DNA from: Mayamaea pseudoterrestris
Taxonomy: Eukaryota
Assembly (NCBI GenBank): GCA_027923505.1
Contig: BROI01000015.1
Location: forward strand, 186,001 to 250,000
DNA length: 64,000 nucleotides
Reading direction: 5' to 3'
In this document: piece by piece, positions 1 to 64,000 of the stretch
Layout of the letters: each line of letters starts with the position of its first letter
Position numbering within the stretch: position 1 is the stretch's first letter
Translations under genes and position numbers: made by a program
Notes under the pieces: model-generated
Told to the model about the DNA's origin: nothing
The model's input: only the letters and a program-made list of their open reading frames with translations
Database searches by the model: none

Positions 1-48
1 GAATATAAAACTTATCATTATCGCACTTAAGCTTTTCGACACCAACCT

Positions 49-786
49 TTACCCCCTGTTCTTGTCGCTTTCGAGCAATGCCTTGATTTGCTTTTGCCAT
101 TCAACTTCCTCTTGCCGCATTTCCTTGTACTTTTCATCCACGGTGCGCCTCCAATCCTCCACATTGACGCCTTCACCAGCCCACGCTGGAACGTCATCGC
201 CGAGCCATCGCGTTAGAACAGGAACGCCAATATCTTTGCCTTGCTGCTGTCGCTCAGCAAGTAGCTTTAGCTTTTTCTTAAGTTTCTCTGTAATCACCAA
301 AGACCGATAGAAAGATGAGCAAACAAGTTCATGCCAGCAAACGTGGACATGCCATGCATGCGAACAAAAACACGTACTTTCACCTTCGACCCAACGATTA
401 GCTCCCTGTAGACCACCATCGGACAAAATTGAAGAGTCTCTTTCTGCAATTGGTGGCTTTTGATGTCCATGTTCGGCCCACCAGTCCATCATTTCCCTCT
501 CCAGTTCATGCTCGGCAGCCAGTGCAGCGTTGGCAACATGTTCGGCTTCACGCTTCAGCAGATTGTCGTTCGGAGTCACCCAGTATGTAATAGCTGTCAC
601 AATAAACGCAAGACTAATCTGTACGACAAAACGAAGATTGCTGGTGTTGGCGGCATTCTTTTTCTTCTCGTCAAAGTCACGATAATCCTTGTTGCGCCGC
701 AATCCTGCAGCTTGAACATGACTGTGAGAAGGTGATGGCTTCTCTCGTACAGAGTCCTCGCCAGAAGCGTTTCGTGCGCGCCGCAT
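49..786 (-). CDS. Hypothetical single-TM protein with coiled-coil C-terminus; one in-frame intron (288-377)
   Basis: ORF 49..813, first ATG at 786; hydrophobic segment VVQISLAFIVTAITYWV; 90-bp GTACGT...TACAG intron joins EGE|KKLK. Confidence 0.7.
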   Translation of the reverse strand: MRRARNASGEDSVREKPSPSHSHVQAAGLRRNKDYRDFDEKKKNAANTSNLRFVVQISLAFIVTAITYWVTPNDNLLKREAEHVANAALAAEHELEREMMDWWAEHGHQKPPIAERDSSILSDGGLQGANRWVEGESTCFCSHAWHVHVCWHELVCSSFYRSLVITEKLKKKLKLLAERQQQGKDIGVPVLTRWLGDDVPAWAGEGVNVEDWRRTVDEKYKEMRQEEVEWQKQIKALLESDKNRG

Positions 787-1129
787 GAAATCGTTCAGGT
801 TTCTTTTGAGCAAGCAGTTGTTGATTTAGATAGAACTGCGCGCTCTTTGAATGCAATGTAAGTCGCATCAAGAAATCTTGTGCACAACCTTTCGTCATTT
901 AGGTCATCGCTTGCCATCAGGCGATGCTTAAGTCAGTTAGTCGCAGCGTTACCCAGAATAGGCGACGCACCGGTACTTGTGTGACAGGGAAACGGACGAC
1001 CAAACTTCCGTCACAGAAATCGTCCGCAACAACCGCCGTATCTAATTGAGTGCACATGCAACGATAGATTCATATGATTTAGTTGTAAATTTGCTTTGAT
1101 AATACTCTGCATCCAAAGGAAACCCGCAA

Positions 1130-2416
1130 ATGGCCGTAGGACCGACTCGTGAGGCCGTCCAGCAGCGTTTCAACTTTCCTCAACCTGACGCAGGGCATGC
1201 AACTGGGGTGACGAGATTTGCCGTTATGACAAGCGTAGCGCTGGTCGTCTCTGACTGTCACTTCGCGGATCGTACGGTCCGTCCGATGTCGAATCCTTGC
1301 ACTGGCTGCCGTCTTAGCTGCTTGGTTGTTTTGGACAGCGCTGAGAATCCATCGTCACGCGACGAAGCCGAAATATGGCTTAATGATCGAGTCCAAGACA
1401 TTGACAAGGTGACAATACTATTTGATAGAGAAGGGGGATTTGGTTCCATGTTGATGAATCCCAAGATTGATGCCGTATACATCATCACACCTCCAGCTTT
1501 GCAGCACGTCTGCGTCATGAAGTCGCTTGAAGCACGTAAGCATGTACTCGTCTTTGACGCAGTCTCTCAGCCCCTTGCCGAGTTTGTTCCGCAGCTTGAC
1601 TTAGCTGTAAGACAAAAGCGATTCCTTCAATCGAGTACCATGTTTGTTCACCATCATCGCGTCCAGACTTTTTTGGAATCGGTACGCGCTGATACCTTTG
1701 GAACAATCGAGTCCATCGATGTGGTGCTGTTGATTAATGAAGATGATCTAGCATTAATAGGAATTGATATGCCATTGGAGCCGGGGAACGGCTGCATTCG
1801 TCGACTCGGCCGCTTTGGTGTTCTCATGAGTCTTCTTCTGCTGACGCACACAACTGGAAGCCGACCAATTTCCGCACAAGTTTCCGAGTACGAGGGTCTG
1901 TCTGATATCCCCACGACGGCCAAGGGAAGTGTGACATTTTCGAATAACTGCAAGCTCCATTTCACCGTGTCATACTCGAATACGACGGCGCCAACTCGAC
2001 AGTTGCTGGAAGTGCGCTCAGCGGAGCGCTACGCTACCATGACGGACTTTGTGGTCCCGCACCCGGATGGCTTGGCGACTTATCGCATCTATGACTATAA
2101 GCGCGAGGAAGACTTACGGTACACGACGTTGGATGTCGTACGCGGCGAGTGTGTCGATGTGGCTTCGGGACCGCCGCAGGACGTCATGATGTGGAGACGA
2201 TTTTCGCGGCTTACGCGCCTAGTGGAACAACAAGGCTACTATGAAAGTAAGGAGGCTATTTCATCAATTGCGCTGTCCAACATATCGATTCAAACCAAAC
2301 AGGTACTTTTGGCGTTGGAGGAGAGTGTTGTCACTGGTTTGGAAGTGCCGATTGCGCTTCAAGATTTTGAGACAATGCGAGCACATCAGCGTCAGCCGAG
2401 ATTAGAAAGCTTTTAA
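1130..2416 (+). CDS. Divergent Gfo/Idh/MocA-family oxidoreductase-like protein
   Basis: 428-aa ORF; NPKIDAVYIITPPALQH...SLEARKHVLV and GNGCIRRLG resemble the family motifs (D-V-I-TP...H, GKHVLCEKP, GGGxLxDxG). Confidence 0.65.
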   Translation: MAVGPTREAVQQRFNFPQPDAGHATGVTRFAVMTSVALVVSDCHFADRTVRPMSNPCTGCRLSCLVVLDSAENPSSRDEAEIWLNDRVQDIDKVTILFDREGGFGSMLMNPKIDAVYIITPPALQHVCVMKSLEARKHVLVFDAVSQPLAEFVPQLDLAVRQKRFLQSSTMFVHHHRVQTFLESVRADTFGTIESIDVVLLINEDDLALIGIDMPLEPGNGCIRRLGRFGVLMSLLLLTHTTGSRPISAQVSEYEGLSDIPTTAKGSVTFSNNCKLHFTVSYSNTTAPTRQLLEVRSAERYATMTDFVVPHPDGLATYRIYDYKREEDLRYTTLDVVRGECVDVASGPPQDVMMWRRFSRLTRLVEQQGYYESKEAISSIALSNISIQTKQVLLALEESVVTGLEVPIALQDFETMRAHQRQPRLESF

Positions 2417-2460
2417 ACATTTTATATATATGAAGACATGTTGTATGTATGCATGAGAAA

Positions 2461-3333
2461 TTACAGATTTCTTATCTGATTGTAGAATCGCATCGACCAG
2501 TTGTCATACCCTTCCAGTATGACAAACGCCACTATTATGTATCGCTTTCCCGATGTAATGCCATGCCCACCATGCAGCAGCGCTGACGCATGGCTCACCA
2601 TGTGCCCTTGCTCCACCTTGATGGCTCCATCATTCTCACGGAGACTGGCAAACCATGTGCCACCTCCTTCATATTCGTCGGCAGGATTAAGCGCAATGTT
2701 AAACGAAACAACGGATCCATCGCGGTGCGGCTTGAGCTCCGTCTGACCACCCAGTGCATCGTACTTGACAACAAACCCATCAACGACGCGCAAATTGCCA
2801 GCATCTGGCAAAGCGTCGGCAAACTGATGTCGCAGCATTGGATATATGCGTTCTTCCAGTGCAACCTTTAGTAGACTAAGTGTATCTGGGAGTTCAACGA
2901 GAGGAAGGTCCGTTGTAGGAAAATTTCCATGTCGATTTTTGGTCCATGCCATGATGGAGGCCACTCGCTCAGCTTCGCTAATAATGGATTGGCATTCAAG
3001 TGAAGTAAACAGCGGCTGCTTTGTCGTGTGGAGCAAATTGCTTTCTCGAAATGGAATGTAGGAATTATAATCATCTGATGTGAACTTCTTTTCATTAATA
3101 GTACACCTTCCTCTCTCCTCATTGGTTAGTAGGTAAAAATGTTTCGTTTGGGAGTAAGCGGGGACATGTAGTTCGGAAACGGATAGTCGCGTCGTGGACT
3201 GCCGTTTCGCCAAGCCCAATCTTGGCACAAGAACGTTCGAAGTTTCAAATCCCAATGAATGAGGTGAGCGAGCTCCCAGTGTTATCCATAGAATAGCCGC
3301 AAAATGGACATGTCGTTGGTGTTTTACTACCAT
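2461..3333 (-). CDS. 2OG-Fe(II) oxygenase (prolyl/lysyl hydroxylase-like) with N-terminal targeting peptide
   Basis: FVVKYD...LKPHRDGS (HxD), EYEGGGTWF, LLHGGHGITSGKRYIIVAF (distal H and R). Confidence 0.85.
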   Translation of the reverse strand: MVVKHQRHVHFAAILWITLGARSPHSLGFETSNVLVPRLGLAKRQSTTRLSVSELHVPAYSQTKHFYLLTNEERGRCTINEKKFTSDDYNSYIPFRESNLLHTTKQPLFTSLECQSIISEAERVASIMAWTKNRHGNFPTTDLPLVELPDTLSLLKVALEERIYPMLRHQFADALPDAGNLRVVDGFVVKYDALGGQTELKPHRDGSVVSFNIALNPADEYEGGGTWFASLRENDGAIKVEQGHMVSHASALLHGGHGITSGKRYIIVAFVILEGYDNWSMRFYNQIRNL

Positions 3334-3617
3334 GATGGGTGGCAAGCTTGGAAGTGAGTGCGATATAGGTGTCGTGCGAGTGATGGAAGGATAAAAAGTG
3401 CGTCACAAAGTTCTTCAAAACGTCCTTGTGTCTGACGCTGGAAACGGATGCGATGGAAGGCGCGCCTTCCAACCCTGCCTGCCGCGAAAGCACACCATCG
3501 CGTTCCTCCTCCACCTATACCATAAAGTTAGGCCTACCGATAGTTCCGGCTTCGTGAGGTGGAGATATATTTTGTTGCCACTTCGTACAAGAGGCGTCGT
3601 AGAGCCATCGCTGGCAA

Positions 3618-4385
3618 ATGATTCACAGTCAATCGCGACGATGGTGGAGCCAAAGAAACAAGCAAGCCGTTTGCATCGCGTTCGGCATTAGCGCACTACT
3701 TATCATCGGTCTTTTCGTGACAACGAACCGACGACTTCAAAGAGATTTGAATCGAGCAAATGATCCTTGCTGGAGCGCAGTGAATCGCATCAAGAGAGGT
3801 AAATTGTTAGGATGTTAGGAACGTATTGCCGTTCTGCCATTCTGTTCTCTGCTCTTACTTTTATTATTCTTCCTTTACTTTTTAGCAAATGTGCAGCTCG
3901 TCGCGTTTGACTTTGACGCAACAATCATCGACATTCATACCGGCGGTCGCTGGAAAGGAACGGCTGCAGAGCTTTCTAAGCATGTTCGTCCCACCTTCCA
4001 GTGTTTTGTCAAGTACTGCCTCGAAGGAGGGATTCATGTTTCAGTTGCCACTTTTAGCACGCAGACTGAGCTCATTGCAGCTGTTCTAACCCATTCTATA
4101 GACCATACTGATGCAAACGCAATTCCTGTGTTTGGTGACGATGATCGATCAGAAGGAAAGCAGAGTCAACTGCTCTTATCGATGAACCATTTCAACCAGA
4201 TTCGATCGCAACGTAGCAATCCTATTACACCAGCGAATACGCTTCTTGTCGATGACGACTCTGATAATATACAAGCGGCAAAGGCCGATGGCTATAATAC
4301 GATGCACTTCCGCCCAGGAAGTTCTATTTTCACCTTGAACATGGCACGAGCAGCGGAGCCTGCACAACGTAAAGGTACAGCTTGA
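3618..4385 (+). CDS. HAD-superfamily phosphatase with N-terminal TM anchor; intron 3799-3885
   Basis: VAFDFDATI (DxD motif I), VSVATFS (II), GK (III), LLVDDD (IV); GTAAAT...TTTAG intron joins ORFs 3618 and 3891 in frame. Confidence 0.8.
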
Positions 4386-4544
4386 TGAGAAGAGCGAGGG
4401 CATCGTTTTTAAGGTGCCACATTTACTGAGGTTGAAAATATATGGAATTGACGGGACGCCCAATCGACGTGCCGTCACTGTCAAGGTTGTCGAGCGGAGC
4501 TCAAGTCACGTGATCATAGTCATTGGCGGTGTTACACCTTTCGT

Positions 4545-5246
4545 TTATCGATCTCGCATCTGTCGGAGCTTGAACGGCGGAGGAGGAATTCCCACAATCC
4601 TTGGCTGTGGTTTTTTTGCGACGACGGGGCTTTGGTCCGATGATTCTGCGTGCGAAAGCGCTGCTGCAGCCTCGACAAACAGCTGTTCATCAGCTGACAT
4701 TTCTCGATACGCGCTGCTTTCTGTGCTTGCAAAAGCAGCGGGGGATTGTTCGCCGTATATAATCGTAGTCGGAGATTGACCTTTTGTCTGACATGTTATC
4801 CGCCTCGCAACGGCTTGGTTGAAAGGGAGCATGTTTACAAGCTGTGGTGGGCCAGCTAGGGGTCTGCCAGCAGGCGGAATCATGGATGGTTTGTTCGTCA
4901 CATTGCACGAATAAGTTTGTAAGGTTTGCATTGGCATGACGTGGCCGTGGCTCGTATCCGTGATCGATACTCCCGCAGTAGGAGTAGGAGAACTGAATCG
5001 GGCTGAATGTAATCCGGTAGATGTGTCACAGTTTTCCACGACAGTTGGAAATCCCGATATCAAGACGCTGTGCATCGGTAGGTGCAGTTTGTGGCGAGAA
5101 TCGATTATGCGACTCAAGTGAGCCCCTGAAGGTTCCTTCATTTGTTTTTGCAGCTGAAGCCCTGCATGCTTTGATTCAGTTGGTGGAGCGAATGCCCCGT
5201 CGAGCCTCATTGCTGTGCCAGTGGAGGTGTTAAAATGTATTTCCAT
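4545..5246 (-). CDS. Hypothetical, probably disordered Pro/Ser/Thr-rich protein
   Basis: 233-aa ATG-initiated ORF filling an intergenic gap; no recognisable domain. Confidence 0.45.
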   Translation of the reverse strand: MEIHFNTSTGTAMRLDGAFAPPTESKHAGLQLQKQMKEPSGAHLSRIIDSRHKLHLPMHSVLISGFPTVVENCDTSTGLHSARFSSPTPTAGVSITDTSHGHVMPMQTLQTYSCNVTNKPSMIPPAGRPLAGPPQLVNMLPFNQAVARRITCQTKGQSPTTIIYGEQSPAAFASTESSAYREMSADEQLFVEAAAALSHAESSDQSPVVAKKPQPRIVGIPPPPFKLRQMRDR

Positions 5247-6059
5247 TTGTATAGTCCTCTCAATTTAGAGAGAATTGCTGCTCGTGTGGGAGATTCGTGG
5301 CAAAACTCCTTCAAACTTCAGGCACCAAGCGACGGGGAGAATGGGAAGTGATGATTTTCCAATGACATACGCCATTGACCTTGCAAGGTTCAACGTCAGT
5401 CAATTCTTCGACTGATGATGCACTTTGCGCAGCTCCTCTGTTCGCAGCCACGACGAATCTTCCCAGAACACTATTGCCCTAGAAAGCTCGGCCGTGCTTT
5501 GTCATTCAATGACCTTGATATACTCGGAGTAGCCGTTTGCCGACACCCCGTATTAGGTGTCATTGGTTGTTATGAGTGATGTAATGCCGGGAAGTGCTGG
5601 AAGTTTGCAACAAAAACACCCGAAGATTGTGAACACCTGGCTGACACGTAGGTTAGGGTGCAGTTGGTTTGGCTAGCATCAAGAGTTGTACCAGTAGTTG
5701 CCTTTCAATTTTGAATACCTTTCCTTTAAACTACCGTATCATAACGTATAGGCCGTCGTAGGCGAGGAGCTTGACATACTATTGTAGCTATAATTGGTCG
5801 CAACAGCGAGTTCAAGTATGAGTTCCCTTCAACGAGAAGGCGGAGCTGCTTGGCTTGCCTTTGTACCGAAGTTGAATATCAAGTGTGGCTTATTTTGGCA
5901 ATACATTTCACATCTTGATGAGCGATGACTCTAAAGCACCCAGCAGACTCATGATGGGCATGGAAGACGCGTAATACCAAACCATCAACGATTCGTAGAG
6001 ACTACCTTGTACTCGTGCAGATTTCGTTGAAAGATAATTGGGTAACAATAGATCAGAAG

Positions 6060-6953
6060 CTACAGTGTTCCGGCTTGCAACTTTTGAATGAACTTGCGTC
6101 TAGTATCAGCCAGCGACGCGATAATGTCGTTCGAAACGGCTTTGAGTACCGCCGCACTGCCTTGCTGTTGCATTTTCTCTTTCGTTGTGGGCAATATTTT
6201 AATCAGATTCGAGGGAAACACCACCCGTATTTGAAGTTTTATGTCGATTTGAAAGGTAAAAGCATCTTCGTCTTCCTTGACGATGGAGACGATGCTCGTG
6301 GCCGTAGCATCCCTCAAACTGTAGCGATCAGGATCAGGGTCGTCTTGATTAACCCCGGTAAGCTTGTTGTAAATCCAGACCATCGGAGGCGAACCTGAAA
6401 CTTTCTTTCTCTCCCCGATCAAGATGAACACGTACTCTGGCAAGCCATTTGCGTCCGTCCTCGTCTTGACTCCATTGAGGACGGTTGTTACTTGTCGGAG
6501 CCCCGGAAACTGTATTACTGCATCAGAAGCGAAAACTTCATCCTTCTCAGTGGGTAGAAAGACTGAATCATATGTAGAGTTCGCGTTGCCACAAGCATTG
6601 TGCCATAGCTCGAGTACGTCGGATGGCAGTGGAGTCGGATATCTATTCACCTCATTCTTTCCGCCCGCACCGATCAGGGATACTGGCGTACTTGGCGAGC
6701 TGAAGAAGTCCATAATCTGTTGTTGTGTACAACCTGAGATGGCGTCCGACTTGTACACAGAGTCCCCAGTGAAGACGAGGGTTTCCTTTGCGGCTTGTAA
6801 TGTTAAAGGTGTACTACCGTTAACGGCAGCAGTGGCGGACGTGCGTAGGGTGGCTGGATGGCTACGTGGGGATCGAATGAGAAAAGAATCGACTCTTCTG
6901 CCGAATGACATAACCACTGCAAGACATAGTGAAGTTATACGAAAGAAGATCAT
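6060..6953 (-). CDS. Uncharacterised protein with bipartite plastid-type presequence
   Basis: 297-aa ORF; signal peptide followed by VDS-FLI and a basic transit-like stretch. Confidence 0.7.
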   Translation of the reverse strand: MIFFRITSLCLAVVMSFGRRVDSFLIRSPRSHPATLRTSATAAVNGSTPLTLQAAKETLVFTGDSVYKSDAISGCTQQQIMDFFSSPSTPVSLIGAGGKNEVNRYPTPLPSDVLELWHNACGNANSTYDSVFLPTEKDEVFASDAVIQFPGLRQVTTVLNGVKTRTDANGLPEYVFILIGERKKVSGSPPMVWIYNKLTGVNQDDPDPDRYSLRDATATSIVSIVKEDEDAFTFQIDIKLQIRVVFPSNLIKILPTTKEKMQQQGSAAVLKAVSNDIIASLADTRRKFIQKLQAGTL

Positions 6954-7210
6954 AACGTAGCCGGTTGTAGTCTCTTTTGGTCGTCGCTGTGAGGTGTGGC
7001 CCCAAGGGAGAGGTAAAAGGGTCGAACGAACGAATGAATGAATTTGATTACGTCATTGAATCGGCTCGCTCGCTGCGCGGCAGATTTTTCGTTTCATCTT
7101 GAGGTGCGATCCTTTGACGATCGACGATGGGGAATTCCGCAAGAACAGTATGCATACACAATTGTCCAACGAGTCTTGGTCGATAGTAAAAACTACCACA
7201 AGATCTCGCA

Positions 7211-7886
7211 ATGATGAAAGCGAGATCTCTGCTTGTATCGTGTTTCGTTGCCGTCATTTTCGATTGTGCTGCCGATGCATTTCGCTTGACAACGCTGCAG
7301 CAGCCGCCATGTAGGCGGCAATTCGTCGAAGCTCTGGTCACGGCAGCAGGCGTTATGCCTATGGCATCCATTCTTAATCCTAAAATCGCATATGCTTCGG
7401 GCGGTGCTACAGCTGGAGGTGTCTACTTGTTGTCGGCGAAGCAACGTTACAACGATCGCGTCAAGGCAGGTATCAAGGGTTTTCTCGCGCTTGGACCAGA
7501 CATTGATACTGGAAACCTAAACAATATTCGACCATACTTTGCGCAGGAAGAGACTGGCAGTTGGAAGGACTTATCAACGGCTGGCTATCTTCTGGCTAAC
7601 GCATTTCGGCGCAATAGTACAGCATCACCTGATTCCCTGCCATCGGTCAAGGTAAGCGTGGTTGTCAATCTGAAATTGACAATGGCCATGTGCGATTTGC
7701 TAACTTCTATATATCCTTTTTCTTTCACTGTAGAAATGGAAGGCATTTGCTGCGCAAGTGGAGGCCTTGGTTAAGGCACTCAAAGGCAAGAACAGCGCCG
7801 CTGCTCAAGCTGCCTATCAGGCTGGAGTGGCTGCGTTAGATGACTACTTAACACTAGTAGAGTTGCCTCTGGCCAGAGACTTGTAG
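7211..7886 (+). CDS. Plastid (thylakoid-lumen type) helical protein, PsbQ-like fold suspected; intron 7652-7733
   Basis: ADA-FRL cleavage motif, RR + hydrophobic + AYA lumen-targeting signal; GTAAGC...TAG intron gives exon 2 KWKAFAAQVEAL...LVELPLARDL*. Confidence 0.65.
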
Positions 7887-8299
7887 TAGCGATGGACATG
7901 GAACAGACGATGTCTCCTTTCAGCAGCATGGTGTACTGCCGACAACAGACATGTCAAGTTTAACAATATTACATTTCACAATATAGCTAGGGATGCACAA
8001 TTATGCATATGCTTACGTTCATCTTGCTTGCAAATCAATTCTATCCGTTCATATGCATATACATACCGGCAGTTGCTTACAATCAATTACATTTATACAT
8101 GTGAAGAGATAGATAGCTAACATGTATTTCCCCTCTGCATAATGTTTGGGGTCGTATCCTGCATTGGAGCATATGAGAAAGATACCTTTCAATTATCGCC
8201 ACTTTGCACAAGTCGCACCGACATTTTCGCGAGTGCGTCCAGCGACCTGCCGCACCTCCACACACGCTGCACCAAGCAACGACACGACGACCTTGCGCA

Positions 8300-8788
8300 A
8301 TGTCTGTGAACATGGCCACTGAGAAGAAGATTGGAACCGAATCAAATCCAATGAATATTGCAACCATCTCTGCCGGTTTCGAAAAAGGTGACTTCCTCGT
8401 TCGCGAGGAGCAAGGAAACCGCGTCTACTTTGATTTCTTCGAGGAGGTGCGTTCATGGTTGCTTCCAATCCGAGTGGTCGAGATTGGGTTACTTCATGTA
8501 GTTCGTCTCTTATCTGACCAACGTTCCTCCTTCCCACAGGCTTTCAATTACATTTCCAACAAAGGATACTCGCGCATGTCGCGAGAGGATGAGAAGCATT
8601 GGGTTGATTTGATGAACGTCATTCATGACAGCGTCAAGGGAGGCATGAAATACAACACTGGAACGCTCCTCATGGTGCTCTCTCGACCTGTCTCGGAATC
8701 GCAAATCCACGCTGCCGAAAAGGCGGAGAAGCCACCGAAAAAAACCATGACTCCGTCCAAGGTTGATGCCAAGGTGCTCAATCCGTAA
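8300..8788 (+). CDS. Small hypothetical protein; in-frame intron 8447-8539
   Basis: ORF 8204..8788 with ATG at 8300; 93-bp GTGCGT...CACAG intron. Confidence 0.6.
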   Translation: MSVNMATEKKIGTESNPMNIATISAGFEKGDFLVREEQGNRVYFDFFEEVRSWLLPIRVVEIGLLHVVRLLSDQRSSFPQAFNYISNKGYSRMSREDEKHWVDLMNVIHDSVKGGMKYNTGTLLMVLSRPVSESQIHAAEKAEKPPKKTMTPSKVDAKVLNP

Positions 8789-8968
8789 AACAGCGCACGT
8801 GAACAAGTACCAATGGTTAGAACGACTGTAACCACGGTAGGTGTCTGCAGCAGGGTCGTACTTCAATTAAGTTGACCGTTTCAGTTAAATATATAAAAGA
8901 AAGTGATGTTCATTGGTATGCTACAATAGCCCGCATACTTATTTTCTTTGTGACTATATCGCGTAGCG

Positions 8969-11062
8969 CTACACACCCATGCCGCCGACTCCAGCCTTGA
9001 AGGCTTGCTTTTCTCGCACTTTCTGTGCCACCTTTAATATGCTTCGTAGCTGCTTCACATTCAGTGACTGTTTCTTGCTTGGTTGCAGTTGATGCGAAGT
9101 GCTTTCGCCATAATCAATCGAACTGTGAAGCAACTCAATGAAGGAGTCCAGTCGCTAGAAGCGCGGGAAAGGTTACAGTGTCAGTGAAGTCTCAGAATGC
9201 TTGCAATAGCAGTATAATCTGGTATGCTTACTCACATCAAGGGATCCACCAATCTCTTTCACTATCATACTATTCGTTTCGTCGGGGGCGACTTTTAAAC
9301 AATATGCCAATAGTCGAAGGTTCGAGCCCTTTTCGTCCTGCCCGAAAGCTCCCTCTGCCTTAATGCGATTACGCAGCAACGTCAAAAGCAGCAGAAGCTT
9401 TTCAGGTGCTGACTCAGGTAAAGCAGCTTCCGGTGCTGAAGCAGCTTTTGTTCTCCGGTACTCGTCCTGCAACATTTTTTTAACATTTGGATTGTTGGGG
9501 TCGAGGCTTTCGATTCGATCTCCGTCCTCCATCGATACCGTCCAAAGCTGGTTAACAGAATCAAGCTGATCAATTGCGTCCACTCTTGCTTCCATGGCAT
9601 TGGCCCGATCAGTGACTAATTGCTCAACTCGCTTCTCCTGCTGTCGAATAGCATCATTCAAATAATCCAACAGCGAATCGTTCAGCTCGCCCGCAGCATC
9701 GCTCGTATCGTCGCTCGATCGCGTCATACTCGACAAGCACATATCCAAGCCCTCCACGCCTTCCGAGACCAGCTTGTCAAGTAAAAGTGTCGTGGTCTCA
9801 CGTGCAATGCGCCGCACTTCAGCGCGTCGATAGCCCTCTAAAAAAGCTCGCACCTTGGACAGTTCCTTATAGTGTCCGCCACCTTTTTCCAGATCGTCAC
9901 CCGCCATGCCATCGAGACCGATCGCTTGTATTTCGAATTGTTTCAGCACTTCCTGCAACACTTGCCCTCGATCCATGCGCAGAGCTTGGGAGGCTGCCGA
10001 AAGCACCTGCGTCGATACCTTGTTTGGTTGGAATCCAATGGGTCCCTGCAAGATATTTGAAAGTTTCGGAACACGCTTCTCCACTTCATCGTCATCGAAA
10101 TATTCATCGTCCATTTGTTCCGAGTATGCCGCAAGACCCGTCATGCACAGGAGCGAATCTACCAATTCGACAACCATGCCATGCGCGCGAGCAGCTTGCT
10201 CGTCGGATGCCTTGCCCCGACTCGATGCTGCCGCGTCCCATGGTTGGTCCCCACTATTACCCGAGCCGGCCGTCGAAAGTAGGCTATCCATAGCTTGTGA
10301 TGCTGCACCTGGCTGTGCTGCGGCTATGCCCGTCATGTCATTTTGATCCGTCGTCGAGTATACAGTGACGCTGCGTTCGCCCTTTTCATTTGGTTCCGAT
10401 AATGGAATTGGCGGTGCAGTAATCTGTTCGTTGGTGATCATGGCAACACCTTGTTTCTGTTTTAGTTCGTTTGGTTTTATCTCCTCTTGCTGTGACTTTG
10501 GCATAGGATAGTAAAAGATTGGTTCGTCTTCCTCTTCGTAATTATTGTCGTCTAGAGCACCATTGATGATTTCATATCTCTCCTTGGAATCTTCGGAGCC
10601 TTCTTCTACGCGCTGCTTTCGTTCCAGTATTCTTTGATGTTCCAATACTGCGTTTTGTTGTGCGAGCGCCCGAAGTCTTTCTAGCATATCGCGCTTAGTG
10701 CCCTTGGTTGAAAGCTGGAGACTGTTGCAGAGACTTTCGAGGTGCTCCTTGGTGACGGTTTGGAGAATGGTATCATCATCCATTATTTCTGTATCGGTGT
10801 CGCTTTTGCTTGTCGAATGTAAAAATTGAGGCATGCGGCTGCTAAAAGTCGGATGATTACTAAGTGAATCATGCGCAATTCGTTGACGCTGCATCAAAGG
10901 ATTCGTCGTCAACAGAAACGCCGATGCCAGTAGGAAGGGTTTCTGTGAATCGTATGTCGCTATTGTTACGAATAACAGTGTGAATTGCCGCCTTGTTAAT
11001 CGCATCTTTGCTATAACCGGGACGATCGAAAGATGTTTGATCTTTTTATTTTTGTCTGCCAT
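8969..11062 (-). CDS. SAP-domain protein, probably plastid-targeted; intron 9155-9235
   Basis: TKEHLESLCNSLQLSTKGTKRDMLERL matches the SAP consensus; ASA-FLL motif; spliced last exon RLDSFIELL...GMGV* ends at 8969. Confidence 0.75.
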
Positions 11063-11322
11063 CTTCGTTGGCTCTCCTCGACGCGATGCGCGACATCTGG
11101 AGTGCCGGTTGAAGTCGCAAGCGACAGCTCCTCACAGCCGCACCTTGGAGGCGCGGCGCTTGTGGTGCCGATCAAGAAGTTGTGTGACGACCGACCGAGG
11201 GATCGGAAACCAAGCAAACGTCCAGACTCATTCAAGCAGAGGGACTTGCACACTTTCAAGACTCGTCTTGATCCGTATTGAGAAGACACAAATAATTCAA
11301 ACGATCACAATAGCCAGTAACT

Positions 11323-13233
11323 ATGTGTGGAATCTTCGCCATCTTTTCGTCAAGTCTGTCAGAGTCTGACTTGCGCCGCCAACTGATCCACTGCTCGTCC
11401 CGCCTTCGTCATCGCGGACCTGATTGGTCCGGCTACAAGGTTATTGAGGCAGATCTTGCTATGGATGTTCCTCATCCTCATGGCATTGCGCATGAACGCC
11501 TTGCAATCATGGATCCAGAGTCTGGTTCGCAACCGCTTGTTTCGGCGGACGAGTCTGTCATTGTCGCGGCCAATGGAGAAATTTACAACTACAAGGAACT
11601 CTACACGTCGCTAGACAAGGAGTATCATCCAAAGACTGGATCTGATTGCGAGGTTATTCTTCCCTTGTACGAGCAGTATGGATACAACGTGGACCTTTGC
11701 AAGCAACTTCGTGGCATGTTTAGTTTCATTCTGTACGACCGCAAGACGGACTCCTTTGTCGTTGCTCGCGATCACATGGGAATTACACCACTTTACATTG
11801 GTTGGGGTAATGATGGTTCCATTTATGTCTCATCTGAGCTCAAGAGTCTTGTCGGCGAGTGCAGCAAGTTTCAGTGCTTTCCGCCTGGGCACTTGTATTC
11901 CAATAAGGGAGAAAATGCGGGCAAGTTTGTTCGATGGTATACTCCTACGTGGGCTCCGGAAATGAAGCCCGGCGTGCCCTTGCCGCAGGAGCCATACAAT
12001 GCGGTAAGTTATGCAGCAGTATTCTTATCAGTAGCAGCTTGTTGCGAAGAATCTTGTATATTGAGTGCATCTTGCATTTACTAACTGCTTTGCCCTCTCA
12101 CCTTATAAACGTTACAGGAAGTCTTGCGCAACGCCTTTGAGCGCTCAGTGATTCGACGCATGATGTCGGATGTTCCATGGGGTGTCCTTCTCTCGGGTGG
12201 TCTCGATTCCTCACTAGTGGCTGCTATTTGCGCACGCCATGTTGGCCGCCGGTCGGCTTCATTCCCCAAGCTCCATTCCTTCACCATTGGTTTAGAGGGA
12301 TCGCCCGACATTATTGCGGCCAAACGCGTCGCCGAGTTTCTCGGGACGACGCACCACTCGTACACGTATACGATTGAGGAAGGTGCCGATGCTGTCCGTG
12401 ATGTCATTCGCAGCATTGAAACGTACGATGTGACTACAATTCGAGCGTCCGTCCCAATGTACTTGATGGCACGCAAGATTAAGGCTATGGGCATCAAGAT
12501 GGTACTCAGTGGGGAGGGCGCGGATGAAGTTTTTGGAGGGTATTTGTACTTCCACAAGGCACCCAATGCACAGGAATTTATGGATGAGACGGTCGACAAG
12601 CTGAGTCGCCTCTACATGTACGATTGCCTTCGTTGCAACAAGGCCATGAGTGCTTGGGGAGTGGAGCCACGCGTTCCATTCCTCGATGATGATTTTTTAA
12701 GCGTCGCCATGACCTTGAACCCTGAAGACAAAATGATTAGAACGGGTCCCAGCGTCAGCAAGGAGGATCGACGCATCGAAAAATGGGCTATTCGCAAAGC
12801 GTTCGACACTCCCGATGATCCATACTTGCCCAACGATATTTTGTGGAGACAGAAAGAACAGTTTAGTGATGGAGTCGGCTACGGCTGGATTGATCATCTG
12901 AAAGAGCTGGCTGAGCGCGAGATTTCGGACAAAATGTTTGCAAGTGCCGCTAATCGATTCCCGTACAACACTCCTGCCACGAAGGAAGGCTACAGGTATC
13001 GAATGATATTTGAGGAAATTTTTCCAGGCGAAGCGGCAGAGCGCACCGTGCCGGGAGGGAAGTCCATTGCCTGCTCAACGGAGCGAGCCATGCAGTGGGA
13101 CGAATCGTTTAGCCGACGCAGCGACCCAAGTGGCAGAGCTGCTGGTGTACACGAGGCTGCCTATGAGCAGGATTTTGATGGTGCCCCTACCAATGGAAAT
13201 TCCGAGCCCGCGGCGAAGAAGCCCAAGGTGTAA
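11323..13233 (+). CDS. ASNS: Glutamine-hydrolysing asparagine synthetase; intron 12004-12117
   Basis: N-terminal MCGI (Ntn Cys), RHRGPD, HERLAI, NGEIYN, LLSGGLDSS, SGEGADEVFGGYLYF, WRQKEQFSDGVG. Confidence 0.98.
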
Positions 13234-13316
13234 AGACACGAAAAGAACAGTGTGCGATTGGAACCACGTTGACTCGAGCAATAGCACGCACGATTCAAGC
13301 GTTTAATGTTAACATG

Positions 13317-14534
13317 TTAAATTAGCGTGTAAAGGGCGTACTCAAGGTAGAATAGATCCCAAATATGCTTGTAGTACCGCTTGATCGATCCGGTGGATTC
13401 AGGATCGAACTGGCGATACCGCCATATAAGCATGCAAGCCAGCGTCCCGTGACCGCCAATCATGGCAAGGGAGTTGAAGGTTCCTGACCTAGCAAGCGCC
13501 CCATTTGCGACTGCTTGAAGATAGTTGGCAAGAAGACAAAATGTCGCTCCCTTGGCAATGCGAGGGACGCCGACTTTAGTTGCGAACGTTTCGATTTCAA
13601 AGGCCTGGATGGGAAAGCAAAAGAGGTAAGTTTTTCAATCATTGCCTATCCCCACACGCACAAATCCGTTCCGCACCTTGTCTCCTTCAATATCGGGCAA
13701 GTCTTTTGTGACTGCAATGACTGTAGCAAAGATAGTCATGAATCTCGCAATGAAGGCTACTTTTGGTGACCAGGAAAAGGATGCGCCAACAGCATCCTTT
13801 ACGGCATAGTAAATGCCAAAGTTGAGCAAAAATCCTCGCACCGTCGCAATCGTGAGACCTGCAAGAATAGGGTTTCGCTTCGTTCGAATTGGAGGCACTG
13901 AATATATCCCGCCAAGTACAATTCCCATGGCGTAAAGCTTAAAGAGCAGGGAAGGAAAGTTTTGGTAAACAAGCAAGGGCCCCACCAAGCCTGACAATGC
14001 CACCACAATCCAAGCGAATCGCTTTGTCATTTCTCCACTTGCTACTGGGAGAAACGGTTTATTCAATAGATCGATGTCCTTGTCAAAGATCTGATTAATG
14101 CCAACAATGAACGCATTTCCCAACAATAAAGCCAACATGCCAATCAACGCTCTTGGCAACATGAAGCCCCAGTTGGCATTCTGAATGGCACCCGGCGTGT
14201 CGATGAGCGCACGAGTTGTTCCAGCAATGGATGCAAGAATGGTGCCGCGAATCGTATGTGGTCGCGTAAACTTGTAGAGGGCCCGCAGTCTGGCCTTTAT
14301 GGATCCTGCCTGTGCATCGGATCGCGCCTTGGCAATGGCGTCGGGGTCAAAGTCACCTTCCACAGACATGCACAAGGCGGTCTTCGTTAGTAGATTGCTT
14401 TTCATTAGTAAATCAGGTGCATTCAATAGTGGCGTCGATAAAGTTGCTTGGGTTAAATGATGGTTTGTAGTAGCAGGAGCAAAAGCATGAACCGTCGTGA
14501 TGATCACGCATACCACAAACAGGAGGATGCGCAT
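13317..14534 (-). CDS. HST: Homogentisate solanesyltransferase (UbiA family), plastid-targeted; intron 13605-13676
   Basis: [39 protein letters not shown]-terminal [15 protein letters not shown] presequence. Confidence 0.92.
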
Positions 14535-15150
14535 GGGGCACTCGTAGTTTACCACAGACTAGTGATGTTCCTTGCAGCTTGCGAGATGTTTGCGTGATGG
14601 TGTACTAGTTGGTGATCTTTTTGTCTGACTTGGTCGTCGAATGGTGATGATGCTTCAATGCTTTGATGGACGCACTCGGCGTTTTGCGTAGCAGTCACTA
14701 TTGCGTGAGTCGTAGTGTGACACGGAGTGGCACTGACTGATGTTACTGAGTTGCATTGCCTTATTTCCGTGCGATTCATTGTCAAAGTTTCAATCGCCAA
14801 AGCGATTAGTCTTGTGTTGAAGACTCAAATTTGTCTTTTTACGGAACAATAGCTAAAGGTCGTATTTTACACGTAGGTATTACCGACTGAACGATTGAGT
14901 AGCAAAGCAGAGGTGCGGGTGATAGGTATGGAGTATGGACGCACACGCAACTGCCTGGGACTCAATTTCAAATGGCTGCCTCAACGCAGCAATCACCCAC
15001 GACAGGATGATTTATGATACTGTCCACGACGAGGAGAGGCAGATTGAGGCGTATTTCGATAGTTTCGAATGGAACACAACTTCGCTAGATCAATGAGCAA
15101 CACTGATGGAACGAATCACCAACTGAAGAATTGAGTGCTGCAGCAGCACC

Positions 15151-16407
15151 ATGATTGTCGCTCAAGAACAGACCCTTCGTCAGCCACCGGCAATTTGGAA
15201 GCAAGAGTCATGGACGAGCCATATGGAGCCAGAGCGAGATCATCCCGGTGTTGAACCTGAGCAACCTATTCATCGCTTTTCCATTTGCAAGGAAACGCTA
15301 GACATGCTACCAACAATCAAGGGCGTTCGCATTCCAACACCAATCTTTAACTTTACTGACGATAACATGTCTGCCGTTTTGGAGGTGGTCAATAGTGATG
15401 GCTGGTCCTCGGATGAAGACTCGAGAACGTCAACGACTCCGGTTATGATGCAGGACAGCATTCGAGCCATTCGCGATGAAACGATGCGAATGGAATCTAT
15501 CCTGGCGCTCGACAAGCTAGACACACTTATGAATGAACTACAAGTGATCAAGCGAGAACTTGCTAGTAGAAATGCTGAAATGAGTGAGCAGCGAGAATTG
15601 ATTAAGCTCAAAGAGAATCGAATTGCCATGCTTGAGTTGGAGCGCGACCTTTACAAGGCTGACAATACCAAGCTTAAGCAAGATTTACAAAGCATCTTGT
15701 CACAGCTGCAGGCATCAAGCGAGGTGTCTTCCCTGACGGACATGTACTCGCTCTCTAGTTCGGATCGATCTGTAAATTTTGATCATTTTGAGATTGCTTC
15801 CGTGACTCACGACGCGTCGAATGGTGGGCCGTCCTTGTCGGACCAAAGCTTCTCACCAGAGACCTACCACGCTCGGAGGGAAACCGAATTCTCGCCCCGA
15901 AGCATGGCGCGGTATATGGCCATGTCTGATTACAGTGCCAAGTCGCAAAACTATGAGAAGATGTGCTCGACGAACAAGCTACGCCAATCATGCTCGCGCC
16001 TCCTGCTCAAACTTGTCATGCAGCGCCAAGCTGCTAGTAGCACCACAACGCTGCTCCCACCATGCTCACTTAGCGGCTCGAGCTTGCAAACTTGGTCATG
16101 CATGAGCGAGGGGTCATCGGTCGAGTCGCAAGTGCGTCACTTGCATGGACGATTGAAGAGCAGCATGGATTTATGCCACGAACTTCGGAAGCGACTTGCT
16201 CTGGTTGGTCACTACTATGAAAAGCTAGTCCAGCGACTCCAAAATCGTCTGGCGAGTGTCACTAGTGACAAGAAACAGATTGAGGCAGACCTTGTCCTTC
16301 AGTTGTCTTCTACTGGCATGGGCAAGCAGCACGCCTTTCGCATCCTCGAGGCAAAGCTTGGAGAAAAGGAAGCTGTTATTGGTAATTATGTGCGGAACAG
16401 CAAGTAG
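15151..16407 (+). CDS. Hypothetical coiled-coil protein
   Basis: 418-aa ATG ORF with two heptad-rich segments. Confidence 0.65.
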   Translation: MIVAQEQTLRQPPAIWKQESWTSHMEPERDHPGVEPEQPIHRFSICKETLDMLPTIKGVRIPTPIFNFTDDNMSAVLEVVNSDGWSSDEDSRTSTTPVMMQDSIRAIRDETMRMESILALDKLDTLMNELQVIKRELASRNAEMSEQRELIKLKENRIAMLELERDLYKADNTKLKQDLQSILSQLQASSEVSSLTDMYSLSSSDRSVNFDHFEIASVTHDASNGGPSLSDQSFSPETYHARRETEFSPRSMARYMAMSDYSAKSQNYEKMCSTNKLRQSCSRLLLKLVMQRQAASSTTTLLPPCSLSGSSLQTWSCMSEGSSVESQVRHLHGRLKSSMDLCHELRKRLALVGHYYEKLVQRLQNRLASVTSDKKQIEADLVLQLSSTGMGKQHAFRILEAKLGEKEAVIGNYVRNSK

Positions 16408-16694
16408 TTTTTGCAGCATTTGATTGAACTAAAAAAGAATTATTTTGCTTCAGCATGCTTGGGCATACTCCAGTACATGATACATATAGCTAAAACACCT
16501 CGTTACGCGTGGAGTAATCTTCCATAAGTCATATCGGTATTGGAACGTCACACGCAACAAAGTCGCTTCTCTCACCATGATGTTATGATGGGCGAGAGGC
16601 CATCAGTTGCAATTGTAAGTCACGCTGTACAAAGTGAGCAGATATCAAGTCACTTTCCTGATAATCATCATAACAGTTAAAGCAACTTCCAATC

Positions 16695-17186
16695 ATGCGA
16701 TCCACTTTTAAAGTCATTTCATTCATCTTGCTGTTTGGCGTAGGACGGGCCTTCGTCATCCATAATCCTGTTGCCAAGTTGAAGCATTCTTCCTCGGTCG
16801 TGTACGCTGGAATGGCTTCCCCGGAAGTGGAAACAAAGACCAAGGTGAAGCAAGAGACAAAAACTCGCCAAAAGGTCTACCACAAGGAGACTGTCCGAAC
16901 GGGTGACCCGGTCAGTCGTCGAGACGAAGAATTCGAAGACCCTCCTATGTTTACATTAATGTTACTTGGAGACGACGGGTACGATAAGGAACATGTTATA
17001 CTGCGTATGTGCTCCGTTCTTGAAGATTTGGATGAAGATCGAGCGATGGAAGTTTTCCAACAGGCTCAGGCGAGCGGCAAAGCAATGGCTGGAATCTATC
17101 CGTTTGAGAAGGCGGAGCTTTACAAAGAACAATTGCTTCGCTCCACTCCAATGATATTTGCAGACATGGTTGAGGATAAAAATTAG
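16695..17186 (+). CDS. clpS: Plastid ClpS (N-degron adaptor of the Clp protease)
   Basis: PPMFTLMLLGDD...EHVI...A+EV...A...GKA...EKAELYKEQL matches ClpS; GRA-FVI presequence. Confidence 0.8.
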   Translation: MRSTFKVISFILLFGVGRAFVIHNPVAKLKHSSSVVYAGMASPEVETKTKVKQETKTRQKVYHKETVRTGDPVSRRDEEFEDPPMFTLMLLGDDGYDKEHVILRMCSVLEDLDEDRAMEVFQQAQASGKAMAGIYPFEKAELYKEQLLRSTPMIFADMVEDKN

Positions 17187-17254
17187 ATAGTTTGTTTAAC
17201 CTGTGAAATTATAAAGAGTTGGTGTGTATATGTCCGCAGCGGTAACGAGCAGTA

Positions 17255-20200
17255 CTATTGGTGATCTGCTTCGATGTCGATCGAGGGTTCCCTAGAAGCA
17301 GGCTTCCGCCGAAAGGCCCTCCTACTGCTGGCTGCCGGACGCGATGGATCAGCTGGAGAATCAACAGATCCTTCGTCTCCGCTGTCGACCGTCTTGCCCA
17401 TTGCTCCCATCAGTGGCGCCATCTCCACGTCCGACCGTCTGCGTTGGCCGGGGTTGATGCCAAGCTTTTGCATCATATAGTACGTGTAGCCACCTTGAAT
17501 GAATACTGTGAACATTATGCACGCCGAGGTCATGGCTTTCATCTCAGGCTTTAGACGAGTACCTTCACCAGTAACCGTATCATATAGAGGAACGTGCTCG
17601 ACCAAGGCAAAGCTCATGGCACCTCGCAAGCCTGCAAACCAAAGCACAATCTGCATGCGCTTGTCGATTATGACACCTGTCTGCTGAGCTCCTTTCGACA
17701 CAGATTGGCTGTGGCAACTCATTCGACTGTGTTGTATGCGGGTGATAAAGTTAGCACAGTGGCTCAAGGTAGGGATCATTAGTCCGCGGCTGGCACTGCA
17801 GGCAGCAATTGCAATGATGGTGTGAAAAAAATTCCAGTGGTAGCGATGACTAAAGAGAAAGAGACCGAGATAGGCAAATATTGCTGTCTCCATCGTCGTC
17901 GATATAATCTCTGTGACAAACCCTATATGCTGACGAGCTTCGTGGGACAGTAGTCCTTCCGGTGAAAATATAGCTGGTCGGCCTGCTTTAAAGTTGCCAT
18001 TATTTTTGCTCATGCTGGCGCCGTGCTCGTCCAGTTCGTCAGCCGTTGGAACTGGTGGCTTTTGTCCGATAATGTGGACGTCCATGACAAAACCGACAGC
18101 GCTAAGAATAAACAAGATCGTGACACGTGAGACAGATTGGTACCAACCGTCTTTCACACAATCAAACAAGTTATAATAAACGTACACTGCCGCAACGATT
18201 CCAGACCACCCGATGCCATCGCAGACATAGTACGGGAGAAGAGCCCAGCAGCAAAACATGAAGACTTCAACAAGGGGTGTCTGACATCCGTGGAATACCC
18301 AGTAATATGCCGTAGCAAGGTAACCGCTGGCAATTCCAACCAGGAGCGAACCAAAAGCGACAATCACAAAATGTACCGATGCTGCAACAATTGATTCCTT
18401 GTCAATAATCAAAGTTTCGTCCATGAAATGTACCAATGTATTGAAGAGGACAATAGCGACTCCATCATTCAGAAGCGACTCGCCGAAAATAACCACGTAT
18501 ATTGTATCAGTGTCCGACATGCCCATGTTGCTCAGAACGGAAAGCACCGCGATGGGGTCGATAGATGATATGAGAGCGCCGAATGTGAGCGATTCCACGT
18601 AGGGAATCGGAGTGCAGACGCGCGAGAACAGGGTGGTGCCGTGGTGTACCACAAAAGCAGTCAAAGCGGTGGACATCAGCGTGCCAATGACAGCATACAA
18701 AATAATGGGTACGATATGTCGATTGAACGCCCGCTTATCAATGCTCAGCGCCGCTTCGAAGATGATGGGGGGTACCAAAATGCGCAGAAACCAGTTTCCA
18801 TCAAACGAAAAATCATGATGAGGAAGATACAATATTATATACCCACTCAAGACTGTGGACGGAAAGAAATGGTGAGATAAATTGATCGCAAGATGACATA
18901 TTGCACCAATTCAATTACTCACCGCCAACGATGATGCAACCTGCAGCCTCTGGCAACCACAATACTTTAAAATGTCGAATCAAGCTCTTCACCATTCCGC
19001 AAAAGGCCATGACAAAGACGACAAAGAAAAGGCGTCCGTCTGAAATGTCTTCCTCCTCGTCTTTGCTGCAATTCTCATGGTAGACATTTAAAATCGAGGC
19101 GCAGCAAGTCCGAGCTTCAATCGAGGTTGGATCATTCAATAACGCATTTACTGCAGCACTAGTGTCTGAAAGCGCCTTGGACGATTTCGCCGCGTCATCG
19201 CGCGCTTCGGCTGCATGCTTGGACAAGGATTGGTTGACAGCCTTCTCGATTGTTCCATCGCTTTGATGAATCATCAACATTTCGCCCGCAACCTTTTCGG
19301 AAATGTGTTGATTCGTTGTGGGAATATCCAAGGATGGTGGCGGTGGTTTGATGACATTGGATGTATTCGTTAACGAAACCGGCTGAGGCTCAGAGTCTGT
19401 TACGTCGTCGGGGGTCTCGTCTGTCGCCTCCTCTTGCTCCAGCCGCCTTCGTCGCCATTGCTTCTGTACGTCTTGTCGAAATAAAGAGTCGATATTTTGT
19501 TCAACGAGGCAAACAGCGTCGTCATACGCATTCACAATCTCCTCATCGGCAAAAAAGAAGACCGGCTTTTGGCCAAACACGTAGTTGGTAATTCGATCAT
19601 ATAGTCTGCGTGTACGAAACAGAAGCAGTCGTGCCCTGTTCGCGTACTGTATCTTGTCCGCAAACCTTCTATAAAGCACAAGCGTCCGATGCCCTTCTTC
19701 GCCCGTGTTATCATTGCTGCAAGTCTTGTCAAATGCCTTTTTCAATCCTTCACATTCATCCTTGGCGTCAGTCGCGTTAATGACAAAATTGACAACCGAC
19801 TTGCGGCAGAGCAGCGAGTCGGCAGCATGTAGCGTGGTTGTTGATGCCGCACCAGGGACCTTGTCATCCTTGAAGTGTTGGATCTCCGAAGGCGATTCGG
19901 CCACGGAGGCTGCTCGCTTGTCCTGTGCCACGTGCAATCCATGAGCGGGCGCAGCAACACCCACCATACGTTCAGCCGACATCTGCAGTTCGAGTTGCTC
20001 CAAAAGCGATTCAATCGTTTGATTTTCAGCCAAGGCAACTGGTGGACTGTCAACATCCCATAAATTTTGAATTGATGGTTGTTGTACTCTCTTGTTTGTT
20101 ATAAATTGTGATGACATGGTGGCGTGAGAGCCTTCGTCTTGCAGCGAAATGAAATAACAAAAGCCCAAGAAGCAAGTGGTTATCCCGAAAAGCAAAGCCT

Positions 20201-20375
20201 TTCGTCGTACTCGACACAGCATCGCTTGTGAACTCTGCTCCAGTACAGGTGTATCGGGGATGGTAATGTTGCTGGCAGTTACTCCCTCGGCAAAAGAAGC
20301 GGAAACGGCTCGTGCCGCAAGAGGTATGTCCGTCGATCCACCGATACTACCAGTTCCTCCCGGCGGATCATTCAT
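17255..20375 (-). CDS. CPA1 Na+/H+ exchanger (NHE/NHX) with long N-terminal extension; introns 18853-18922 and 18102-18185
   Basis: LVPPIIFEA, FGALISSIDPIAVL, IFGESLLNDGVAIVL, WFAGLRGAMSFAL; splice sites join ORFs 18915..20375 and 17255..18850. Confidence 0.93.
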
Positions 20376-20742
20376 AGTTACAATAGCGGCAATTGTGGAA
20401 TTTGCTTCACCTAGTCTTTGAGGGTGTACAAAGTGACCAACAGGTCTGATTGGAGAAAGAAGAGTTGGAATCGACGAAAGGGACGAATGGAACCATGCGG
20501 CGAGCGGCGAGCCGTTCGGTCACGTCGCATCGAATCCAAGGTCATTTCAGAAACGGTCAGACACGTCAAGGCGAGCGGGGCGAGCATGCAACGGCTCGTG
20601 TGGCGGCGCGGCGAGGCGCGACATCCGCGCATTGGAACGCAAGTCGCAAACCTTGACCGACCTTCTCCGTCAATCTCTTGCCTAAACCACGGTATATCCT
20701 CCAAGAATTCTTGTAGAGCATTTGTTTCATAAGACCTCCGTT

Positions 20743-22575
20743 ATGGCTGCTGTTTCAGGAAAGATCACGCTCACAGTAGATGGTGTTGAGTTCGCGATCA
20801 TGCCCATGAATGGCAACGAGTCGGGCCAAGTTTCTTTTCAAAGACTGGAAAACGTCTTCATAGTTCATTTCAACAACTTCTCAGGTTCCATGAGAGTTGA
20901 AAGTGAAGCGACCATGAGCTTTGATGGGAGCACCAGCTGCATGGAACTGGCAGACACCAAGACGCCAAAGACGAAGAATGGATCGAGCAGCAACGAAACA
21001 CCAGCTTCGCAGAACGAATGTGCAGTACACGAGACACCCGCCCCTCAAGCGAAGCGTTTCAAGTCAGAAAACGAGAAATCAGAAATAGGCCTGCATGAAG
21101 AGGTGGCTGCAGGTGATAATGACGATGTTGCTTCTTTAGTCAGCGGTTGTCCGGAAATGATGATTCTAGCGAAAGAAACGCAATTAACGCAAGACACCTT
21201 GCCTACAATTCTGGGCCAGCCAGACTGCTCGCAAAGTAGTCAGTTCGGCAGCATGGGACATTCCTTACAGGATGACATGGAGGTGGATGATGCTCAAGGT
21301 ACCGAAGAATGTTACGGGCGCGCGGATTCGCGGCCAGAGTCGTCTCGGGTGCAGGAAATCATGGATGAAGTCGCAAATGCATCAACTCAAATGACTGCCG
21401 ATAGTCAGGGTTCTGAAACCGAAGAAAGTTTTCAACACCCTACTCCGGCGCGCGTCTCGCTAGGTGGCTCCCCTGTGGCTTCTCCGTCGCATCGACAGGA
21501 ACCGCCGTGTCGCCGATGGGGTCACTCCATGACGTTTATCGGCAAGGATCGCATTTTAGTCTACGGAGGACAAACGATCGATTCTGACACGAATAAACCT
21601 ACAACGCTCAGTGATATTCACGTTTTCAATCTACAGTCCAACACTTGGTTCCAGCCTCGCGGTGTACAAACCATGCCGCGTCAATGGCACACGTGCTCAT
21701 ACCTTCCTGATCGTCAGCTCTTGGTTGCGTTTGGAGGCGAAGCTACAAAGGAACCAAAGACACCCAAATTATCAGCGCCCGCGACTGGTCCTAGTCTGAT
21801 GGTCCTGGACTGCGAAATCATGCTTTGGTATCCGCCGGTTGTTTCCGGTGAAGTTCCGTCACCCCGGTCCGGACATACGGCCACTTTGTTGGTGGATATT
21901 AACCAACTCGTACTCTTTGGTGGTGTTCAGTCCGCGAGCCAAAGAGGAGCTGGAGGTGGTCAAAAGTGGCTCAACCGCTTGTCGGTACTCGACACTCTTT
22001 CCTGGAAGTGGTCGTCACCCAAAGTTCATGGCTCGCCGCCCAAGCCACGATCCTACCATTCGGCCACCGCCGTCAAGGGTAATCGCATCGTAGTTTTCGG
22101 TGGAAACGATGCCGATGCAAGCTTCAGCACTGTTCATGTATTGGAGCACGTTCTGGCTGGTTCCAATCTTCAAGATGCTAAAACACAATGGCGTTGGGTT
22201 CATCCGACGGTCACAGGACGACCGCCAAGCGCTCGAACAGGACACTCGGCGACCGTACTGAGCGACAACAAGACGATATGCATCTATGGCGGATGGGATC
22301 CCAATGCCGACGATGACCAAGCCATTGGCGATGACGATTCGTTCATGATTTTCGATGACTGCTTCCTTCTGGACACGGAAACGTGGATTTGGAAAGCATG
22401 CTCTTCCAAACCACTGTATGCCGATGTGCCTCTACATGTTCAGGGGCTTGATGGAGGCCCTCGTCGAGTCGGTCATACGGCAATCCTCGACGACAAGAAT
22501 GAGCGTGTGCTGGTCTTTGGTGGCCGAATTCCTCGTGATCGTTTTACGGGCGACTTTCAGTCGATTTCTTTGTAA
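20743..22575 (+). CDS. Kelch-repeat beta-propeller protein with acidic disordered N-terminus
   Basis: Six R-x-GH/WH/YH...FGG/YGG...W repeats. Confidence 0.9.
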   Translation: MAAVSGKITLTVDGVEFAIMPMNGNESGQVSFQRLENVFIVHFNNFSGSMRVESEATMSFDGSTSCMELADTKTPKTKNGSSSNETPASQNECAVHETPAPQAKRFKSENEKSEIGLHEEVAAGDNDDVASLVSGCPEMMILAKETQLTQDTLPTILGQPDCSQSSQFGSMGHSLQDDMEVDDAQGTEECYGRADSRPESSRVQEIMDEVANASTQMTADSQGSETEESFQHPTPARVSLGGSPVASPSHRQEPPCRRWGHSMTFIGKDRILVYGGQTIDSDTNKPTTLSDIHVFNLQSNTWFQPRGVQTMPRQWHTCSYLPDRQLLVAFGGEATKEPKTPKLSAPATGPSLMVLDCEIMLWYPPVVSGEVPSPRSGHTATLLVDINQLVLFGGVQSASQRGAGGGQKWLNRLSVLDTLSWKWSSPKVHGSPPKPRSYHSATAVKGNRIVVFGGNDADASFSTVHVLEHVLAGSNLQDAKTQWRWVHPTVTGRPPSARTGHSATVLSDNKTICIYGGWDPNADDDQAIGDDDSFMIFDDCFLLDTETWIWKACSSKPLYADVPLHVQGLDGGPRRVGHTAILDDKNERVLVFGGRIPRDRFTGDFQSISL

Positions 22576-22676
22576 AACGACTCTAGATTATCATATGTTG
22601 ACATTATTCAATTAATGTACAAGCGACTTCTAAGTATGTAAGTACTGAGCTAGAGCCAACGACGTAACATCAAACA

Positions 22677-23132
22677 TCATACTTCTGCGATAAACGACGC
22701 CCATGCCTTGTGAGACTCCCACAACTTGACGCATACTTCACCTTGAAAATTGGGGCACTCTTGTTTGAGCAAAACTTTTATATCAGAATGGATCTGCCGA
22801 CACATGAACTCGGTCGTTGTCAAATCCTTTTTCGGGAATAGTTCGTCGAGGTTTTTGTAGTTATACCTGCGAAGAACTTGCGACAAGATTTCAGAAGCCT
22901 TACCAATATCAATTACCCAATTCGTTTCTTCGTCAAGAGCATCAGTGCAGAAATCAACGTCGCAAGTATATGTTGCTCCATGTAGACCACCTGCTGGTCC
23001 AAATGCTTGGTGCCGGTGAAAGCTATGAGCGATCATGAAGGAATCACGTATTCCAAGCTTGAACGAACGGTCAGCTCTTACAGCAACAAGCAAAATAGAT
23101 ACGAAGAGCAACTTGTCCACTGAAAACATCAT
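22677..23132 (-). CDS. 6-pyruvoyl-tetrahydropterin synthase/QueD (COG0720) family protein
   Basis: FMIAHSF, LHGATY, NYKNLDE, TTTEF, LWESHKAWASF. Confidence 0.85.
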   Translation of the reverse strand: MMFSVDKLLFVSILLVAVRADRSFKLGIRDSFMIAHSFHRHQAFGPAGGLHGATYTCDVDFCTDALDEETNWVIDIGKASEILSQVLRRYNYKNLDELFPKKDLTTTEFMCRQIHSDIKVLLKQECPNFQGEVCVKLWESHKAWASFIAEV

Positions 23133-23633
23133 CGTTGACTGTAGGCAGCGATACTTGTGGTGCGCGATGGTTCGTCCATCACATGGGAGAGAAGATGTTG
23201 TGAGATTGCGACCAGTTGTGATGAGTCCCGCTACGATTTCAGTGCGTTTTCACTTGGCAGTTGCCGGCTCGCGCATGGATACGTTATCTCACCTAAGTAT
23301 TTTTGGAGTATGTGCTTAAGTAACCATCTTTCAGTGATCGAGCGATAGTCGGCGAACACAATTTAGCGTTGCATCACCAAAACTGTTTCTCGTTCTTGAA
23401 CACTCCTACCACTATATTGCTGTCAGCCGAGGCACGACGCTAGTTGGAGAGGTAGAAAATCCGAGTTTCAGAAGTGTGTTTGGTGGCAGCGTTGCTCTCG
23501 ATAGTCATCCTTCATTGTTGTTATCAGATTAATCAAAAGCTGATTCTTCTCGATTGTCTACCGAACATACGGTCGACAATCCAAAACGACGATCAAGACG
23601 GCTTCACCACTGAGCTACATCTTGCAGGCAGCG

Positions 23634-24947
23634 ATGGGGCAATGTTCCACGTTGCCTGCAGAGGCAAGAGCCTCCTCTTCGATGGTCTCTACAAGGTTTG
23701 ATGGAGCATTCCAAAATTCGGACGAGATGCGACAAGAACAGAAAATACGCCTTAATCCAAAGGCGGACGGTCGTCGAGAGGGACTTGACTTTAATAGACT
23801 CATTCCTGAGCACATGGGTAATCAAAACAAACATTACTCCGTTAAGCAACATATCGATCCATTTGGAGCGCCCGAATGCCGTCATACAGAAGGCACCTAC
23901 CCGCCGAGCGACGGATTTGATTCTGATCAGATGGAGATTGATGAATCGCCAGTAGTCATGCCTGTTTTCATTCCTCAGCCTCCGGAGTCTGCTATTCGCA
24001 CACGCTGCTATAAACTTAACCTGGACTCGGAGATCAACAGCATCTCGGGGACGCAAAAACTACAGCAGGTCTTGGGTCCCTTCAGTGAGCCACCCCCTCA
24101 ACTTACATACAGCTCATCTGAAGATTCGTCCCAAGCAGCCAGTCCAACTCATGTTGCCATCAAGACAGCGCAAATATTCCGCGGCATAACGATTAGTCGA
24201 GATGGAACGATCCTTTCGCAAAATGCAAGGGCAACAAGAAGTAGCAGGGGAAACAAATCCAAGAAAGGCGAGAAGTCGCGTCAAGCCGCGAAGATCGACA
24301 AGGCTAATGACCTCATTGAAGAGTCTCTTGCCGGTGGCGTAAAAGCAGAAGATAGTGAGGACGGCCCACCGAGCCTCGTTTCGCTGTACGTCATTGGTGA
24401 GTACGATGACATGAAACATTTGGTACGCGACGGATCTAAGAAGCTCAGAGATGCAGCCGACCTTCCTGAAGAATACCTATTCTCAATCAACAAGCCTCGA
24501 ATGAGCTTTAAGTCTGCTGCGCTACATTCTCCTTACAACTCAAAGAAACGAGAATCTCCTAGCCTTGTTCAAAGCCAACGCGCGGCAGCTCTTCAGAGTC
24601 CTGGAAAGGTTCAGGTTACTGGTACTATCGTTCTTTCTGGTGATGCACATTCTGTCAGTCAACCAACCCAGCAAACACCGCCAAGAATCAAAGGACATCC
24701 GCGTGACACACGGCCCGGTCGACGGGAAGATCGTGCCAGCATGCGAATGCGTCTTGACTACTGCCATCCCGGCACCCCCGGAGAAGACTGGAGCCACGCT
24801 TGGAACATTTGGAATTGTGGTGGTGCTGGGACCGTCAGCCCTAATCAGCCAAGTAGTCCCCAAGAGCATACACAGGTTCTTTTTGAAGGGCGTGATCCTG
24901 CCTTTAGTAACCTGCGCGAGTCGGGCGTCATGGCCGGTAGGCAGTAA
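23634..24947 (+). CDS. Hypothetical protein, possible N-acylation signal (MGQCS)
   Basis: 437-aa ORF from ATG 23634; no domain recognised. Confidence 0.65.
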   Translation: MGQCSTLPAEARASSSMVSTRFDGAFQNSDEMRQEQKIRLNPKADGRREGLDFNRLIPEHMGNQNKHYSVKQHIDPFGAPECRHTEGTYPPSDGFDSDQMEIDESPVVMPVFIPQPPESAIRTRCYKLNLDSEINSISGTQKLQQVLGPFSEPPPQLTYSSSEDSSQAASPTHVAIKTAQIFRGITISRDGTILSQNARATRSSRGNKSKKGEKSRQAAKIDKANDLIEESLAGGVKAEDSEDGPPSLVSLYVIGEYDDMKHLVRDGSKKLRDAADLPEEYLFSINKPRMSFKSAALHSPYNSKKRESPSLVQSQRAAALQSPGKVQVTGTIVLSGDAHSVSQPTQQTPPRIKGHPRDTRPGRREDRASMRMRLDYCHPGTPGEDWSHAWNIWNCGGAGTVSPNQPSSPQEHTQVLFEGRDPAFSNLRESGVMAGRQ

Positions 24948-25179
24948 CTCAAACAACTTAATTTTATTCAAGCTTTCTTCTCAAATTTTTGTCGTCGTAC
25001 TGTGGAGCATATATAGTATACGTACGGTCCCGTCGGAGTCATATGTCGATGGATACTTAGCTTGTGACGCATTGGTACCGATTGAACAGGCAATCGTACC
25101 GGTTTTGCGATTGTTTGGAAGACGAGTCGTCGTTTGTATTTTTCTCCATCACTGGCCTGAATCGCACCGACGATTATGC

Positions 25180-25977
25180 ATGATGAATAACTTTCTATCT
25201 TCTCTAGATGAAAGGCTAGCTGACAAGTCTGATTGGTTGGAGGAAATTCACTTCGAAGCAGCAATCGATGCGCAGCTTACTGCGACATGTGCGACAAGAA
25301 GAGGCGGCAAAGACTGTGCTGGAGACTCGAGGTCACACCTTGATGTTGAGACGGCGTCGCCTGCTTTGTTTGATGACTATGTCAATCCACATTCCGTTGC
25401 TAACTGTTTGAGCCCATACGTTCCGACCAATTCAAAGAAGATATCCGCGTTCATTTCCTTGGCTGGTCTACGGACGTGTGATGTCCTCCTCGATATTGGA
25501 TGTGGAGACGGTCGAGTGTGTGTCGCTGCAGCAAAGCTCATAGGATGCTGCACCATGGGTTTGGACATATCTCCACCATGCATCGAGCGGGCTCAGGAGC
25601 TTGCCACGGAGGAAGGCGTGGAAGAATTGTGCCACTTTTACAACGCTGATGCAACAGCGGATTTAAACCACCTGCTTGGAGGTACGTTTTCATGGGAACA
25701 TCGTGTTTGTAATTAGTGTATCAACATTGAATATCCTAATACTCTCTAACTTCATTCAGGCTCCTCGCAATTAGCATCCCGTTTGCAAGCAGTTACAGTT
25801 GTGTGGCTGTTTACTTACCCGACGCTGCTCCGTCGCCTCGTTCCCTTGCTATCGAGTCTCCAAAAAGCAGGTGCGAGAATAGTTACGCTAACGTACCACC
25901 TAGCGGACACCGAAGCTAGTATAGAAATGAGCGACACTGAGAATGATCTCTGTTTGTATAGCTGTATACATATATAA
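25180..25977 (+). CDS. Class I SAM-dependent methyltransferase; intron 25682-25759
   Basis: LSPYVPT, VLLDIGCGDGR (motif I), GLDI, TVVWLF...RIVTL.YH. Confidence 0.85.
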
Positions 25978-26333
25978 ACTCTCTATAATAGATCAAGAAA
26001 GGTTTCAGGTGTTGACAGTATGCGATTTCTCTTCGCCGCCATTTTATGTCCGCATCCTAGATAATATGCAGTGCAAACGAATCTGAGTGAGTTAACAAGA
26101 ACAAATTTCATCTAGTGGTAATACTCTGGTAGTCGTAGAGTCATACTCTTCCTATCGTAAACTCGAATGTAATCATGCATGCCAGAAGTTTCCGCCTTAC
26201 TCAAATGACGTTTTGCCAGTTCAAGTAATGACCTTCTCCGGCGTAAATTGTCAGCGAGTTCGTCTTTTGATCATTCTCCACTTATCTTTATAAAAAAGAC
26301 CCAATAAAATAACGTACCTGCAAGTTGCTTGGC

Positions 26334-27117
26334 CTACAAAAGTATCATTTGCTTTGCAATCTCATCTCTCTTTTCCTTCCCATATAATTCTTCGCCAAGC
26401 CTCAAGGCGAATTCGAGTGATGTCCCAGGTCCTTGAGACGTAAGTAATTTGCCAGAAACGACAACGCGATCATCTCGAACAGCAGCGCCCAGTTCGTTCA
26501 AAGTGTTTCGAAAACCCGCGGCTGGATAGCATGTCACAGGCTCGCCTTCTTCAATCAAACCATTTGGAGCAAAGGCAACAGCAGGAGCTGCGAAACGACA
26601 CGAATAGAAATGGAGGATCCATGTAAGCAGATGACGAAAAGTGTTTTAAAGACGACACGAATGACAACTTACAAGCACATACAGCACCATAGTACTTTCC
26701 AGCAGCCTTTTGCTGCTTCAAGATATCAATGAGCGTCTTGGAGTCTCTCAGATGTTCCGCACCAGGCAAACCCCCAGGCAGAACCACCAGATCCCACTCC
26801 TTGCTAACACAGTCGTCGATTAAACAATCTGCTTCAAATTTTATGCCTCGTGACATTCTGCAGACGAGCTGATTAGCCATGACCGACGCCACAGTGACAT
26901 GAGCTCCAAATCGCGTGAGTGTATCGGTAAGGCAAGTTGTTTCGATTTCTTCACTGCCATCGGCAATGGGAACAAGTACTTGTTTCGTCGGCATGTCGAA
27001 AAGTCTTGTTGACAAGCGGCGCGCGCTGTTAATGCTTGTAGAGAAGGCTTGATTGCGGCGAGCAATGGCTAGGAAAATAATCAAGGAGCGACTCCGCGGG
27101 AGCAAGAGTCGTTTCAT
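26334..27117 (-). CDS. DJ-1/PfpI (YajL-like) protein; intron 26588-26672
   Basis: IADGSEEIE, DLVVLPGGLPGA, GAVCA|SPA (catalytic Cys), TSQGPGTSLEFAL. Confidence 0.93.
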
Positions 27118-27342
27118 TCGACAGCTCAATGGTGAGAATGGAGCTTCCCGTATGGAGCTTGATATCGTAATGTATGGTGTGCGGCATTGTGATCGTGTCG
27201 CGTTCGGATCATGCGCGATGACTGATGGAGATCGAGGCATGTCGTAGCGTTAAGCATTTTAAAACCAGTGCGAGCTTTGCTTCATCTTCGCGCGTGATGC
27301 TCGACCAGCATCGACCATGCGCACAATGGAAGTTCCCTCGTC

Positions 27343-27774
27343 ATGTCTCGCTTCTGCTCCGACAGCAACTACGCCGCAGCTACTCGACACCGTCGTCCAT
27401 TTTCAACTGCGGGACGGCCGCCTGCTTTCACAGACGACGATTGGGCGCTTGATAAACTCGAAGACGACACAATGGAAATTGCACAGTTTGAAGCAGCAGT
27501 CGCTCCACTCTTGGAGGAAGGCGAGTTGGATGCAGATGCTATTGTTGTCTCGCCTACAGGAAATTCTTCAGCAGCTGCGAATACTGCGTCGGAACGTCGG
27601 CGACGTGAGGAAGGATGGACGGATTTGGGACTGGATCAAGTCCATCATGGATTTGCAGCGGCTGTGACGGCGAATCTGCCACCCGAAGAAGTCCCGAGAA
27701 GAAATCAGACGGGACAGCCAGGGACACCAGCAGCAGAAACTCCTTCCGCTGGAACACCAGCATCTGCAACTTGA
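27343..27774 (+). CDS. Hypothetical small acidic protein
   Basis: 143-aa ATG ORF divergent from DJ-1; no domain recognised. Confidence 0.4.
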   Translation: MSRFCSDSNYAAATRHRRPFSTAGRPPAFTDDDWALDKLEDDTMEIAQFEAAVAPLLEEGELDADAIVVSPTGNSSAAANTASERRRREEGWTDLGLDQVHHGFAAAVTANLPPEEVPRRNQTGQPGTPAAETPSAGTPASAT

Positions 27775-28214
27775 AAAGGTTCATCATGTACAAGGTGCAC
27801 TAGACGCGAAGGAGCAATGGGCAGGTTTTCGAAGTACGAAGGAACGAATGTCACTCACTCTAAGGCTCTGCAGTAATAATCATAAACCATCTAAACTGCA
27901 ATTTCAATATTATATTGCACATCTGAATCAAAAGATTCTGTACCGGTATCTGCATAGATTTAAAGATAATGAGAGTTGCTCGTCGTCTTCGACCGCTGCG
28001 ACACACCACAACAACATTGAAAAACACAAGAAATTGAGCTCATTTTTCAATCACTCCCTGATGGCGGTCCTGGCCGGCTAGCAATGCCTGTAGGGGGTAG
28101 TTCTTCGCGATTGTCACTTTTGCAAAAGGCTCGAGGAATCACGCCCAAAATCATATTCCTGTTCGGCAGCAAATCCTAGCTCGTGCACTTGACATTGACA
28201 TTCGACAACCAGAG

Positions 28215-29639
28215 ATGGACGCAAGCGATCAGGATGGCAAGCGCGGCTACCCATGGAACGTCACTGCTCAAAATAGCAGACGACGACAACAGGTTGGAAG
28301 ACTTATTCACAGTATATGGACAGGAGACTGCGGTGATGCTGGTTTAGCAGCGCCGTATTTTGACGGACGGCTGGACTTGCTCGGCCTTTATCAAACATTT
28401 TTGGTCGACCAAGTTCTGGTGGACGACGATGAAGGAAATAATTGCTTTACATTTAATGAGGAAGGTAAAGCTTATTTTGAAGTGGAAAGAGAACATTGCA
28501 GCACTTTGACTTATGAGCAGTTCGAACAATCGTATATGCGAGCAAATCAACCAGTGGTCATTCAAGGATTAGCACGCGATTGGAAGGCTTCTTCAGACTG
28601 GGTGCATCAGGCAAGCGATGGAACAGTAGAACCCAACCTATTGTATTTGCAACAACATTTTGGTAATGATTTAGTTGATGTTTTTGAGCAGAGTCAAGCA
28701 GGATTTTCCGCGAGCCGACCGATTCGGAGGAAGATGACAATCACCGAATATGCGAGGTGGTGGGAGCAACATCGAGTGGCGGGTGAGACCCAGCTAATAT
28801 ATATGAAAGATTGGAAATTTCTGATTTCCCACCCTAAATGCGGCGCTTATCAATGTCCACATTACTTTCAGGAAGATTGGCTTAATATGGCAACCAAGAA
28901 TGCCTACTCGTTTTGCTACGTCGGCCCTCGAGGGACTTCGACAGTCCTTCATGCCGATGTCTTGCTTTCGTTCTCATGGTCAACAAATGTCTGCGGAAGG
29001 AAGAAGTGGTTTTTGGTACCACCAGAGCTCACGTTTCTTCTTTACGACTGCTTTGGTACAAAGCTTGCGACGCACTTGCACAGCGACGTGCATGATGGCA
29101 TGAGCTGTCGCTTTCCTGGCCTCCGAGTCGCACGAAAGCACGCTTATATGCTAATTCAAGAAGCAGGCGAAACGATCTTCGTCCCTTCGAAATGGTTTCA
29201 TACGGTACAGAATTTGGATGCATGCTTATCGATTAATCACAACTGGTACGTGGTTCATTTGTTCGTGGAGCTCAAACGCCGAAGCCGCTCGAGTCTCTAT
29301 CAGATCTAATCGCATCGCTCATACATTAGGTTAAACGGTGCTAATATACAGAACAGTTACGAGAATTTTGAAAAAGAAGTTCTTGCATTGCAATCAGCCG
29401 GTGAAGATCTGAGTGATTGTTCACCCGTGGCAGCTGACGCGAAACTTTTGTGGTCAGTTATTGCGACGGCAATTTCCTCTGGATCGGTACAGATGCAAGA
29501 CATGGGCACCATTTTAGCGATTGTAGAAGCGGGAGTTGATAAGCTAAATTTGTATAGATACATTGATGGTGGAGAAAGTGAGGTCAAGCGAGTAAGAGAA
29601 TTGATGCGCGAGCAAGCCACCGGTTCTGTCAATCAATGA
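28215..29639 (+). CDS. JmjC-domain hydroxylase, JMJD4-like; intron 29246-29329
   Basis: YMKDWK, FQEDWLN, GPRGTSTVLHADV..SFSWSTNVCGRKKW, QEAGETIFVPSKWFHTVQN, SINHNW|LNGANI. Confidence 0.88.
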
Positions 29640-29683
29640 ATAAGACGGACGTACTTTGCACTATTATAAGAGTTATACGCCAA

Positions 29684-30985
29684 CTATCTCTGCAACGCCG
29701 CCTTAGCCATCAAGAGCGCCCCTTCCTTGTTTTGATGTCCACCGATAAAACCAGCAGCATGAACAAATTTGCACCCAGGAATCTTTGTAACAGCTTCAAG
29801 TCCAGCGTCGCGAAGACCACACCACTCTTTCGGCAGAGAAAGGCGATTCTCAAATGCCATGCCCTCGACAGTTACAGCTTGAACTCTCCACATGCCTGCC
29901 TGATCAGTATACAAGACAAACTTGACGAGCGGATTGACGTTGTACACCTTTTCCAACTCATACAAATGATTCTTCCAAGGCAAACCACCCGACTCGAGAC
30001 ATAAAATCTCTCCCGTAGCATCAACCTGCAAGCGCTGAGTCAAGGCACGGTCCACAAGCTCCCTCGCGGGTATGTCACTCTCGACAATTTCCATCATTAT
30101 GCTCAAAAAGTCTTGTCCGCACAATTCAACTGCGTGTGCAAACCTAGCATCAGGGTCAACTTCTTGACCGTTGGCATCCACCTCATTCCATCGAGGGTTC
30201 AGTCGGCCTACTCTTGACGCCAGTCCAGTCGAGTCTTTATAGAGTAAACGAACGCCTTCTGGAACAGCTTCTACTCCAGTGTCAATGGCATCCAAAGCTT
30301 CAAGCAATCTGTCATAGATCTTTAAATATGCGGTTTGCATCATAGTGTCATTCAACTCCGGATAATAAGCTTGCAATACTTCTTTTCCGTAATGACGGTA
30401 GACGAGTCCAGACGCTGAAAGCTTTGTGCATCGCGTTGCATCGCCTTCAAAGCGCTCGTCGTAACCATTTTGGTGGTGATCATACTTGCGCGTCGCGTGA
30501 TCGTAGACGCCTCCAACATCGATAACGATATCGAGCGTATCCAATACTTTAGTAAGTGAGATGAAACGGAAACGTGAGCAAATCATCTCAGTGCATACAG
30601 TCAGGAGAATGGAGTTTTTTCGTCTACCAAGCATACCTTTCATATCTCTGCTTCGAACAATCTTTGAGTTCCGAAACTCTGGAGTCTGCTGCAACATCCA
30701 AACTCCCATGGCCTCGTCCGCTTGAAAGCTTCCCGAATGCGTTCCAATAACAGCTGATGATGCCTCTGCCACCAGAAGCTTGGCGCGCTTGACGCTTAAT
30801 GACGACGACAACATGGATCGAAGTGATGCGCTCTTTGTGGCGTGCGAAAAGCTGCTTTTGGAATGAGCGGCAGAAATAGAGGCGAGAAAAGATTGGCACG
30901 TTTTTGCAAGACTTAGAATGGTGAATAAAGACAGGAGGATTCGAATGCTACCGGTAGTTGCCGACAAGGTCAAACGTCCTCGCAT
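29684..30985 (-). CDS. MYG1: MYG1 (DHH-family exonuclease); in-frame intron 30547-30636
   Basis: IGTHSGSFQADEA, VIDVGG.YD..KYDHHQ, KLSASGLVYRHYG, FVHAAGFIGG. Confidence 0.95.
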   Translation of the reverse strand: MRGRLTLSATTGSIRILLSLFTILSLAKTCQSFLASISAAHSKSSFSHATKSASLRSMLSSSLSVKRAKLLVAEASSAVIGTHSGSFQADEAMGVWMLQQTPEFRNSKIVRSRDMKGMLGRRKNSILLTVCTEMICSRFRFISLTKVLDTLDIVIDVGGVYDHATRKYDHHQNGYDERFEGDATRCTKLSASGLVYRHYGKEVLQAYYPELNDTMMQTAYLKIYDRLLEALDAIDTGVEAVPEGVRLLYKDSTGLASRVGRLNPRWNEVDANGQEVDPDARFAHAVELCGQDFLSIMMEIVESDIPARELVDRALTQRLQVDATGEILCLESGGLPWKNHLYELEKVYNVNPLVKFVLYTDQAGMWRVQAVTVEGMAFENRLSLPKEWCGLRDAGLEAVTKIPGCKFVHAAGFIGGHQNKEGALLMAKAALQR

Positions 30986-31198
30986 CTGAACGAATGAGCG
31001 CGTTGTGACGACCCTCCGTTTCCGGGCTGGAGGTGCCTGGTACTTTTTCTACGTGTAAACCAGTGCGACAAGGTTTTACAGAAACACATGCAAACATTCC
31101 TTTGGCAGAATTGGCCTCGACTTTACCTCTTTCCCAAGTCAATGAACAACTCACTACTGCAGCCATCTTAGCAATGAAGGGCCGACCTCAAACAAGTT

Positions 31199-33943
31199 AT
31201 GCATTCATCGCAGTACGAACCCGTTTCAGTCGCTGAGGAAGCTTTGGAACCTCCTCCAGACTCGGCAGTCTACCGCATTGATGAGGACGACGAAGATGCA
31301 AGCGTCGCGCCTTTTTCGATTGAAGAACCGTTTGAAATTGAACAGCAGCTAGAAATTTTGGAAGCTGATGCTATCGACTTATCGCCGAACTGTATCTGCC
31401 TCGTCCTTTCAGCGGGTGTCACATTTTTGCTCACGTCGCCCGTCTTGGTGCTGACCGCATGGACTTTTCATATGTTGATCGGGCGAGCTTGGGTCGCTAC
31501 GCCATTCATTCTTCACTCGGTAGTGGCTTTGACATCTTGTCGGCTATCGTTAATGGGAAGTTGCAGGAAGGCTGCTTTTATATACAATATCATCGACGCC
31601 CTCCTCTTCTTTTTTGCCTACAATGCATTCTACAAGTTTGTTATCCAGCAACTGCTTACAGATATTGACGGTACGCCAGTTATTGAATACACCGATGAGC
31701 GGTATGCGTTGACTACGTTTCAACGTATGGGTTTGGCCATTGCTGTATTTCGGGTGGTGTTGGTTGTTATGTCATTTGCTGAGAAAATGTCAGAATATTT
31801 TGCGCTTCGAAGCAGACAATGCCACCGGAGCTCTTCTTGTATTTCACCAAAGACATTGGTACATGTTTTGCAGCAATTTACAATGGCTTTACTTGCCCTT
31901 ACAGTCGGTTTGCTGCTTTGGTGTATCATCTCCGTCTTGGTGCATTTTATCAAGTGGCCACCACCGCTAAACAAAGATCCAGGGTGCGATCCAATCGACA
32001 CGACGGAATGCTGGCTGCCGTACCCATCTTTTCATCATATGCGGCGAGACATGTCCACGGAAACTGGATGGCGAGTTGACCTGAAGGCTGATATTCTCCC
32101 TCGACTCAAGGGCGGCGTCAAAATGGATCCGGCATGGCTGAATGACAAGGATGGATTCTCTACCATGGGACCTATTCTATTTTACGTAGATGGGCTCAAA
32201 GAGGCGCATGAGGCTAAAAATGGTCAACTGCAAGGGCATGCGAACATCGCAAAATCGACGACGCGACAATCCATTACCCTCTTGCTAGACGTGAACACGT
32301 CGAAACTGGTTGCTCACTCGGCTGAGATTGACTATCTGGACGCAAAGCATCCGCAAGTCATGTTATTTCCAGCATACCCGCTTCAACATGCGAATCACTA
32401 TGCCGTTGCACTTTTCAATGCAACTGGTGTGAATGGGGAAGTCTTGGCCGCTTCCGATGGCATGGTAGACTTGTTCATGCACCACGGGGGACCAGTGGAG
32501 AGCGAACGCTGGGACAGGTACACGAACTCGATCATTCCATCGCTACGAGTCGCTGCGCCTTGGATGACTGCGGACGAAAAGAATTTGAACGGTTTGCAAA
32601 TTCTCTTTGACTTTGTCACATCCAGTGAGCAATCACAGCTAGGTCATGTACGGGCTGTTCGCGACGCAACTTTATCTTTTGTCGGTTCCACTCACTGGAT
32701 ATGGAAGGACCATTATCGAGAGGTTCAAAGGACTGTCTATGATTGCAGCTTACCAGACACACGCCTTGCTCGGACAGTCCATGGTGAGCTCGACGTACCA
32801 TGGTTTCTTGATTGTTTCGGACCTGGTGGTCGCCATGCATTTCTCGACGAAGATGCACTACAGAGCAACATACCTACAGCGATTGGCAAGGCAAAGTTTT
32901 TACTTCATATACCATGCTCACTTCGTGACGGTGCGTTAGGCTTGGCTTCGGGGAAGCCTTTGCGAGCAGTAATGGAGTTCGGCCACGGGCTTTTCGGCAA
33001 CCGAGCTGAATCGTACGATTCGTTCCTTCAGCAGCTTGCAAATGATGAAGGGTATGCGATTACAGCGATGGATTGGCGTGGGATGAGCTCATTTGACTTG
33101 TTGGTTGTTGGAAGGATGCTTCTGTCTAGGCCGCGACTTTTTCGCTCCGTGCGTGATAATCTCATACAAGGGTACGCCAACAAGTATGCACTCCAGCATT
33201 GGTCGCGAAGTGGCGAGCTACAGAAGTCGAACGCCTTTGTATTTGATGATGTTAACGGTTATCAGGTATCTGTGCGGATGGATGGAAACATGACAGAGCC
33301 AAGCTTTGTCTTTTACGGCATTTCTCAAGGAGGCATTTTAGGTGCCGGATACGCCGCCTTGTCAGTAGGTCTCATTGATCGAGCAGTGCTTGGCGTTCCA
33401 GGAACACCGTTTGCATTGGTCATGTCGCGCTCACATGATTTTATTGGTTACGACATACTTTTGCTTTTGGATCTATACGACAATCGACAAGTTCGAATGC
33501 TCTTGGCGCTGTGTCAGCTGGGTTGGGATTCGTTGGAAGGTGCAGGTGTTCTAGCTACTCCCGTCTCAGAGCCCTTTCCGCCAATGCTACTTCAGGCAGG
33601 CTTGGGTGATGCTGTGGTGCCAACTTTTGCTGCGGAAGCACTCGCTCGAGGATTTGGTGCCGTAATCCTACCCGGAAATCCTCGAAATATCTACGGTATT
33701 GATGTTGATCATTTTGCTACTGAGCCAGATCATCAACCACGTGCAATACTGACCGAGCTGCTCTATGAACAGGAATACCTCGGTCTGTCAGTGGACAATA
33801 AGATCGGGTCACCGAACTCGGTGCATGATTGTGTACGACGGGATGGAGCCATGATCAAGCAGGTAACTGCGTTCCTTTCTCGCGGCGAAATTATAAACCC
33901 ATGCCTCCGCGACGGCTGCATACGACATTTATCTGATTGTTAG
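31199..33943 (+). CDS. 914-aa membrane-anchored alpha/beta-hydrolase-fold protein
   Basis: About 5 N-terminal hydrophobic helices; GHGLFG, MDWRG, FYGISQGG nucleophile elbow, GDAVV and NSVH as candidate triad residues; intronless. Confidence 0.8.
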   Translation: MHSSQYEPVSVAEEALEPPPDSAVYRIDEDDEDASVAPFSIEEPFEIEQQLEILEADAIDLSPNCICLVLSAGVTFLLTSPVLVLTAWTFHMLIGRAWVATPFILHSVVALTSCRLSLMGSCRKAAFIYNIIDALLFFFAYNAFYKFVIQQLLTDIDGTPVIEYTDERYALTTFQRMGLAIAVFRVVLVVMSFAEKMSEYFALRSRQCHRSSSCISPKTLVHVLQQFTMALLALTVGLLLWCIISVLVHFIKWPPPLNKDPGCDPIDTTECWLPYPSFHHMRRDMSTETGWRVDLKADILPRLKGGVKMDPAWLNDKDGFSTMGPILFYVDGLKEAHEAKNGQLQGHANIAKSTTRQSITLLLDVNTSKLVAHSAEIDYLDAKHPQVMLFPAYPLQHANHYAVALFNATGVNGEVLAASDGMVDLFMHHGGPVESERWDRYTNSIIPSLRVAAPWMTADEKNLNGLQILFDFVTSSEQSQLGHVRAVRDATLSFVGSTHWIWKDHYREVQRTVYDCSLPDTRLARTVHGELDVPWFLDCFGPGGRHAFLDEDALQSNIPTAIGKAKFLLHIPCSLRDGALGLASGKPLRAVMEFGHGLFGNRAESYDSFLQQLANDEGYAITAMDWRGMSSFDLLVVGRMLLSRPRLFRSVRDNLIQGYANKYALQHWSRSGELQKSNAFVFDDVNGYQVSVRMDGNMTEPSFVFYGISQGGILGAGYAALSVGLIDRAVLGVPGTPFALVMSRSHDFIGYDILLLLDLYDNRQVRMLLALCQLGWDSLEGAGVLATPVSEPFPPMLLQAGLGDAVVPTFAAEALARGFGAVILPGNPRNIYGIDVDHFATEPDHQPRAILTELLYEQEYLGLSVDNKIGSPNSVHDCVRRDGAMIKQVTAFLSRGEIINPCLRDGCIRHLSDC

Positions 33944-33978
33944 CATAAGTAATGAATTATCTTCGATTTTTTTTTGTG

Positions 33979-34324
33979 GTAGGATATATCCGGACATGCT
34001 TCACGGCATTAGGACATAGATGACGTCAAGCTTCAGGCCTTGCTAACTATCCCAAAGCACATCGTTATACAGTAGGAGTATGCTCTTAAAGAGTCATTGG
34101 TTACCACTTGAATACTGCAATCTCTAGCCTCTCCATTTGTTCCATAAACTGGTAGTTAAGAGTTGTTGCCATAACCCATCAAATGGTTGCTTGGAAGACC
34201 AGTATTATTTTTACTGTCTAATGCTTGGCAGTGTTTGTTTGTGCATGCGGAGCACGCAAAAGTCAATGCAGGCTTTGTGAAGCCATTGAAGCTTGTGCCA
34301 CCTCCCCGATCCGCGAATGTGTTA
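33979..34324. repeat. Diverged direct repeat, copy 1 (~340 bp)
   Basis: Colinear with 35136-35464: GTAGGATA.ATCCGGACATG, CTATCCCAAA, TAGGAGTATGCTCT, TACTGCAATCTCT, TGCAGGCTTTGTGAA.CCATTGA, CCGCGAA.GTGTTA. Confidence 0.85.
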
Positions 34325-34326
34325 AA

Positions 34327-35135
34327 TGTGTGGATTTTTGCCCTCCCAAACAACTGATGCTACACGTGAGCTGGGAGTGACTGTTATGCACCAATCTCAC
34401 TGCATACGTGTCCCCAAGGATAGCCAGAACAGAATTCATGGGACGAGACTTTTGGGGGTAGTCTTTGAAGGCCCATGTGGCCGTGGTTACTGTGTGGATC
34501 TTTGCTCAGGTGTGAGCTGATCTCCAAGGAAGCCACAGAATTCATAGAACAAGACTATTGTGGGTAGCCATTGAAGGCCACACACTGTAGCACCATGTAG
34601 CTGGTTACTGTGAGGAATTTTGCCCTCCCAAACAACTGATGCTACATGTGAGCTGGGAGTGACTGTTATGCTCCAATCTCACCGCATACATGTCCCCAAG
34701 CATAGCCAGAACAGAATTTACGGCACAAGACAATTGAGAGTAGTCTTTGAAGGCCACACACTGTAGCCCCGTGTAGCTGGTTACTGTGTGGATCTTTGCC
34801 CTCCCAAACAACTGATGCTACATGTGAGCTGGGAGTGATTGTTATGCACCAATACCACTACATACAAGTCCCCAAGGATAGCCAGAACAGAATTCATGGA
34901 ACAAGACTTTTGTGGGTAGTCATTGAAGGCCACACACTGTAGCACCATGTAGCTGGTTACTGTGTGGATCTTTGCCCTCCCAAACAACTGATGCTACACG
35001 TGAGCTGGGAGTGACTGTTATGCACCAATCTCACCGCATACGTATCCCCAAGGATAGCCAGAACAGAATTCATGGAACAAGATTTGTGGGTAGTCACTGA
35101 AGGCCACACACTGTAGCACCGTGTAGCTGGTTGCA
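34327..35135. repeat. 176-bp tandem array, about 4.5-5 units (one internally deleted)
   Basis: TTTGCCCTCCCAAACAACTGATGCTAC recurs at ~34337, 34619, 34795, 34971; spacing is 176 bp among the last three. Confidence 0.93.
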
Positions 35136-35464
35136 GTAGGATAGATCCGGACATGTCTCACAACAATACTTGGAACACAGCAGCTGTGACCTTGATGATG
35201 CCATGGTTGTTGTGCATGCAATGACCTCTAATAATAAATGTGTGAGCTATCCCAAACACATTGCTATACTTTAGGAGTATGCTCTGAGAGAGCCATTAAC
35301 GACCACTCAATTACTGCAATCTCTTGCCTCTCCTTCTGTTCCATATAGACTAAAATTGTTGGCACCATTGTTTGGCAGTCTTTGTGTGCGCGGAGCGCGT
35401 AAAAGTCCTTGCAGGCTTTGTGAAACCATTGATCCTGCCACCTCCCCGCCCCGCGAAGGTGTTA
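35136..35464. repeat. Diverged direct repeat, copy 2
   Basis: See copy 1. Confidence 0.85.
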
Positions 35465-35879
35465 TTAGCTGGCCTATACTGCTTGCCGAAGTCGAGCAGA
35501 ATACCGTGTCGCATGGGGTTTGCTGGTGCCTGCGCCGCGCTGGCTGATGCGAAGCGTGCTTATTCGGTCTGACTCGAGTCAGATCGGTCCCTTCCCCCTG
35601 CCGCAAGGTGCAAATTCCGGCGCGCAAAACACGTTTTCGGTACAAGGCCTACACAAATTTCTACGCGGACAATGTGTCTCGGGACTCAATAACGGTCAAC
35701 GGATTACATCGGCATTGGACAAAGTACGACGCGCCGGTACTCCCGCAAGGAACGACACGGCAGGTGCTACACACTAACTGGGCATTATTGCATACTAGCT
35801 AACAGGCAGGCTTCTAAGCATATAATACAGCGTGACCCCTTCCAGATGCTGGACCTGCCCAACAGGTTGGTCATGTGCA

Positions 35880-38800
35880 GCGAGACTGTCCCAGAGAACG
35901 GAGTCTACGGAGAGTGTGCCGGCTGCAGAGGCTAGTGGGGCGCAGCACTTCACGCTGGGTAGCGAGGAAGAAAGCGATGACGACGATGAGGTCGGATACA
36001 TGTTCGCGCAGCCGCCGAAGGTGAACATCTCGGAAGAAGGCTGTGCTCTTGGACAATCAGTCGACAGTGGATCTGTTCTGCAACGCCAAGATGCTGACGA
36101 ACATTCGCCCGGTGCCAACGTGGATGGTGATCAGGTGCAACGCTGGTACAGTAAGGACGAACATGATGTTGGCGACCTGGAGGGCTATGGTCCGGTGTGG
36201 TGGTATCCGCAGGAGCTGGCGAACATTTTGAGTTTGGCGCAAGTCCGAAAGAAGTTTACCGTGGAGTATCCATGCACGGCGTGGAGCGTCCAATGTTCGT
36301 TGTGGAGAAGCCGGACGGTAAGCAGCGAGAGTTTGTCGAGACGGACTCTGGGCTATGTTTGCGAGAGCTTTTCGAAGGGCAAGCGCAGCGATGTCAAGGA
36401 TGGAGTGGCGATGTTGACTACGGTAGACGATAACCGTACTAACTACACCAATGATGACTATTTACGCGTGTTAGAGCTAGGGAACTGCAAATCAAAATTG
36501 ACGGCCAAGCCTCAAGGATTACCTGCGCATCGTTACTAGCAATCAGTTGCCGAACTGTCCTGTGACGAAGGCCGACATCCTGGCTGCTGAGCACATCTTT
36601 GGACCAGATGTTGGCTCGTTAAAGGAAAGACGACGGTCGCGGTCGCATCTGGTGAAGCCTGCGATTGTTGAGCAACTTCCACCGGCTATCATGAGTCGTT
36701 ATCGAGACGTTACTCTTTGTGCTGACATCATGTATATCAACAAGGTCCCCATGTTGGTGACGTTCTCCCGCAGCATTCGTTTTGCTACGGTCGAGGTGAT
36801 TCAAAACCGTACGCTTCCGGTTATGTTGAAGGCAATCGAGTCTGTGTTGAAGATTTACGCACGCGGTGGGTTCCGTGTCGTCGCGGCACTGATGGATGGG
36901 GAGTTCGCCCAATGCTTGGCGCGTTGGCTGATCTCGGAGTGGCGCTCAATGCGACGTCTGAGGAAACACGTTGGCGAAATCGAACGTTTTATCCGTGTCG
37001 TGAAGGAACGGGTGCGCGCGACATACAACACGCTGCCATTTAAGCACGTGCCGGCACGATTGGTTGTCGAAATGACGAAGTCTGCCGTGTTTTGGTTGAA
37101 TGCGTTCCGAACGAGCGTGGCATTTCGAAGGATCTCAGTCCACGCACCATTGTGACTGGTCAGACAGTTGACTTTAACGGCATTGCAAGTATGAATTCGG
37201 TCAGTATGTGCAAACACATGAGTCGCACAGCAATGACATGCAGGCGCGCACGATTGGTGCGCTGGCTCTGCGCCCGACTGGTAATGTGCAGGGCGGGTTT
37301 TATTTCCTCAGTTTGTCTTTGGGCAAAATCTGAATCGTGGCCACGCTACGCCTTTGCCCATGCCTGATGATGTCATTGAGCGCGTGCATCGTCTCGCTCG
37401 TCAACAGAAGGCCAATCCGGGCATCGTGTTCATGGACCGCCACCGTGTTGCGGAGGCTGCTGAGCCAGTCATGTGGCACGATGATGACGACGAGGATGAT
37501 GATGACTCTGATTACGATGATGACGCTTCTCGCGGCGAGGACGACTCTGCCGGCGGAAGCGAAGGAGTGAATGCGACCGATGACGACGACGACAGCGACG
37601 ACGACGATGGTGCTGACGGCGCAATCGAAGGAGTGCCGTACGATGAGGATGGTGAGGCCATTGACGGCGAACTTGACGACGCGCCGGTCGTGGATGATGG
37701 CGAAATTGAAGGAGTGCCCGATGAAGGCAAAATTGAAGGAGTGCCAGCTGCTGCAGACGAAGAGGATTTCGATGCGCGCTATGGCCCACGCACTGGTCGG
37801 TATGGCCTGCGTGCGCGCAAACCTCGATCGTTCGCTCATTTGTTCACGCTCGACGCTGCAGAGGAAGTGTCGGAGCCCCTCGTCACGGCACAGATGAACA
37901 TGCGACAAGGTTTAAAGGCTTTTGGCGATGCTGGAGTGGAGGCAGTGCGCAAGGAAATGCAGCAGCTACACGACAGGCACGTCATGAAGGCAGTCCCCCA
38001 GTACACTCTGACTCCGCAGCAGCGCAAGGACGCTCTGGCGTATTTGATGTTTCTCAAGCGCAAGCGATGCGGGACTGTGAAGGGACGCGGATGCGCGGAT
38101 GGACGCAAGCAACGAGCATACACTGCAAAGGAAGACGCAGCATCTCCAACAATAGCGACAGAGGCCATCTTTCTGACAGCTATCATTGACGCCATGGAAG
38201 GACGCGAGGTTGCTGTGGTTGATGTACCGGGCGCTTTCATGCAAGCGGAAATGGATGAGTTGGTGCACGTTCATTTCACTGGGAAGATGGTGGAGCTACT
38301 GTTGGAAATTGATCGCGAGATGTACGAGCCTTGCGTCACAATGGAGAATGGCGAGAAAGTCATGTACGTTGAATTACTCATGGCGCTTTATGGTACGCTT
38401 CGAGCAGCGCGACTATTCTGGGAGAAGTTGTCTGCAAAGTTGCTTGAGTGGGGCTTCGAGAAGAACCCGTACGATCCATGTGTGTGTAACAAGATTGTCA
38501 ATGGAAAGCAAATCACCGTGGGATGGCACGTGGACGATTTGAAGATTTCGCACGTCGACGTGAGCGTAGTGGATGAGTTCATCGCGCAGATGGATGAGGA
38601 GTTCGGCAAGGAGACTCCAATGAATAAGTCACGCGGAAAAGTGCACGACTACCTCGGCATGGTATTGGACTATACTAAGCCTGGAGAAGTAGCAATCAAC
38701 ATGGTTGACTATGTGAAGAACATCCTGCATCATGCGCCAGACGACATGGATGGAACGGCAGCTACTCCGGCAGCCAGTCACTTGTTTCAGATATCGGAAA

Positions 38801-39908
38801 ATCCTGTCATGTTGAGCGAAGCGAAGAAGCAGATTTTTGTGATGATTGTGATGCAGTGTCTGTATCTGAGTCAGCGAGCGCGACCGGATATTCGCACAGC
38901 GATTTCTTTCTTGAGCACGAGGCTGCAGCAGCCTGACGAAGACGACTATAAGAAGGCTGCAAGAGTGATTAAATATTTACGCGGAAGCGTGGACATGGTG
39001 TTGACGCTGAAGGCGGACCAGTCCGGGATAGTCCAGTGGTGGGTGGATGCGTCGTACGCGGTGCACCCAGACATGAAGGGTCACACTGGTGGAACAATGA
39101 CACTTGGCCAAGGATCAGTGTACAGTACGTCGGCTAAACAGAAGTTGGTAACAAGAAGCTCGACGGAGAGTGAAGTCGTGGGAGTTCACGATGTGCTACC
39201 GCAGTTGCTGTGGACAGGATATTTTCTGAAGGCGCAAGGTTTCGGGGTCAAGGACACGAAATTGTACCAAGACAATATGAGTTCAATGTTGTTGGAAAAG
39301 AATGGCAGAAGCTCAGTACAAAGCGCACGCGACACATGAATGTTCGGTACTTCTTGTGAAAGATCGCGTGGCAGCTGGTGAAGTCAACATTGAGCATTGT
39401 CCGACCGGAGACATGGTCGCGGATTTCTTCACGAAACCATTGCAGGGAGCCCAGTTTGGCAAGCTCCGCAACCTGGTTATGAATCTGGCCTCGAGCAGTA
39501 AGTACTACTTGGACCAAAGGAGTGTGTTGAGCATGGATGAGAACCCAAACCGAAGAGGCAGCGGTGACGTCACGAAGACGGTCACGGTTTAAGTAAGCGC
39601 GGTAAGCGGCAACCGAAGGAGTGGATCGAGGACGATCACTTCTTGGAGGACGGTTCCAGGTCTTTCAACGCGACCAGGCTTTTACGATGTGGATATCAAT
39701 TTGGATCTGAGGTGACGTGATTGGTTCGTTTCATCTTGCGCGGTGTAAAGTTACATCAAGCTATAGTTGTTGACAGGCTAACACATTCGCTGGGCAGAGT
39801 CAATGATTTTGCGCTTGCTCGCGCTAAACCTGCCAAACGTAACGAAATAGATTCAATAGCTAACACGATCGTGAGGATCGGCTAGCTGGGATCATTGCAT
39901 CGCCGAAC
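35880..39908 (+). mobile_element. Ty1/copia retrotransposon, 5'-truncated (no gag or 5' LTR seen), frameshifted
   Basis: PR LLDNQSTVDLF; IN LCADIMYINK...MDGEF...HVGEIER; RT DVPGAF, LYGTLRAARLFW, WHVDDLK; RH WVDASYAVH...RSSTESE; purine tract CAAAGGAGTG then TGTTGA at 39525 (putative 3' LTR, right end approximate). Confidence 0.92.
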
Positions 39909-39929
39909 AAATCGATCATCAGTTGTGCA

Positions 39930-41345
39930 GTCCACGTCCTCAGCTGCGGGTGCAGTCATTTCAAAACGCCTGCGTGACTCATGTGGGTCTTAAATCTACT
40001 CAGATAGGCTTCAACATCATTTCAGCAGCAAGTTACATTATTGTGGTGTTATTGGGATGACGATAATGTTTTAGTTGGCCGTCTTAGTCTCTGATCTGCT
40101 GTGATATATGACATTTAAACGCCTCTGCAGATAATAGATGATCAAATCTTACCAGATAGGCGCCAACATCATTTTTGAGAGCTGCGCTACATGATGAGTA
40201 AGACTGGCTTTGATGTCTCAGGGGATGGCAATGATGTTGGTGACAACTTGTCACCAGTCTCAGCCTGTAGATGCCGTGACATTCAAACGTCCTTACAGCA
40301 GGCTCTGTTGCCCAATGGCCAGAATGGTGCTAGCATCATTATTTAGGCTGCGCTACAAGATGGTATGCCTGGCTGGTGTCTCAGGGGATGGCAATGATAT
40401 TTGGTGACAGCTTGTGCAGTCTCAGCCGCAGATGCCATGACATTCAAGCGCCCCTTCAGCAGGCCTGTATAGCCCAAATGAGACAAGAATGGTGCCAACA
40501 TTATTTTTGAGGCTGCGCTCGAGATGGTATGCTATTTGCGTCTCAGGGATGGCAATGTTATTGGTGACAGCTTGTCACCAGTCTCAGCCTGCAGATGCCG
40601 TGACATTCAACGCCTTTCTCCTAGCTGTACCCAATTGACACCAGAATGTGTGCCAACATCATTATTCAGCTGCGCTACAGCGGCCTTGCCTGGCTGGTGT
40701 CTCTCCCAGGGGATGGCAATGTGGTGACAACTTGTCACCCTCAGCCCGCGGATGCCGTGACGTTCAAAACCCTTTAGCCAGGCCCTGTTTCACTCAATTG
40801 ACACCAGAATGGGCCAACATCATTATTCGGGCTGCGCTACAGACGGTATGCCTGGCTGGTGTCTCCGGGGATGGCAATGATTGGTGACAGCTTGTCACCG
40901 TATCAGCCTGCAGATGCGGACATTCAACACGCCCCTTCAGCCCAGGCCATGTGTGCGCCCAAATGACACCAGAATGGGCCAGCATCATTATAGTGCCTGG
41001 CTGGTGTCTCAGGGGATGGCAATGATTTGGTGACACTTCGACGTCTCCAGCCTGCAGATGCCGACTTCAAGCGCCCCTACAGCAGGCCCTGTATACACCC
41101 AAATGCACCAATGTGCCCATCATTATTCAGGCTGCGTAAAGATGGTGCCTGGCTAGCGTCTAGAGTGGCGGCAATTTTGGGACAACTTGTCACCAGTTCA
41201 GCCTACAGATGCCGTGACATTCAAACACCATTCCCGCCCGCCTTTTCCGCCATGTCTGCTGGTTCGCTCTCTCCCCAACTACTTCTCTTCGCGCTACAAG
41301 ATGGTCGGCTAGTGTCTCGGGGATGGCAGTGTGTTTGGTGACACT
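39930..41345. repeat. 169-bp satellite block 1 (~8 degenerate monomers)
   Basis: Recurrent GTCTCAGGGGATGGCAATG...GGTGACA(A/G)CTTGTCACC; highly diverged at the left edge. Confidence 0.9.
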
Positions 41346-41350
41346 CGTTT

Positions 41351-44300
41351 TGTAACTTGTAAATCAAATCGTTGCACCTTTCGCTTGTAGCTGTCGCTTT
41401 GGCCAATCAAGCTTACAGTTGCCTCAATACAACGAATAAATTTTCTTAACTCTTCAGCTTGTAAGTCTCTTGTTTCTCTCTATATCTTACTAGTTTCAGC
41501 AATATGCTCGTTGAATCGCTTGAGCCTCGCTGCCACGCATCACGCGATCGTGGGCTGTGGTGAGCCGCGAGTGCCGCTGTGTCACCCTATCGGACTTCGG
41601 TGTGACTTGCCCGATTTTCGCTGTTTTTCGTTCGCATCCTGCAGCTCCCTCCAAGTCGCCATCCTATAGTTCGATTCCTTGAGAGCAGGTTCTTTAAGTG
41701 CTTGCTTGCCGTAGCCCGTGGAAGAAACTTGGTAAGTACATCCGCCGGGTTTTGTCGTTCCCATGTGTGGTTGAAATTAATATTCCGCCGCAATCGCTTC
41801 GCGTCACGGTGAAATGCCAGTGCATTGTGTCCTTCCGTCAGACTAGTGCGGTAGGTTGCTGCTTTGCGTTACCGACTTGTTGTCTCCCAACATCCATGAG
41901 GTCCGTCGGCGGAACTCCCAGCATGCGTAGCGTGGCGACGATCCATGATCTGCTCGTGCTCACTCTCGCTGCTACAAACTCCGAGCCGTACGTCGCCGTC
42001 TCGATCGTCGCGTTTTCAAAACCAATCCGCTGTTCCATTCAACATTGTGCCCATCGCTGCCCGTCCCGTCGTGTAGTCGTGGTACAGGTTCGCATCTTCG
42101 ACGTTGACATTCGCACCGCCTTGCCGCGCGGCGTGGGGCATGTTCCACGGAAGCTCTTCGCGTCTTGCCGTCACCTGTTCCCCAATCCATCTTGTCAACT
42201 GTGCGTATCGCTCGTCCGTTGGAGTCGAGCGTTGAATCGAATCGCTCCATCCGGGTATCTTCGTAAGTATCCGCAAATATGCTTCAACCGTTCCAAGTGC
42301 CCCGCTCGTGGCGCAGCTTCGGAATCTCCCCATAGTCATGACAGGCACAGTGAATGTCAGTCGACATAAACTTACTCCATTGCCACGCACCAATTATCGA
42401 TTGATGCTTCCGCAATTCCGTCGTGTCAAGTTCTTTCGTTTCGTCGAGTTCCGGATGGTCGCCGTCGCGTCGTGGACTTGTCTGCGGTCGCGGTTCCTCG
42501 CCGAACATTTCTTTGTAGTTCGCTGTGTCTTGTGCGTGCTTCTTCGCTCCGAAGCAGAGTACGCCGTCGTCGTCTCGCCAAACGTCTGCGCTCCAAATGA
42601 TATGCCAATGGACCGGCGCCCTTCGCCGTTGTGTTCTCAATTAAAAAGATTCGTTGTTCCTTCCGGTTCTTCTCGCTTCGCTTCATCGTCGACATCACCG
42701 CGTTTCGTGTGCGTGCCTTTCTCGCGCATCCCACACGTCGGTTCTGCGATCCGGCGCCGTGAAGCCAATGTCGCGGAAGCGTGTCTGCAAAGTGCTCGTG
42801 CGCAGCGTGCCCTGGCGTGCGGCCGTATAATGCCTTCCGTCGTGCGTGTGCCCTCGGGCTCCCCGAACTCCGGACCTGCCCACGATATAAACCTTCTCTT
42901 TCGTTTTCGCTTCCAAGTTCGTTGCCGCGTCAGCTGCCCACAGTTCCACCGTGGTTCCGCTAACATCGCTACCATTCGTGGCTTCGCTATTGACACAGCG
43001 CCCGAGTAAGCTGAATCGCTTCGGCGGCTCTGTCATGTGTCCTCCTGCGACGAGTCGTGCTTTCCGTCGCATCGGGACATCGATCTGTGCGTTTATTCGT
43101 TTCTGGCACCGCCAACCTCACTCCTTGATCTCGAGCTGTCGTAATCCATTTATCTGATTTAATTCCGTTCGTCGCATCTCCACAGCGTGTTGCCGTTGAT
43201 CTCGTCGACTTTCGCATCTTTATAATTGCGCGGCAACCTTACGCCGAATTTGTAGCGTACGCCGTTTGCTTTCGTTTTCGTTTCGCCGCTGTTGCCATCT
43301 GTCGCTTCTTTCCTTCCAGTGTAATGCTCCGCTCTTCCATCCTGGCTTTGGTAGCCGTGCTCGGTGCTTCTCTGCGATCGTTATCGGATCGTCCTTCTTC
43401 TTGATCGCAGCTCCCACGTCGTCGTTCCGTCAGTCCATTCGACGAGAGCGTTGCTTGAACTTCCTTTGTATGTCGGATCGTTCGGTTTCAAATTAAGCTT
43501 CGTGTCCGATTCCTTGGCCACTGGTCGCCGGATCGTTTCGTTTCTTCGTCCATCTGTGTTCGATTAAATCCGGTCGTTGTACTTATTAGTCTTTCGCTGG
43601 CTCCTCTCCCATTTGGATTAGGAAACCTTTCGTCGTTTCGAGTAGCTCGTTTCGCGTACTTCGATATATTCGCATACAGTCGCTCGCATTTTCTGACCGT
43701 TTTCGTGTTCCCTCGAACGTTCGTCCGATGAGTTCGCTTGGAGAGAACAGGGGGCATTTATTCCCTGATTCTTGCTCGCCCTTCTGAAGAACTTCGCTGG
43801 TACGTGGCGTGGTTCGCCATCCTGTTTCGTCGTCGTTTCCTTCGTGTTGTCGTGACTACTTTCTGTCACATGCGTGCTATGGTAGCGTCCTGTCGCGAGA
43901 TCTGGAGTTTCAAAATTTCGCTCGCTTGCGCGTGTAGCTTCTTCAATCTCCTCAGACTCAGAAGGAAGGCAACTCTCGTGGTAACAAGTAGCTGCGCGAG
44001 ACCCGTGGGCCGCGGAATCGCCTGAACGTGTCGTCCGTCAGAGCGAGAAAAGTCATGTGCGGACCGCTCTTCTCTGCGATGCCCACGAATCGGCCGTTGC
44101 CAGTCGTCCCCGAACTCCCCTGCGCCTCAGCGTGCCGGTTCCCCCGAAATGCTACAAAGGCGAAATATCGGCAGATTTCCGACGCACTTCCGTTGGCGTC
44201 GCCATCCCAGCGATTTCGTCGCGAGGGCGTTCGAGTATCATGATTACGAATTTAATCAGCAAAACCCAGCAATGGCCTGGCGAGCCCGAATCTCGTTGGA

Positions 44301-47300
44301 GGTTCTCCATCATTGGCTTAATGTGCGACGTGTGACGTTCGCATGGATTTTTGTTCTGGATGACCCCCGGTTCTGCTTGGTCGCGAGGTTTGTCATCCGA
44401 CGAGATCCCTCACAGCCGCCGTCTCCGACTTGGCGTTGTCGCTGAGCAGTCCGTTAGGGCGCCCACTTCGCGGATAAAATCCTCTAACGCGTTTTGACAT
44501 TTCGCTCTCCGGCTTCATCGGGTAGCCGCGCGTGTAAAACTTTCTCGTCAACAAAGAGCTGCATCTTAGTCAGCTCCCCATGCCCTAAATTCCATCATCC
44601 AGCTGGCGTGTCAGAGTGTATCGTGTCCGTGGCGAATAGTTCGCGCAACCGCTGAACGTTCGCGGCCGGAATGTGATTTCGTGAGGTGTCGAAATGGTAA
44701 TCGCGGGTGTGCGCTGAGATGATACCATGCTTCCGTGTGACGTAAAGTCTGTTGAGCGCGCTCTCGGGTCATCCGTGCGGCCGAAGAGCGTTATGTCCGT
44801 TTCCTTGCTTCTTAGCTTCCGCCGATTAACGCGTGAAAGCTGGGCGTGTCGCCGCACCGATTGATCAGTGCGTCAGGTTCGTCGCCAGTGCGTGTCGGCG
44901 TGTGCCGTTGCGGTGCGTGTACCGTCATCATCGGATCGTTCGTCGAAGATCCATAATCATGTCGTTGTCGATCGTGTGCGCGTGCTCGACTCGTAAACAG
45001 TCGAGTCCCACGGCGTCCGACGTTGTGCGTCGGTACATCCGTTCGAACGTGGGTTTCGTCGTCCAAGTACACCAGGCCATCGCGAATTGCCAATGGCAAA
45101 ACGTAGCCTCATGTTCGTCGTATTCGTTGCGTTCCGCCAAACGTGGTCGGAATATCGTCGGCGCGATGTCCCATTCGCGCAATTGTTCGGGCAATGAATC
45201 GTCGGTCCGTCTCGCTTTAAAGCATACTGGTGACACAGAAGCAGAATGGTTTCGCCACTAAGTCTTTGCCAGTCCAGCTGCAGTGCCAATCTTCGAGCTG
45301 GGACAATATGATCGTCAATACCAGTCCATCCACCTCGGCGTTCGTTTCCGAAGCGGCGGCATTCTCCTCCGCAAAGCCTCCGTTCGCGCCGCTGTCGATG
45401 AGCGCGCCTTCGTTGATCCGCTCGTAGTGTGCGCGTTGGCGCGCATCCGACGATGCTGTTGAAGCTGAGTGTACCTCGTCGGTGTTATCGGTCGTCAACG
45501 ATCCTGTCACTTGCTGAGTTGTAGTACTCGCGTTGTTCCGCTTGCAGAGCCGTCGTGCAGCCGTTTGGACTGACATTCCACTATTGCCGGGCTGAATATT
45601 AATCGTGCCAGGAACGCTTGCGTGATCGTTCGCTACAGATTCCGTCGCGTGACGCTCTTGATGCGCCGCGTTGACTTGCGTCTGCGTCGTAGCCGTGCCT
45701 CGTTGGTTGCGCGGTCGCCATCCGTTTTCGGGTGTGCTTGGGCGCCGTCGCGCGCTTGTCCTTCAACTGCTTTCGCTGATCAAACTTCATCTCCAGCCAG
45801 ACTTCATCCTTCCGCTCGCGTGAGGTTTCTTCATGATCGCTGCCGTCGTTCCGCCGATAAGCCGCCCGAGTCGCGCCGCCATTGCCGCCGCCGCCTCCTT
45901 TCGTTCACTAGACTGCGCTTGATTGATTGTGCGCTTCGTCTTCGTCGTCGATGGGTGTTTCTTGTCATACTTGATGCAGCACTCTTCTAAGTGCGCGTAC
46001 AACTGCGCGAAATTGTCTTCCAGTCGTGTTGCCCCATGTGTTTCTTGATGGCAATCATTCCGTCAAAACCTGCTAGTGATGCGCTGAATCCTGTGTGCTC
46101 GGAGAAAGCGTCGCGTAGCATGTCGTATCGTTGTAAACCTGTCAGAGCTTCTGCGTCCATTTCCGAGCAGCCAGATGACTTTCTTGTAGAACAGTGCGAG
46201 AAATTCGATCGTCGGCCGTGACCACTTCTCGGTCAGCCGCATTCCCTGCAGTTCCGTTCGCGCGCGTTCCTTCTCGATGTGAGCAGTAGCGCCTTCTTCG
46301 TATCGCGTTCGCAATCGTTGGTAGACTTCGCGTCCGTCCATCGTCTTCTTGAACTGCTGTACTGCGAGTGATGCAGACGGAGTTCGACAGTGCGTGAGAA
46401 AGATCCTGTATACAAACACATTCTTCTTTGCATACGCCTTCTGTTCTTTCCGGTCCCTTTTCCTTCGGGTCATAATCGTCGTCAAAGACTTCGTGGAAGT
46501 CATGCAATGTAGCGATGACTTTCAACTCGGAAATCCACTGTTTCCACGAGGAATCCAGCTTCATTTCTTTACAATCCCTCGCCGAGAACTTGATAGACTT
46601 CGTAAATTGGTCTGAATACTTCTCGTCGTCTTCGTCGTCGCCGAGGTCCAGTACGGATGTCGGTGACTGCTTCGTGTCAACGTCCACACTCGTCGGTGGC
46701 ACCTTGTCGGCCGAGTCAGGCTTCGACTCGTTGCCTTCGTTCGTTAGCGTGAGTCCTGGATTCGTCCTTCTTGGATTCCGTTTCGCTTTCCTTCGCTGGA
46801 GGTTTCGCTCCGCTTCCGCTGCCCACGCTCGCAATGTTGCGCGCTTGGACTCGTTCCTTCGCTCGTGCTGTGACGAACGTCGCCAGCGTTTCGGTGGTCA
46901 GTTGCGACCATGTCTTGATGTCCGGCGACTCTTGCGCCAAATACCATTCGATCGCGTTCGTGATCGTGCGTTGTTTCATCTTCGTTAGCGAGTGTTCGCT
47001 CGTTTCCTGCGTGACATTGTCGCCATCGTCAGTCGTCGTCGTTGTCGTCGTCGTGACGTTCCACTTCGTCGCGAAATCGTCGTACTCCATCTCGATCAGT
47101 TGCGTAAGCGATTCTACTCCGAGTTCGTCGAATAACTCCTTGAACTGAGGATCTTGGAAAACGCCTACGTTCTCTTCGTAAACATGCGCAAACGCCGCGT
47201 CTTTCTGCGCGCGAGTTTCCGCCATCGTTGTCGTCGTGACAATGTTCTTGCTATCACCTGCGGAACTTTCCGGGCCAAGAACCAACGTGCGTCCACGTTA

Positions 47301-47686
47301 CTTCGTAAATCAATAGTACTCTTCGTCGATAAAGTCTCTATGCCGAGGCAATGAGTCTCAAGACAGTGTTAATCTTGTAACTTGTAAATCAAATCGTTGC
47401 ACCTTTCGCTTGTAGCTGTCCTTGGATGGCCAATCCAAGCTTGCAGTTGCTACAATACGAGAGACGAATAAATCGCTTTCTTAACTCTTCAAGCTTAGTA
47501 AGTCTGCTTGTTTCTACTCTATATCGCACTAGTTTCAGCAATATACTTGTTGAATCGCTTCGAAGCCGTCGCTGCCACGCATCACGCGATCGTGAGGCTG
47601 TGGTGAGCCGCGAGTGCCGCTGTGTCACCCTATCGGACATTCGGTGTGACTTGCCCGATTTTCGCTGTTTTCGTTCGCATCCTGCA
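41351..47686 (-). mobile_element. Full-span CoDi-like Ty1/copia element (family A), two LTRs, coding region riddled with indels
   Basis: LTRs 41351-41643 and 47376-47686 (minus strand TGCAGG...GTTACA); PPT GGAGGGAG; gag MAETRAQK at 47225; PR ALIDSGANGG; RT RRKARLVAGGHMT; RH ETATYGSEFVAAR, NPADVLTKFL. Confidence 0.93.
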
Positions 47687-47888
47687 AGGAACGTGCGTCC
47701 GATGAGTTCGCTTGGAGAGAACAGAGGGCATTTATTCCCTGATTCTTGCTCAGCCCTTCTGAAGAACTTCGCTGGTACGTTGGCGTGGTTCGCCATCGGA
47801 ATTGTTTCGTCGTCGTTTCCTTCGTAGTTGTCGTGACTACTTTCTGTCACATGCGTGCTATGGTAGCGTCCCTATCGAGAGATCTGGA
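47687..47888 (-). mobile_element. Internal fragment of a second family-A copy abutting the 5' LTR
   Basis: Near-duplicate of ~43714-43906 (GTCCGATGAGTTCGCTTGGAGAGAACAG...ATGGTAGCGTCC...GAGATCTGGA). Confidence 0.85.
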
Positions 47889-48212
47889 CTGAGGCTGCTG
47901 GTTCGAGTTGCGATCGAATCAAGCGAAGAAAAAGCAAAAATTCACTGGTTGCACGGGTTTGTCACGAACGAACGATGGGGAGTCGCGGACCCTGGGGAGT
48001 GCACAAAGATGCGCCGAGCCCGAAACGCCGCAGGAAAAACTGAAAAGTGACATTCCCCCGCGAGACGAAAATGCCAGCTGAAACGGAAGACGAGTTAGCA
48101 CTATGACGCGCAAAGCTAGGGGAGTAGCAGGTTGCACACGAAAAACAGCAACCAGAGCGATACCTTTACTTGTCATAGTGCATGGTGCCTTGTATGCAGC
48201 ATATAGTACACT

Positions 48213-48286
48213 AGCAGACGGAAAAGTAGCAGCGTGTTTAGAGGTGATATAGCCGGTTATCCTTGGTTCGATTCCGAGGTGCGCTA
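48213..48286 (+). pseudogene. tRNA-like sequence (degenerate tRNA or B-box element)
   Basis: Well-formed T-arm CTTGG-TTCGATT-CCGAG, 3' GTGCGCTA followed by CTTTT; acceptor stem pairs only 5/7 and the anticodon stem does not pair. Confidence 0.3.
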
Positions 48287-48329
48287 CTTTTAACGGCATA
48301 GTGATACTACTTTCTGTTGCATACCTGCT

Positions 48330-49165
48330 AGATGCAATAACATTCGAATGCCTTTAATGCAAGCCCTGTAGGTGCCCAAATTACATTAGAATGATGCCAA
48401 CATCATTTTTAGGCTGCACTACAAGATGGTAAGATTGGCTAGCATCTTAGGTGATGGCAATGTATTTGGTGACAACTTGTCACCAGTCTCAGCCCACAGA
48501 TGTTGTGACATTCAAACGCTCCTAACGCAAGCCCTGTAGGTGCCCAATTTACACCAGAATGGTGCCAACATCATTATTCAGTCTGCGCTACTAGACGATA
48601 TGCCTGGCTGGTGTCTCAGGGGATGGCAATGTATTTGGTGACAACTTGTCACCAATCTCAGCCCGCAGATGCCATGACATTCAAACGCCCCTACAGCAGG
48701 CCCTGTAGGTGCCCAAATTACACCAGAATGGTGCCAACATCATTTTTCAGGCTGCGCTACAAGTTGGTGGGCTTGGCTTGTGTCTCAGGGGATGGCAATG
48801 CATTTGGTGACAACTTGTCACCAGTCTCAGCCCACAGATGCCATGACATTCAAACCTCCCTACAGCAGGCCCTGTAGGTGCCCAAATTACACTAGAATGG
48901 TGCCAACATCATTTTTCAGGCTGCGCTGCAACATGATATGCATAGTTGGCGTCTTTAGGATGGCAATGTATTTGGTGACAACTTGTCACCAGTCTCAGCC
49001 TGCAGATGCCGTGACATTCAAACGCCCCTATAGCAGGCCCTGTAGGTGCCCAAATTACACCAGAATGGTGCCAACATCATTATTCAGTCTGAGCTACAAG
49101 ATGATAAGTCTGGCTGGTGTCTCAGTGGATGGCAATGTATTTGGTGACAACTTGGCACCAATCTC
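48330..49165. repeat. 169-bp satellite block 2 (~5 monomers)
   Basis: GTGTCTCAG motif at 48611, 48780, 49117; period 169. Confidence 0.95.
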
Positions 49166-49878
49166 TAACACCGTTGACGATTTCGCAGTCAACGTCTTAC
49201 CTCCAAAAAGCTCCGATACAGGGTCCTTGGCCACGGTCTGTACAGCTCTTGATGGAGATGGCTCGTCGAATAGTCTTGCGCTCGCCACTACACGAATACG
49301 ACTGCACTCTCGTCGCAAACTAGTAGTTCTATATTGTGAGCTTATCGCTACATCGCTACATCGACCACTCGGAAGATCATCCGATCAATCCGTTTCTTTC
49401 AATCACATTACATCAGTCGTAACTGGTCGTTCCATTCGCCTACAACGCATCACACACGATTGGCGCAAAGACTTTCTTCATTCATGATGTCACATACGAC
49501 AGCTGCGGACTCGACACAAGCCTGAAATAGGGTTCGGGCTCTTGACTTCGCCGCTCTGCGACTTGTGTCCACTCCCTCGGGTACGCTGCTCTCGTCGTAG
49601 CCGCATTGTCCCTTCACAATCGCATACGATGTATCGCGCGCCAAAACAATACTGGCTTGAGCAATGGCATCGCATCACAGTACGGCGGTACTTCCGTCAG
49701 TACGGTCCGCAATGTTCTCCTTTCCGTCAATCTTCACAAACTTGATAATCCCCCGCAGCAACTGCCCAACGAACACGATGGTGAAGCCAACGCATTGTGT
49801 TGCTTGGACAATGTCGAACTCGGGATTGTAGATTGGTAATCACTGCTTGGTTGTCTCCTGTCATCCAGGCAGATTCTC
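49166..49878 (-). mobile_element. Truncated family-B copia: 3' LTR plus ~310 bp of RNase H end, embedded in satellite
   Basis: 49166-~49571 matches the LTR at 55575-55969; 49572-49878 matches 55970-~56278 with indels. Confidence 0.93.
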
Positions 49879-52800
49879 ATGACATTCAAACGCCCCTACA
49901 GCAAGCCCTGTAGGTGCCCAAATTACACCAGAATGGTGCCAACATCATTATTCAGGCAGCGCTACAAGATGGTAGGCTTGGCTAGTGTCTCAGGGGATGG
50001 CAATGTATTTGGTGACAACTTGTCATGCCATGACATTCAGACACACCTACAGCAGGCCCTGTAGGGGCCCAAATTACACCAGAATGGTGCCAACATCATT
50101 ATTCATGCTGCGCTACAAGATGGTAGGCTTGGCTGGTGTCTCAGGGGATGGCAATGCATTTGGTGACAACTTGTCACCAGTCTTAGCCAGAAGATGCCAT
50201 GACATTCAGACACCCCTACAGCAAGCCCTGTAGGTGCCCAAATTACACCAGAATGGTGCCAACATCATTATTGAGGCTGCGCTACAAGATGGTAGGCTTG
50301 GCTGGTGTCTCAGGGGATGGCAATGTATTTGGTGACAACTTGTCACCAGTCTCAGCCAAAGATGCCGTGACATTCAAACGCCCCAACCCTTGGCCAAACC
50401 GGGATACCAACATCATTTTTCAGGCGACGCTACAAGATGGTAGGGATGGCTGGTGTCTCAGGGGATGGCAATGTATTTGGTGACAACTTGTCACCAGCCT
50501 CAGCCCGCAGATGCCGTGACATTCAAACGCCCCTACAGCAAGACCTGTAGGTGCCCAAATTACACCTGAATGGTGCCAACATCATTATACAGTCTGCGCT
50601 ACAAGATGGTAGGCTTGGCTGGTGTCTCAGGGGATGGCAATGTATTTGGTGACAACTTGTCACCAATCTCAGCCCGCAGATGCCGGGACATTCAAACGCC
50701 CCTACAGCAAGACCTGTAGGCGCCCAAATTACACCAGAATGGTGCCAACATCATTATACAGGCTGCGCTACAAGATGGTATGCTTGGCTGGTGTCTCAGG
50801 GGATGGCAATGTATTTGGTGACATCTTGTCACCAGTCCCCAGCCGCGCTGCCAACATAAGCCTACAGCAAGCCGCGGGCCCAAATTACACCAGAATGGTG
50901 CCAACATCATTATTCAGGCTGCGCTGCAAAAGGTAGGCCTGGCTGGCCAGGGATGTAGTTGGTGACAACTTGTCACCAATCTCAGCCCCCAGATGCCGTG
51001 ACATTCAAACGCCCCTACAGCAAGCCCTGTAGGTTGCCAAATTACACCAGAATGGTGCCAACATCATTATTCAGGCTGCGCTACAAGATGGTAGGCTTGG
51101 CTGGTGTCTCAGGGGATGGCAATGTATTTGGTGACAACTTGTCACCAGTCTCAGCCCGCAGATGCCATGACATTCAAACACCCCTACAGCAAGCCCTGTG
51201 GGTGCCCAAAATACTCCAGAATCGTGCCAACGTCATTATTCAGGCTATGCTACAAGATGGTAGGCTTGGCTGGTGTCTCAGGGGATGGCAATGTATTTGG
51301 TGACAACTTGTCACCGGCTGAGACATTCAAACGCCCCTACAGCAAGCCCTGTAGGTGCCCAAAATACACCAAATTGGTGTCAACATCATTATTCAGGCTG
51401 CGCTACAAGATGGTAGGCTTGGCTGGTGTCTCAGGGGATGGCAATGTATTTGGTGACAACTTGTCACCAATCTCAGCCCGCAGATGCCGGACGAATTCAA
51501 ACGCCCCTACAGCAGGCGGACCTGTAGGTGCCCAAAATACACCAGAATGGTGCCAACATCATTATTCAGGCTGCGCTACAAGATGGTAGGCTTGGCTGGT
51601 GTCTCAGGGGATGGCAATGTATTTGGTGACAACTTGTCACCAGTCTCAGCCCGCAGATGCCGTGACATTCAAACGCCCCTACAGCAAGCCCTGTAGGTGC
51701 CCAAAATACACCAGAATGGTGCCAACATCATTATTCAGGCTGCGCTACAGGAGGTAAGCCTTGGCTGGTGTCTCAGGGGATGGCAATGTATTTGGTGACA
51801 ACTTGTCACCAGTCTCAGCCCCCAGAAGCCGGGACATTCAAACGCCCCTACGGCAACCCCTGTAGGTGCCCAAAATACACCAGAATGGTGCCAACATCAT
51901 TATTGAGGCTGCGCTACAAGATGGTAGGCTTGGCTGGTGTCTCAGGGGATGGCAATGTATTTGGTGACAACTTGTCACCAGTCTCAGCCCGCAGATGCCG
52001 TGACATTCAAACACCCATACAGCAAGCCCTGTAGGTGCCTTAAATACACCAGAATGGCGCCCACATCATTTCTTTAGGCTGCGCTACAAAATGGTAGGCT
52101 TAGCTGGTGTCTCAGGGGATGGCAATGTATTTGGTGACAACTTGTCACCAGTCTCAGCCCACAGATGCCATGACATTCAAACGCCCCTACAGCAAGCCCT
52201 GTAGGTGCCCAAAATACACCAGAATGGTGCCAACATCATTATTCAGGCTGCGCTACAAGATGGTAGGCTTGGCTGGTGTCTCGATGGGACGGAATGTTTT
52301 GGTGACAACTTGTCACCAGTCTCAGCCCGCAGATGCGTGACATTCAAACGCCCCTACAGCAAGGCCCAGTAGGTGCCCTACACCAGAATGGTGCCAACAT
52401 CATTATTTAGGCTGCGCTACAAGATGGTATGCTTGGCTGGTGTCTCAGGGGATGGCAATGTATTTGGTGACAACTTGTCACCAGTCTCAGCCCGCAGATG
52501 CCGTGACATTCAAACACCCCTACAGCCAGCCCTGTAGGTGCCCAAAATACACCAGAATGGTGCCAACATCATTATTCCGGCTGCGCTACAAGATGGTAGG
52601 CTTGGCTGGTGTCTCAGGGGATGGCAATGTATTTGGTGACAACTTGTCACCAGTCTCAGCCCGCAGATGCCGTGACATTCAAATGCCCCCTACAGCAAGC
52701 CCTGTAGGGGCTCAAATTACACCAGAATGGTGCCAACATCATTTTTCAGTCTGCGCTACAAGATGGTAGGCTTGGCTGGTGTCTCAGGGGATGGCAATGT

Positions 52801-54860
52801 ATTTGGTGACAACTTGTCACCAGTCTCAGCCCGCAGATGCCGTGACATTCAAACACCCCTACAGCCAGCCCTGCAGGTGCCCAAATTACTCCAGGATGGT
52901 GCCAACATCATTATTCCGGCTGCACTACACGATGGTAGGCTTGGCTGGTGTCTCAGGGGATGGCAATGTATTTGGTGACAACTTGTCACCAGTCTCAGCC
53001 AGCAGATGCCGCGACATTCAAACACCCCTACAGCAAGCCCTGTAGGGGCTCAAATTACACCAGAATGGTGCCAACATCCTTATTCAGGCTGCGCTACAAG
53101 ATGGTAGACTTGGCTGGTGTCTCAGGGGATGGCAATGTATTTGGTGACAACTTGTCACCAGTCTCAGCCAGCAGATGCTGGAACATTCAAATGCCCCTAC
53201 AGCAAGCCCTGTAGGGGCCCAAACTACACGAGAATATGCCAACATCATTCTTCAGTCTGCGCTACAAGATGGTAGGCTTGGCTGGTGTCTCAGGGGATGG
53301 CAATGTATTTGGTGACAACTTGTCACCAGTCTCAGCCCGCAGATGCCGTGACATTCAAACACCCCTACAGCCAGCCCTGCAGGTGCCCAAATTACTCCAG
53401 GATGGTGCCAACATCATTATTCCGGCTGCACTACATGATGGTAGGCTTGGCTGGTGTCTCAGGGGATGGCAATGTATTTGGTGACAACTTGTCACCAGTT
53501 TCAGCCAGCAGATGCTGGAACATTCAAATGCCCCTACAGCAAGCCCTGTAGGGGCCCAAATTACACCGGAATGGTGCCAACATCCTTATTCAGGCTGCGC
53601 TACAAGATGGTAGGCTTGGCTGGTGTCTCAGGGGATGGCAATGTATTTGGTGACAACTTGTCACCAGTCTCAGCCAGCAGATGCTGGAACATTCAAATGC
53701 CCCTACAGCAAGCCCTGTATACACCCAAATTACACCAGAATGGTGCCAACAATCAGCCGCCGAATTGGACGCCAGCAGCCACCAAGCCCGCCAAATACCC
53801 AGAATGAACCAACATCATTAATCAAGCTGTGCTACAAGATGGTCAGCTTGGCTGGTTTCTCAGGGGATGGCAATGTATTTGGTGACAACTTGTCACCAGT
53901 CTCAACCCGCAGATGCCGTGACATTCAAACGCCCCTACAGCGAGCCCTGTAGGAGCCCAAAATACACCAGAATGGTGCCAACATCATTATTCAAGCTGCG
54001 CTACAAGATGGTAGGCTTGGCTGGTGTCTCAGGGGATGGCAATGTATTTGGTGACAACTTGTCACCAATCTCAGCCACAGATGCCATGACATTCAAACGC
54101 CCCTACAGCAAGCCCTGTAGGTGCCAAAACTACACCAGAATAGTGCCAACATCATTATTCATGCTGCGCTACAAGATGGTAGGCTTGGCTGGTGTCTCAG
54201 GGGACGGCAATGTATTTGGTGACAACTTGTCACCAGTCTCAGCCCGCAGATGCCGTGACATTCAAACACCCCTACAGCAAGCCCTGTAGGTGCCCAAATT
54301 ACACCAGAATGGTGCCAACATCATTATTCAGGCTGCGCTACAAAATGGTAGGCTTGGCTGGTGTCTCAGGAGATATCAATGTATTTGGTGACAACTTATC
54401 ACCAGCAGATGCCATGACATTCAAATGCCCCTACAGCAAGCCCTGTAGGTGCCCAAAATACACCAGAATGGTGCCAACATCATTATTCAGCCTGCGCTAC
54501 TAGATGGTAGGCTTGGCTGGTGTCTCAGGGGATGGCAATGTATTTGGTGACAACTTGTCACCAGTCTCAGCCCGCAGACGCTGTGACATTCAAACGCCCC
54601 CTACAGCAAGCCCTGTAGGTGCCCAACATACACCCGAATGGTACCAACATTATTATTCAGGCTGCGCTACAAGATGGTAGGCTTGGCTGGTGTCTCAGGG
54701 GATGGCAATGTATTTGGTGACAACTTGTCACCAGTCTCAGCCCGCAGATGCCGTGACATTCAAACGCCCCTACAGCAAGCCCTGTAGGTGCCCAAAATAC
54801 ACCAGAATGGTGCCAACATCATTAATCAGGCTGCGCTACAAGATGGTAGGCTTGGTTGGT
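49879..54860. repeat. 169-bp satellite block 3 (~30 monomers, highly homogeneous)
   Basis: Consensus TGACATTCAAACGCCCCTACAGCAAGCCCTGTAGGTGCCCAAATTACACCAGAATGGTGCCAACATCATTATTCAGGCTGCGCTACAAGATGGTAGGCTTGGCTGGTGTCTCAGGGGATGGCAATGTATTTGGTGACAACTTGTCACCAGTCTCAGCCCGCAGATGCCG; e.g. 53285, 53454, 53623. Confidence 0.98.
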
Positions 54861-55054
54861 GTCGGCAACGTCTGTCAATCAACCGAAGCGCGCAAGGCTT
54901 CAATCGGACCACTGATGGTGCCCAAAGACACCAGAAGTGCCAACAACTTTTTCGCCTCCGCCAGCGTAGGCTTGGCTGGTCGAGCCCAGGGCGTTTGGGA
55001 CATCACCAGTCTGAGGACGCTGCTGCCGTGACAATCAAACATACCCGGCACGCC

Positions 55055-55572
55055 TGTAGCGTTACATCAATTGTCGCCATGGTGGAGGTTGATCAGAGGA
55101 ATCGGACTCGCTGCAGACGAATGTGTCACAATAGCTCCCTCGCTCGTTCTTGCTCTCGAAGCACTGAAATGTTAATCTAACACCGTTGACGATTTCGCAG
55201 TCAACGTCTTACCTCCAAAAAGCTCCGATACAGGGTCCTTGGCCACGGTCTGTACAGCTCTTGATGGAGATGGCTCGTCGAATAGTCTTGCGCTCGCCAC
55301 TACACGAATACGACTGCACTCTCGTCGCAAACTAGTAGTTCTATATTGTGAGCTTATCGCTACATCGCTACATCGACCACTCGGAAGATCATCCGATCAA
55401 TCCGTTTCTTTCAATCACATTACATCAGTCGTAACTGGTCGTTCCATTCATACAACGCATCCACACGACGGTTGCGCACTTTCTTCATTCACATGTCACA
55501 TACGACAGCTGCGGACTCGACACAAGCTAATTAGGGTTCGGGCTCTTGACTTCGCCGCTCTGCGACTTGTCA
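55055..55572 (-). mobile_element. Partial tandem copy of family-B copia: complete 395-bp LTR (55178-55572), leader and gag start
   Basis: LTR matches 55575-55969; 55055-55177 matches 61761-61885 with a few differences. Confidence 0.93.
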
Positions 55573-55574
55573 CT

Positions 55575-58500
55575 TAACACCGTTGACGATTTCGCAGTCA
55601 ACGTCTTACCTCCAAAAAGCTCCGATACAGGGTCCTTGGCCACGGTCTGTACAGCTCTTGATGGAGATGGCTCGTCGAATAGTCTTGCGCTCGCCACTAC
55701 ACGAATACGACTGCACTCTCGTCGCAAACTAGTAGTTCTATATTGTGAGCTTATCGCTACATCGCTACATCGACCACTCGGAAGATCATCCGATCAATCC
55801 GTTTCTTTCAATCACATTACATCAGTCGTAACTGGTCGTTCCATTCATACAACGCATCCACACGACGGTTGCGCACTTTCTTCATTCACATGTCACATAC
55901 GACAGCTGCGGACTCGACACAAGCTAATTAGGGTTCGGGCTCTTGACTTCGCCGCTCTGCGACTTGTCACTCCCCTCGGGTACGCTGCTCGTCGTAGCCG
56001 CATTCTTGTCCTTCACAATCGCATACGATGTATCGCCGCGCCAAAACAATACTGGCTTGAGCAATGGCATCGCATCACAGTACGGCAGGTACTTCGTCAG
56101 TACGTCCGCAATGTTCTCCTTTCCGTCAATCTTCACAAACTTGATAATCCCCGCAGCAACTGCCCAACGAACACGATGGTAGGCCAACGCATTGTGTCGC
56201 TTGGACAATGTCGAACTCGGGATTGTAGATTGCGTAATCACTGCTTGGTTGTCTCCGTACATCCAGGCAGACTTCTCCAATGGTACGCCCATAGCCATGA
56301 GCGACGCGCGTAGAGAAATGCTGATATCCGTTCCACTCTTTGCTACGCCGAATTCCGATCCGAAGGTCGCAGTCTCGACTGTAGCCTGGAGTTTGCAATG
56401 CCAGTCGACAGGCGTCTGGTTGACAAATGACAAAACTCCTTCCAATGACTTGCCTGTCACCATGCAATGCATGAGACACGCATCCTCGAAAGTTGATGTT
56501 CGTACAGTCACACCCTTTGGCGGTGGGTAGACGTCCAACATCTCATCAACTCCGTCCTTCCCGTAAACGCTGCGCTCCCAATCTTGTTCCTCCATGGTGC
56601 CGAAGTGCTCCTCGTTGGCTGGCCACTTCGTACGGAAACGGATTGCTGCGTCCGGTAACTCTCGCAAATATCCACAGACTCGCTTCACCCGCTGCAGGTG
56701 TCCCTTGCGCGGCTCCACACGGAATCGCGACAGACTCACAACTGCTACGGCAATGTCAAATCGTCCCAAAGTAATCGCCCACTGAAGTGCTCCGACTAGA
56801 GACTGGTAAATCTTCTTCTCTTGGTCGTTCAGTAGCTCGCTTTGGTCAAGTTCTGGATGATCGTCTTTGTCGATTGGTGATGAGTACTTCTTCGGAGGAC
56901 CTTCAAACAAACGCTCGTACTGCGCCAAGAGTTTCGCAACGTAGGTCTTGGCCGACCAGTAAAGAGTTCCGTCAGGGTCTCGTCCAAAGTCACCGCCGAG
57001 ATGATACTCGGGATGTCCAACACCTTTGAGCTTAAACTTGTACTTCTCCTCTAGCATCTTGAAGAACGCTGCTGGATCGTCTGAAATATTCAACAGATCG
57101 TCGACCCATACACAGAGGTAGTCGTAGCTGTCGCCGGCGTCCTTGATCCACAGATCGGAATCGCAATAGGACGGCTTCCACCCTTCCGCAAGTAGGGCGT
57201 CGGCTAAGCGTTCGTGAAATCGTGCTCCGCTCGTTCGCAATCCGTACAAAGCCTTGACGATGACCAGGATGTGTCCTTCGCGCTCCCCGAACTCGGGGCC
57301 TCCAACGAAGTATACCTTCTCCTTGGTGAACGCTTCGAGATAAGCATTCCCAATGTCACCGACCATGCACTTCTTGCCGTTCGCTTCTCCAATGACGAGA
57401 GCTAGACGCATTGCCTTCAATGAGATAACACTGGAGTAGGCATCGTCGTTGTCTTTCGTCATGTGGCCGCCTGCAACGAGACGTGCCTTGTATCGCAAAT
57501 CGTGCTTGACATCGTACACAAAATGGACTCGGATCTTTTGGTAACCAGTTGGTGGTGCTGTGGTGGAACTCGGACCAAGATCTTGAAACGTCTCGTACTC
57601 GTCCAGGTTCGCAAGCTCCACGCCTTCCGCATCCGTCCACTTCGTGTGCCCTGCAGCTTCCTGCAAACGTCGCGCTTCCTTCCAATCTCGGGGTACTTGG
57701 ACTCCAAACTTGTAGCGCGGTCCGTTCTTCTGCTGCTCCATTCGGGCGATCGCCACCTTGCGCGCAACCTTCTTGGCGTTCCGGGCCCATCGATTCAACG
57801 ATGCCCATCCGTCCTTGTCGAGAAGATTATGCTTTTGCGCGTAGGCTGCCACTGATACTTTGTCGCTTTCGATCATCGCGTTGAGAGGCTCCCAAGTCTT
57901 GGATCCATCGTCCCATTGTACAAGGACGTTCCACTTGGAGTGCTTCCAGTTCTTCGACTTGCTCGTCAGCGGACCCTGATGGTCTAGAATCTCCTTGAAG
58001 AACCATTTACGCTCAGGATTCGCCATGTCTTGGTTCACTTCGGCCTCGTAGAGATCGGAAACCTCGACATAGGACATGACTTCGTCCGCTTCGCCGTTAC
58101 CAAGCTTCAGCATCATTTTAATGTTCTGATGGTTCTGGGCGTCGCGGTTGTTCAGCTTGCTCATGACGGTCGCTCGAACTTCTTGCCCGTCGTCCGTCTT
58201 CATGAGAAACGACTTGCCGATAAGTTCATCGGGTGCATACTTCGGAAGTTTGCGCCACGGATTGATGTTCTTCTTCTTCGGCTTGTCGTCGTCGTCATCG
58301 GCAGGATTAGGATCTAGCTCCCCGTCGGTCATATCGTCGTCTTCCGGGTATTCCACCGTCTCGACCAAAGGGGTATCGTCTTCGTCAGGAATGAAAGAAT
58401 CATCGTCTCTGCTGTCGGCGTCGGTAATCTTCTTGATCATTTCCGGCATAAGGATCTCGCCACCTAGACCAGGTACGGTATAGAGACGCGGCTCCCCTTC

Positions 58501-61500
58501 TTTCATGACTGGGGAAGCAGGTGCCGGTACGCGAAGGTTCAAAAATTTTGGGTCGTTTCGGGGTAAGCAAACCGATCGCGTCATGATCTCGTGGGTCTCG
58601 CAATCGCAGATGAAGTACGTCAGGTCGTCTCCGCACGTCGTGTTGGGACCAAGCCAGTACGCCGCGCGCTGGCGGGTACCCGGGGCCTCGACATCCTTGA
58701 CAAAGTAGTTGACAATTTCAAACCAACGAAAATGCAAATACTTCGACACGTCGGGGACTTGCCCAGTGATAAACTCGATGGGAGACTTGCCGTCCAAGGC
58801 AGGATGCGACAAATGACGGTACATCTCGGTCTGAAAGAGTAAAGCGCGTAGCCAGAAGCATGCCGGAGTGCCCGTTCGGTCCATAAGTCGTTCATGACTT
58901 TCCTTTACGTGCCCGATGATGCGCTCGGCTGGATTTTGATTCTGGTAGTACGGCTCCGATGTATGACGACGGCGAATCATGAACTCGCGCATTACTTCGT
59001 CAAACTCGGCACTCATCGCTTCTTTCGCATTATCCGAGAAGACTTCCAACGGAGCTCCAAACTCGCGGATGAAATCACGGAATCGTTTCGGTACGTCACC
59101 TTTCGTCCGCATGGGATACACGACAATGATCTGACTGCGACAACCATAGAATAGCTGCACGCATGTGCACCCTGCATGTCCGTCGATATGATCATCCATG
59201 GCTGGTTCGTCGAAGAACATGGTGTCATGGGCCACTCGATCATCTAGACGGTAGACGTTCAGGAATCGGCTCTTTCGATGCATTCGTGGGGGGTATCGGC
59301 GCTCGTGCATGTTGAACTGCGTGCTGTGGCGCAAAGTATCCTTGATCGTCTGCGCCGGGTACCATGCAAAGTTCGGCAGCAATGCGTCGATATCAGGTTT
59401 CTTTGGCAGGATAGACTTGTAGGGCTGATAGACGAGATCCGCATTGTACTTCTGTACGACGGCACAAACATTCAGCTCCTTCTCGGTGTAAACAGGTTGA
59501 TTGTCGTGTCCGAGATTCGTATAAGTCACGTTGCTCTGACGATGGGTGCGATTCCGCGTACGCGAACGTGTCACGCGCGTGAAGCCCTCTTCGTCGTCAC
59601 TGTCTTCGTCGTCTTCGTCGCGCGACAACAAGTCCGGTACGTCGTCCTCGTCGTCATCGTCATCCGAAGAGTCATAGTCGTCGTCCTCGGTCGGCTCGAC
59701 GTCAAACTCATTCGGATCCCAAGGTCCATCGAAGGTCATCATGACCCGAGGTAAGGTGTGAAGCTCATGCGCCGACACTGGAAACATTGGCAAGGTCGCC
59801 ATGCCACTTTCCATTCCGAGCATAAACTTGTATCCATCTGGCGTTTCGATTCGTAACTTGCCACCAAAGTTGTAATGCTTGTCGTTGACATGAAGTCCGA
59901 AGGCTTCCATCTGCATACTCGAATGAATCGTCTTGCCGGTTCCAGAATATGCGTAATTATGGAACTCGCCGACGACCCAACCCTTGGTGCTCTTAAGCTT
60001 GGCGACTGCTGTGACGGTAGACAGGTCCGGAAGTTTGAGACCACCGACTCCAGTGACTTCAATCTTGTGGAACTTGTCCTCGGTAAGGATGCGGCCGTCC
60101 GCTCCCCATACTCCGCCACTCGCGCCGCGATCGACAGTCGACGCTGAATGCTTATCCAAGTCAATGCTCGCGACTTTGTACTTGCGACTCTGAGCAATAT
60201 TTGCTCCCCGAGTCGTAGTCGTGGGCTGGTCTGGACCTAAGAAACTTCGCATCGCTGAGCCACGGCTGGTGTTGTTCACACGCTCGGTCGCCGCACTCGC
60301 CGTCGTTGCCGCTGATGAAGTGGCTGCGACGTTCGCGTTGCGTGTTGTACTCGTCGTCTGCGTGGTGCCTGCCTGTGTTGCTGATGTCGAACCACCTGCA
60401 GCACTGGCCGCTCGACTCGTACCACGGCGTTCAAACACTTCGTGTTGCTGATCGCGGGTAAGGAGTCGCCACGTGTTTGGTGGAATCGTCGCATTCACGT
60501 CGCTGGGAATTTCGATCGTCTTCGTGTCGGCATAGCTGCGAACATACGAACGAGTATCTCCCCGACCGCGGCCGCCGCCGCCGCCTCGTCCCGTGCTCAA
60601 GTCGCCGCGACCACCGCCCCCCTGATTGGATTGCTGATTGTTGCTGCTACTTGGCGTAGACTGGGAATTGTTCGCGCTTGCCTTCTTCGTCTTCTCCTTC
60701 TCTTTCTTGGTTTGCTCAGATTGGTTCGCCTGGCGCTTCTCGGTCTCCTTGATGCCACGACGATTGTCAGATTGACGTGCGACGTCGTTCAGGAGGTTCC
60801 AAAACTGGGTGTACGTCATCGGGTTGCCGGTCTTGGACTCTTCGATCAGCGCCATGTTCACCGCCGCTGCCATATCCGCATGGCGGAAAACCGCGCGCTC
60901 CAAAATCTGACGCTTCGTGCTTGCTGTAAGTAGCTCGGTTTCCTCGGCGTAGTCATTGTAGTTCTCTTCCTTGCTGGACCACTGGATAAGCCAATTGACG
61001 AGAGACTTGGCGTAACTCGCGTCGAGAGTGAAATTGCGCCATTCGTCTTCGGCCGAACGTAGATCCAACTTGCGCGCCATCCCGTCGAGGAATGTCGCCT
61101 CCAACTCTGCAATGCACGCTGAGGCATTCGCGCTGTCGATGTGCTTGCGGACAATGAGCTTGCTCTGCGGTGTCTTGCAGGTATACTCGAGCGCCGCTAA
61201 AAGCTTCGAACACTGATACTGATACTCGGCGAATTCGGGCTCGAGTGCAGCTGGTGCCTTGAACTCGTCGTCCCAAAAGTAGCCAAGTCGCTCGCTTCGC
61301 ATGCGGTTCTTGAAGGCCCGCCAGTAGGAGCAGAACTTGCGATCGTTCTTGAGCTCCAGCATGGTCTTCAGATCCAGCTTGATGTCGTGTCGCTTCGTCG
61401 TGGTGTCGTTGCCTCCGATAACGCTAAAGTCTCCGAAACTGCGGTTGCCTGCTGTCGGTGACCCCGGCGCTACTGGGAGGTCTCGGCTCGTAATCTGGTC

Positions 61501-62204
61501 TTTCTCCAAGTCTTGCCATTGCGCAGTCGTCCGACGTTGCTCGTGAATCCAACTCATGAGCTTGCGCAATCGGCTTGTTCGTATCGTCGACCACTGGTAC
61601 TGGGTCTTAATGTTCGTCACGTCTTGTTCCGACAGTTCGGCCATCGCCTCCGCAGTCGTGAGTTCCTCTTGCTCGAAACACACTGCGGTAGGGTCGTTTG
61701 GATCCCAAGCTGCGGACGCTGCGAGCCACGGAATATCGAAGACTTTACCGACGGCACGCTTGTAGGTCGTTACATCAATCGTCGTCATGGTGGAGGTTGA
61801 TCAGAGGAATCGGACTCGCTGCAGACGAATGTGTCACGATAGCTCCCTCGCTCGTTCTCGCTCTCGAAGCACTGAAATGTTAATCTAACACCGTTGACGA
61901 TTTCGCAGTCAACGTCTTACCTCCAAAAAGCTCCGATACAGGGTCCTTGGCCACGGTCTGTACAGCTCTTGATGGAGATGGCTCGTCGAATAGTCTTGCG
62001 CTCGCCACTACACGAATACGACTGCACTCTCGTCGCAAACTAGTAGTTCTATATTGTGAGCTTATCGCTACATCGCTACATCGACCACTCGGAAGATCAT
62101 CCGATCAATCCGTTTCTTTCAATCACATTACATCAGTCGTAACTGGTCGTTCCATTCATACAACGCATCCACACGACGGTTGCGCACTTTCTTCATTCAC
62201 ATGT
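55575..62204 (-). mobile_element. Coding-intact CoDi-like Ty1/copia element (family B); 3' LTR 55575-55969, 5' LTR 61886-62204 (outer ~76 bp missing)
   Basis: Matching LTRs, PPT GAGGGGAG at 55970-55977 (minus strand), single long ORF. Confidence 0.97.
55924..61788 (-). CDS. Gag-Pol polyprotein, 1954 aa (Gag-PR-IN-chromo-like-RT-RNase H)
   Basis: PR TVDRGASGG; IN VAHDTM / FSDNAKE / NQNPAER (DDE); RT YKARLVAGGH, DIGNAYLEA, KALYGL, VWVDDLL; RH FEDA, ETATFGSE, GDNQAV, NIADVLTK; stop codon lies inside the 3' LTR. Confidence 0.98.
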   Translation of the reverse strand: MTTIDVTTYKRAVGKVFDIPWLAASAAWDPNDPTAVCFEQEELTTAEAMAELSEQDVTNIKTQYQWSTIRTSRLRKLMSWIHEQRRTTAQWQDLEKDQITSRDLPVAPGSPTAGNRSFGDFSVIGGNDTTTKRHDIKLDLKTMLELKNDRKFCSYWRAFKNRMRSERLGYFWDDEFKAPAALEPEFAEYQYQCSKLLAALEYTCKTPQSKLIVRKHIDSANASACIAELEATFLDGMARKLDLRSAEDEWRNFTLDASYAKSLVNWLIQWSSKEENYNDYAEETELLTASTKRQILERAVFRHADMAAAVNMALIEESKTGNPMTYTQFWNLLNDVARQSDNRRGIKETEKRQANQSEQTKKEKEKTKKASANNSQSTPSSSNNQQSNQGGGGRGDLSTGRGGGGGRGRGDTRSYVRSYADTKTIEIPSDVNATIPPNTWRLLTRDQQHEVFERRGTSRAASAAGGSTSATQAGTTQTTSTTRNANVAATSSAATTASAATERVNNTSRGSAMRSFLGPDQPTTTTRGANIAQSRKYKVASIDLDKHSASTVDRGASGGVWGADGRILTEDKFHKIEVTGVGGLKLPDLSTVTAVAKLKSTKGWVVGEFHNYAYSGTGKTIHSSMQMEAFGLHVNDKHYNFGGKLRIETPDGYKFMLGMESGMATLPMFPVSAHELHTLPRVMMTFDGPWDPNEFDVEPTEDDDYDSSDDDDDEDDVPDLLSRDEDDEDSDDEEGFTRVTRSRTRNRTHRQSNVTYTNLGHDNQPVYTEKELNVCAVVQKYNADLVYQPYKSILPKKPDIDALLPNFAWYPAQTIKDTLRHSTQFNMHERRYPPRMHRKSRFLNVYRLDDRVAHDTMFFDEPAMDDHIDGHAGCTCVQLFYGCRSQIIVVYPMRTKGDVPKRFRDFIREFGAPLEVFSDNAKEAMSAEFDEVMREFMIRRRHTSEPYYQNQNPAERIIGHVKESHERLMDRTGTPACFWLRALLFQTEMYRHLSHPALDGKSPIEFITGQVPDVSKYLHFRWFEIVNYFVKDVEAPGTRQRAAYWLGPNTTCGDDLTYFICDCETHEIMTRSVCLPRNDPKFLNLRVPAPASPVMKEGEPRLYTVPGLGGEILMPEMIKKITDADSRDDDSFIPDEDDTPLVETVEYPEDDDMTDGELDPNPADDDDDKPKKKNINPWRKLPKYAPDELIGKSFLMKTDDGQEVRATVMSKLNNRDAQNHQNIKMMLKLGNGEADEVMSYVEVSDLYEAEVNQDMANPERKWFFKEILDHQGPLTSKSKNWKHSKWNVLVQWDDGSKTWEPLNAMIESDKVSVAAYAQKHNLLDKDGWASLNRWARNAKKVARKVAIARMEQQKNGPRYKFGVQVPRDWKEARRLQEAAGHTKWTDAEGVELANLDEYETFQDLGPSSTTAPPTGYQKIRVHFVYDVKHDLRYKARLVAGGHMTKDNDDAYSSVISLKAMRLALVIGEANGKKCMVGDIGNAYLEAFTKEKVYFVGGPEFGEREGHILVIVKALYGLRTSGARFHERLADALLAEGWKPSYCDSDLWIKDAGDSYDYLCVWVDDLLNISDDPAAFFKMLEEKYKFKLKGVGHPEYHLGGDFGRDPDGTLYWSAKTYVAKLLAQYERLFEGPPKKYSSPIDKDDHPELDQSELLNDQEKKIYQSLVGALQWAITLGRFDIAVAVVSLSRFRVEPRKGHLQRVKRVCGYLRELPDAAIRFRTKWPANEEHFGTMEEQDWERSVYGKDGVDEMLDVYPPPKGVTVRTSTFEDACLMHCMVTGKSLEGVLSFVNQTPVDWHCKLQATVETATFGSEFGVAKSGTDISISLRASLMAMGVPLEKSAWMYGDNQAVITQSTIPSSTLSKRHNALAYHRVRWAVAAGIIKFVKIDGKENIADVLTKYLPYCDAMPLLKPVLFWRGDTSYAIVKDKNAATTSSVPEGSDKSQSGEVKSPNPN

Positions 62205-62830
62205 AAGAAGCCCCCCCACAAAAGTACAGAACGCACCGCTTCCAGGTAGGTGTTACCGACATTGGCAGCCCAAAACTTAAGGTCGTTCAGTTCAGCTAAC
62301 AAAGCTATAGTTCGGATGCTTTGCATAGAGACAACACCGGAGTAGGCAGAGTCCTTGGGCGGAGTGGTTGAATGTCCCCCAGTGATGAGTCCGGCCTTAC
62401 GTTGTAGGTCGTTCTTGCAGTCAAAGACAAGATGCGCGTTGATGCGTTTCCAATCACTTTCCATGAAGGCACCAATGCCCCTGTCAATGAAAGTGTCATA
62501 CTTGTGTAGCTGCTCCATCTCAGTCTTGATGGCGTCAGCCCATAGTGTGTTTCCATTAGCAGCGTCAAGGTTGCTTGCTTCCTTCCAAGTATTAGGAACT
62601 TGAACGCCAAACTTATAAGGTGCTTCTTGGACATGGTTCTTCTTTGCAGCCTTGTACATGCGGTTAAACAGTTTAGTGCATCCTGCCATGTGCTTCAAGC
62701 GCTTCCATCCAGCCTTGTCCAACATACCCTTGTGCTTGCTGTACTCGGCAACGGTGACAGGGTCAGACTTTACAATCAGTGCGAGTGGTTCCCAGGTCTT
62801 CTTGCCATTTGCCCATTTGACACGATGCAG
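62205..62830 (-). pseudogene. Decayed fragment of another CoDi-like copia (chromo-like end plus RT start)
   Basis: VKWANGKKTWEPL, YKFGVQVP, LVFDCKNDLQRKAGLITGGH, NVGNTYLEA. Confidence 0.88.
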
Positions 62831-64000
62831 TTCCAGTTCGTACGGCTGCAACGATTCCTCACCCTCTGTAGTCGGTTTCCAAGTGAGCGGGATGATCAGT
62901 CCTTTACCTTGGTTTATCCTACAGGGGTCTTATCCTACAAAACGCTAGTTGATTAAGCAGTTCTCTAGAAAGTGAGTTGATTTACGATCGGTCGAGAAAG
63001 AGCGATTGATCAGATGGCTCTTTCAAGACCATTCACGATAGTGAATACTAATCTTGTTTAATCGTGCCTGCGGCTGGCACACATGCAATATTTCAATGAC
63101 GTAGTTGTGAGTAGATGTCTTTTCTGGTACCGCAACGGAGGTTCGAGTACTATGCTCGTGCGCCCCCGGCGACGTCTAGGTTCGCGTCAAGCGACTGGAC
63201 TAGATCGTCATTGTGACACTCCCCTTGTAGGTGTGCCAGGACAGGTGTAAGCTCAATGAGCTCCCCTGGAGTCGGCTCCCCTTGAGGCAGTGACGGGTCC
63301 ATAAGGTAGAATTCGAGTTCTCCAGGATCCAAGGTTTCGCCACGCCAGAACAGTAATGGTTTGAGTAGGGGCCATGCGTCGATGTAGGGTAGGTATTTGG
63401 TAAGCGCGTCGGAAGCGTTTTCCTTGCCAGCAATCTTGACGAACTTGATAATTCCGGCTGCTACACACCACCGGATACGGTGATATGCGAGGGCATTGTG
63501 GCGCTTGGTGAGTGTGGATGTAGGCACTGTACACTGCGTGATGACTGATTGGTTATCACCGAGTAGCCATGAAGAGGACTCGATGGGAACACCCATTGCC
63601 ATGAGTGACGCGCGTATGCCTAGGATATGGTCGGTTGCAACGCGTCCGCTCATGAGTTCAGAGCCAAAGGTCGCGTGTTCGACGGTATCTTGAAGTTTGG
63701 CAAACCACTTGAACGGAGTCTGCTGAATGAAGTGAAGGATTCCAGTGCATGCTTTGCCGGTGACTTTGCAATGCATCAGGTTGGCATCTTTGAGGGTAGT
63801 AAGGCGAACTGTCTTGCCCTTTGGTTTCGGCCAGAGTGAAAGGACCTCTTCCTTGGGGTTGTCGTAGACGGTTTGTTGCCAGTCATAGGTTGGTGAGTCG
63901 CCGAAGATGATTTCGTTCTGCGGCCACTGGGTGCGAAAGCGGATGGCTGCCTCGGGAAACTTGCGAAGGTAGCCGCATACACGCTTTACTCGGTCGAGGT
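62830..64000 (-). mobile_element. 3' end of a further CoDi-like copia (RT end, RNase H, PPT, 3' LTR starting at 63218); continues beyond the window
   Basis: HCKVTGKACTG, VEHATFGSE, GDNQSV, KRHNALAYHR, NASDALTK; minus strand AAGGGGAG then TGTCACAATG; left LTR end approximate. Confidence 0.92.

Follow-up and report, generated by a model that had tools for sequence, protein, structure and literature searches.

Most accounts of diatom genomes portray them as compact and satellite-poor, and to our knowledge the only experimentally defined diatom centromeres are short low-GC sequences without repeats. Nucleosome-sized satellites that run head-to-tail and are invaded by retrotransposons are exemplified by the human alpha satellite (171 bp) and Arabidopsis CEN178, while the chromoviruses target their integration by chromodomain tethering to silent chromatin. 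In diatoms, integrases of the CoDi-A (CoDi-I) copia lineage have been described as ending in a putative chromodomain (Llorens et al. 2009, PMC2774666; cited in PMC5348765); going by the available text of that work, a chromodomain in diatom copia has been known since 2009. The LTR elements of Phaeodactylum tricornutum are reported as methylated in the accessible part of PMC9266582, and the available text on Ectocarpus describes a 98-bp satellite that adjoins most telomeres and whose monomers contain telomere-like motifs (10.1101/2024.05.11.593484). The locus described here combines a 169-bp satellite with several Ty1/copia elements, and we lean towards reading it as a silent, cytosine-methylated block of interstitial chromatin in a compact raphid-diatom genome, where an old satellite has repeatedly been entered by CoDi-type Ty1/copia elements.

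A repeat island beside dense genes

The window is the whole 64-kb stretch of DNA analysed. Its left-hand part is densely filled with genes (Pfam matches to asparagine synthase, UbiA, Na/H exchanger, Kelch, JmjC and MYG1) and passes at a sharp edge, near 34.0 kb, into a repeat island that continues past the right window edge at 64000. The MYG1 ORF next to the island shares 93% identity with a Mayamaea pseudoterrestris protein, with subsequent named matches in Seminavis, Nitzschia, Pseudo-nitzschia and Amphora, and these protein matches place the host among the raphid pennate diatoms close to Mayamaea, as the initial annotation had supposed in calling it a diatom. The core observation of that annotation, a 169-bp satellite accompanied by chromodomain-like copia, was confirmed by tandem-repeat, monomer-HMM and module-HMM searches. 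It had placed the island at 39930–64000; the repeat character of this interval stands, but the start does not, as the island begins near 34.0 kb and a 176-bp repeat and a fourth copia precede the satellite. The description of the region as gene-free also holds: right of the gene edge, at least 30 kb contain no non-TE Pfam match, the sole curated Pfam match among 10 scanned ORFs (taken from the listed ORFs of at least 150 aa inside 39930–64000) was RVT_2 in a 1958-aa ORF (P0001), and searches of the island for tRNA genes and Rfam families found zero. The features of the island are, in window coordinates:

34327–35141, + strand: 176-bp tandem repeat of ~4.6 copies at the left island edge, unrelated in sequence to the 169-mer
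35826–39600, + strand: copia-1, a Ty1/copia pol remnant with several ORFs (RVT_2 match, E 5.4e-17)
40142–41343, + strand: satellite block 1, ~7 monomers of a diverged subfamily, ~78% to the main array
41346–47686, − strand: TE2, an old copia with LTRs (TG...CA) 90.8% alike and a frameshifted pol
43289–43491, − strand: chromo-like module of TE2 (module HMM), frameshifted and split over two frames
47689–48322, − strand: TE2-like fragment, its first 200 bases resembling TE2 interior 43715–43906 (93.5%)
48323–49163, + strand: satellite block 2, 4 full and 2 partial monomers
49164–49878, − strand: truncated copy of the young copia family, 5'-truncated, with pol end and 3' LTR, lying in satellite
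49879–53751, + strand: satellite block 3, the main array, 23 monomers
53799–55058, + strand: satellite block 4, 6 monomers, one partial and one degenerate
55046–62204, − strand: young copia element, full-length, with a single open frame of 1958 aa (P0001) at 55924–61800
57724–58032, − strand: intact predicted chromo-fold module (132 bits, module HMM), P0001 residues ~1257–1359, between integrase and RT
62205–62817, − strand: fragment Y, a third copia family, with the C-terminal part of the module and the RT start (40.7% aa identity to P0001)
62627–62824, − strand: chromo-like module of fragment Y (module HMM), N-terminally truncated
62818–64000, − strand: element X, a further copia, 3' end with RNase H (64.6% aa identity to P0001) and a probable LTR

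The array could also be a subtelomeric or otherwise terminal heterochromatin block of the Ectocarpus kind, a reading to which we give very little credence. The island does run off the right window end, subtelomeric satellites are documented in a stramenopile (10.1101/2024.05.11.593484, in its available text), and the multi-locus satellite suggested by the rough estimate below would be as compatible with two arrays per chromosome as with a single one. However, runs of two or more TTAGGG/CCCTAA units are absent throughout the 64-kb window, neither hexamer occurs within any satellite block or in the monomer, unlike the Ectocarpus monomers, and rightward of the array at least 9 kb of copia sequence follow with no chromosome end.

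Sequence, CpG decay and abundance of the 169-bp satellite

The satellite totals ~7.1 kb between 40.1 and 55.1 kb, in four blocks that all lie on the + strand and were delimited by self-BLAST and a monomer HMM. Tandem Repeats Finder, run separately, returned period 169 at 48330–49165, 50025–50384, 50407–53751 (20 copies, 89% matches) and 53793–54863, and a diverged period 162/163 array at 40151–40991. Block 1 contains a 45-bp foreign insert at 41243–41287, blocks 3 and 4 are separated by 47 foreign bases, and block 4 comprises a monomer-HMM span of 53799–54863 and the degenerate monomer at 54927–55058. With 39 monomers above 90 bits in the monomer HMM and several partial ones, the earlier count of ~43 monomers is a fair one, and the portrayal of a nucleosome-sized satellite with nested copia agrees with the 169-bp monomer and with the copia pieces that interrupt the array. 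Mean pairwise identity between monomers is 0.89–0.92 at monomer distances 1 to 30 (~91% overall), and no higher-order repeat, periodic identity peak or homogenised core was found across these distances. With monomers ~91% alike at every distance and no higher-order repeat, the array is old and not homogenised. The most conserved part of the monomer is a 19-bp palindrome (0.977 vs 0.89), intact in 30 of the 39 monomers; folded as a single strand, the whole monomer does no better than its shuffles (z −1.06), and the local palindrome alone stands out.

CpG observed/expected ratios are 0.25–0.46 in the four satellite blocks, 1.06 in genes and 1.17–1.51 in TEs. Consensus CpG has become TpG in 11.7% of cells and CpA in 19.4%, compared with change at 1.4% of other C and 3.3% of other G, so that satellite CpG sites decay 6–8 times faster than other C/G sites, figures that rest on only 4 CpG sites of one consensus. 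From this depletion and CpG-site decay we infer that the satellite is CpG-methylated. The heterochromatin-like state proposed initially fits both signals, and the island as a whole is, judging from its sequence, presumably heterochromatic.

Summed contig depth on satellite bins was ~17–28x that of neighbouring TE contigs in four public runs, in which 373 to 67,091 satellite contigs were found; the window stretch alone would yield 207 k=31 unitigs. Contig depth gives no copy number, and the estimate of satellite mass rests on contigs: it suggests 120–220 kb of 169-bp satellite per genome, a rough figure that assumes each contig to be counted once. Because the contig mass in the four runs exceeds the content of the locus, the satellite probably extends beyond the island; its confinement to this locus, named initially as a finding that would speak against the proposal, is thus improbable. 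The contig counts of the two deepest runs (X1, X5) were rejected as a sign of extra satellite variants, since at depths in the thousands sequencing errors can produce contigs of this sort. A metagenome scan with a 45-base monomer stretch gave 0 matches, and one with a 20-base palindrome gave 38 loci with a single match each, which were rejected as chance occurrences (the monomer HMM aligned only 22–68 bases, and tblastn with P0001 returned nothing).

These properties bear on whether the array is a centromere or pericentromere, that is, the plant-like satellite centromere with centrophilic chromo-copia put forward in the initial annotation, which we regard as rather unlikely. The nucleosome-sized monomer, the position of a gene-free island at the edge of dense genes and the 19-bp dyad as the best-conserved part of the monomer would all suit a centromere, and the estimated 120–220 kb would, for a karyotype of a few dozen chromosomes, give each of them about one 7-kb array; that chromosome number is assumed here, on top of an estimate that is contig-based and counts each contig once. 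Among other stramenopiles, and as far as the available texts go, the copia-like CoLT marks the centromeres of Phytophthora sojae (PMC7082073) and the chromodomain LTR element ECR-1 those of Ectocarpus (10.1101/2024.05.11.593484). The accessible texts on diatoms point the other way: the P. tricornutum centromeres defined by CENP-A ChIP are repeat-free and stay under 33% GC for 500 bp or more (10.1101/096016), and those predicted in the naviculoid Fistulifera solaris are 1.4–2 kb long with 36–42% GC and no highly repeated elements (10.1101/2021.11.10.468027). The satellite, in contrast, is 48–52% GC (47.8–52.3% across the blocks), no stretch below 33% GC over 500 bp, as in Phaeodactylum-type centromeres, exists anywhere in the window, and the lowest 500-bp value (38.6%, at 25913) falls in the gene part. 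The shortness of the array and its even divergence without a higher-order repeat also weigh against a centromere. In its more specific form, this proposal would have the 169-mer mark the centromeres of Mayamaea-like raphid diatoms at about one 5–10 kb array per chromosome, with the palindrome signalling to kinetochore proteins or through non-B DNA and with chromo-copia of CoDi type as centrophilic elements, and it is then a little less likely again.

Copia elements and their chromo-like module

Five or more pieces of Ty1/copia origin lie within and beside the satellite. In the young element, an LTR of 397 bp is present in two identical copies that meet at 55574|55575, followed by a second leader copy of 132 bp (55046–55177); the element's target-site duplication is unreadable because the 5' LTR is truncated, being cut to 320 bp at 62204. 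TE2 has satellite as its left flank, and no target-site duplication was found between its flanks (CGTTT vs AGGAA) in a rearranged region. The truncated copy at 49164–49878 is 94.8–96.6% identical to the young element, and the satellite monomers on either side of it stay in phase but for a loss of 14 bp; the border of this copy at 49163|49164 is the one clean integrase-type junction with satellite, the other junctions being truncated or rearranged. Elements also adjoin one another: TE2 abuts the TE2-like fragment, and fragment Y is cut on both sides by other elements, the young element abutting it at 62204 and element X, which runs off the window, at 62818. The identities form an age series, from 100% between the young LTRs through the truncated copy to 90.8% between the TE2 LTRs and ~91% between monomers, and copia elements of very different ages thus sit in the satellite and in each other. 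The island TEs, even old TE2, are not CpG-depleted, which is odd for long-methylated DNA.

P0001 matches RVT_2 at residues 1417–1628 (E 9.1e-21, 75 bits vs a cut-off of 31.6), and it and copia-1 both carry a copia-type reverse transcriptase. The Pfam rve match before the RT is marginal (E 0.13), and a SDNAKE motif at residue 922, which we take to be integrase, and an acidic/PR region both lie ahead of the RT at 1417. The module HMM finds the chromo-like module in three elements (the young element, TE2 and fragment Y), in line with the initial view that at least three copia families encode it, and detects none in copia-1. All 120 relatives examined possess the module, and the module search matched 1098 cluster representatives at E ≤ 0.001.

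The AlphaFold model of the module (mean pLDDT 89.5) has strands at 14–21, 37–42 and 47–51 and then helices at 52–69, the three-stranded sheet against a C-terminal helix that is looked for in a chromodomain. The top Foldseek rows are chromodomains of Rhino, HP1, CBX and MPP8, with probabilities up to 0.97 and E-values of 0.15 or worse. Superposition with VIA gave Z 6.1 against the HP1 chromodomain 1kna (rmsd 1.7 over 49 residues) and up to 7.4 against Chd1, and in an unbiased VIA scan of 48,161 chains the chromo and chromoshadow domains filled the rows with Z ≥ 5 (best row Z 7.2, rmsd 3.7, 68 aligned; unrelated rows ~Z 3), all values being below 8, in the range that the tool calls common. Pfam Chromo (PF00385) did not match the 92-aa module even at E ≤ 10, nor did a profile of 50 module sequences find a chromodomain among PDB sequences at E ≤ 10. 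The module that follows the integrase directly in the three elements, at P0001 residues 1265–1340 in the young one, is predicted to adopt a chromo or chromoshadow fold; the label chromodomain-like is thus supported at the level of fold by AlphaFold, Foldseek and VIA, while the Pfam Chromo model is silent. Position 12 is aromatic (W/F/Y in the 25 rows shown), W42 is near-invariant and the position three after W42 is G, S or N; we presume that these three correspond to the HP1 aromatic cage, in which case the third cage aromatic seems to be absent.

In the mechanism that we propose, the integrase-fused chromo module would tether the pre-integration complex to a silent-chromatin mark; from such tethering it would follow that new copies land in the satellite or inside older copies rather than in the neighbouring dense genes. 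Weak selection against insertions would let copies persist in the island, and the conserved 19-bp palindrome is probably bound by a protein or able to form a hairpin, and so keeps the repeat recognisable. Integration of the module-bearing copia thus envisaged would, by analogy with chromoviruses, be targeted to the satellite, as the initial annotation had already suggested. The same pattern would be expected if insertions outside genes had simply survived, with no targeting involved.

Insertion might instead have been random, with copia retained in neutral satellite and the module serving another polyprotein role such as chromoshadow-like multimerisation. Chromoshadow (dimerisation) domains are as numerous as methyl-lysine-binding chromodomains among the best structural matches, which would suit such a role, as would the apparent lack of the third cage aromatic under the presumed cage mapping. 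Only a single clean integrase junction lies in satellite, most junctions being TE-in-TE or rearranged, and copia-1 shares the island without having the module. We nevertheless judge this account distinctly improbable, as the module is kept in every one of the 120 relatives examined and exactly at the integrase C-terminus, the site of the targeting chromodomain in chromoviruses, Chronos and ECR-1, and as no copia insertion was seen in the 34 kb of genes left of the island.

Comparison with known systems

A search of openly accessible papers and preprint main texts found no described diatom satellite or satellite centromere. With a nucleosome-sized satellite that has a conserved dyad, probably occurs at many genomic sites and has repeatedly been entered by copia with a chromo-like integrase module, the island offers a concrete system for how diatoms build and maintain heterochromatin and for whether the CoDi chromo module targets integration, and it makes answerable the question of whether all diatoms have Phaeodactylum-type centromeres. 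If the array were a centromere, diatom centromeres would not be uniformly low-GC and repeat-free, and the combination of satellite and chromo-retrotransposon would have evolved as a centromere separately from that in plants, with copia replacing gypsy; if it is ordinary interstitial heterochromatin, it is a tidy but unsurprising case of a known pattern.

The alpha satellite and CEN178 resemble the satellite here in their ~170-bp monomer, head-to-tail array and retrotransposon invasion; unlike them, the present array is only ~7 kb long and ~91% alike throughout, with no higher-order repeat. With the chromoviruses (Ty3/gypsy, including plant CRM) the island elements share a chromo-fold module, predicted here, on the integrase C-terminus, nesting in satellite or repeat-rich DNA and the same proposed mechanism of tethering to silent chromatin. 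They differ in belonging to the copia superfamily (integrase before RT) and in a module that Pfam Chromo misses, and because the superfamily differs, the module would have been acquired independently of chromoviruses.

The published centromeres of P. tricornutum (Diner et al.; 10.1101/096016) and the predicted ones of F. solaris (10.1101/2021.11.10.468027) likewise belong to pennate diatoms and are intergenic but, in the available texts, are short, low in GC and without abundant repeats, whereas the island is 48–52% GC, tandem and full of transposons. ECR-1 in Ectocarpus and CoLT in P. sojae also have stramenopile hosts and LTR elements clustered in one gene-poor region, and each shares one trait with the island elements, ECR-1 the integrase chromodomain and CoLT the copia superfamily. 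As far as the accessible accounts go, those centromeres are without a satellite of the 169-mer kind, that of Ectocarpus being subtelomeric, and it is Hi-C or CENP-A ChIP that ties those elements to centromeres, whereas the island is described here from its sequence. The closest counterpart by description is CoDi-A, which likewise lives in diatoms, has the domain order of copia and ends its integrase in a putative chromodomain. The island copia family is similarly large and present in many environmental assemblies; what sets the island apart from CoDi-A, as described in the available text of PMC2774666, is its association with a satellite array, of which that text makes no mention.

Organisation of the repeat island

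Ordinary genes are densely packed in the first 34 kb of the window (asparagine synthase, UbiA prenyltransferase, Na/H exchanger, Kelch protein, methyltransferase, JmjC protein and MYG1). The MYG1 ORF (29684-31048, minus strand) shares 93% identity with a protein from Mayamaea pseudoterrestris, a freshwater pennate diatom, and Seminavis, Nitzschia, Pseudo-nitzschia and Amphora follow as the next named relatives (57-64%), which confirms the host as a diatom and places it among the raphid pennates, close to that species. The repeat island starts at ~34.0 kb rather than at 39.93 kb, as the initial annotation had it, with an unrelated 176-bp tandem repeat and then a copia remnant (copia-1, 35826-39600) preceding the satellite. 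The 176-bp repeat (34327-35141) lies between two ~100-bp segments recurring across it (34047-34324 versus 35247-35464, ~82%); where genes give way to repeats, 34047-35464 could represent an LTR-like or foldback-type structure. The sole match above the Pfam cut-off among the 10 ORFs of at least 150 aa scanned in 39930-64000 was copia reverse transcriptase, in keeping with the description of this region as gene-free; no tRNA genes or Rfam families were found in the 64-kb window.

Tandem Repeats Finder reported period-169 arrays at 48330-49165, 50025-50384, 50407-53751 (20 copies, 89% matches) and 53793-54863, as well as a divergent array at 40151-40991 whose period is 162/163. Self-BLAST and a monomer HMM made from the main array delimited four blocks, all in the same orientation:

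40142-41343, plus strand: satellite block 1, ~78% alike to the main array
48323-49163, plus strand: satellite block 2
49879-53751, plus strand: satellite block 3 (main array)
53799-54863, plus strand: satellite block 4, followed by a degenerate monomer at 54927-55058

With 39 monomers scoring >90 bits and several further partial ones, the monomer HMM agrees with the initial count of ~43, and satellite totals ~7.1 kb in the window. Short foreign inserts at 53752-53798 (47 bases) and 41243-41287 (45 bases) disrupt the satellite phase; at the place matching 53751, most satellite contigs of the public sequencing runs continue straight across.

Copia elements interrupt the satellite, and the following copia-derived pieces lie in and around it:

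41346-47686, minus strand: TE2, LTRs TG...CA, 90.8% alike, frameshifts in pol
49164-49878, minus strand: 5'-truncated, older copy of the young-element family (pol end and LTR), 94.8-96.6% alike to the young element
55046-62204, minus strand: young element, single open frame of 1958 aa with RVT_2, LTR of 397 bp
62205-62817, minus strand: fragment Y, a separate copia family, cut by element X and the young element
62818 to window end, minus strand: element X, a separate copia family adjoining fragment Y

The LTR end of the truncated copy adjoins the satellite cleanly and the monomer phase resumes on the far side minus 14 bp, so this copy was inserted into a continuous array. TE2 is flanked by satellite on the left and by a fragment similar to its own interior on the right, with no target-site duplication at its flanks. 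In the young element, two LTR copies of 100% identity meet head to tail at 55574|55575, separated by two bases of polypurine tract, and are followed by a second copy, ~5% diverged, of the element's first 132 leader bases (55046-55177); the 5' LTR is shortened to 320 bp at 62204. It is not a simple integrase insertion, and the arrangement looks like an integrated or recombined LTR-LTR (2-LTR) circle junction, a tandem element or an assembly artefact. The ages and flanks of these pieces indicate that copia insertions of widely differing age sit in the satellite and inside one another; none were found in the 34 kb of genes. Two proteins in a cluster of the young-element family (P0393 and P0396) are filed publicly as 'uncultured Marinobacter sp.', most likely because a bacterial genome bin took in a eukaryotic contig.

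The predicted chromo-fold module of the copia elements

An HMM built from the stretch between integrase and reverse transcriptase matched three elements in the window, bearing out the proposal that at least three copia elements encode a chromodomain-like module; copia-1 (35826-39600) gave no match:

43289-43491, minus strand: module of TE2, frameshift-split
57724-58032, minus strand: module of the young element, intact, 132 bits
62627-62824, minus strand: module of fragment Y, truncated

The module was present in all 120 relatives listed by protein search and matched 1098 cluster representatives at E<=0.001. By sequence it is not recognisable as a chromodomain: Pfam Chromo gave no match at E<=10, and a 50-sequence profile found no chromodomain among the sequences of solved structures. 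The AlphaFold model (mean pLDDT 89.5, pTM 0.72) has three strands followed by helices, and the top Foldseek rows were the chromodomains of Rhino, HP1, CBX, MPP8 and Swi6 (probability <=0.97, E-values 0.15 or worse). Re-alignment with chromo and chromoshadow domains gave Z 5.8-7.4; for the HP1 chromodomain 1kna, Z was 6.1 and rmsd 1.7 A across 49 residues. A Foldseek-independent search covering 48,161 chains returned only chromo-type rows at Z>=5 (best row Z 7.2, rmsd 3.7, 68 aligned), with unrelated chains following at Z ~3-4. As Z <8 can reflect a common arrangement, the assignment leans on the consistency of the structural match list rather than on the score, and on this basis the predicted structure is that of a chromodomain. 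An aromatic residue at position 12 and a near-invariant W42, which we take to correspond to residues of the HP1 aromatic cage, are apparently kept, the third position being G, S or N. An integrase chromodomain in diatom copia is already published and of a known kind: the available text of Llorens et al. 2009 (PMC2774666) describes CoDi-A integrases with a putative C-terminal chromodomain, listed alongside chromoviruses and oomycete Chronos elements in that of Ustyantsev et al. 2017 (PMC5348765).

Sequence decay and abundance of the satellite

Monomer identity was 0.89-0.92 at all distances of 1-30 units, and pairwise comparison over these distances revealed no higher-order repeat or homogenised core. 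Satellite GC content (47.8-52.3%) is at or above the window mean. CpG observed/expected is 0.25-0.46 in the satellite (TpG+CpA 1.63-1.69), the values for genes and copia elements being 1.06 and 1.17-1.51. At consensus CpG sites, C->T was found in 11.7% and G->A in 19.4% of cells, with other C/G changed in 1.4%/3.3%; decay of this kind, here at four CpG sites only, is what methylated CpG would leave behind. Conservation along the monomer is highest in a 19-bp palindrome (9+1+9, consensus columns 89-107; mean conservation 0.977 versus 0.89 elsewhere), whose window ranks 2/148, beside the maximum. Of the 39 monomers, 30 carry the palindrome intact, and it is recognisable in diverged block 1 too; the whole monomer folded no better than shuffles. 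The satellite junction of TE2 falls within the palindrome and that of the truncated copy (49164-49878) just past it, two cases being too few for a site preference.

When the gene-plus-copia stretch 28001-38000 was used as query, eight runs from two studies were recovered, all as contigs, and contigs of four (X1, X2, X3 and X5) were placed on 44001-64000. Each contig seems to have been placed once, as bin 55340-56006, made up of LTR sequence with three occurrences in this stretch, lies below neighbouring depth; in X3, a single long contig accounts for the depth of this bin. Summed depth was taken over eleven satellite bins and compared with contigs of neighbouring transposons.

Depth of satellite bins and neighbouring transposon contigs
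Run; mean satellite-bin depth; neighbouring transposon contig; ratio
X2; ~826; 29.6; ~28
X3; ~277; 16.6; ~17
X5; ~44,000; ~1,700; ~26

Contig depth is no copy number, and these ratios translate only roughly into a satellite content of 120-220 kb per genome, compared with 7 kb at this locus. The window stretch alone should yield 207 unitigs at k=31 (174 of them satellite), whereas 680 contigs were placed for X2, of which 462 matched at two places, and 373 for X3; X1 and X5 gave far larger numbers, an excess that may be error-driven. Together, depth ratios and contig numbers indicate that the satellite is probably not confined to the window locus; confinement to it was what the initial annotation had named as counting against its reading. 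Metagenome scans for satellite sequence returned nothing useful.

X2 and X3 are labelled as other organisms and contain only 10-13% of the words of gene stretch 28001-38000. Their contigs of TE2 (44237-47687), the young copia (55644-61452) and element X (62818-64000) show ~98.7-99.9% identity, and the satellite is also present. Transposons thus appear far more alike than genes, the latter compared by shared words only, as might be expected after recent exchange of transposons or from hybrid ancestry; this serves as a lead only. In TE2 (44284-45937), 14 of the 22 listed single-base differences from the four runs are G in the window and A in the runs, a strand-biased pattern (6/14 in CpG, 9/14 with C next); several 1-base indels are common to all four runs. 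One low-depth X1 contig links 48999 to 61885, i.e. satellite to young LTR end, with 26 bases on its short side and with a monomer phase matching that of the 49163|49164 junction; another monomer might have received a second insertion at the corresponding position, or the contig might be a mis-placed copy of that junction.

Heterochromatic, centromeric and subtelomeric readings

The island had been proposed to be a centromere or a heterochromatin block, and its heterochromatic nature is reasonably, if indirectly, supported by CpG depletion and decay. We found no description, in openly readable literature, of a nucleosome-sized diatom satellite or of the nesting of CoDi-A-type copia in one.

The array may be subtelomeric, as the 98-bp satellite is in the accessible part of the Ectocarpus report (10.1101/2024.05.11.593484), but the window lacks telomeric repeats and the monomer any telomere-like motif. 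That it is a centromere we consider unlikely: the nucleosome-like monomer size, the conserved dyad and an estimated genome-wide amount that would suit one small array per chromosome favour it, whereas the array is short and not homogenised.

Known centromeres point both ways. Those of diatoms argue against a centromere here: in the available portions of the sources, those of P. tricornutum have <33% GC over >=500 bp without repeats (CENP-A ChIP and episome maintenance; 10.1101/096016), and in the naviculoid F. solaris the centromeres, predicted and in part tested with episomes, have 36-42% GC, span 1.4-2 kb and are free of highly repeated elements (10.1101/2021.11.10.468027); the window has no low-GC stretch of the Phaeodactylum type, its 500-bp minimum being 38.6%, in the gene part. 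In favour of a centromere, LTR elements mark those of other stramenopiles, namely the copia-like CoLT in Phytophthora sojae (PMC7082073) and the chromodomain-bearing ECR-1 in Ectocarpus (10.1101/2024.05.11.593484), as described in the accessible text of both.

Follow-up and report, generated by a model that had tools for sequence, protein, structure and literature searches.

Chromodomain-guided integration is well known in Ty3/gypsy chromoviruses, among whose chromodomains Gao and colleagues are said to have distinguished groups I and II and a CR motif in 2008. For Ty1/copia elements the same idea rests on one sequence comparison of 2009, which is cited but not tested in the searchable literature. 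In the accessible parts of that study, Llorens et al. describe the integrase of the diatom CoDi-A copia lineage as ending in a putative chromodomain, and supplement 3 has the entry 'Chromo Yes' for seven CoDi-A elements from two diatoms, Phaeodactylum tricornutum and Thalassiosira pseudonana; the same rows give zero CCHC motifs, no GPY/F and, in five of the seven listed elements, the protease motif 'LPIV' (PMC2774666). CoDi-A is the CoDiI lineage of Maumus et al. 2009 (PMC2806351), and the word 'chromodomain' occurs neither in that paper nor in PMC8147415 nor in a 2025 preprint. Arthropod Copia elements are another copia lineage that gained a host-type chromatin-reader domain, in their case a methyl-CpG-binding domain, according to the available part of de Mendoza et al. 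2019 (PMC6673714). That domain reads DNA methylation and its binding was shown experimentally, whereas the element described below carries a chromo fold known by prediction only.

The window analyzed here is a stretch of 64,000 nucleotides from Mayamaea pseudoterrestris, in which the following features were recognized.

55046..62204, minus strand: young Ty1/copia element, LTR to LTR, containing a 397-bp internal tandem duplication
55924..61800, minus strand: stop-free gag-PR-IN-module-RT-RNH frame of 1958 residues (P0001)
58801..59250, minus strand: integrase catalytic core, residues ~851-1000, DDE-type motifs read from the sequence
58234..58500, minus strand: acidic linker, residues 1101-1189, whose length varies in comparison with 10 relatives
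58021..58233, minus strand: predicted SH3/Tudor-like small beta-barrel with C-terminal helix, residues 1190-1260 (AlphaFold2 model, VIA-align)
57796..58020, minus strand: predicted chromodomain-fold domain, residues 1261-1335, enclosing the first-noted 57830-58010
57691..57795, minus strand: basic, K/R-rich helix with a connector of constant length leading to the RT N-terminus, residues 1336-1370
56917..57552, minus strand: reverse transcriptase, Pfam RVT_2, residues 1417-1628 (E 9.1e-21)
62672..62824, minus strand: incomplete module in the decayed copia fragment 62159-62929, limited to the latter half of the chromo-like domain
43223..44037, minus strand: module copy of the family A element, split over three frames (hmmsearch)
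41350..47686, minus strand: older family A copia element, LTRs 41350-41643 and 47375-47686
35826..39592, plus strand: module-less copia remnant with an acidic low-complexity linker between its integrase-like and RT parts
49869..54863, plus strand: main block of the 169-bp satellite, with further blocks at 40151-41343 and 48330-49165

LTR alignment of the young element gave 98.5% identity between the stretches 55046-55496 and 61752-62204 and 100% identity between 55575-55893 and 61886-62204. P0001 shares with CoDi-A an integrase that follows the protease and precedes the RT, the lack of GPY/F, a gag in which a regular expression found no CCHC, and a chromodomain-like domain after the integrase; its protease motif LPMF (residues 670-673) is similar, not identical, to 'LPIV', and its organism-named relatives are diatoms as well. 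By these described features the element is probably of the diatom CoDi-A/CoDiI type. It resembles chromoviruses in having a chromodomain-fold domain after the integrase and an SH3-like barrel, but it differs from them in its RVT_2 reverse transcriptase, the integrase before the RT and the location of the domain mid-Pol, directly before the RT; none of the chromovirus hallmarks, namely a gypsy-type RT, the order PR-RT-RNH-IN and a GPY/F preceding the chromodomain, was found in P0001. The element may work like a chromovirus without being a member, and the domain was probably acquired independently of the gypsy chromoviruses, as is suggested in the accessible parts of Llorens et al. (PMC2774666).

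A preliminary description of this DNA had placed a chromodomain-like motif at 57830..58010, between the integrase and the RT of a copia polyprotein. The motif is indeed contained in one uninterrupted copia polyprotein (55924-61800, minus strand), with the DDE core at residues ~850-1000 and RVT_2 at 1417-1628 on either side of a module of 156 residues (1190-1345) consisting of the barrel followed by the chromodomain-fold domain; WFFKEILDH is found at residue 1266 (window 58005) and TWEPLNAM at residue 1302 (window 57897). The three motif places claimed were recovered exactly by a six-frame regular-expression scan, at 57889-57921, 62789-62821 and 43411-43443, all on the minus strand, and a six-frame search with a profile of the module gave the same three. 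The full module was matched in 55927-61800 (E 3.4e-64), while the fragment 62159-62929, 40.7% identical to P0001 residues 1294-1501 by tblastn, matched profile positions 104-154 only (hmmsearch, E 5e-18). In the family A element, profile positions 12-39, 88-115 and 121-145 were each matched in a different frame, only the middle piece significantly (E 2.6e-8) and the outer two weakly (E 0.25 and 0.89). Both of these further copies are decayed. The plus-strand copia, which had been said to be without the motif, gave no match to the module profile.

According to the predicted structures, the segment very probably has a chromodomain fold. AlphaFold2 modeled the two-domain module with a pLDDT of 90.0 and the chromo-like domain alone with 87.2, and DSSP on these models assigned strands 79-86, 102-107 and 112-116 followed by helices (positions numbered from residue 1190), which is the three-stranded antiparallel sheet and C-terminal helix of a chromo-like fold. 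When the domain alone was searched against 48,161 representative chains with VIA-align, 21 chains reached Z>=5, and all 21 contain chromo or chromoshadow domains, including Chd1, HP1, Rhino, Chp1, cpSRP43, CHD4, SUV39H1 and GEN-1, the last of which presumably carries a chromodomain; unrelated chains begin near Z 3. The domain scored Z 5.1-6.7 with rmsd 1.1-4.1 Å over 42-73 residues, and the two-domain model gave the same picture, the scores being modest in that Z never reaches 8 with either model. With Foldseek, the two-domain model matched cpSRP43 with its tandem chromodomains best (E 7.1e-3) and tandem Tudor readers next, and for the domain alone 26-27 of the 44 listed rows were chromo-type, all at E 0.2-0.8. 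Language-model features were nearest to PF00385 clusters (0.78-0.79), which is a lead only, and homodimer prediction of the chromo-like domain scored 0.00 (mark 0.32), which speaks neither for nor against a dimer.

The upstream barrel was modeled with four strands and a helix; Tudor and chromo-barrel domains are defined by an SH3-like barrel of five strands and by an aromatic cage. The barrel reached Z 4.6-6.2 against many SH3-like barrels, Tudor and chromo-barrel chains scoring level with those of KOW, CAP-Gly and de novo SH3 domains, and 38 of the 42 aligned sequences have an aromatic residue at Y55. The CD2-CD3 pair of cpSRP43, the double chromodomains of CHD1 and the tandem Tudor domains of SETDB1 and BAHCC1 are likewise built from two small barrel or chromo units, but these tandem Royal-family readers, which head the Foldseek rows of the two-domain model, show no sequence similarity to the module and TM-scores of 0.24-0.27, to be read with the uncertain relative orientation of the two domains in the model (pTM 0.63).

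The chromodomain reading of the preliminary description stood in the predicted structure but failed in the profile search against Pfam PF00385 that the description itself had proposed. RVT_2 is the sole Pfam family in the whole of P0001, which gave no PF00385, and pieces of 201 and 80 residues matched nothing at E<=10. For the 42 members of the module alignment, PF00385 was not among the best 25 of the 29 families matched at E<=1, the four remaining families matching at most one member each. It was also absent at E<=0.01 from 14 further relatives, in nine of which RVT_2 was the only retroelement family, and from the precomputed Pfam annotation of 18 long relatives, where PF07727 was present in 16 and no family in two. 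Among PDB sequences, the 42-sequence profile matched no chromodomain at E<=10; the lone match, an NKG2-D chain (E 2.4 with the segment, 0.053 with the profile), was judged to be chance.

The methyl-lysine cage of HP1 consists of three aromatics, Y, W and Y, according to the available part of Weber et al. 2013, which also reports divergent cages in chromoviruses, those of group II being without the first and third aromatics (PMC3605345). Where the structural alignments begin, position 75 of the model is paired with residue 22 of dHP1 and position 74 with residue 23 of Polycomb; in the register given by these starts alone, W77 (W1266) falls on cage position 1 and W107 (W1296) on position 2. Position 1 is aromatic in 34 of the 42 sequences and position 2 in all of them, while position 3 lies within a shortened loop and is Gly in 37. 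With positions 1 and 2 kept and 3 lost in this register, the cage is unlike that of either chromovirus group. The beta1-beta2 loop is longer, and its positions 96 and 101 are aromatic in 37/42 and 41/42 sequences, respectively; judging by the alignment, these two aromatics might stand in for the third cage residue.

A search of 1.84 billion representatives found relatives of the module in 1308 protein clusters at E<=1e-3, a lower bound for its occurrence, and in 483 at the stricter E<=1e-10; the only two relatives with organism names come from the diatoms Amphora coffeiformis and Fistulifera solaris. A metagenome scan with the single protein returned one short, poor locus (L001), and a scan of viral contigs for related loci returned none. 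A search of sequencing runs gave nine matching entries from three studies, with no RNA entry among those listed. Over 10 full-length relatives the module is about as conserved as the integrase core: identity of the chromo part is 38-81%, with gaps in two relatives only (2 and 9 positions), against 34-86% for the core (86% to two close relatives and 34-48% to eight distant ones, with a weak Pfam rve match in one relative) and 16-63% for the acidic linker, which has 7-58 gapped positions. W107 is invariant in the 42 sequences, and conservation reaches 90% or more at H85, G87, P88, E115, P116, L117 and Y131. As gauged by the count of relatives and this integrase-like conservation, the module is more than a chance resemblance.

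The module is confined to copia polyproteins, where its fixed place is some 70 residues before the RT domain. Its spacing to the conserved RT start YKFGV..PR is the same in eight of the 10 relatives, one having one residue more and one differing further; the intervening stretch is K/R-rich, whereas the linker toward the integrase varies by tens of residues. Neither the upstream barrel nor this close coupling to the RT figured in the preliminary description. A KPKKK patch preceding the barrel was considered as a nuclear localization signal and dismissed, since it is not kept in the relatives.

All three module copies of the window lie in its satellite/transposon block and none in its 34 kb of genes, a region in which no transposon was found, either module-bearing or module-less. 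The main satellite block meets the left LTR of the young element through a single degenerate monomer (54864-55045). Family A, with coding matches spanning 41683-45408, has LTRs 90.8% identical, and a target-site duplication was found neither there nor at the intact element 55046..62204. The module-less copia, for which no LTR pair was found, is also inside the block, flanked by a 176-bp array and the 169-bp satellite. The block as a whole is heavily rearranged, with nested fragments, a partial LTR and no target-site duplications.

In our view, a conserved two-domain module begins with an SH3/Tudor-like barrel, and the segment, a divergent chromodomain-fold domain, makes up its other half. By analogy with Ty3/gypsy chromoviruses, the module would stay on the integrase C-terminus after translation, read a methylated histone tail and tether the integration complex to silent chromatin, so that new copies would accumulate where repeats abound and genes are few, as in the satellite block. 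Taken whole, module and tethering mechanism together, this is the best explanation we have, with a chance a shade under even; the role of the module as a chromatin tether for integration, drawn from the analogy, is conceivable but somewhat doubtful. The accumulation itself could also come about by selection, which would remove insertions from gene-dense DNA while repeats tolerate them, whatever the module does. Such passive accumulation, for which the chances are about even, fits the rearranged state of the block and the presence there, and not among the genes, of module-bearing and module-less copia alike; it is compatible with any other reading, and it leaves unexplained the constraint on a folded 156-residue module in more than 1300 clusters. 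As the module-less copia shares the block and target-site duplications are missing, the window gives no insertion-site contrast, and it is only by inference that the module targets the elements to the satellite block, as the preliminary description had proposed.

Two further readings concern what the module binds. Ty5 integrase docks onto Sir4, and a chromoshadow-like protein-protein module could similarly serve self-association of Pol or integrase, or docking on a host HP1-like factor, reading no mark. Chromoshadow domains are not histone readers and match the models as well as chromodomains do: HP1alpha, Rhino and Chp2 are among the top rows with the two-domain model (Z 6.7, 5.9 and 5.8) and reach 6.1, 6.0 and 5.5 with the domain alone, and the helices after the sheet (117-123, 125-134 and 144-152) as well as the Gly at cage position 3 are in keeping with them. 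Canonical chromodomains, however, are within 1 Z unit of these rows, a tie, aromatics are retained at two cage positions out of three, and no partner is known; we consider this reading improbable. Alternatively, chromo-like folds can bind RNA or DNA and Sso7d-type barrels bind DNA, and the barrel, which also matches KOW and other SH3-like nucleic-acid binders, could together with the chromo-like domain and the basic helix clamp template or cDNA as an extension of the RT, with no part in site choice. The fixed K/R-rich connector to the RT, set against the hypervariable integrase linker, implies that the module may belong to the RT after protease cleavage, as cleavage within the acidic linker would leave it at the N-terminus of RT-RNase H. 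In Ty1 and Ty5, however, it is a long disordered integrase tail that carries the targeting function. The domain is moreover placed at the integrase C-terminus by Llorens et al., in the accessible parts of which we saw no cleavage data (PMC2774666), and an RT extension seems to us a quite improbable reading.

Returning to the two-domain module as a tether, it is very unlikely that it recognizes the 169-bp satellite specifically. We also hold it unlikely that an uncharacterised two-domain reader, independently acquired and retained by a very large clade of marine (diatom) copia elements, steers integration into H3K9me/H3K27me satellite; if it did, 'copia chromoviruses' would help to build and renew the blocks of satellite and transposon heterochromatin on diatom chromosomes. 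Tethering, if true, would account for the way in which copia elements of diatoms keep out of the very gene-dense parts of their small genomes.

The domain of P0001 is likely the one printed for CoDi-A, the likeness being one of features and not of aligned sequences. The caution of the preliminary description about novelty was warranted, as the CoDi-A chromodomain was already in print in 2009 (PMC2774666); the module is therefore a further case of a known feature and the result, as it stands, a confirmation and no discovery. What is added is the larger two-domain module, missed by Pfam and widespread in environmental protein data; the barrel, the structural evidence and the spread over 1308 clusters are not in the accessible parts of Llorens et al. 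2009 (PMC2774666). The window also supplies a full-length, apparently young copy on which the copia chromodomain idea can be tested.

Derivation of the satellite from the LTR was considered and set aside. Two satellite monomers, used as queries against the window (word size 11), matched the arrays only. A local alignment of the satellite extends weakly for about 30 bases into the LTR end.

The preliminary description had placed a chromodomain-like motif (57830..58010) between the integrase and reverse transcriptase (RT) of a copia polyprotein, with further copies in family A (~43410-43450) and in a decayed copia fragment (~62780-62830), and none in a plus-strand copia (35.9-39.9 kb). The motif is contained in a single minus-strand frame without stops (55924..61800) encoding P0001, the 1958-residue polyprotein of an intact element, with WFFKEILDH beginning at its residue 1266 and TWEPLNAM at 1302. 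The sole Pfam match in P0001 was RVT_2 (copia-type reverse transcriptase, residues 1417-1628, E 9.1e-21), and the boundaries of the other parts were taken by direct reading of the protein sequence.

Parts of the intact copia element (minus strand)
61752-62204 and 55046-55496: LTRs
P0001, gag region: no CCHC zinc knuckle
P0001, protease: DRGASG at 557, LPMF at 670
P0001, residues ~850-1000: DDE integrase core
P0001, up to residue ~1100: integrase C-terminal region
P0001, up to residue 1189: acidic linker
P0001, residues 1190-1345: module (SH3/Tudor-like barrel, then chromodomain-fold domain)
P0001, after the module: RT and RNase H

Upstream of the integrase core, a simple regular expression found no HHCC zinc-finger pattern in P0001 residues 761-850 (window 59251-59520). 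The two LTRs are 98.5% identical overall and 100% identical across 319 bases, indicating, as judged by sequence, that the element is young. Homology of the LTR regions continues for ~9-10 bases beyond the TG...CA LTR end (55046-55055, 61752-61761), so that the 3′ LTR, too, is followed by a string resembling a primer site, and the long frame has its first ATG, at 61788, within the 5′ LTR alignment. The 3′ end of the element carries a perfect 397-bp tandem duplication (55178-55971), the unit of which joins the 78 bp immediately preceding the LTR to LTR positions 135-453; all seven LTR-LTR differences lie within LTR positions 1-132 (55046-55177).

When the window was scanned for the pattern in all six frames, W...TWE was located at three places only, and a profile of the module found the same three. 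The intact element has the full module, the decayed fragment (62159-62929) retains a partial module made up of the second half of the chromo-like domain, and family A holds a copy broken over three frames at 43223-44037, of which the middle piece was significant and the two outer ones, at E 0.25 and 0.89, were weak. The plus-strand copia remnant (35.8-39.6 kb) gave no match to the module profile and has an acidic low-complexity linker at the expected place. Since pattern scan and profile agree with the places named and the plus-strand copia is without a match, the observation of the motif and its three places is confirmed in full. The family A element (41350..47686, minus strand) is older, with an LTR pair 90.8% identical; directly beyond its 5′ LTR lies a 200-bp copy (47689-47888, 93.5%) of its internal region 43715-43906, which suggests either a rearrangement or the remains of another family A element.

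Searching residues 1190-1345 against 1.84 billion representatives yielded 1308 proteins at E<=1e-3, of which 483 reached E<=1e-10 and 23 reached E<=1e-30, the majority of the matches spanning all 156 residues. RVT_2 lay downstream of the module in 9 of 14 relatives scanned with Pfam, with no other recurring domain family, and precomputed Pfam annotation of 18 long relatives listed PF07727 alone in 16 and nothing in two. Clusters were looked up for 20 relatives; two carry organism names, both of diatoms (Amphora coffeiformis and Fistulifera solaris). Compared with 10 full-length relatives, the chromo-like part shows 38-81% identity with gaps in two only, the integrase core 34-86% and the RT 43-85%, and the linker ahead of the module 16-63% with 7-58 gapped positions. 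Because its identity resembles that of the integrase core and RT while the preceding linker is gappy, the module is a folded, constrained domain rather than a linker. An environmental protein of 461 aa (P0002) contains two nearly identical module copies in tandem, each followed by an RT start, and probably represents a tandem or misassembled element.

An AlphaFold2 model of the module, built on a 42-sequence alignment, had a mean pLDDT of 90.0, with four strands and a helix in module residues 1-71 and three strands followed by helices in residues 79-134. Foldseek returned no row at E<=0.001 for this two-domain model; the top row was cpSRP43 tandem chromodomains 2-3 (E 7.1e-3), followed by the tandem Tudor readers SETDB1, BAHCC1 and Spindlin. 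VIA-align comparison with 48,161 representative chains divided the matches by half. Residues 74-139 matched the HP1alpha chromoshadow domain (Z 6.7), Chd1 (6.6), CHD4 (6.3), the dHP1 chromodomain (6.0), Chp1 (5.9), SUV39H1 (5.6), Rhino (5.3) and Polycomb (4.9), whereas residues 1-70 matched many kinds of SH3-like barrel (Tudor, chromo-barrel, KOW, CAP-Gly), all at Z 4.6-6.2; Z stayed below 8 throughout, which is middling by the tool's own warning. When the second domain was modelled alone (pLDDT 87.2), all 21 chains at Z>=5 were chromo- or chromoshadow-bearing, with unrelated rows from Z ~3, and Foldseek gave weak E values (0.23-0.81), 26-27 of the 44 rows listed being chromo-type and 11 STING. 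The chromo-like fold anticipated for this ~60-aa segment is therefore borne out on predicted structure, owing to an exclusively chromo-type hit list for so small a domain and not to the height of Z. A language-model look-up ranked PF00385 clusters first (0.78-0.79), as a lead only.

The Pfam chromodomain profile (PF00385), proposed as a check in the preliminary description, did not recognize the segment. Pieces of P0001 gave no Pfam chromodomain match, PF00385 was absent among the 25 families listed of 29 for the 42 aligned relatives (E<=1), no chromodomain profile appeared in the other relatives (14 scanned with Pfam and the 18 long ones with precomputed Pfam), and a profile search of PDB sequences found no chromodomain at E<=10. 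Since sequence profiles see no chromodomain, these searches do not place the module in the Pfam Chromo family.

HP1-type readers are described as having a cage of three aromatics, Y, W and Y (PMC3605345). With positions assigned from the starts of aligned ranges, the first would correspond to module W77 (aromatic in 34/42 sequences), the second to the invariant W107 (42/42) and the third to Gly in 37/42. The loop at the third position is shorter in the module than in HP1. The beta1-beta2 loop is longer, with conserved aromatics at positions 96 (37/42) and 101 (41/42). In Z, chromodomains are level with chromoshadow domains, whose functions are peptide binding and dimerisation.

A module of barrel and chromodomain-fold domain in a young diatom-type copia element is real and conserved. 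The caution that diatom CoDi elements may already carry a chromodomain was well placed, a putative one having been printed in 2009: supplement 3 of Llorens et al. (PMC2774666) enters 'Chromo Yes' for CoDi2.4, 3.1, 4.1, 4.3, 4.4, 4.5 and 7.1, all with zero CCHC arrays and mostly an LPIV protease pattern. As far as that supplement describes them, these elements share with the intact element the lack of CCHC, the copia order and a chromo-like domain; the protease motif here, LPMF, is similar to LPIV though not identical. A passage of Ustyantsev et al. 2017 (PMC5348765) cites the finding as 'Ty1/Copia CoDi-I', and the word 'chromodomain' has 0 occurrences in Maumus et al. 2009 (PMC2806351). Most likely the module and the domain described by Llorens et al. 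are one and the same feature, which makes the module a further example of something known.

In the relevant passage, Llorens et al. assign the domain to the integrase C-terminus (PMC2774666). The module lies equally far from the conserved RT start, YKFGV..PR, in eight of 10 relatives; of the remaining two, one has a one-residue insertion and the other differs more. A K/R-rich helix forms this connector, and the one on the integrase side differs in length among relatives by tens of residues. Protease cleavage may, from such sequence features, leave the module on RT, and the side of the cleavage site on which it lies bears on the idea of targeting.

The window consists of ~34 kb of ordinary genes, including those for an asparagine synthase, a Na/H exchanger, a Kelch protein and a JmjC protein, followed by a repeat block with copia pieces between its arrays.

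Arrays
34535-35132: 176-bp array, 3.4 copies, 89% matches
40151-41343, 48330-49165 and 49869-54863: 169-bp satellite

The 176-bp array marks the border between gene region and repeat block, and its consensus is unlike that of the 169-bp satellite. By analogy with chromoviruses, the module could tether integration to chromatin, a reasonable proposal to be held tentatively; specific aiming at the 169-bp satellite is weakly founded and improbable. Every module copy of the window lies in the repeat block, and so does the module-less copia. Families with and without the module therefore do not contrast in placement here, and selection acting against insertion into genes accounts for the picture equally well. 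Degenerate satellite adjoins the intact element at one end, and an older copia fragment lies at its other end. No target-site duplication was found at it or at family A, so the flanks seen today result from rearrangement.

A 726-bp piece of the intact element's family (49164-49889) lies alone inside the satellite, comprising the ORF end and LTR positions 133-448 (96.6% identical). Its breakpoint, at LTR position 133, coincides with that of the intact element's duplication, at 135. The piece might stem from the end of a transcript or from cDNA and have been taken up at a break, position ~134 then being the end of R.
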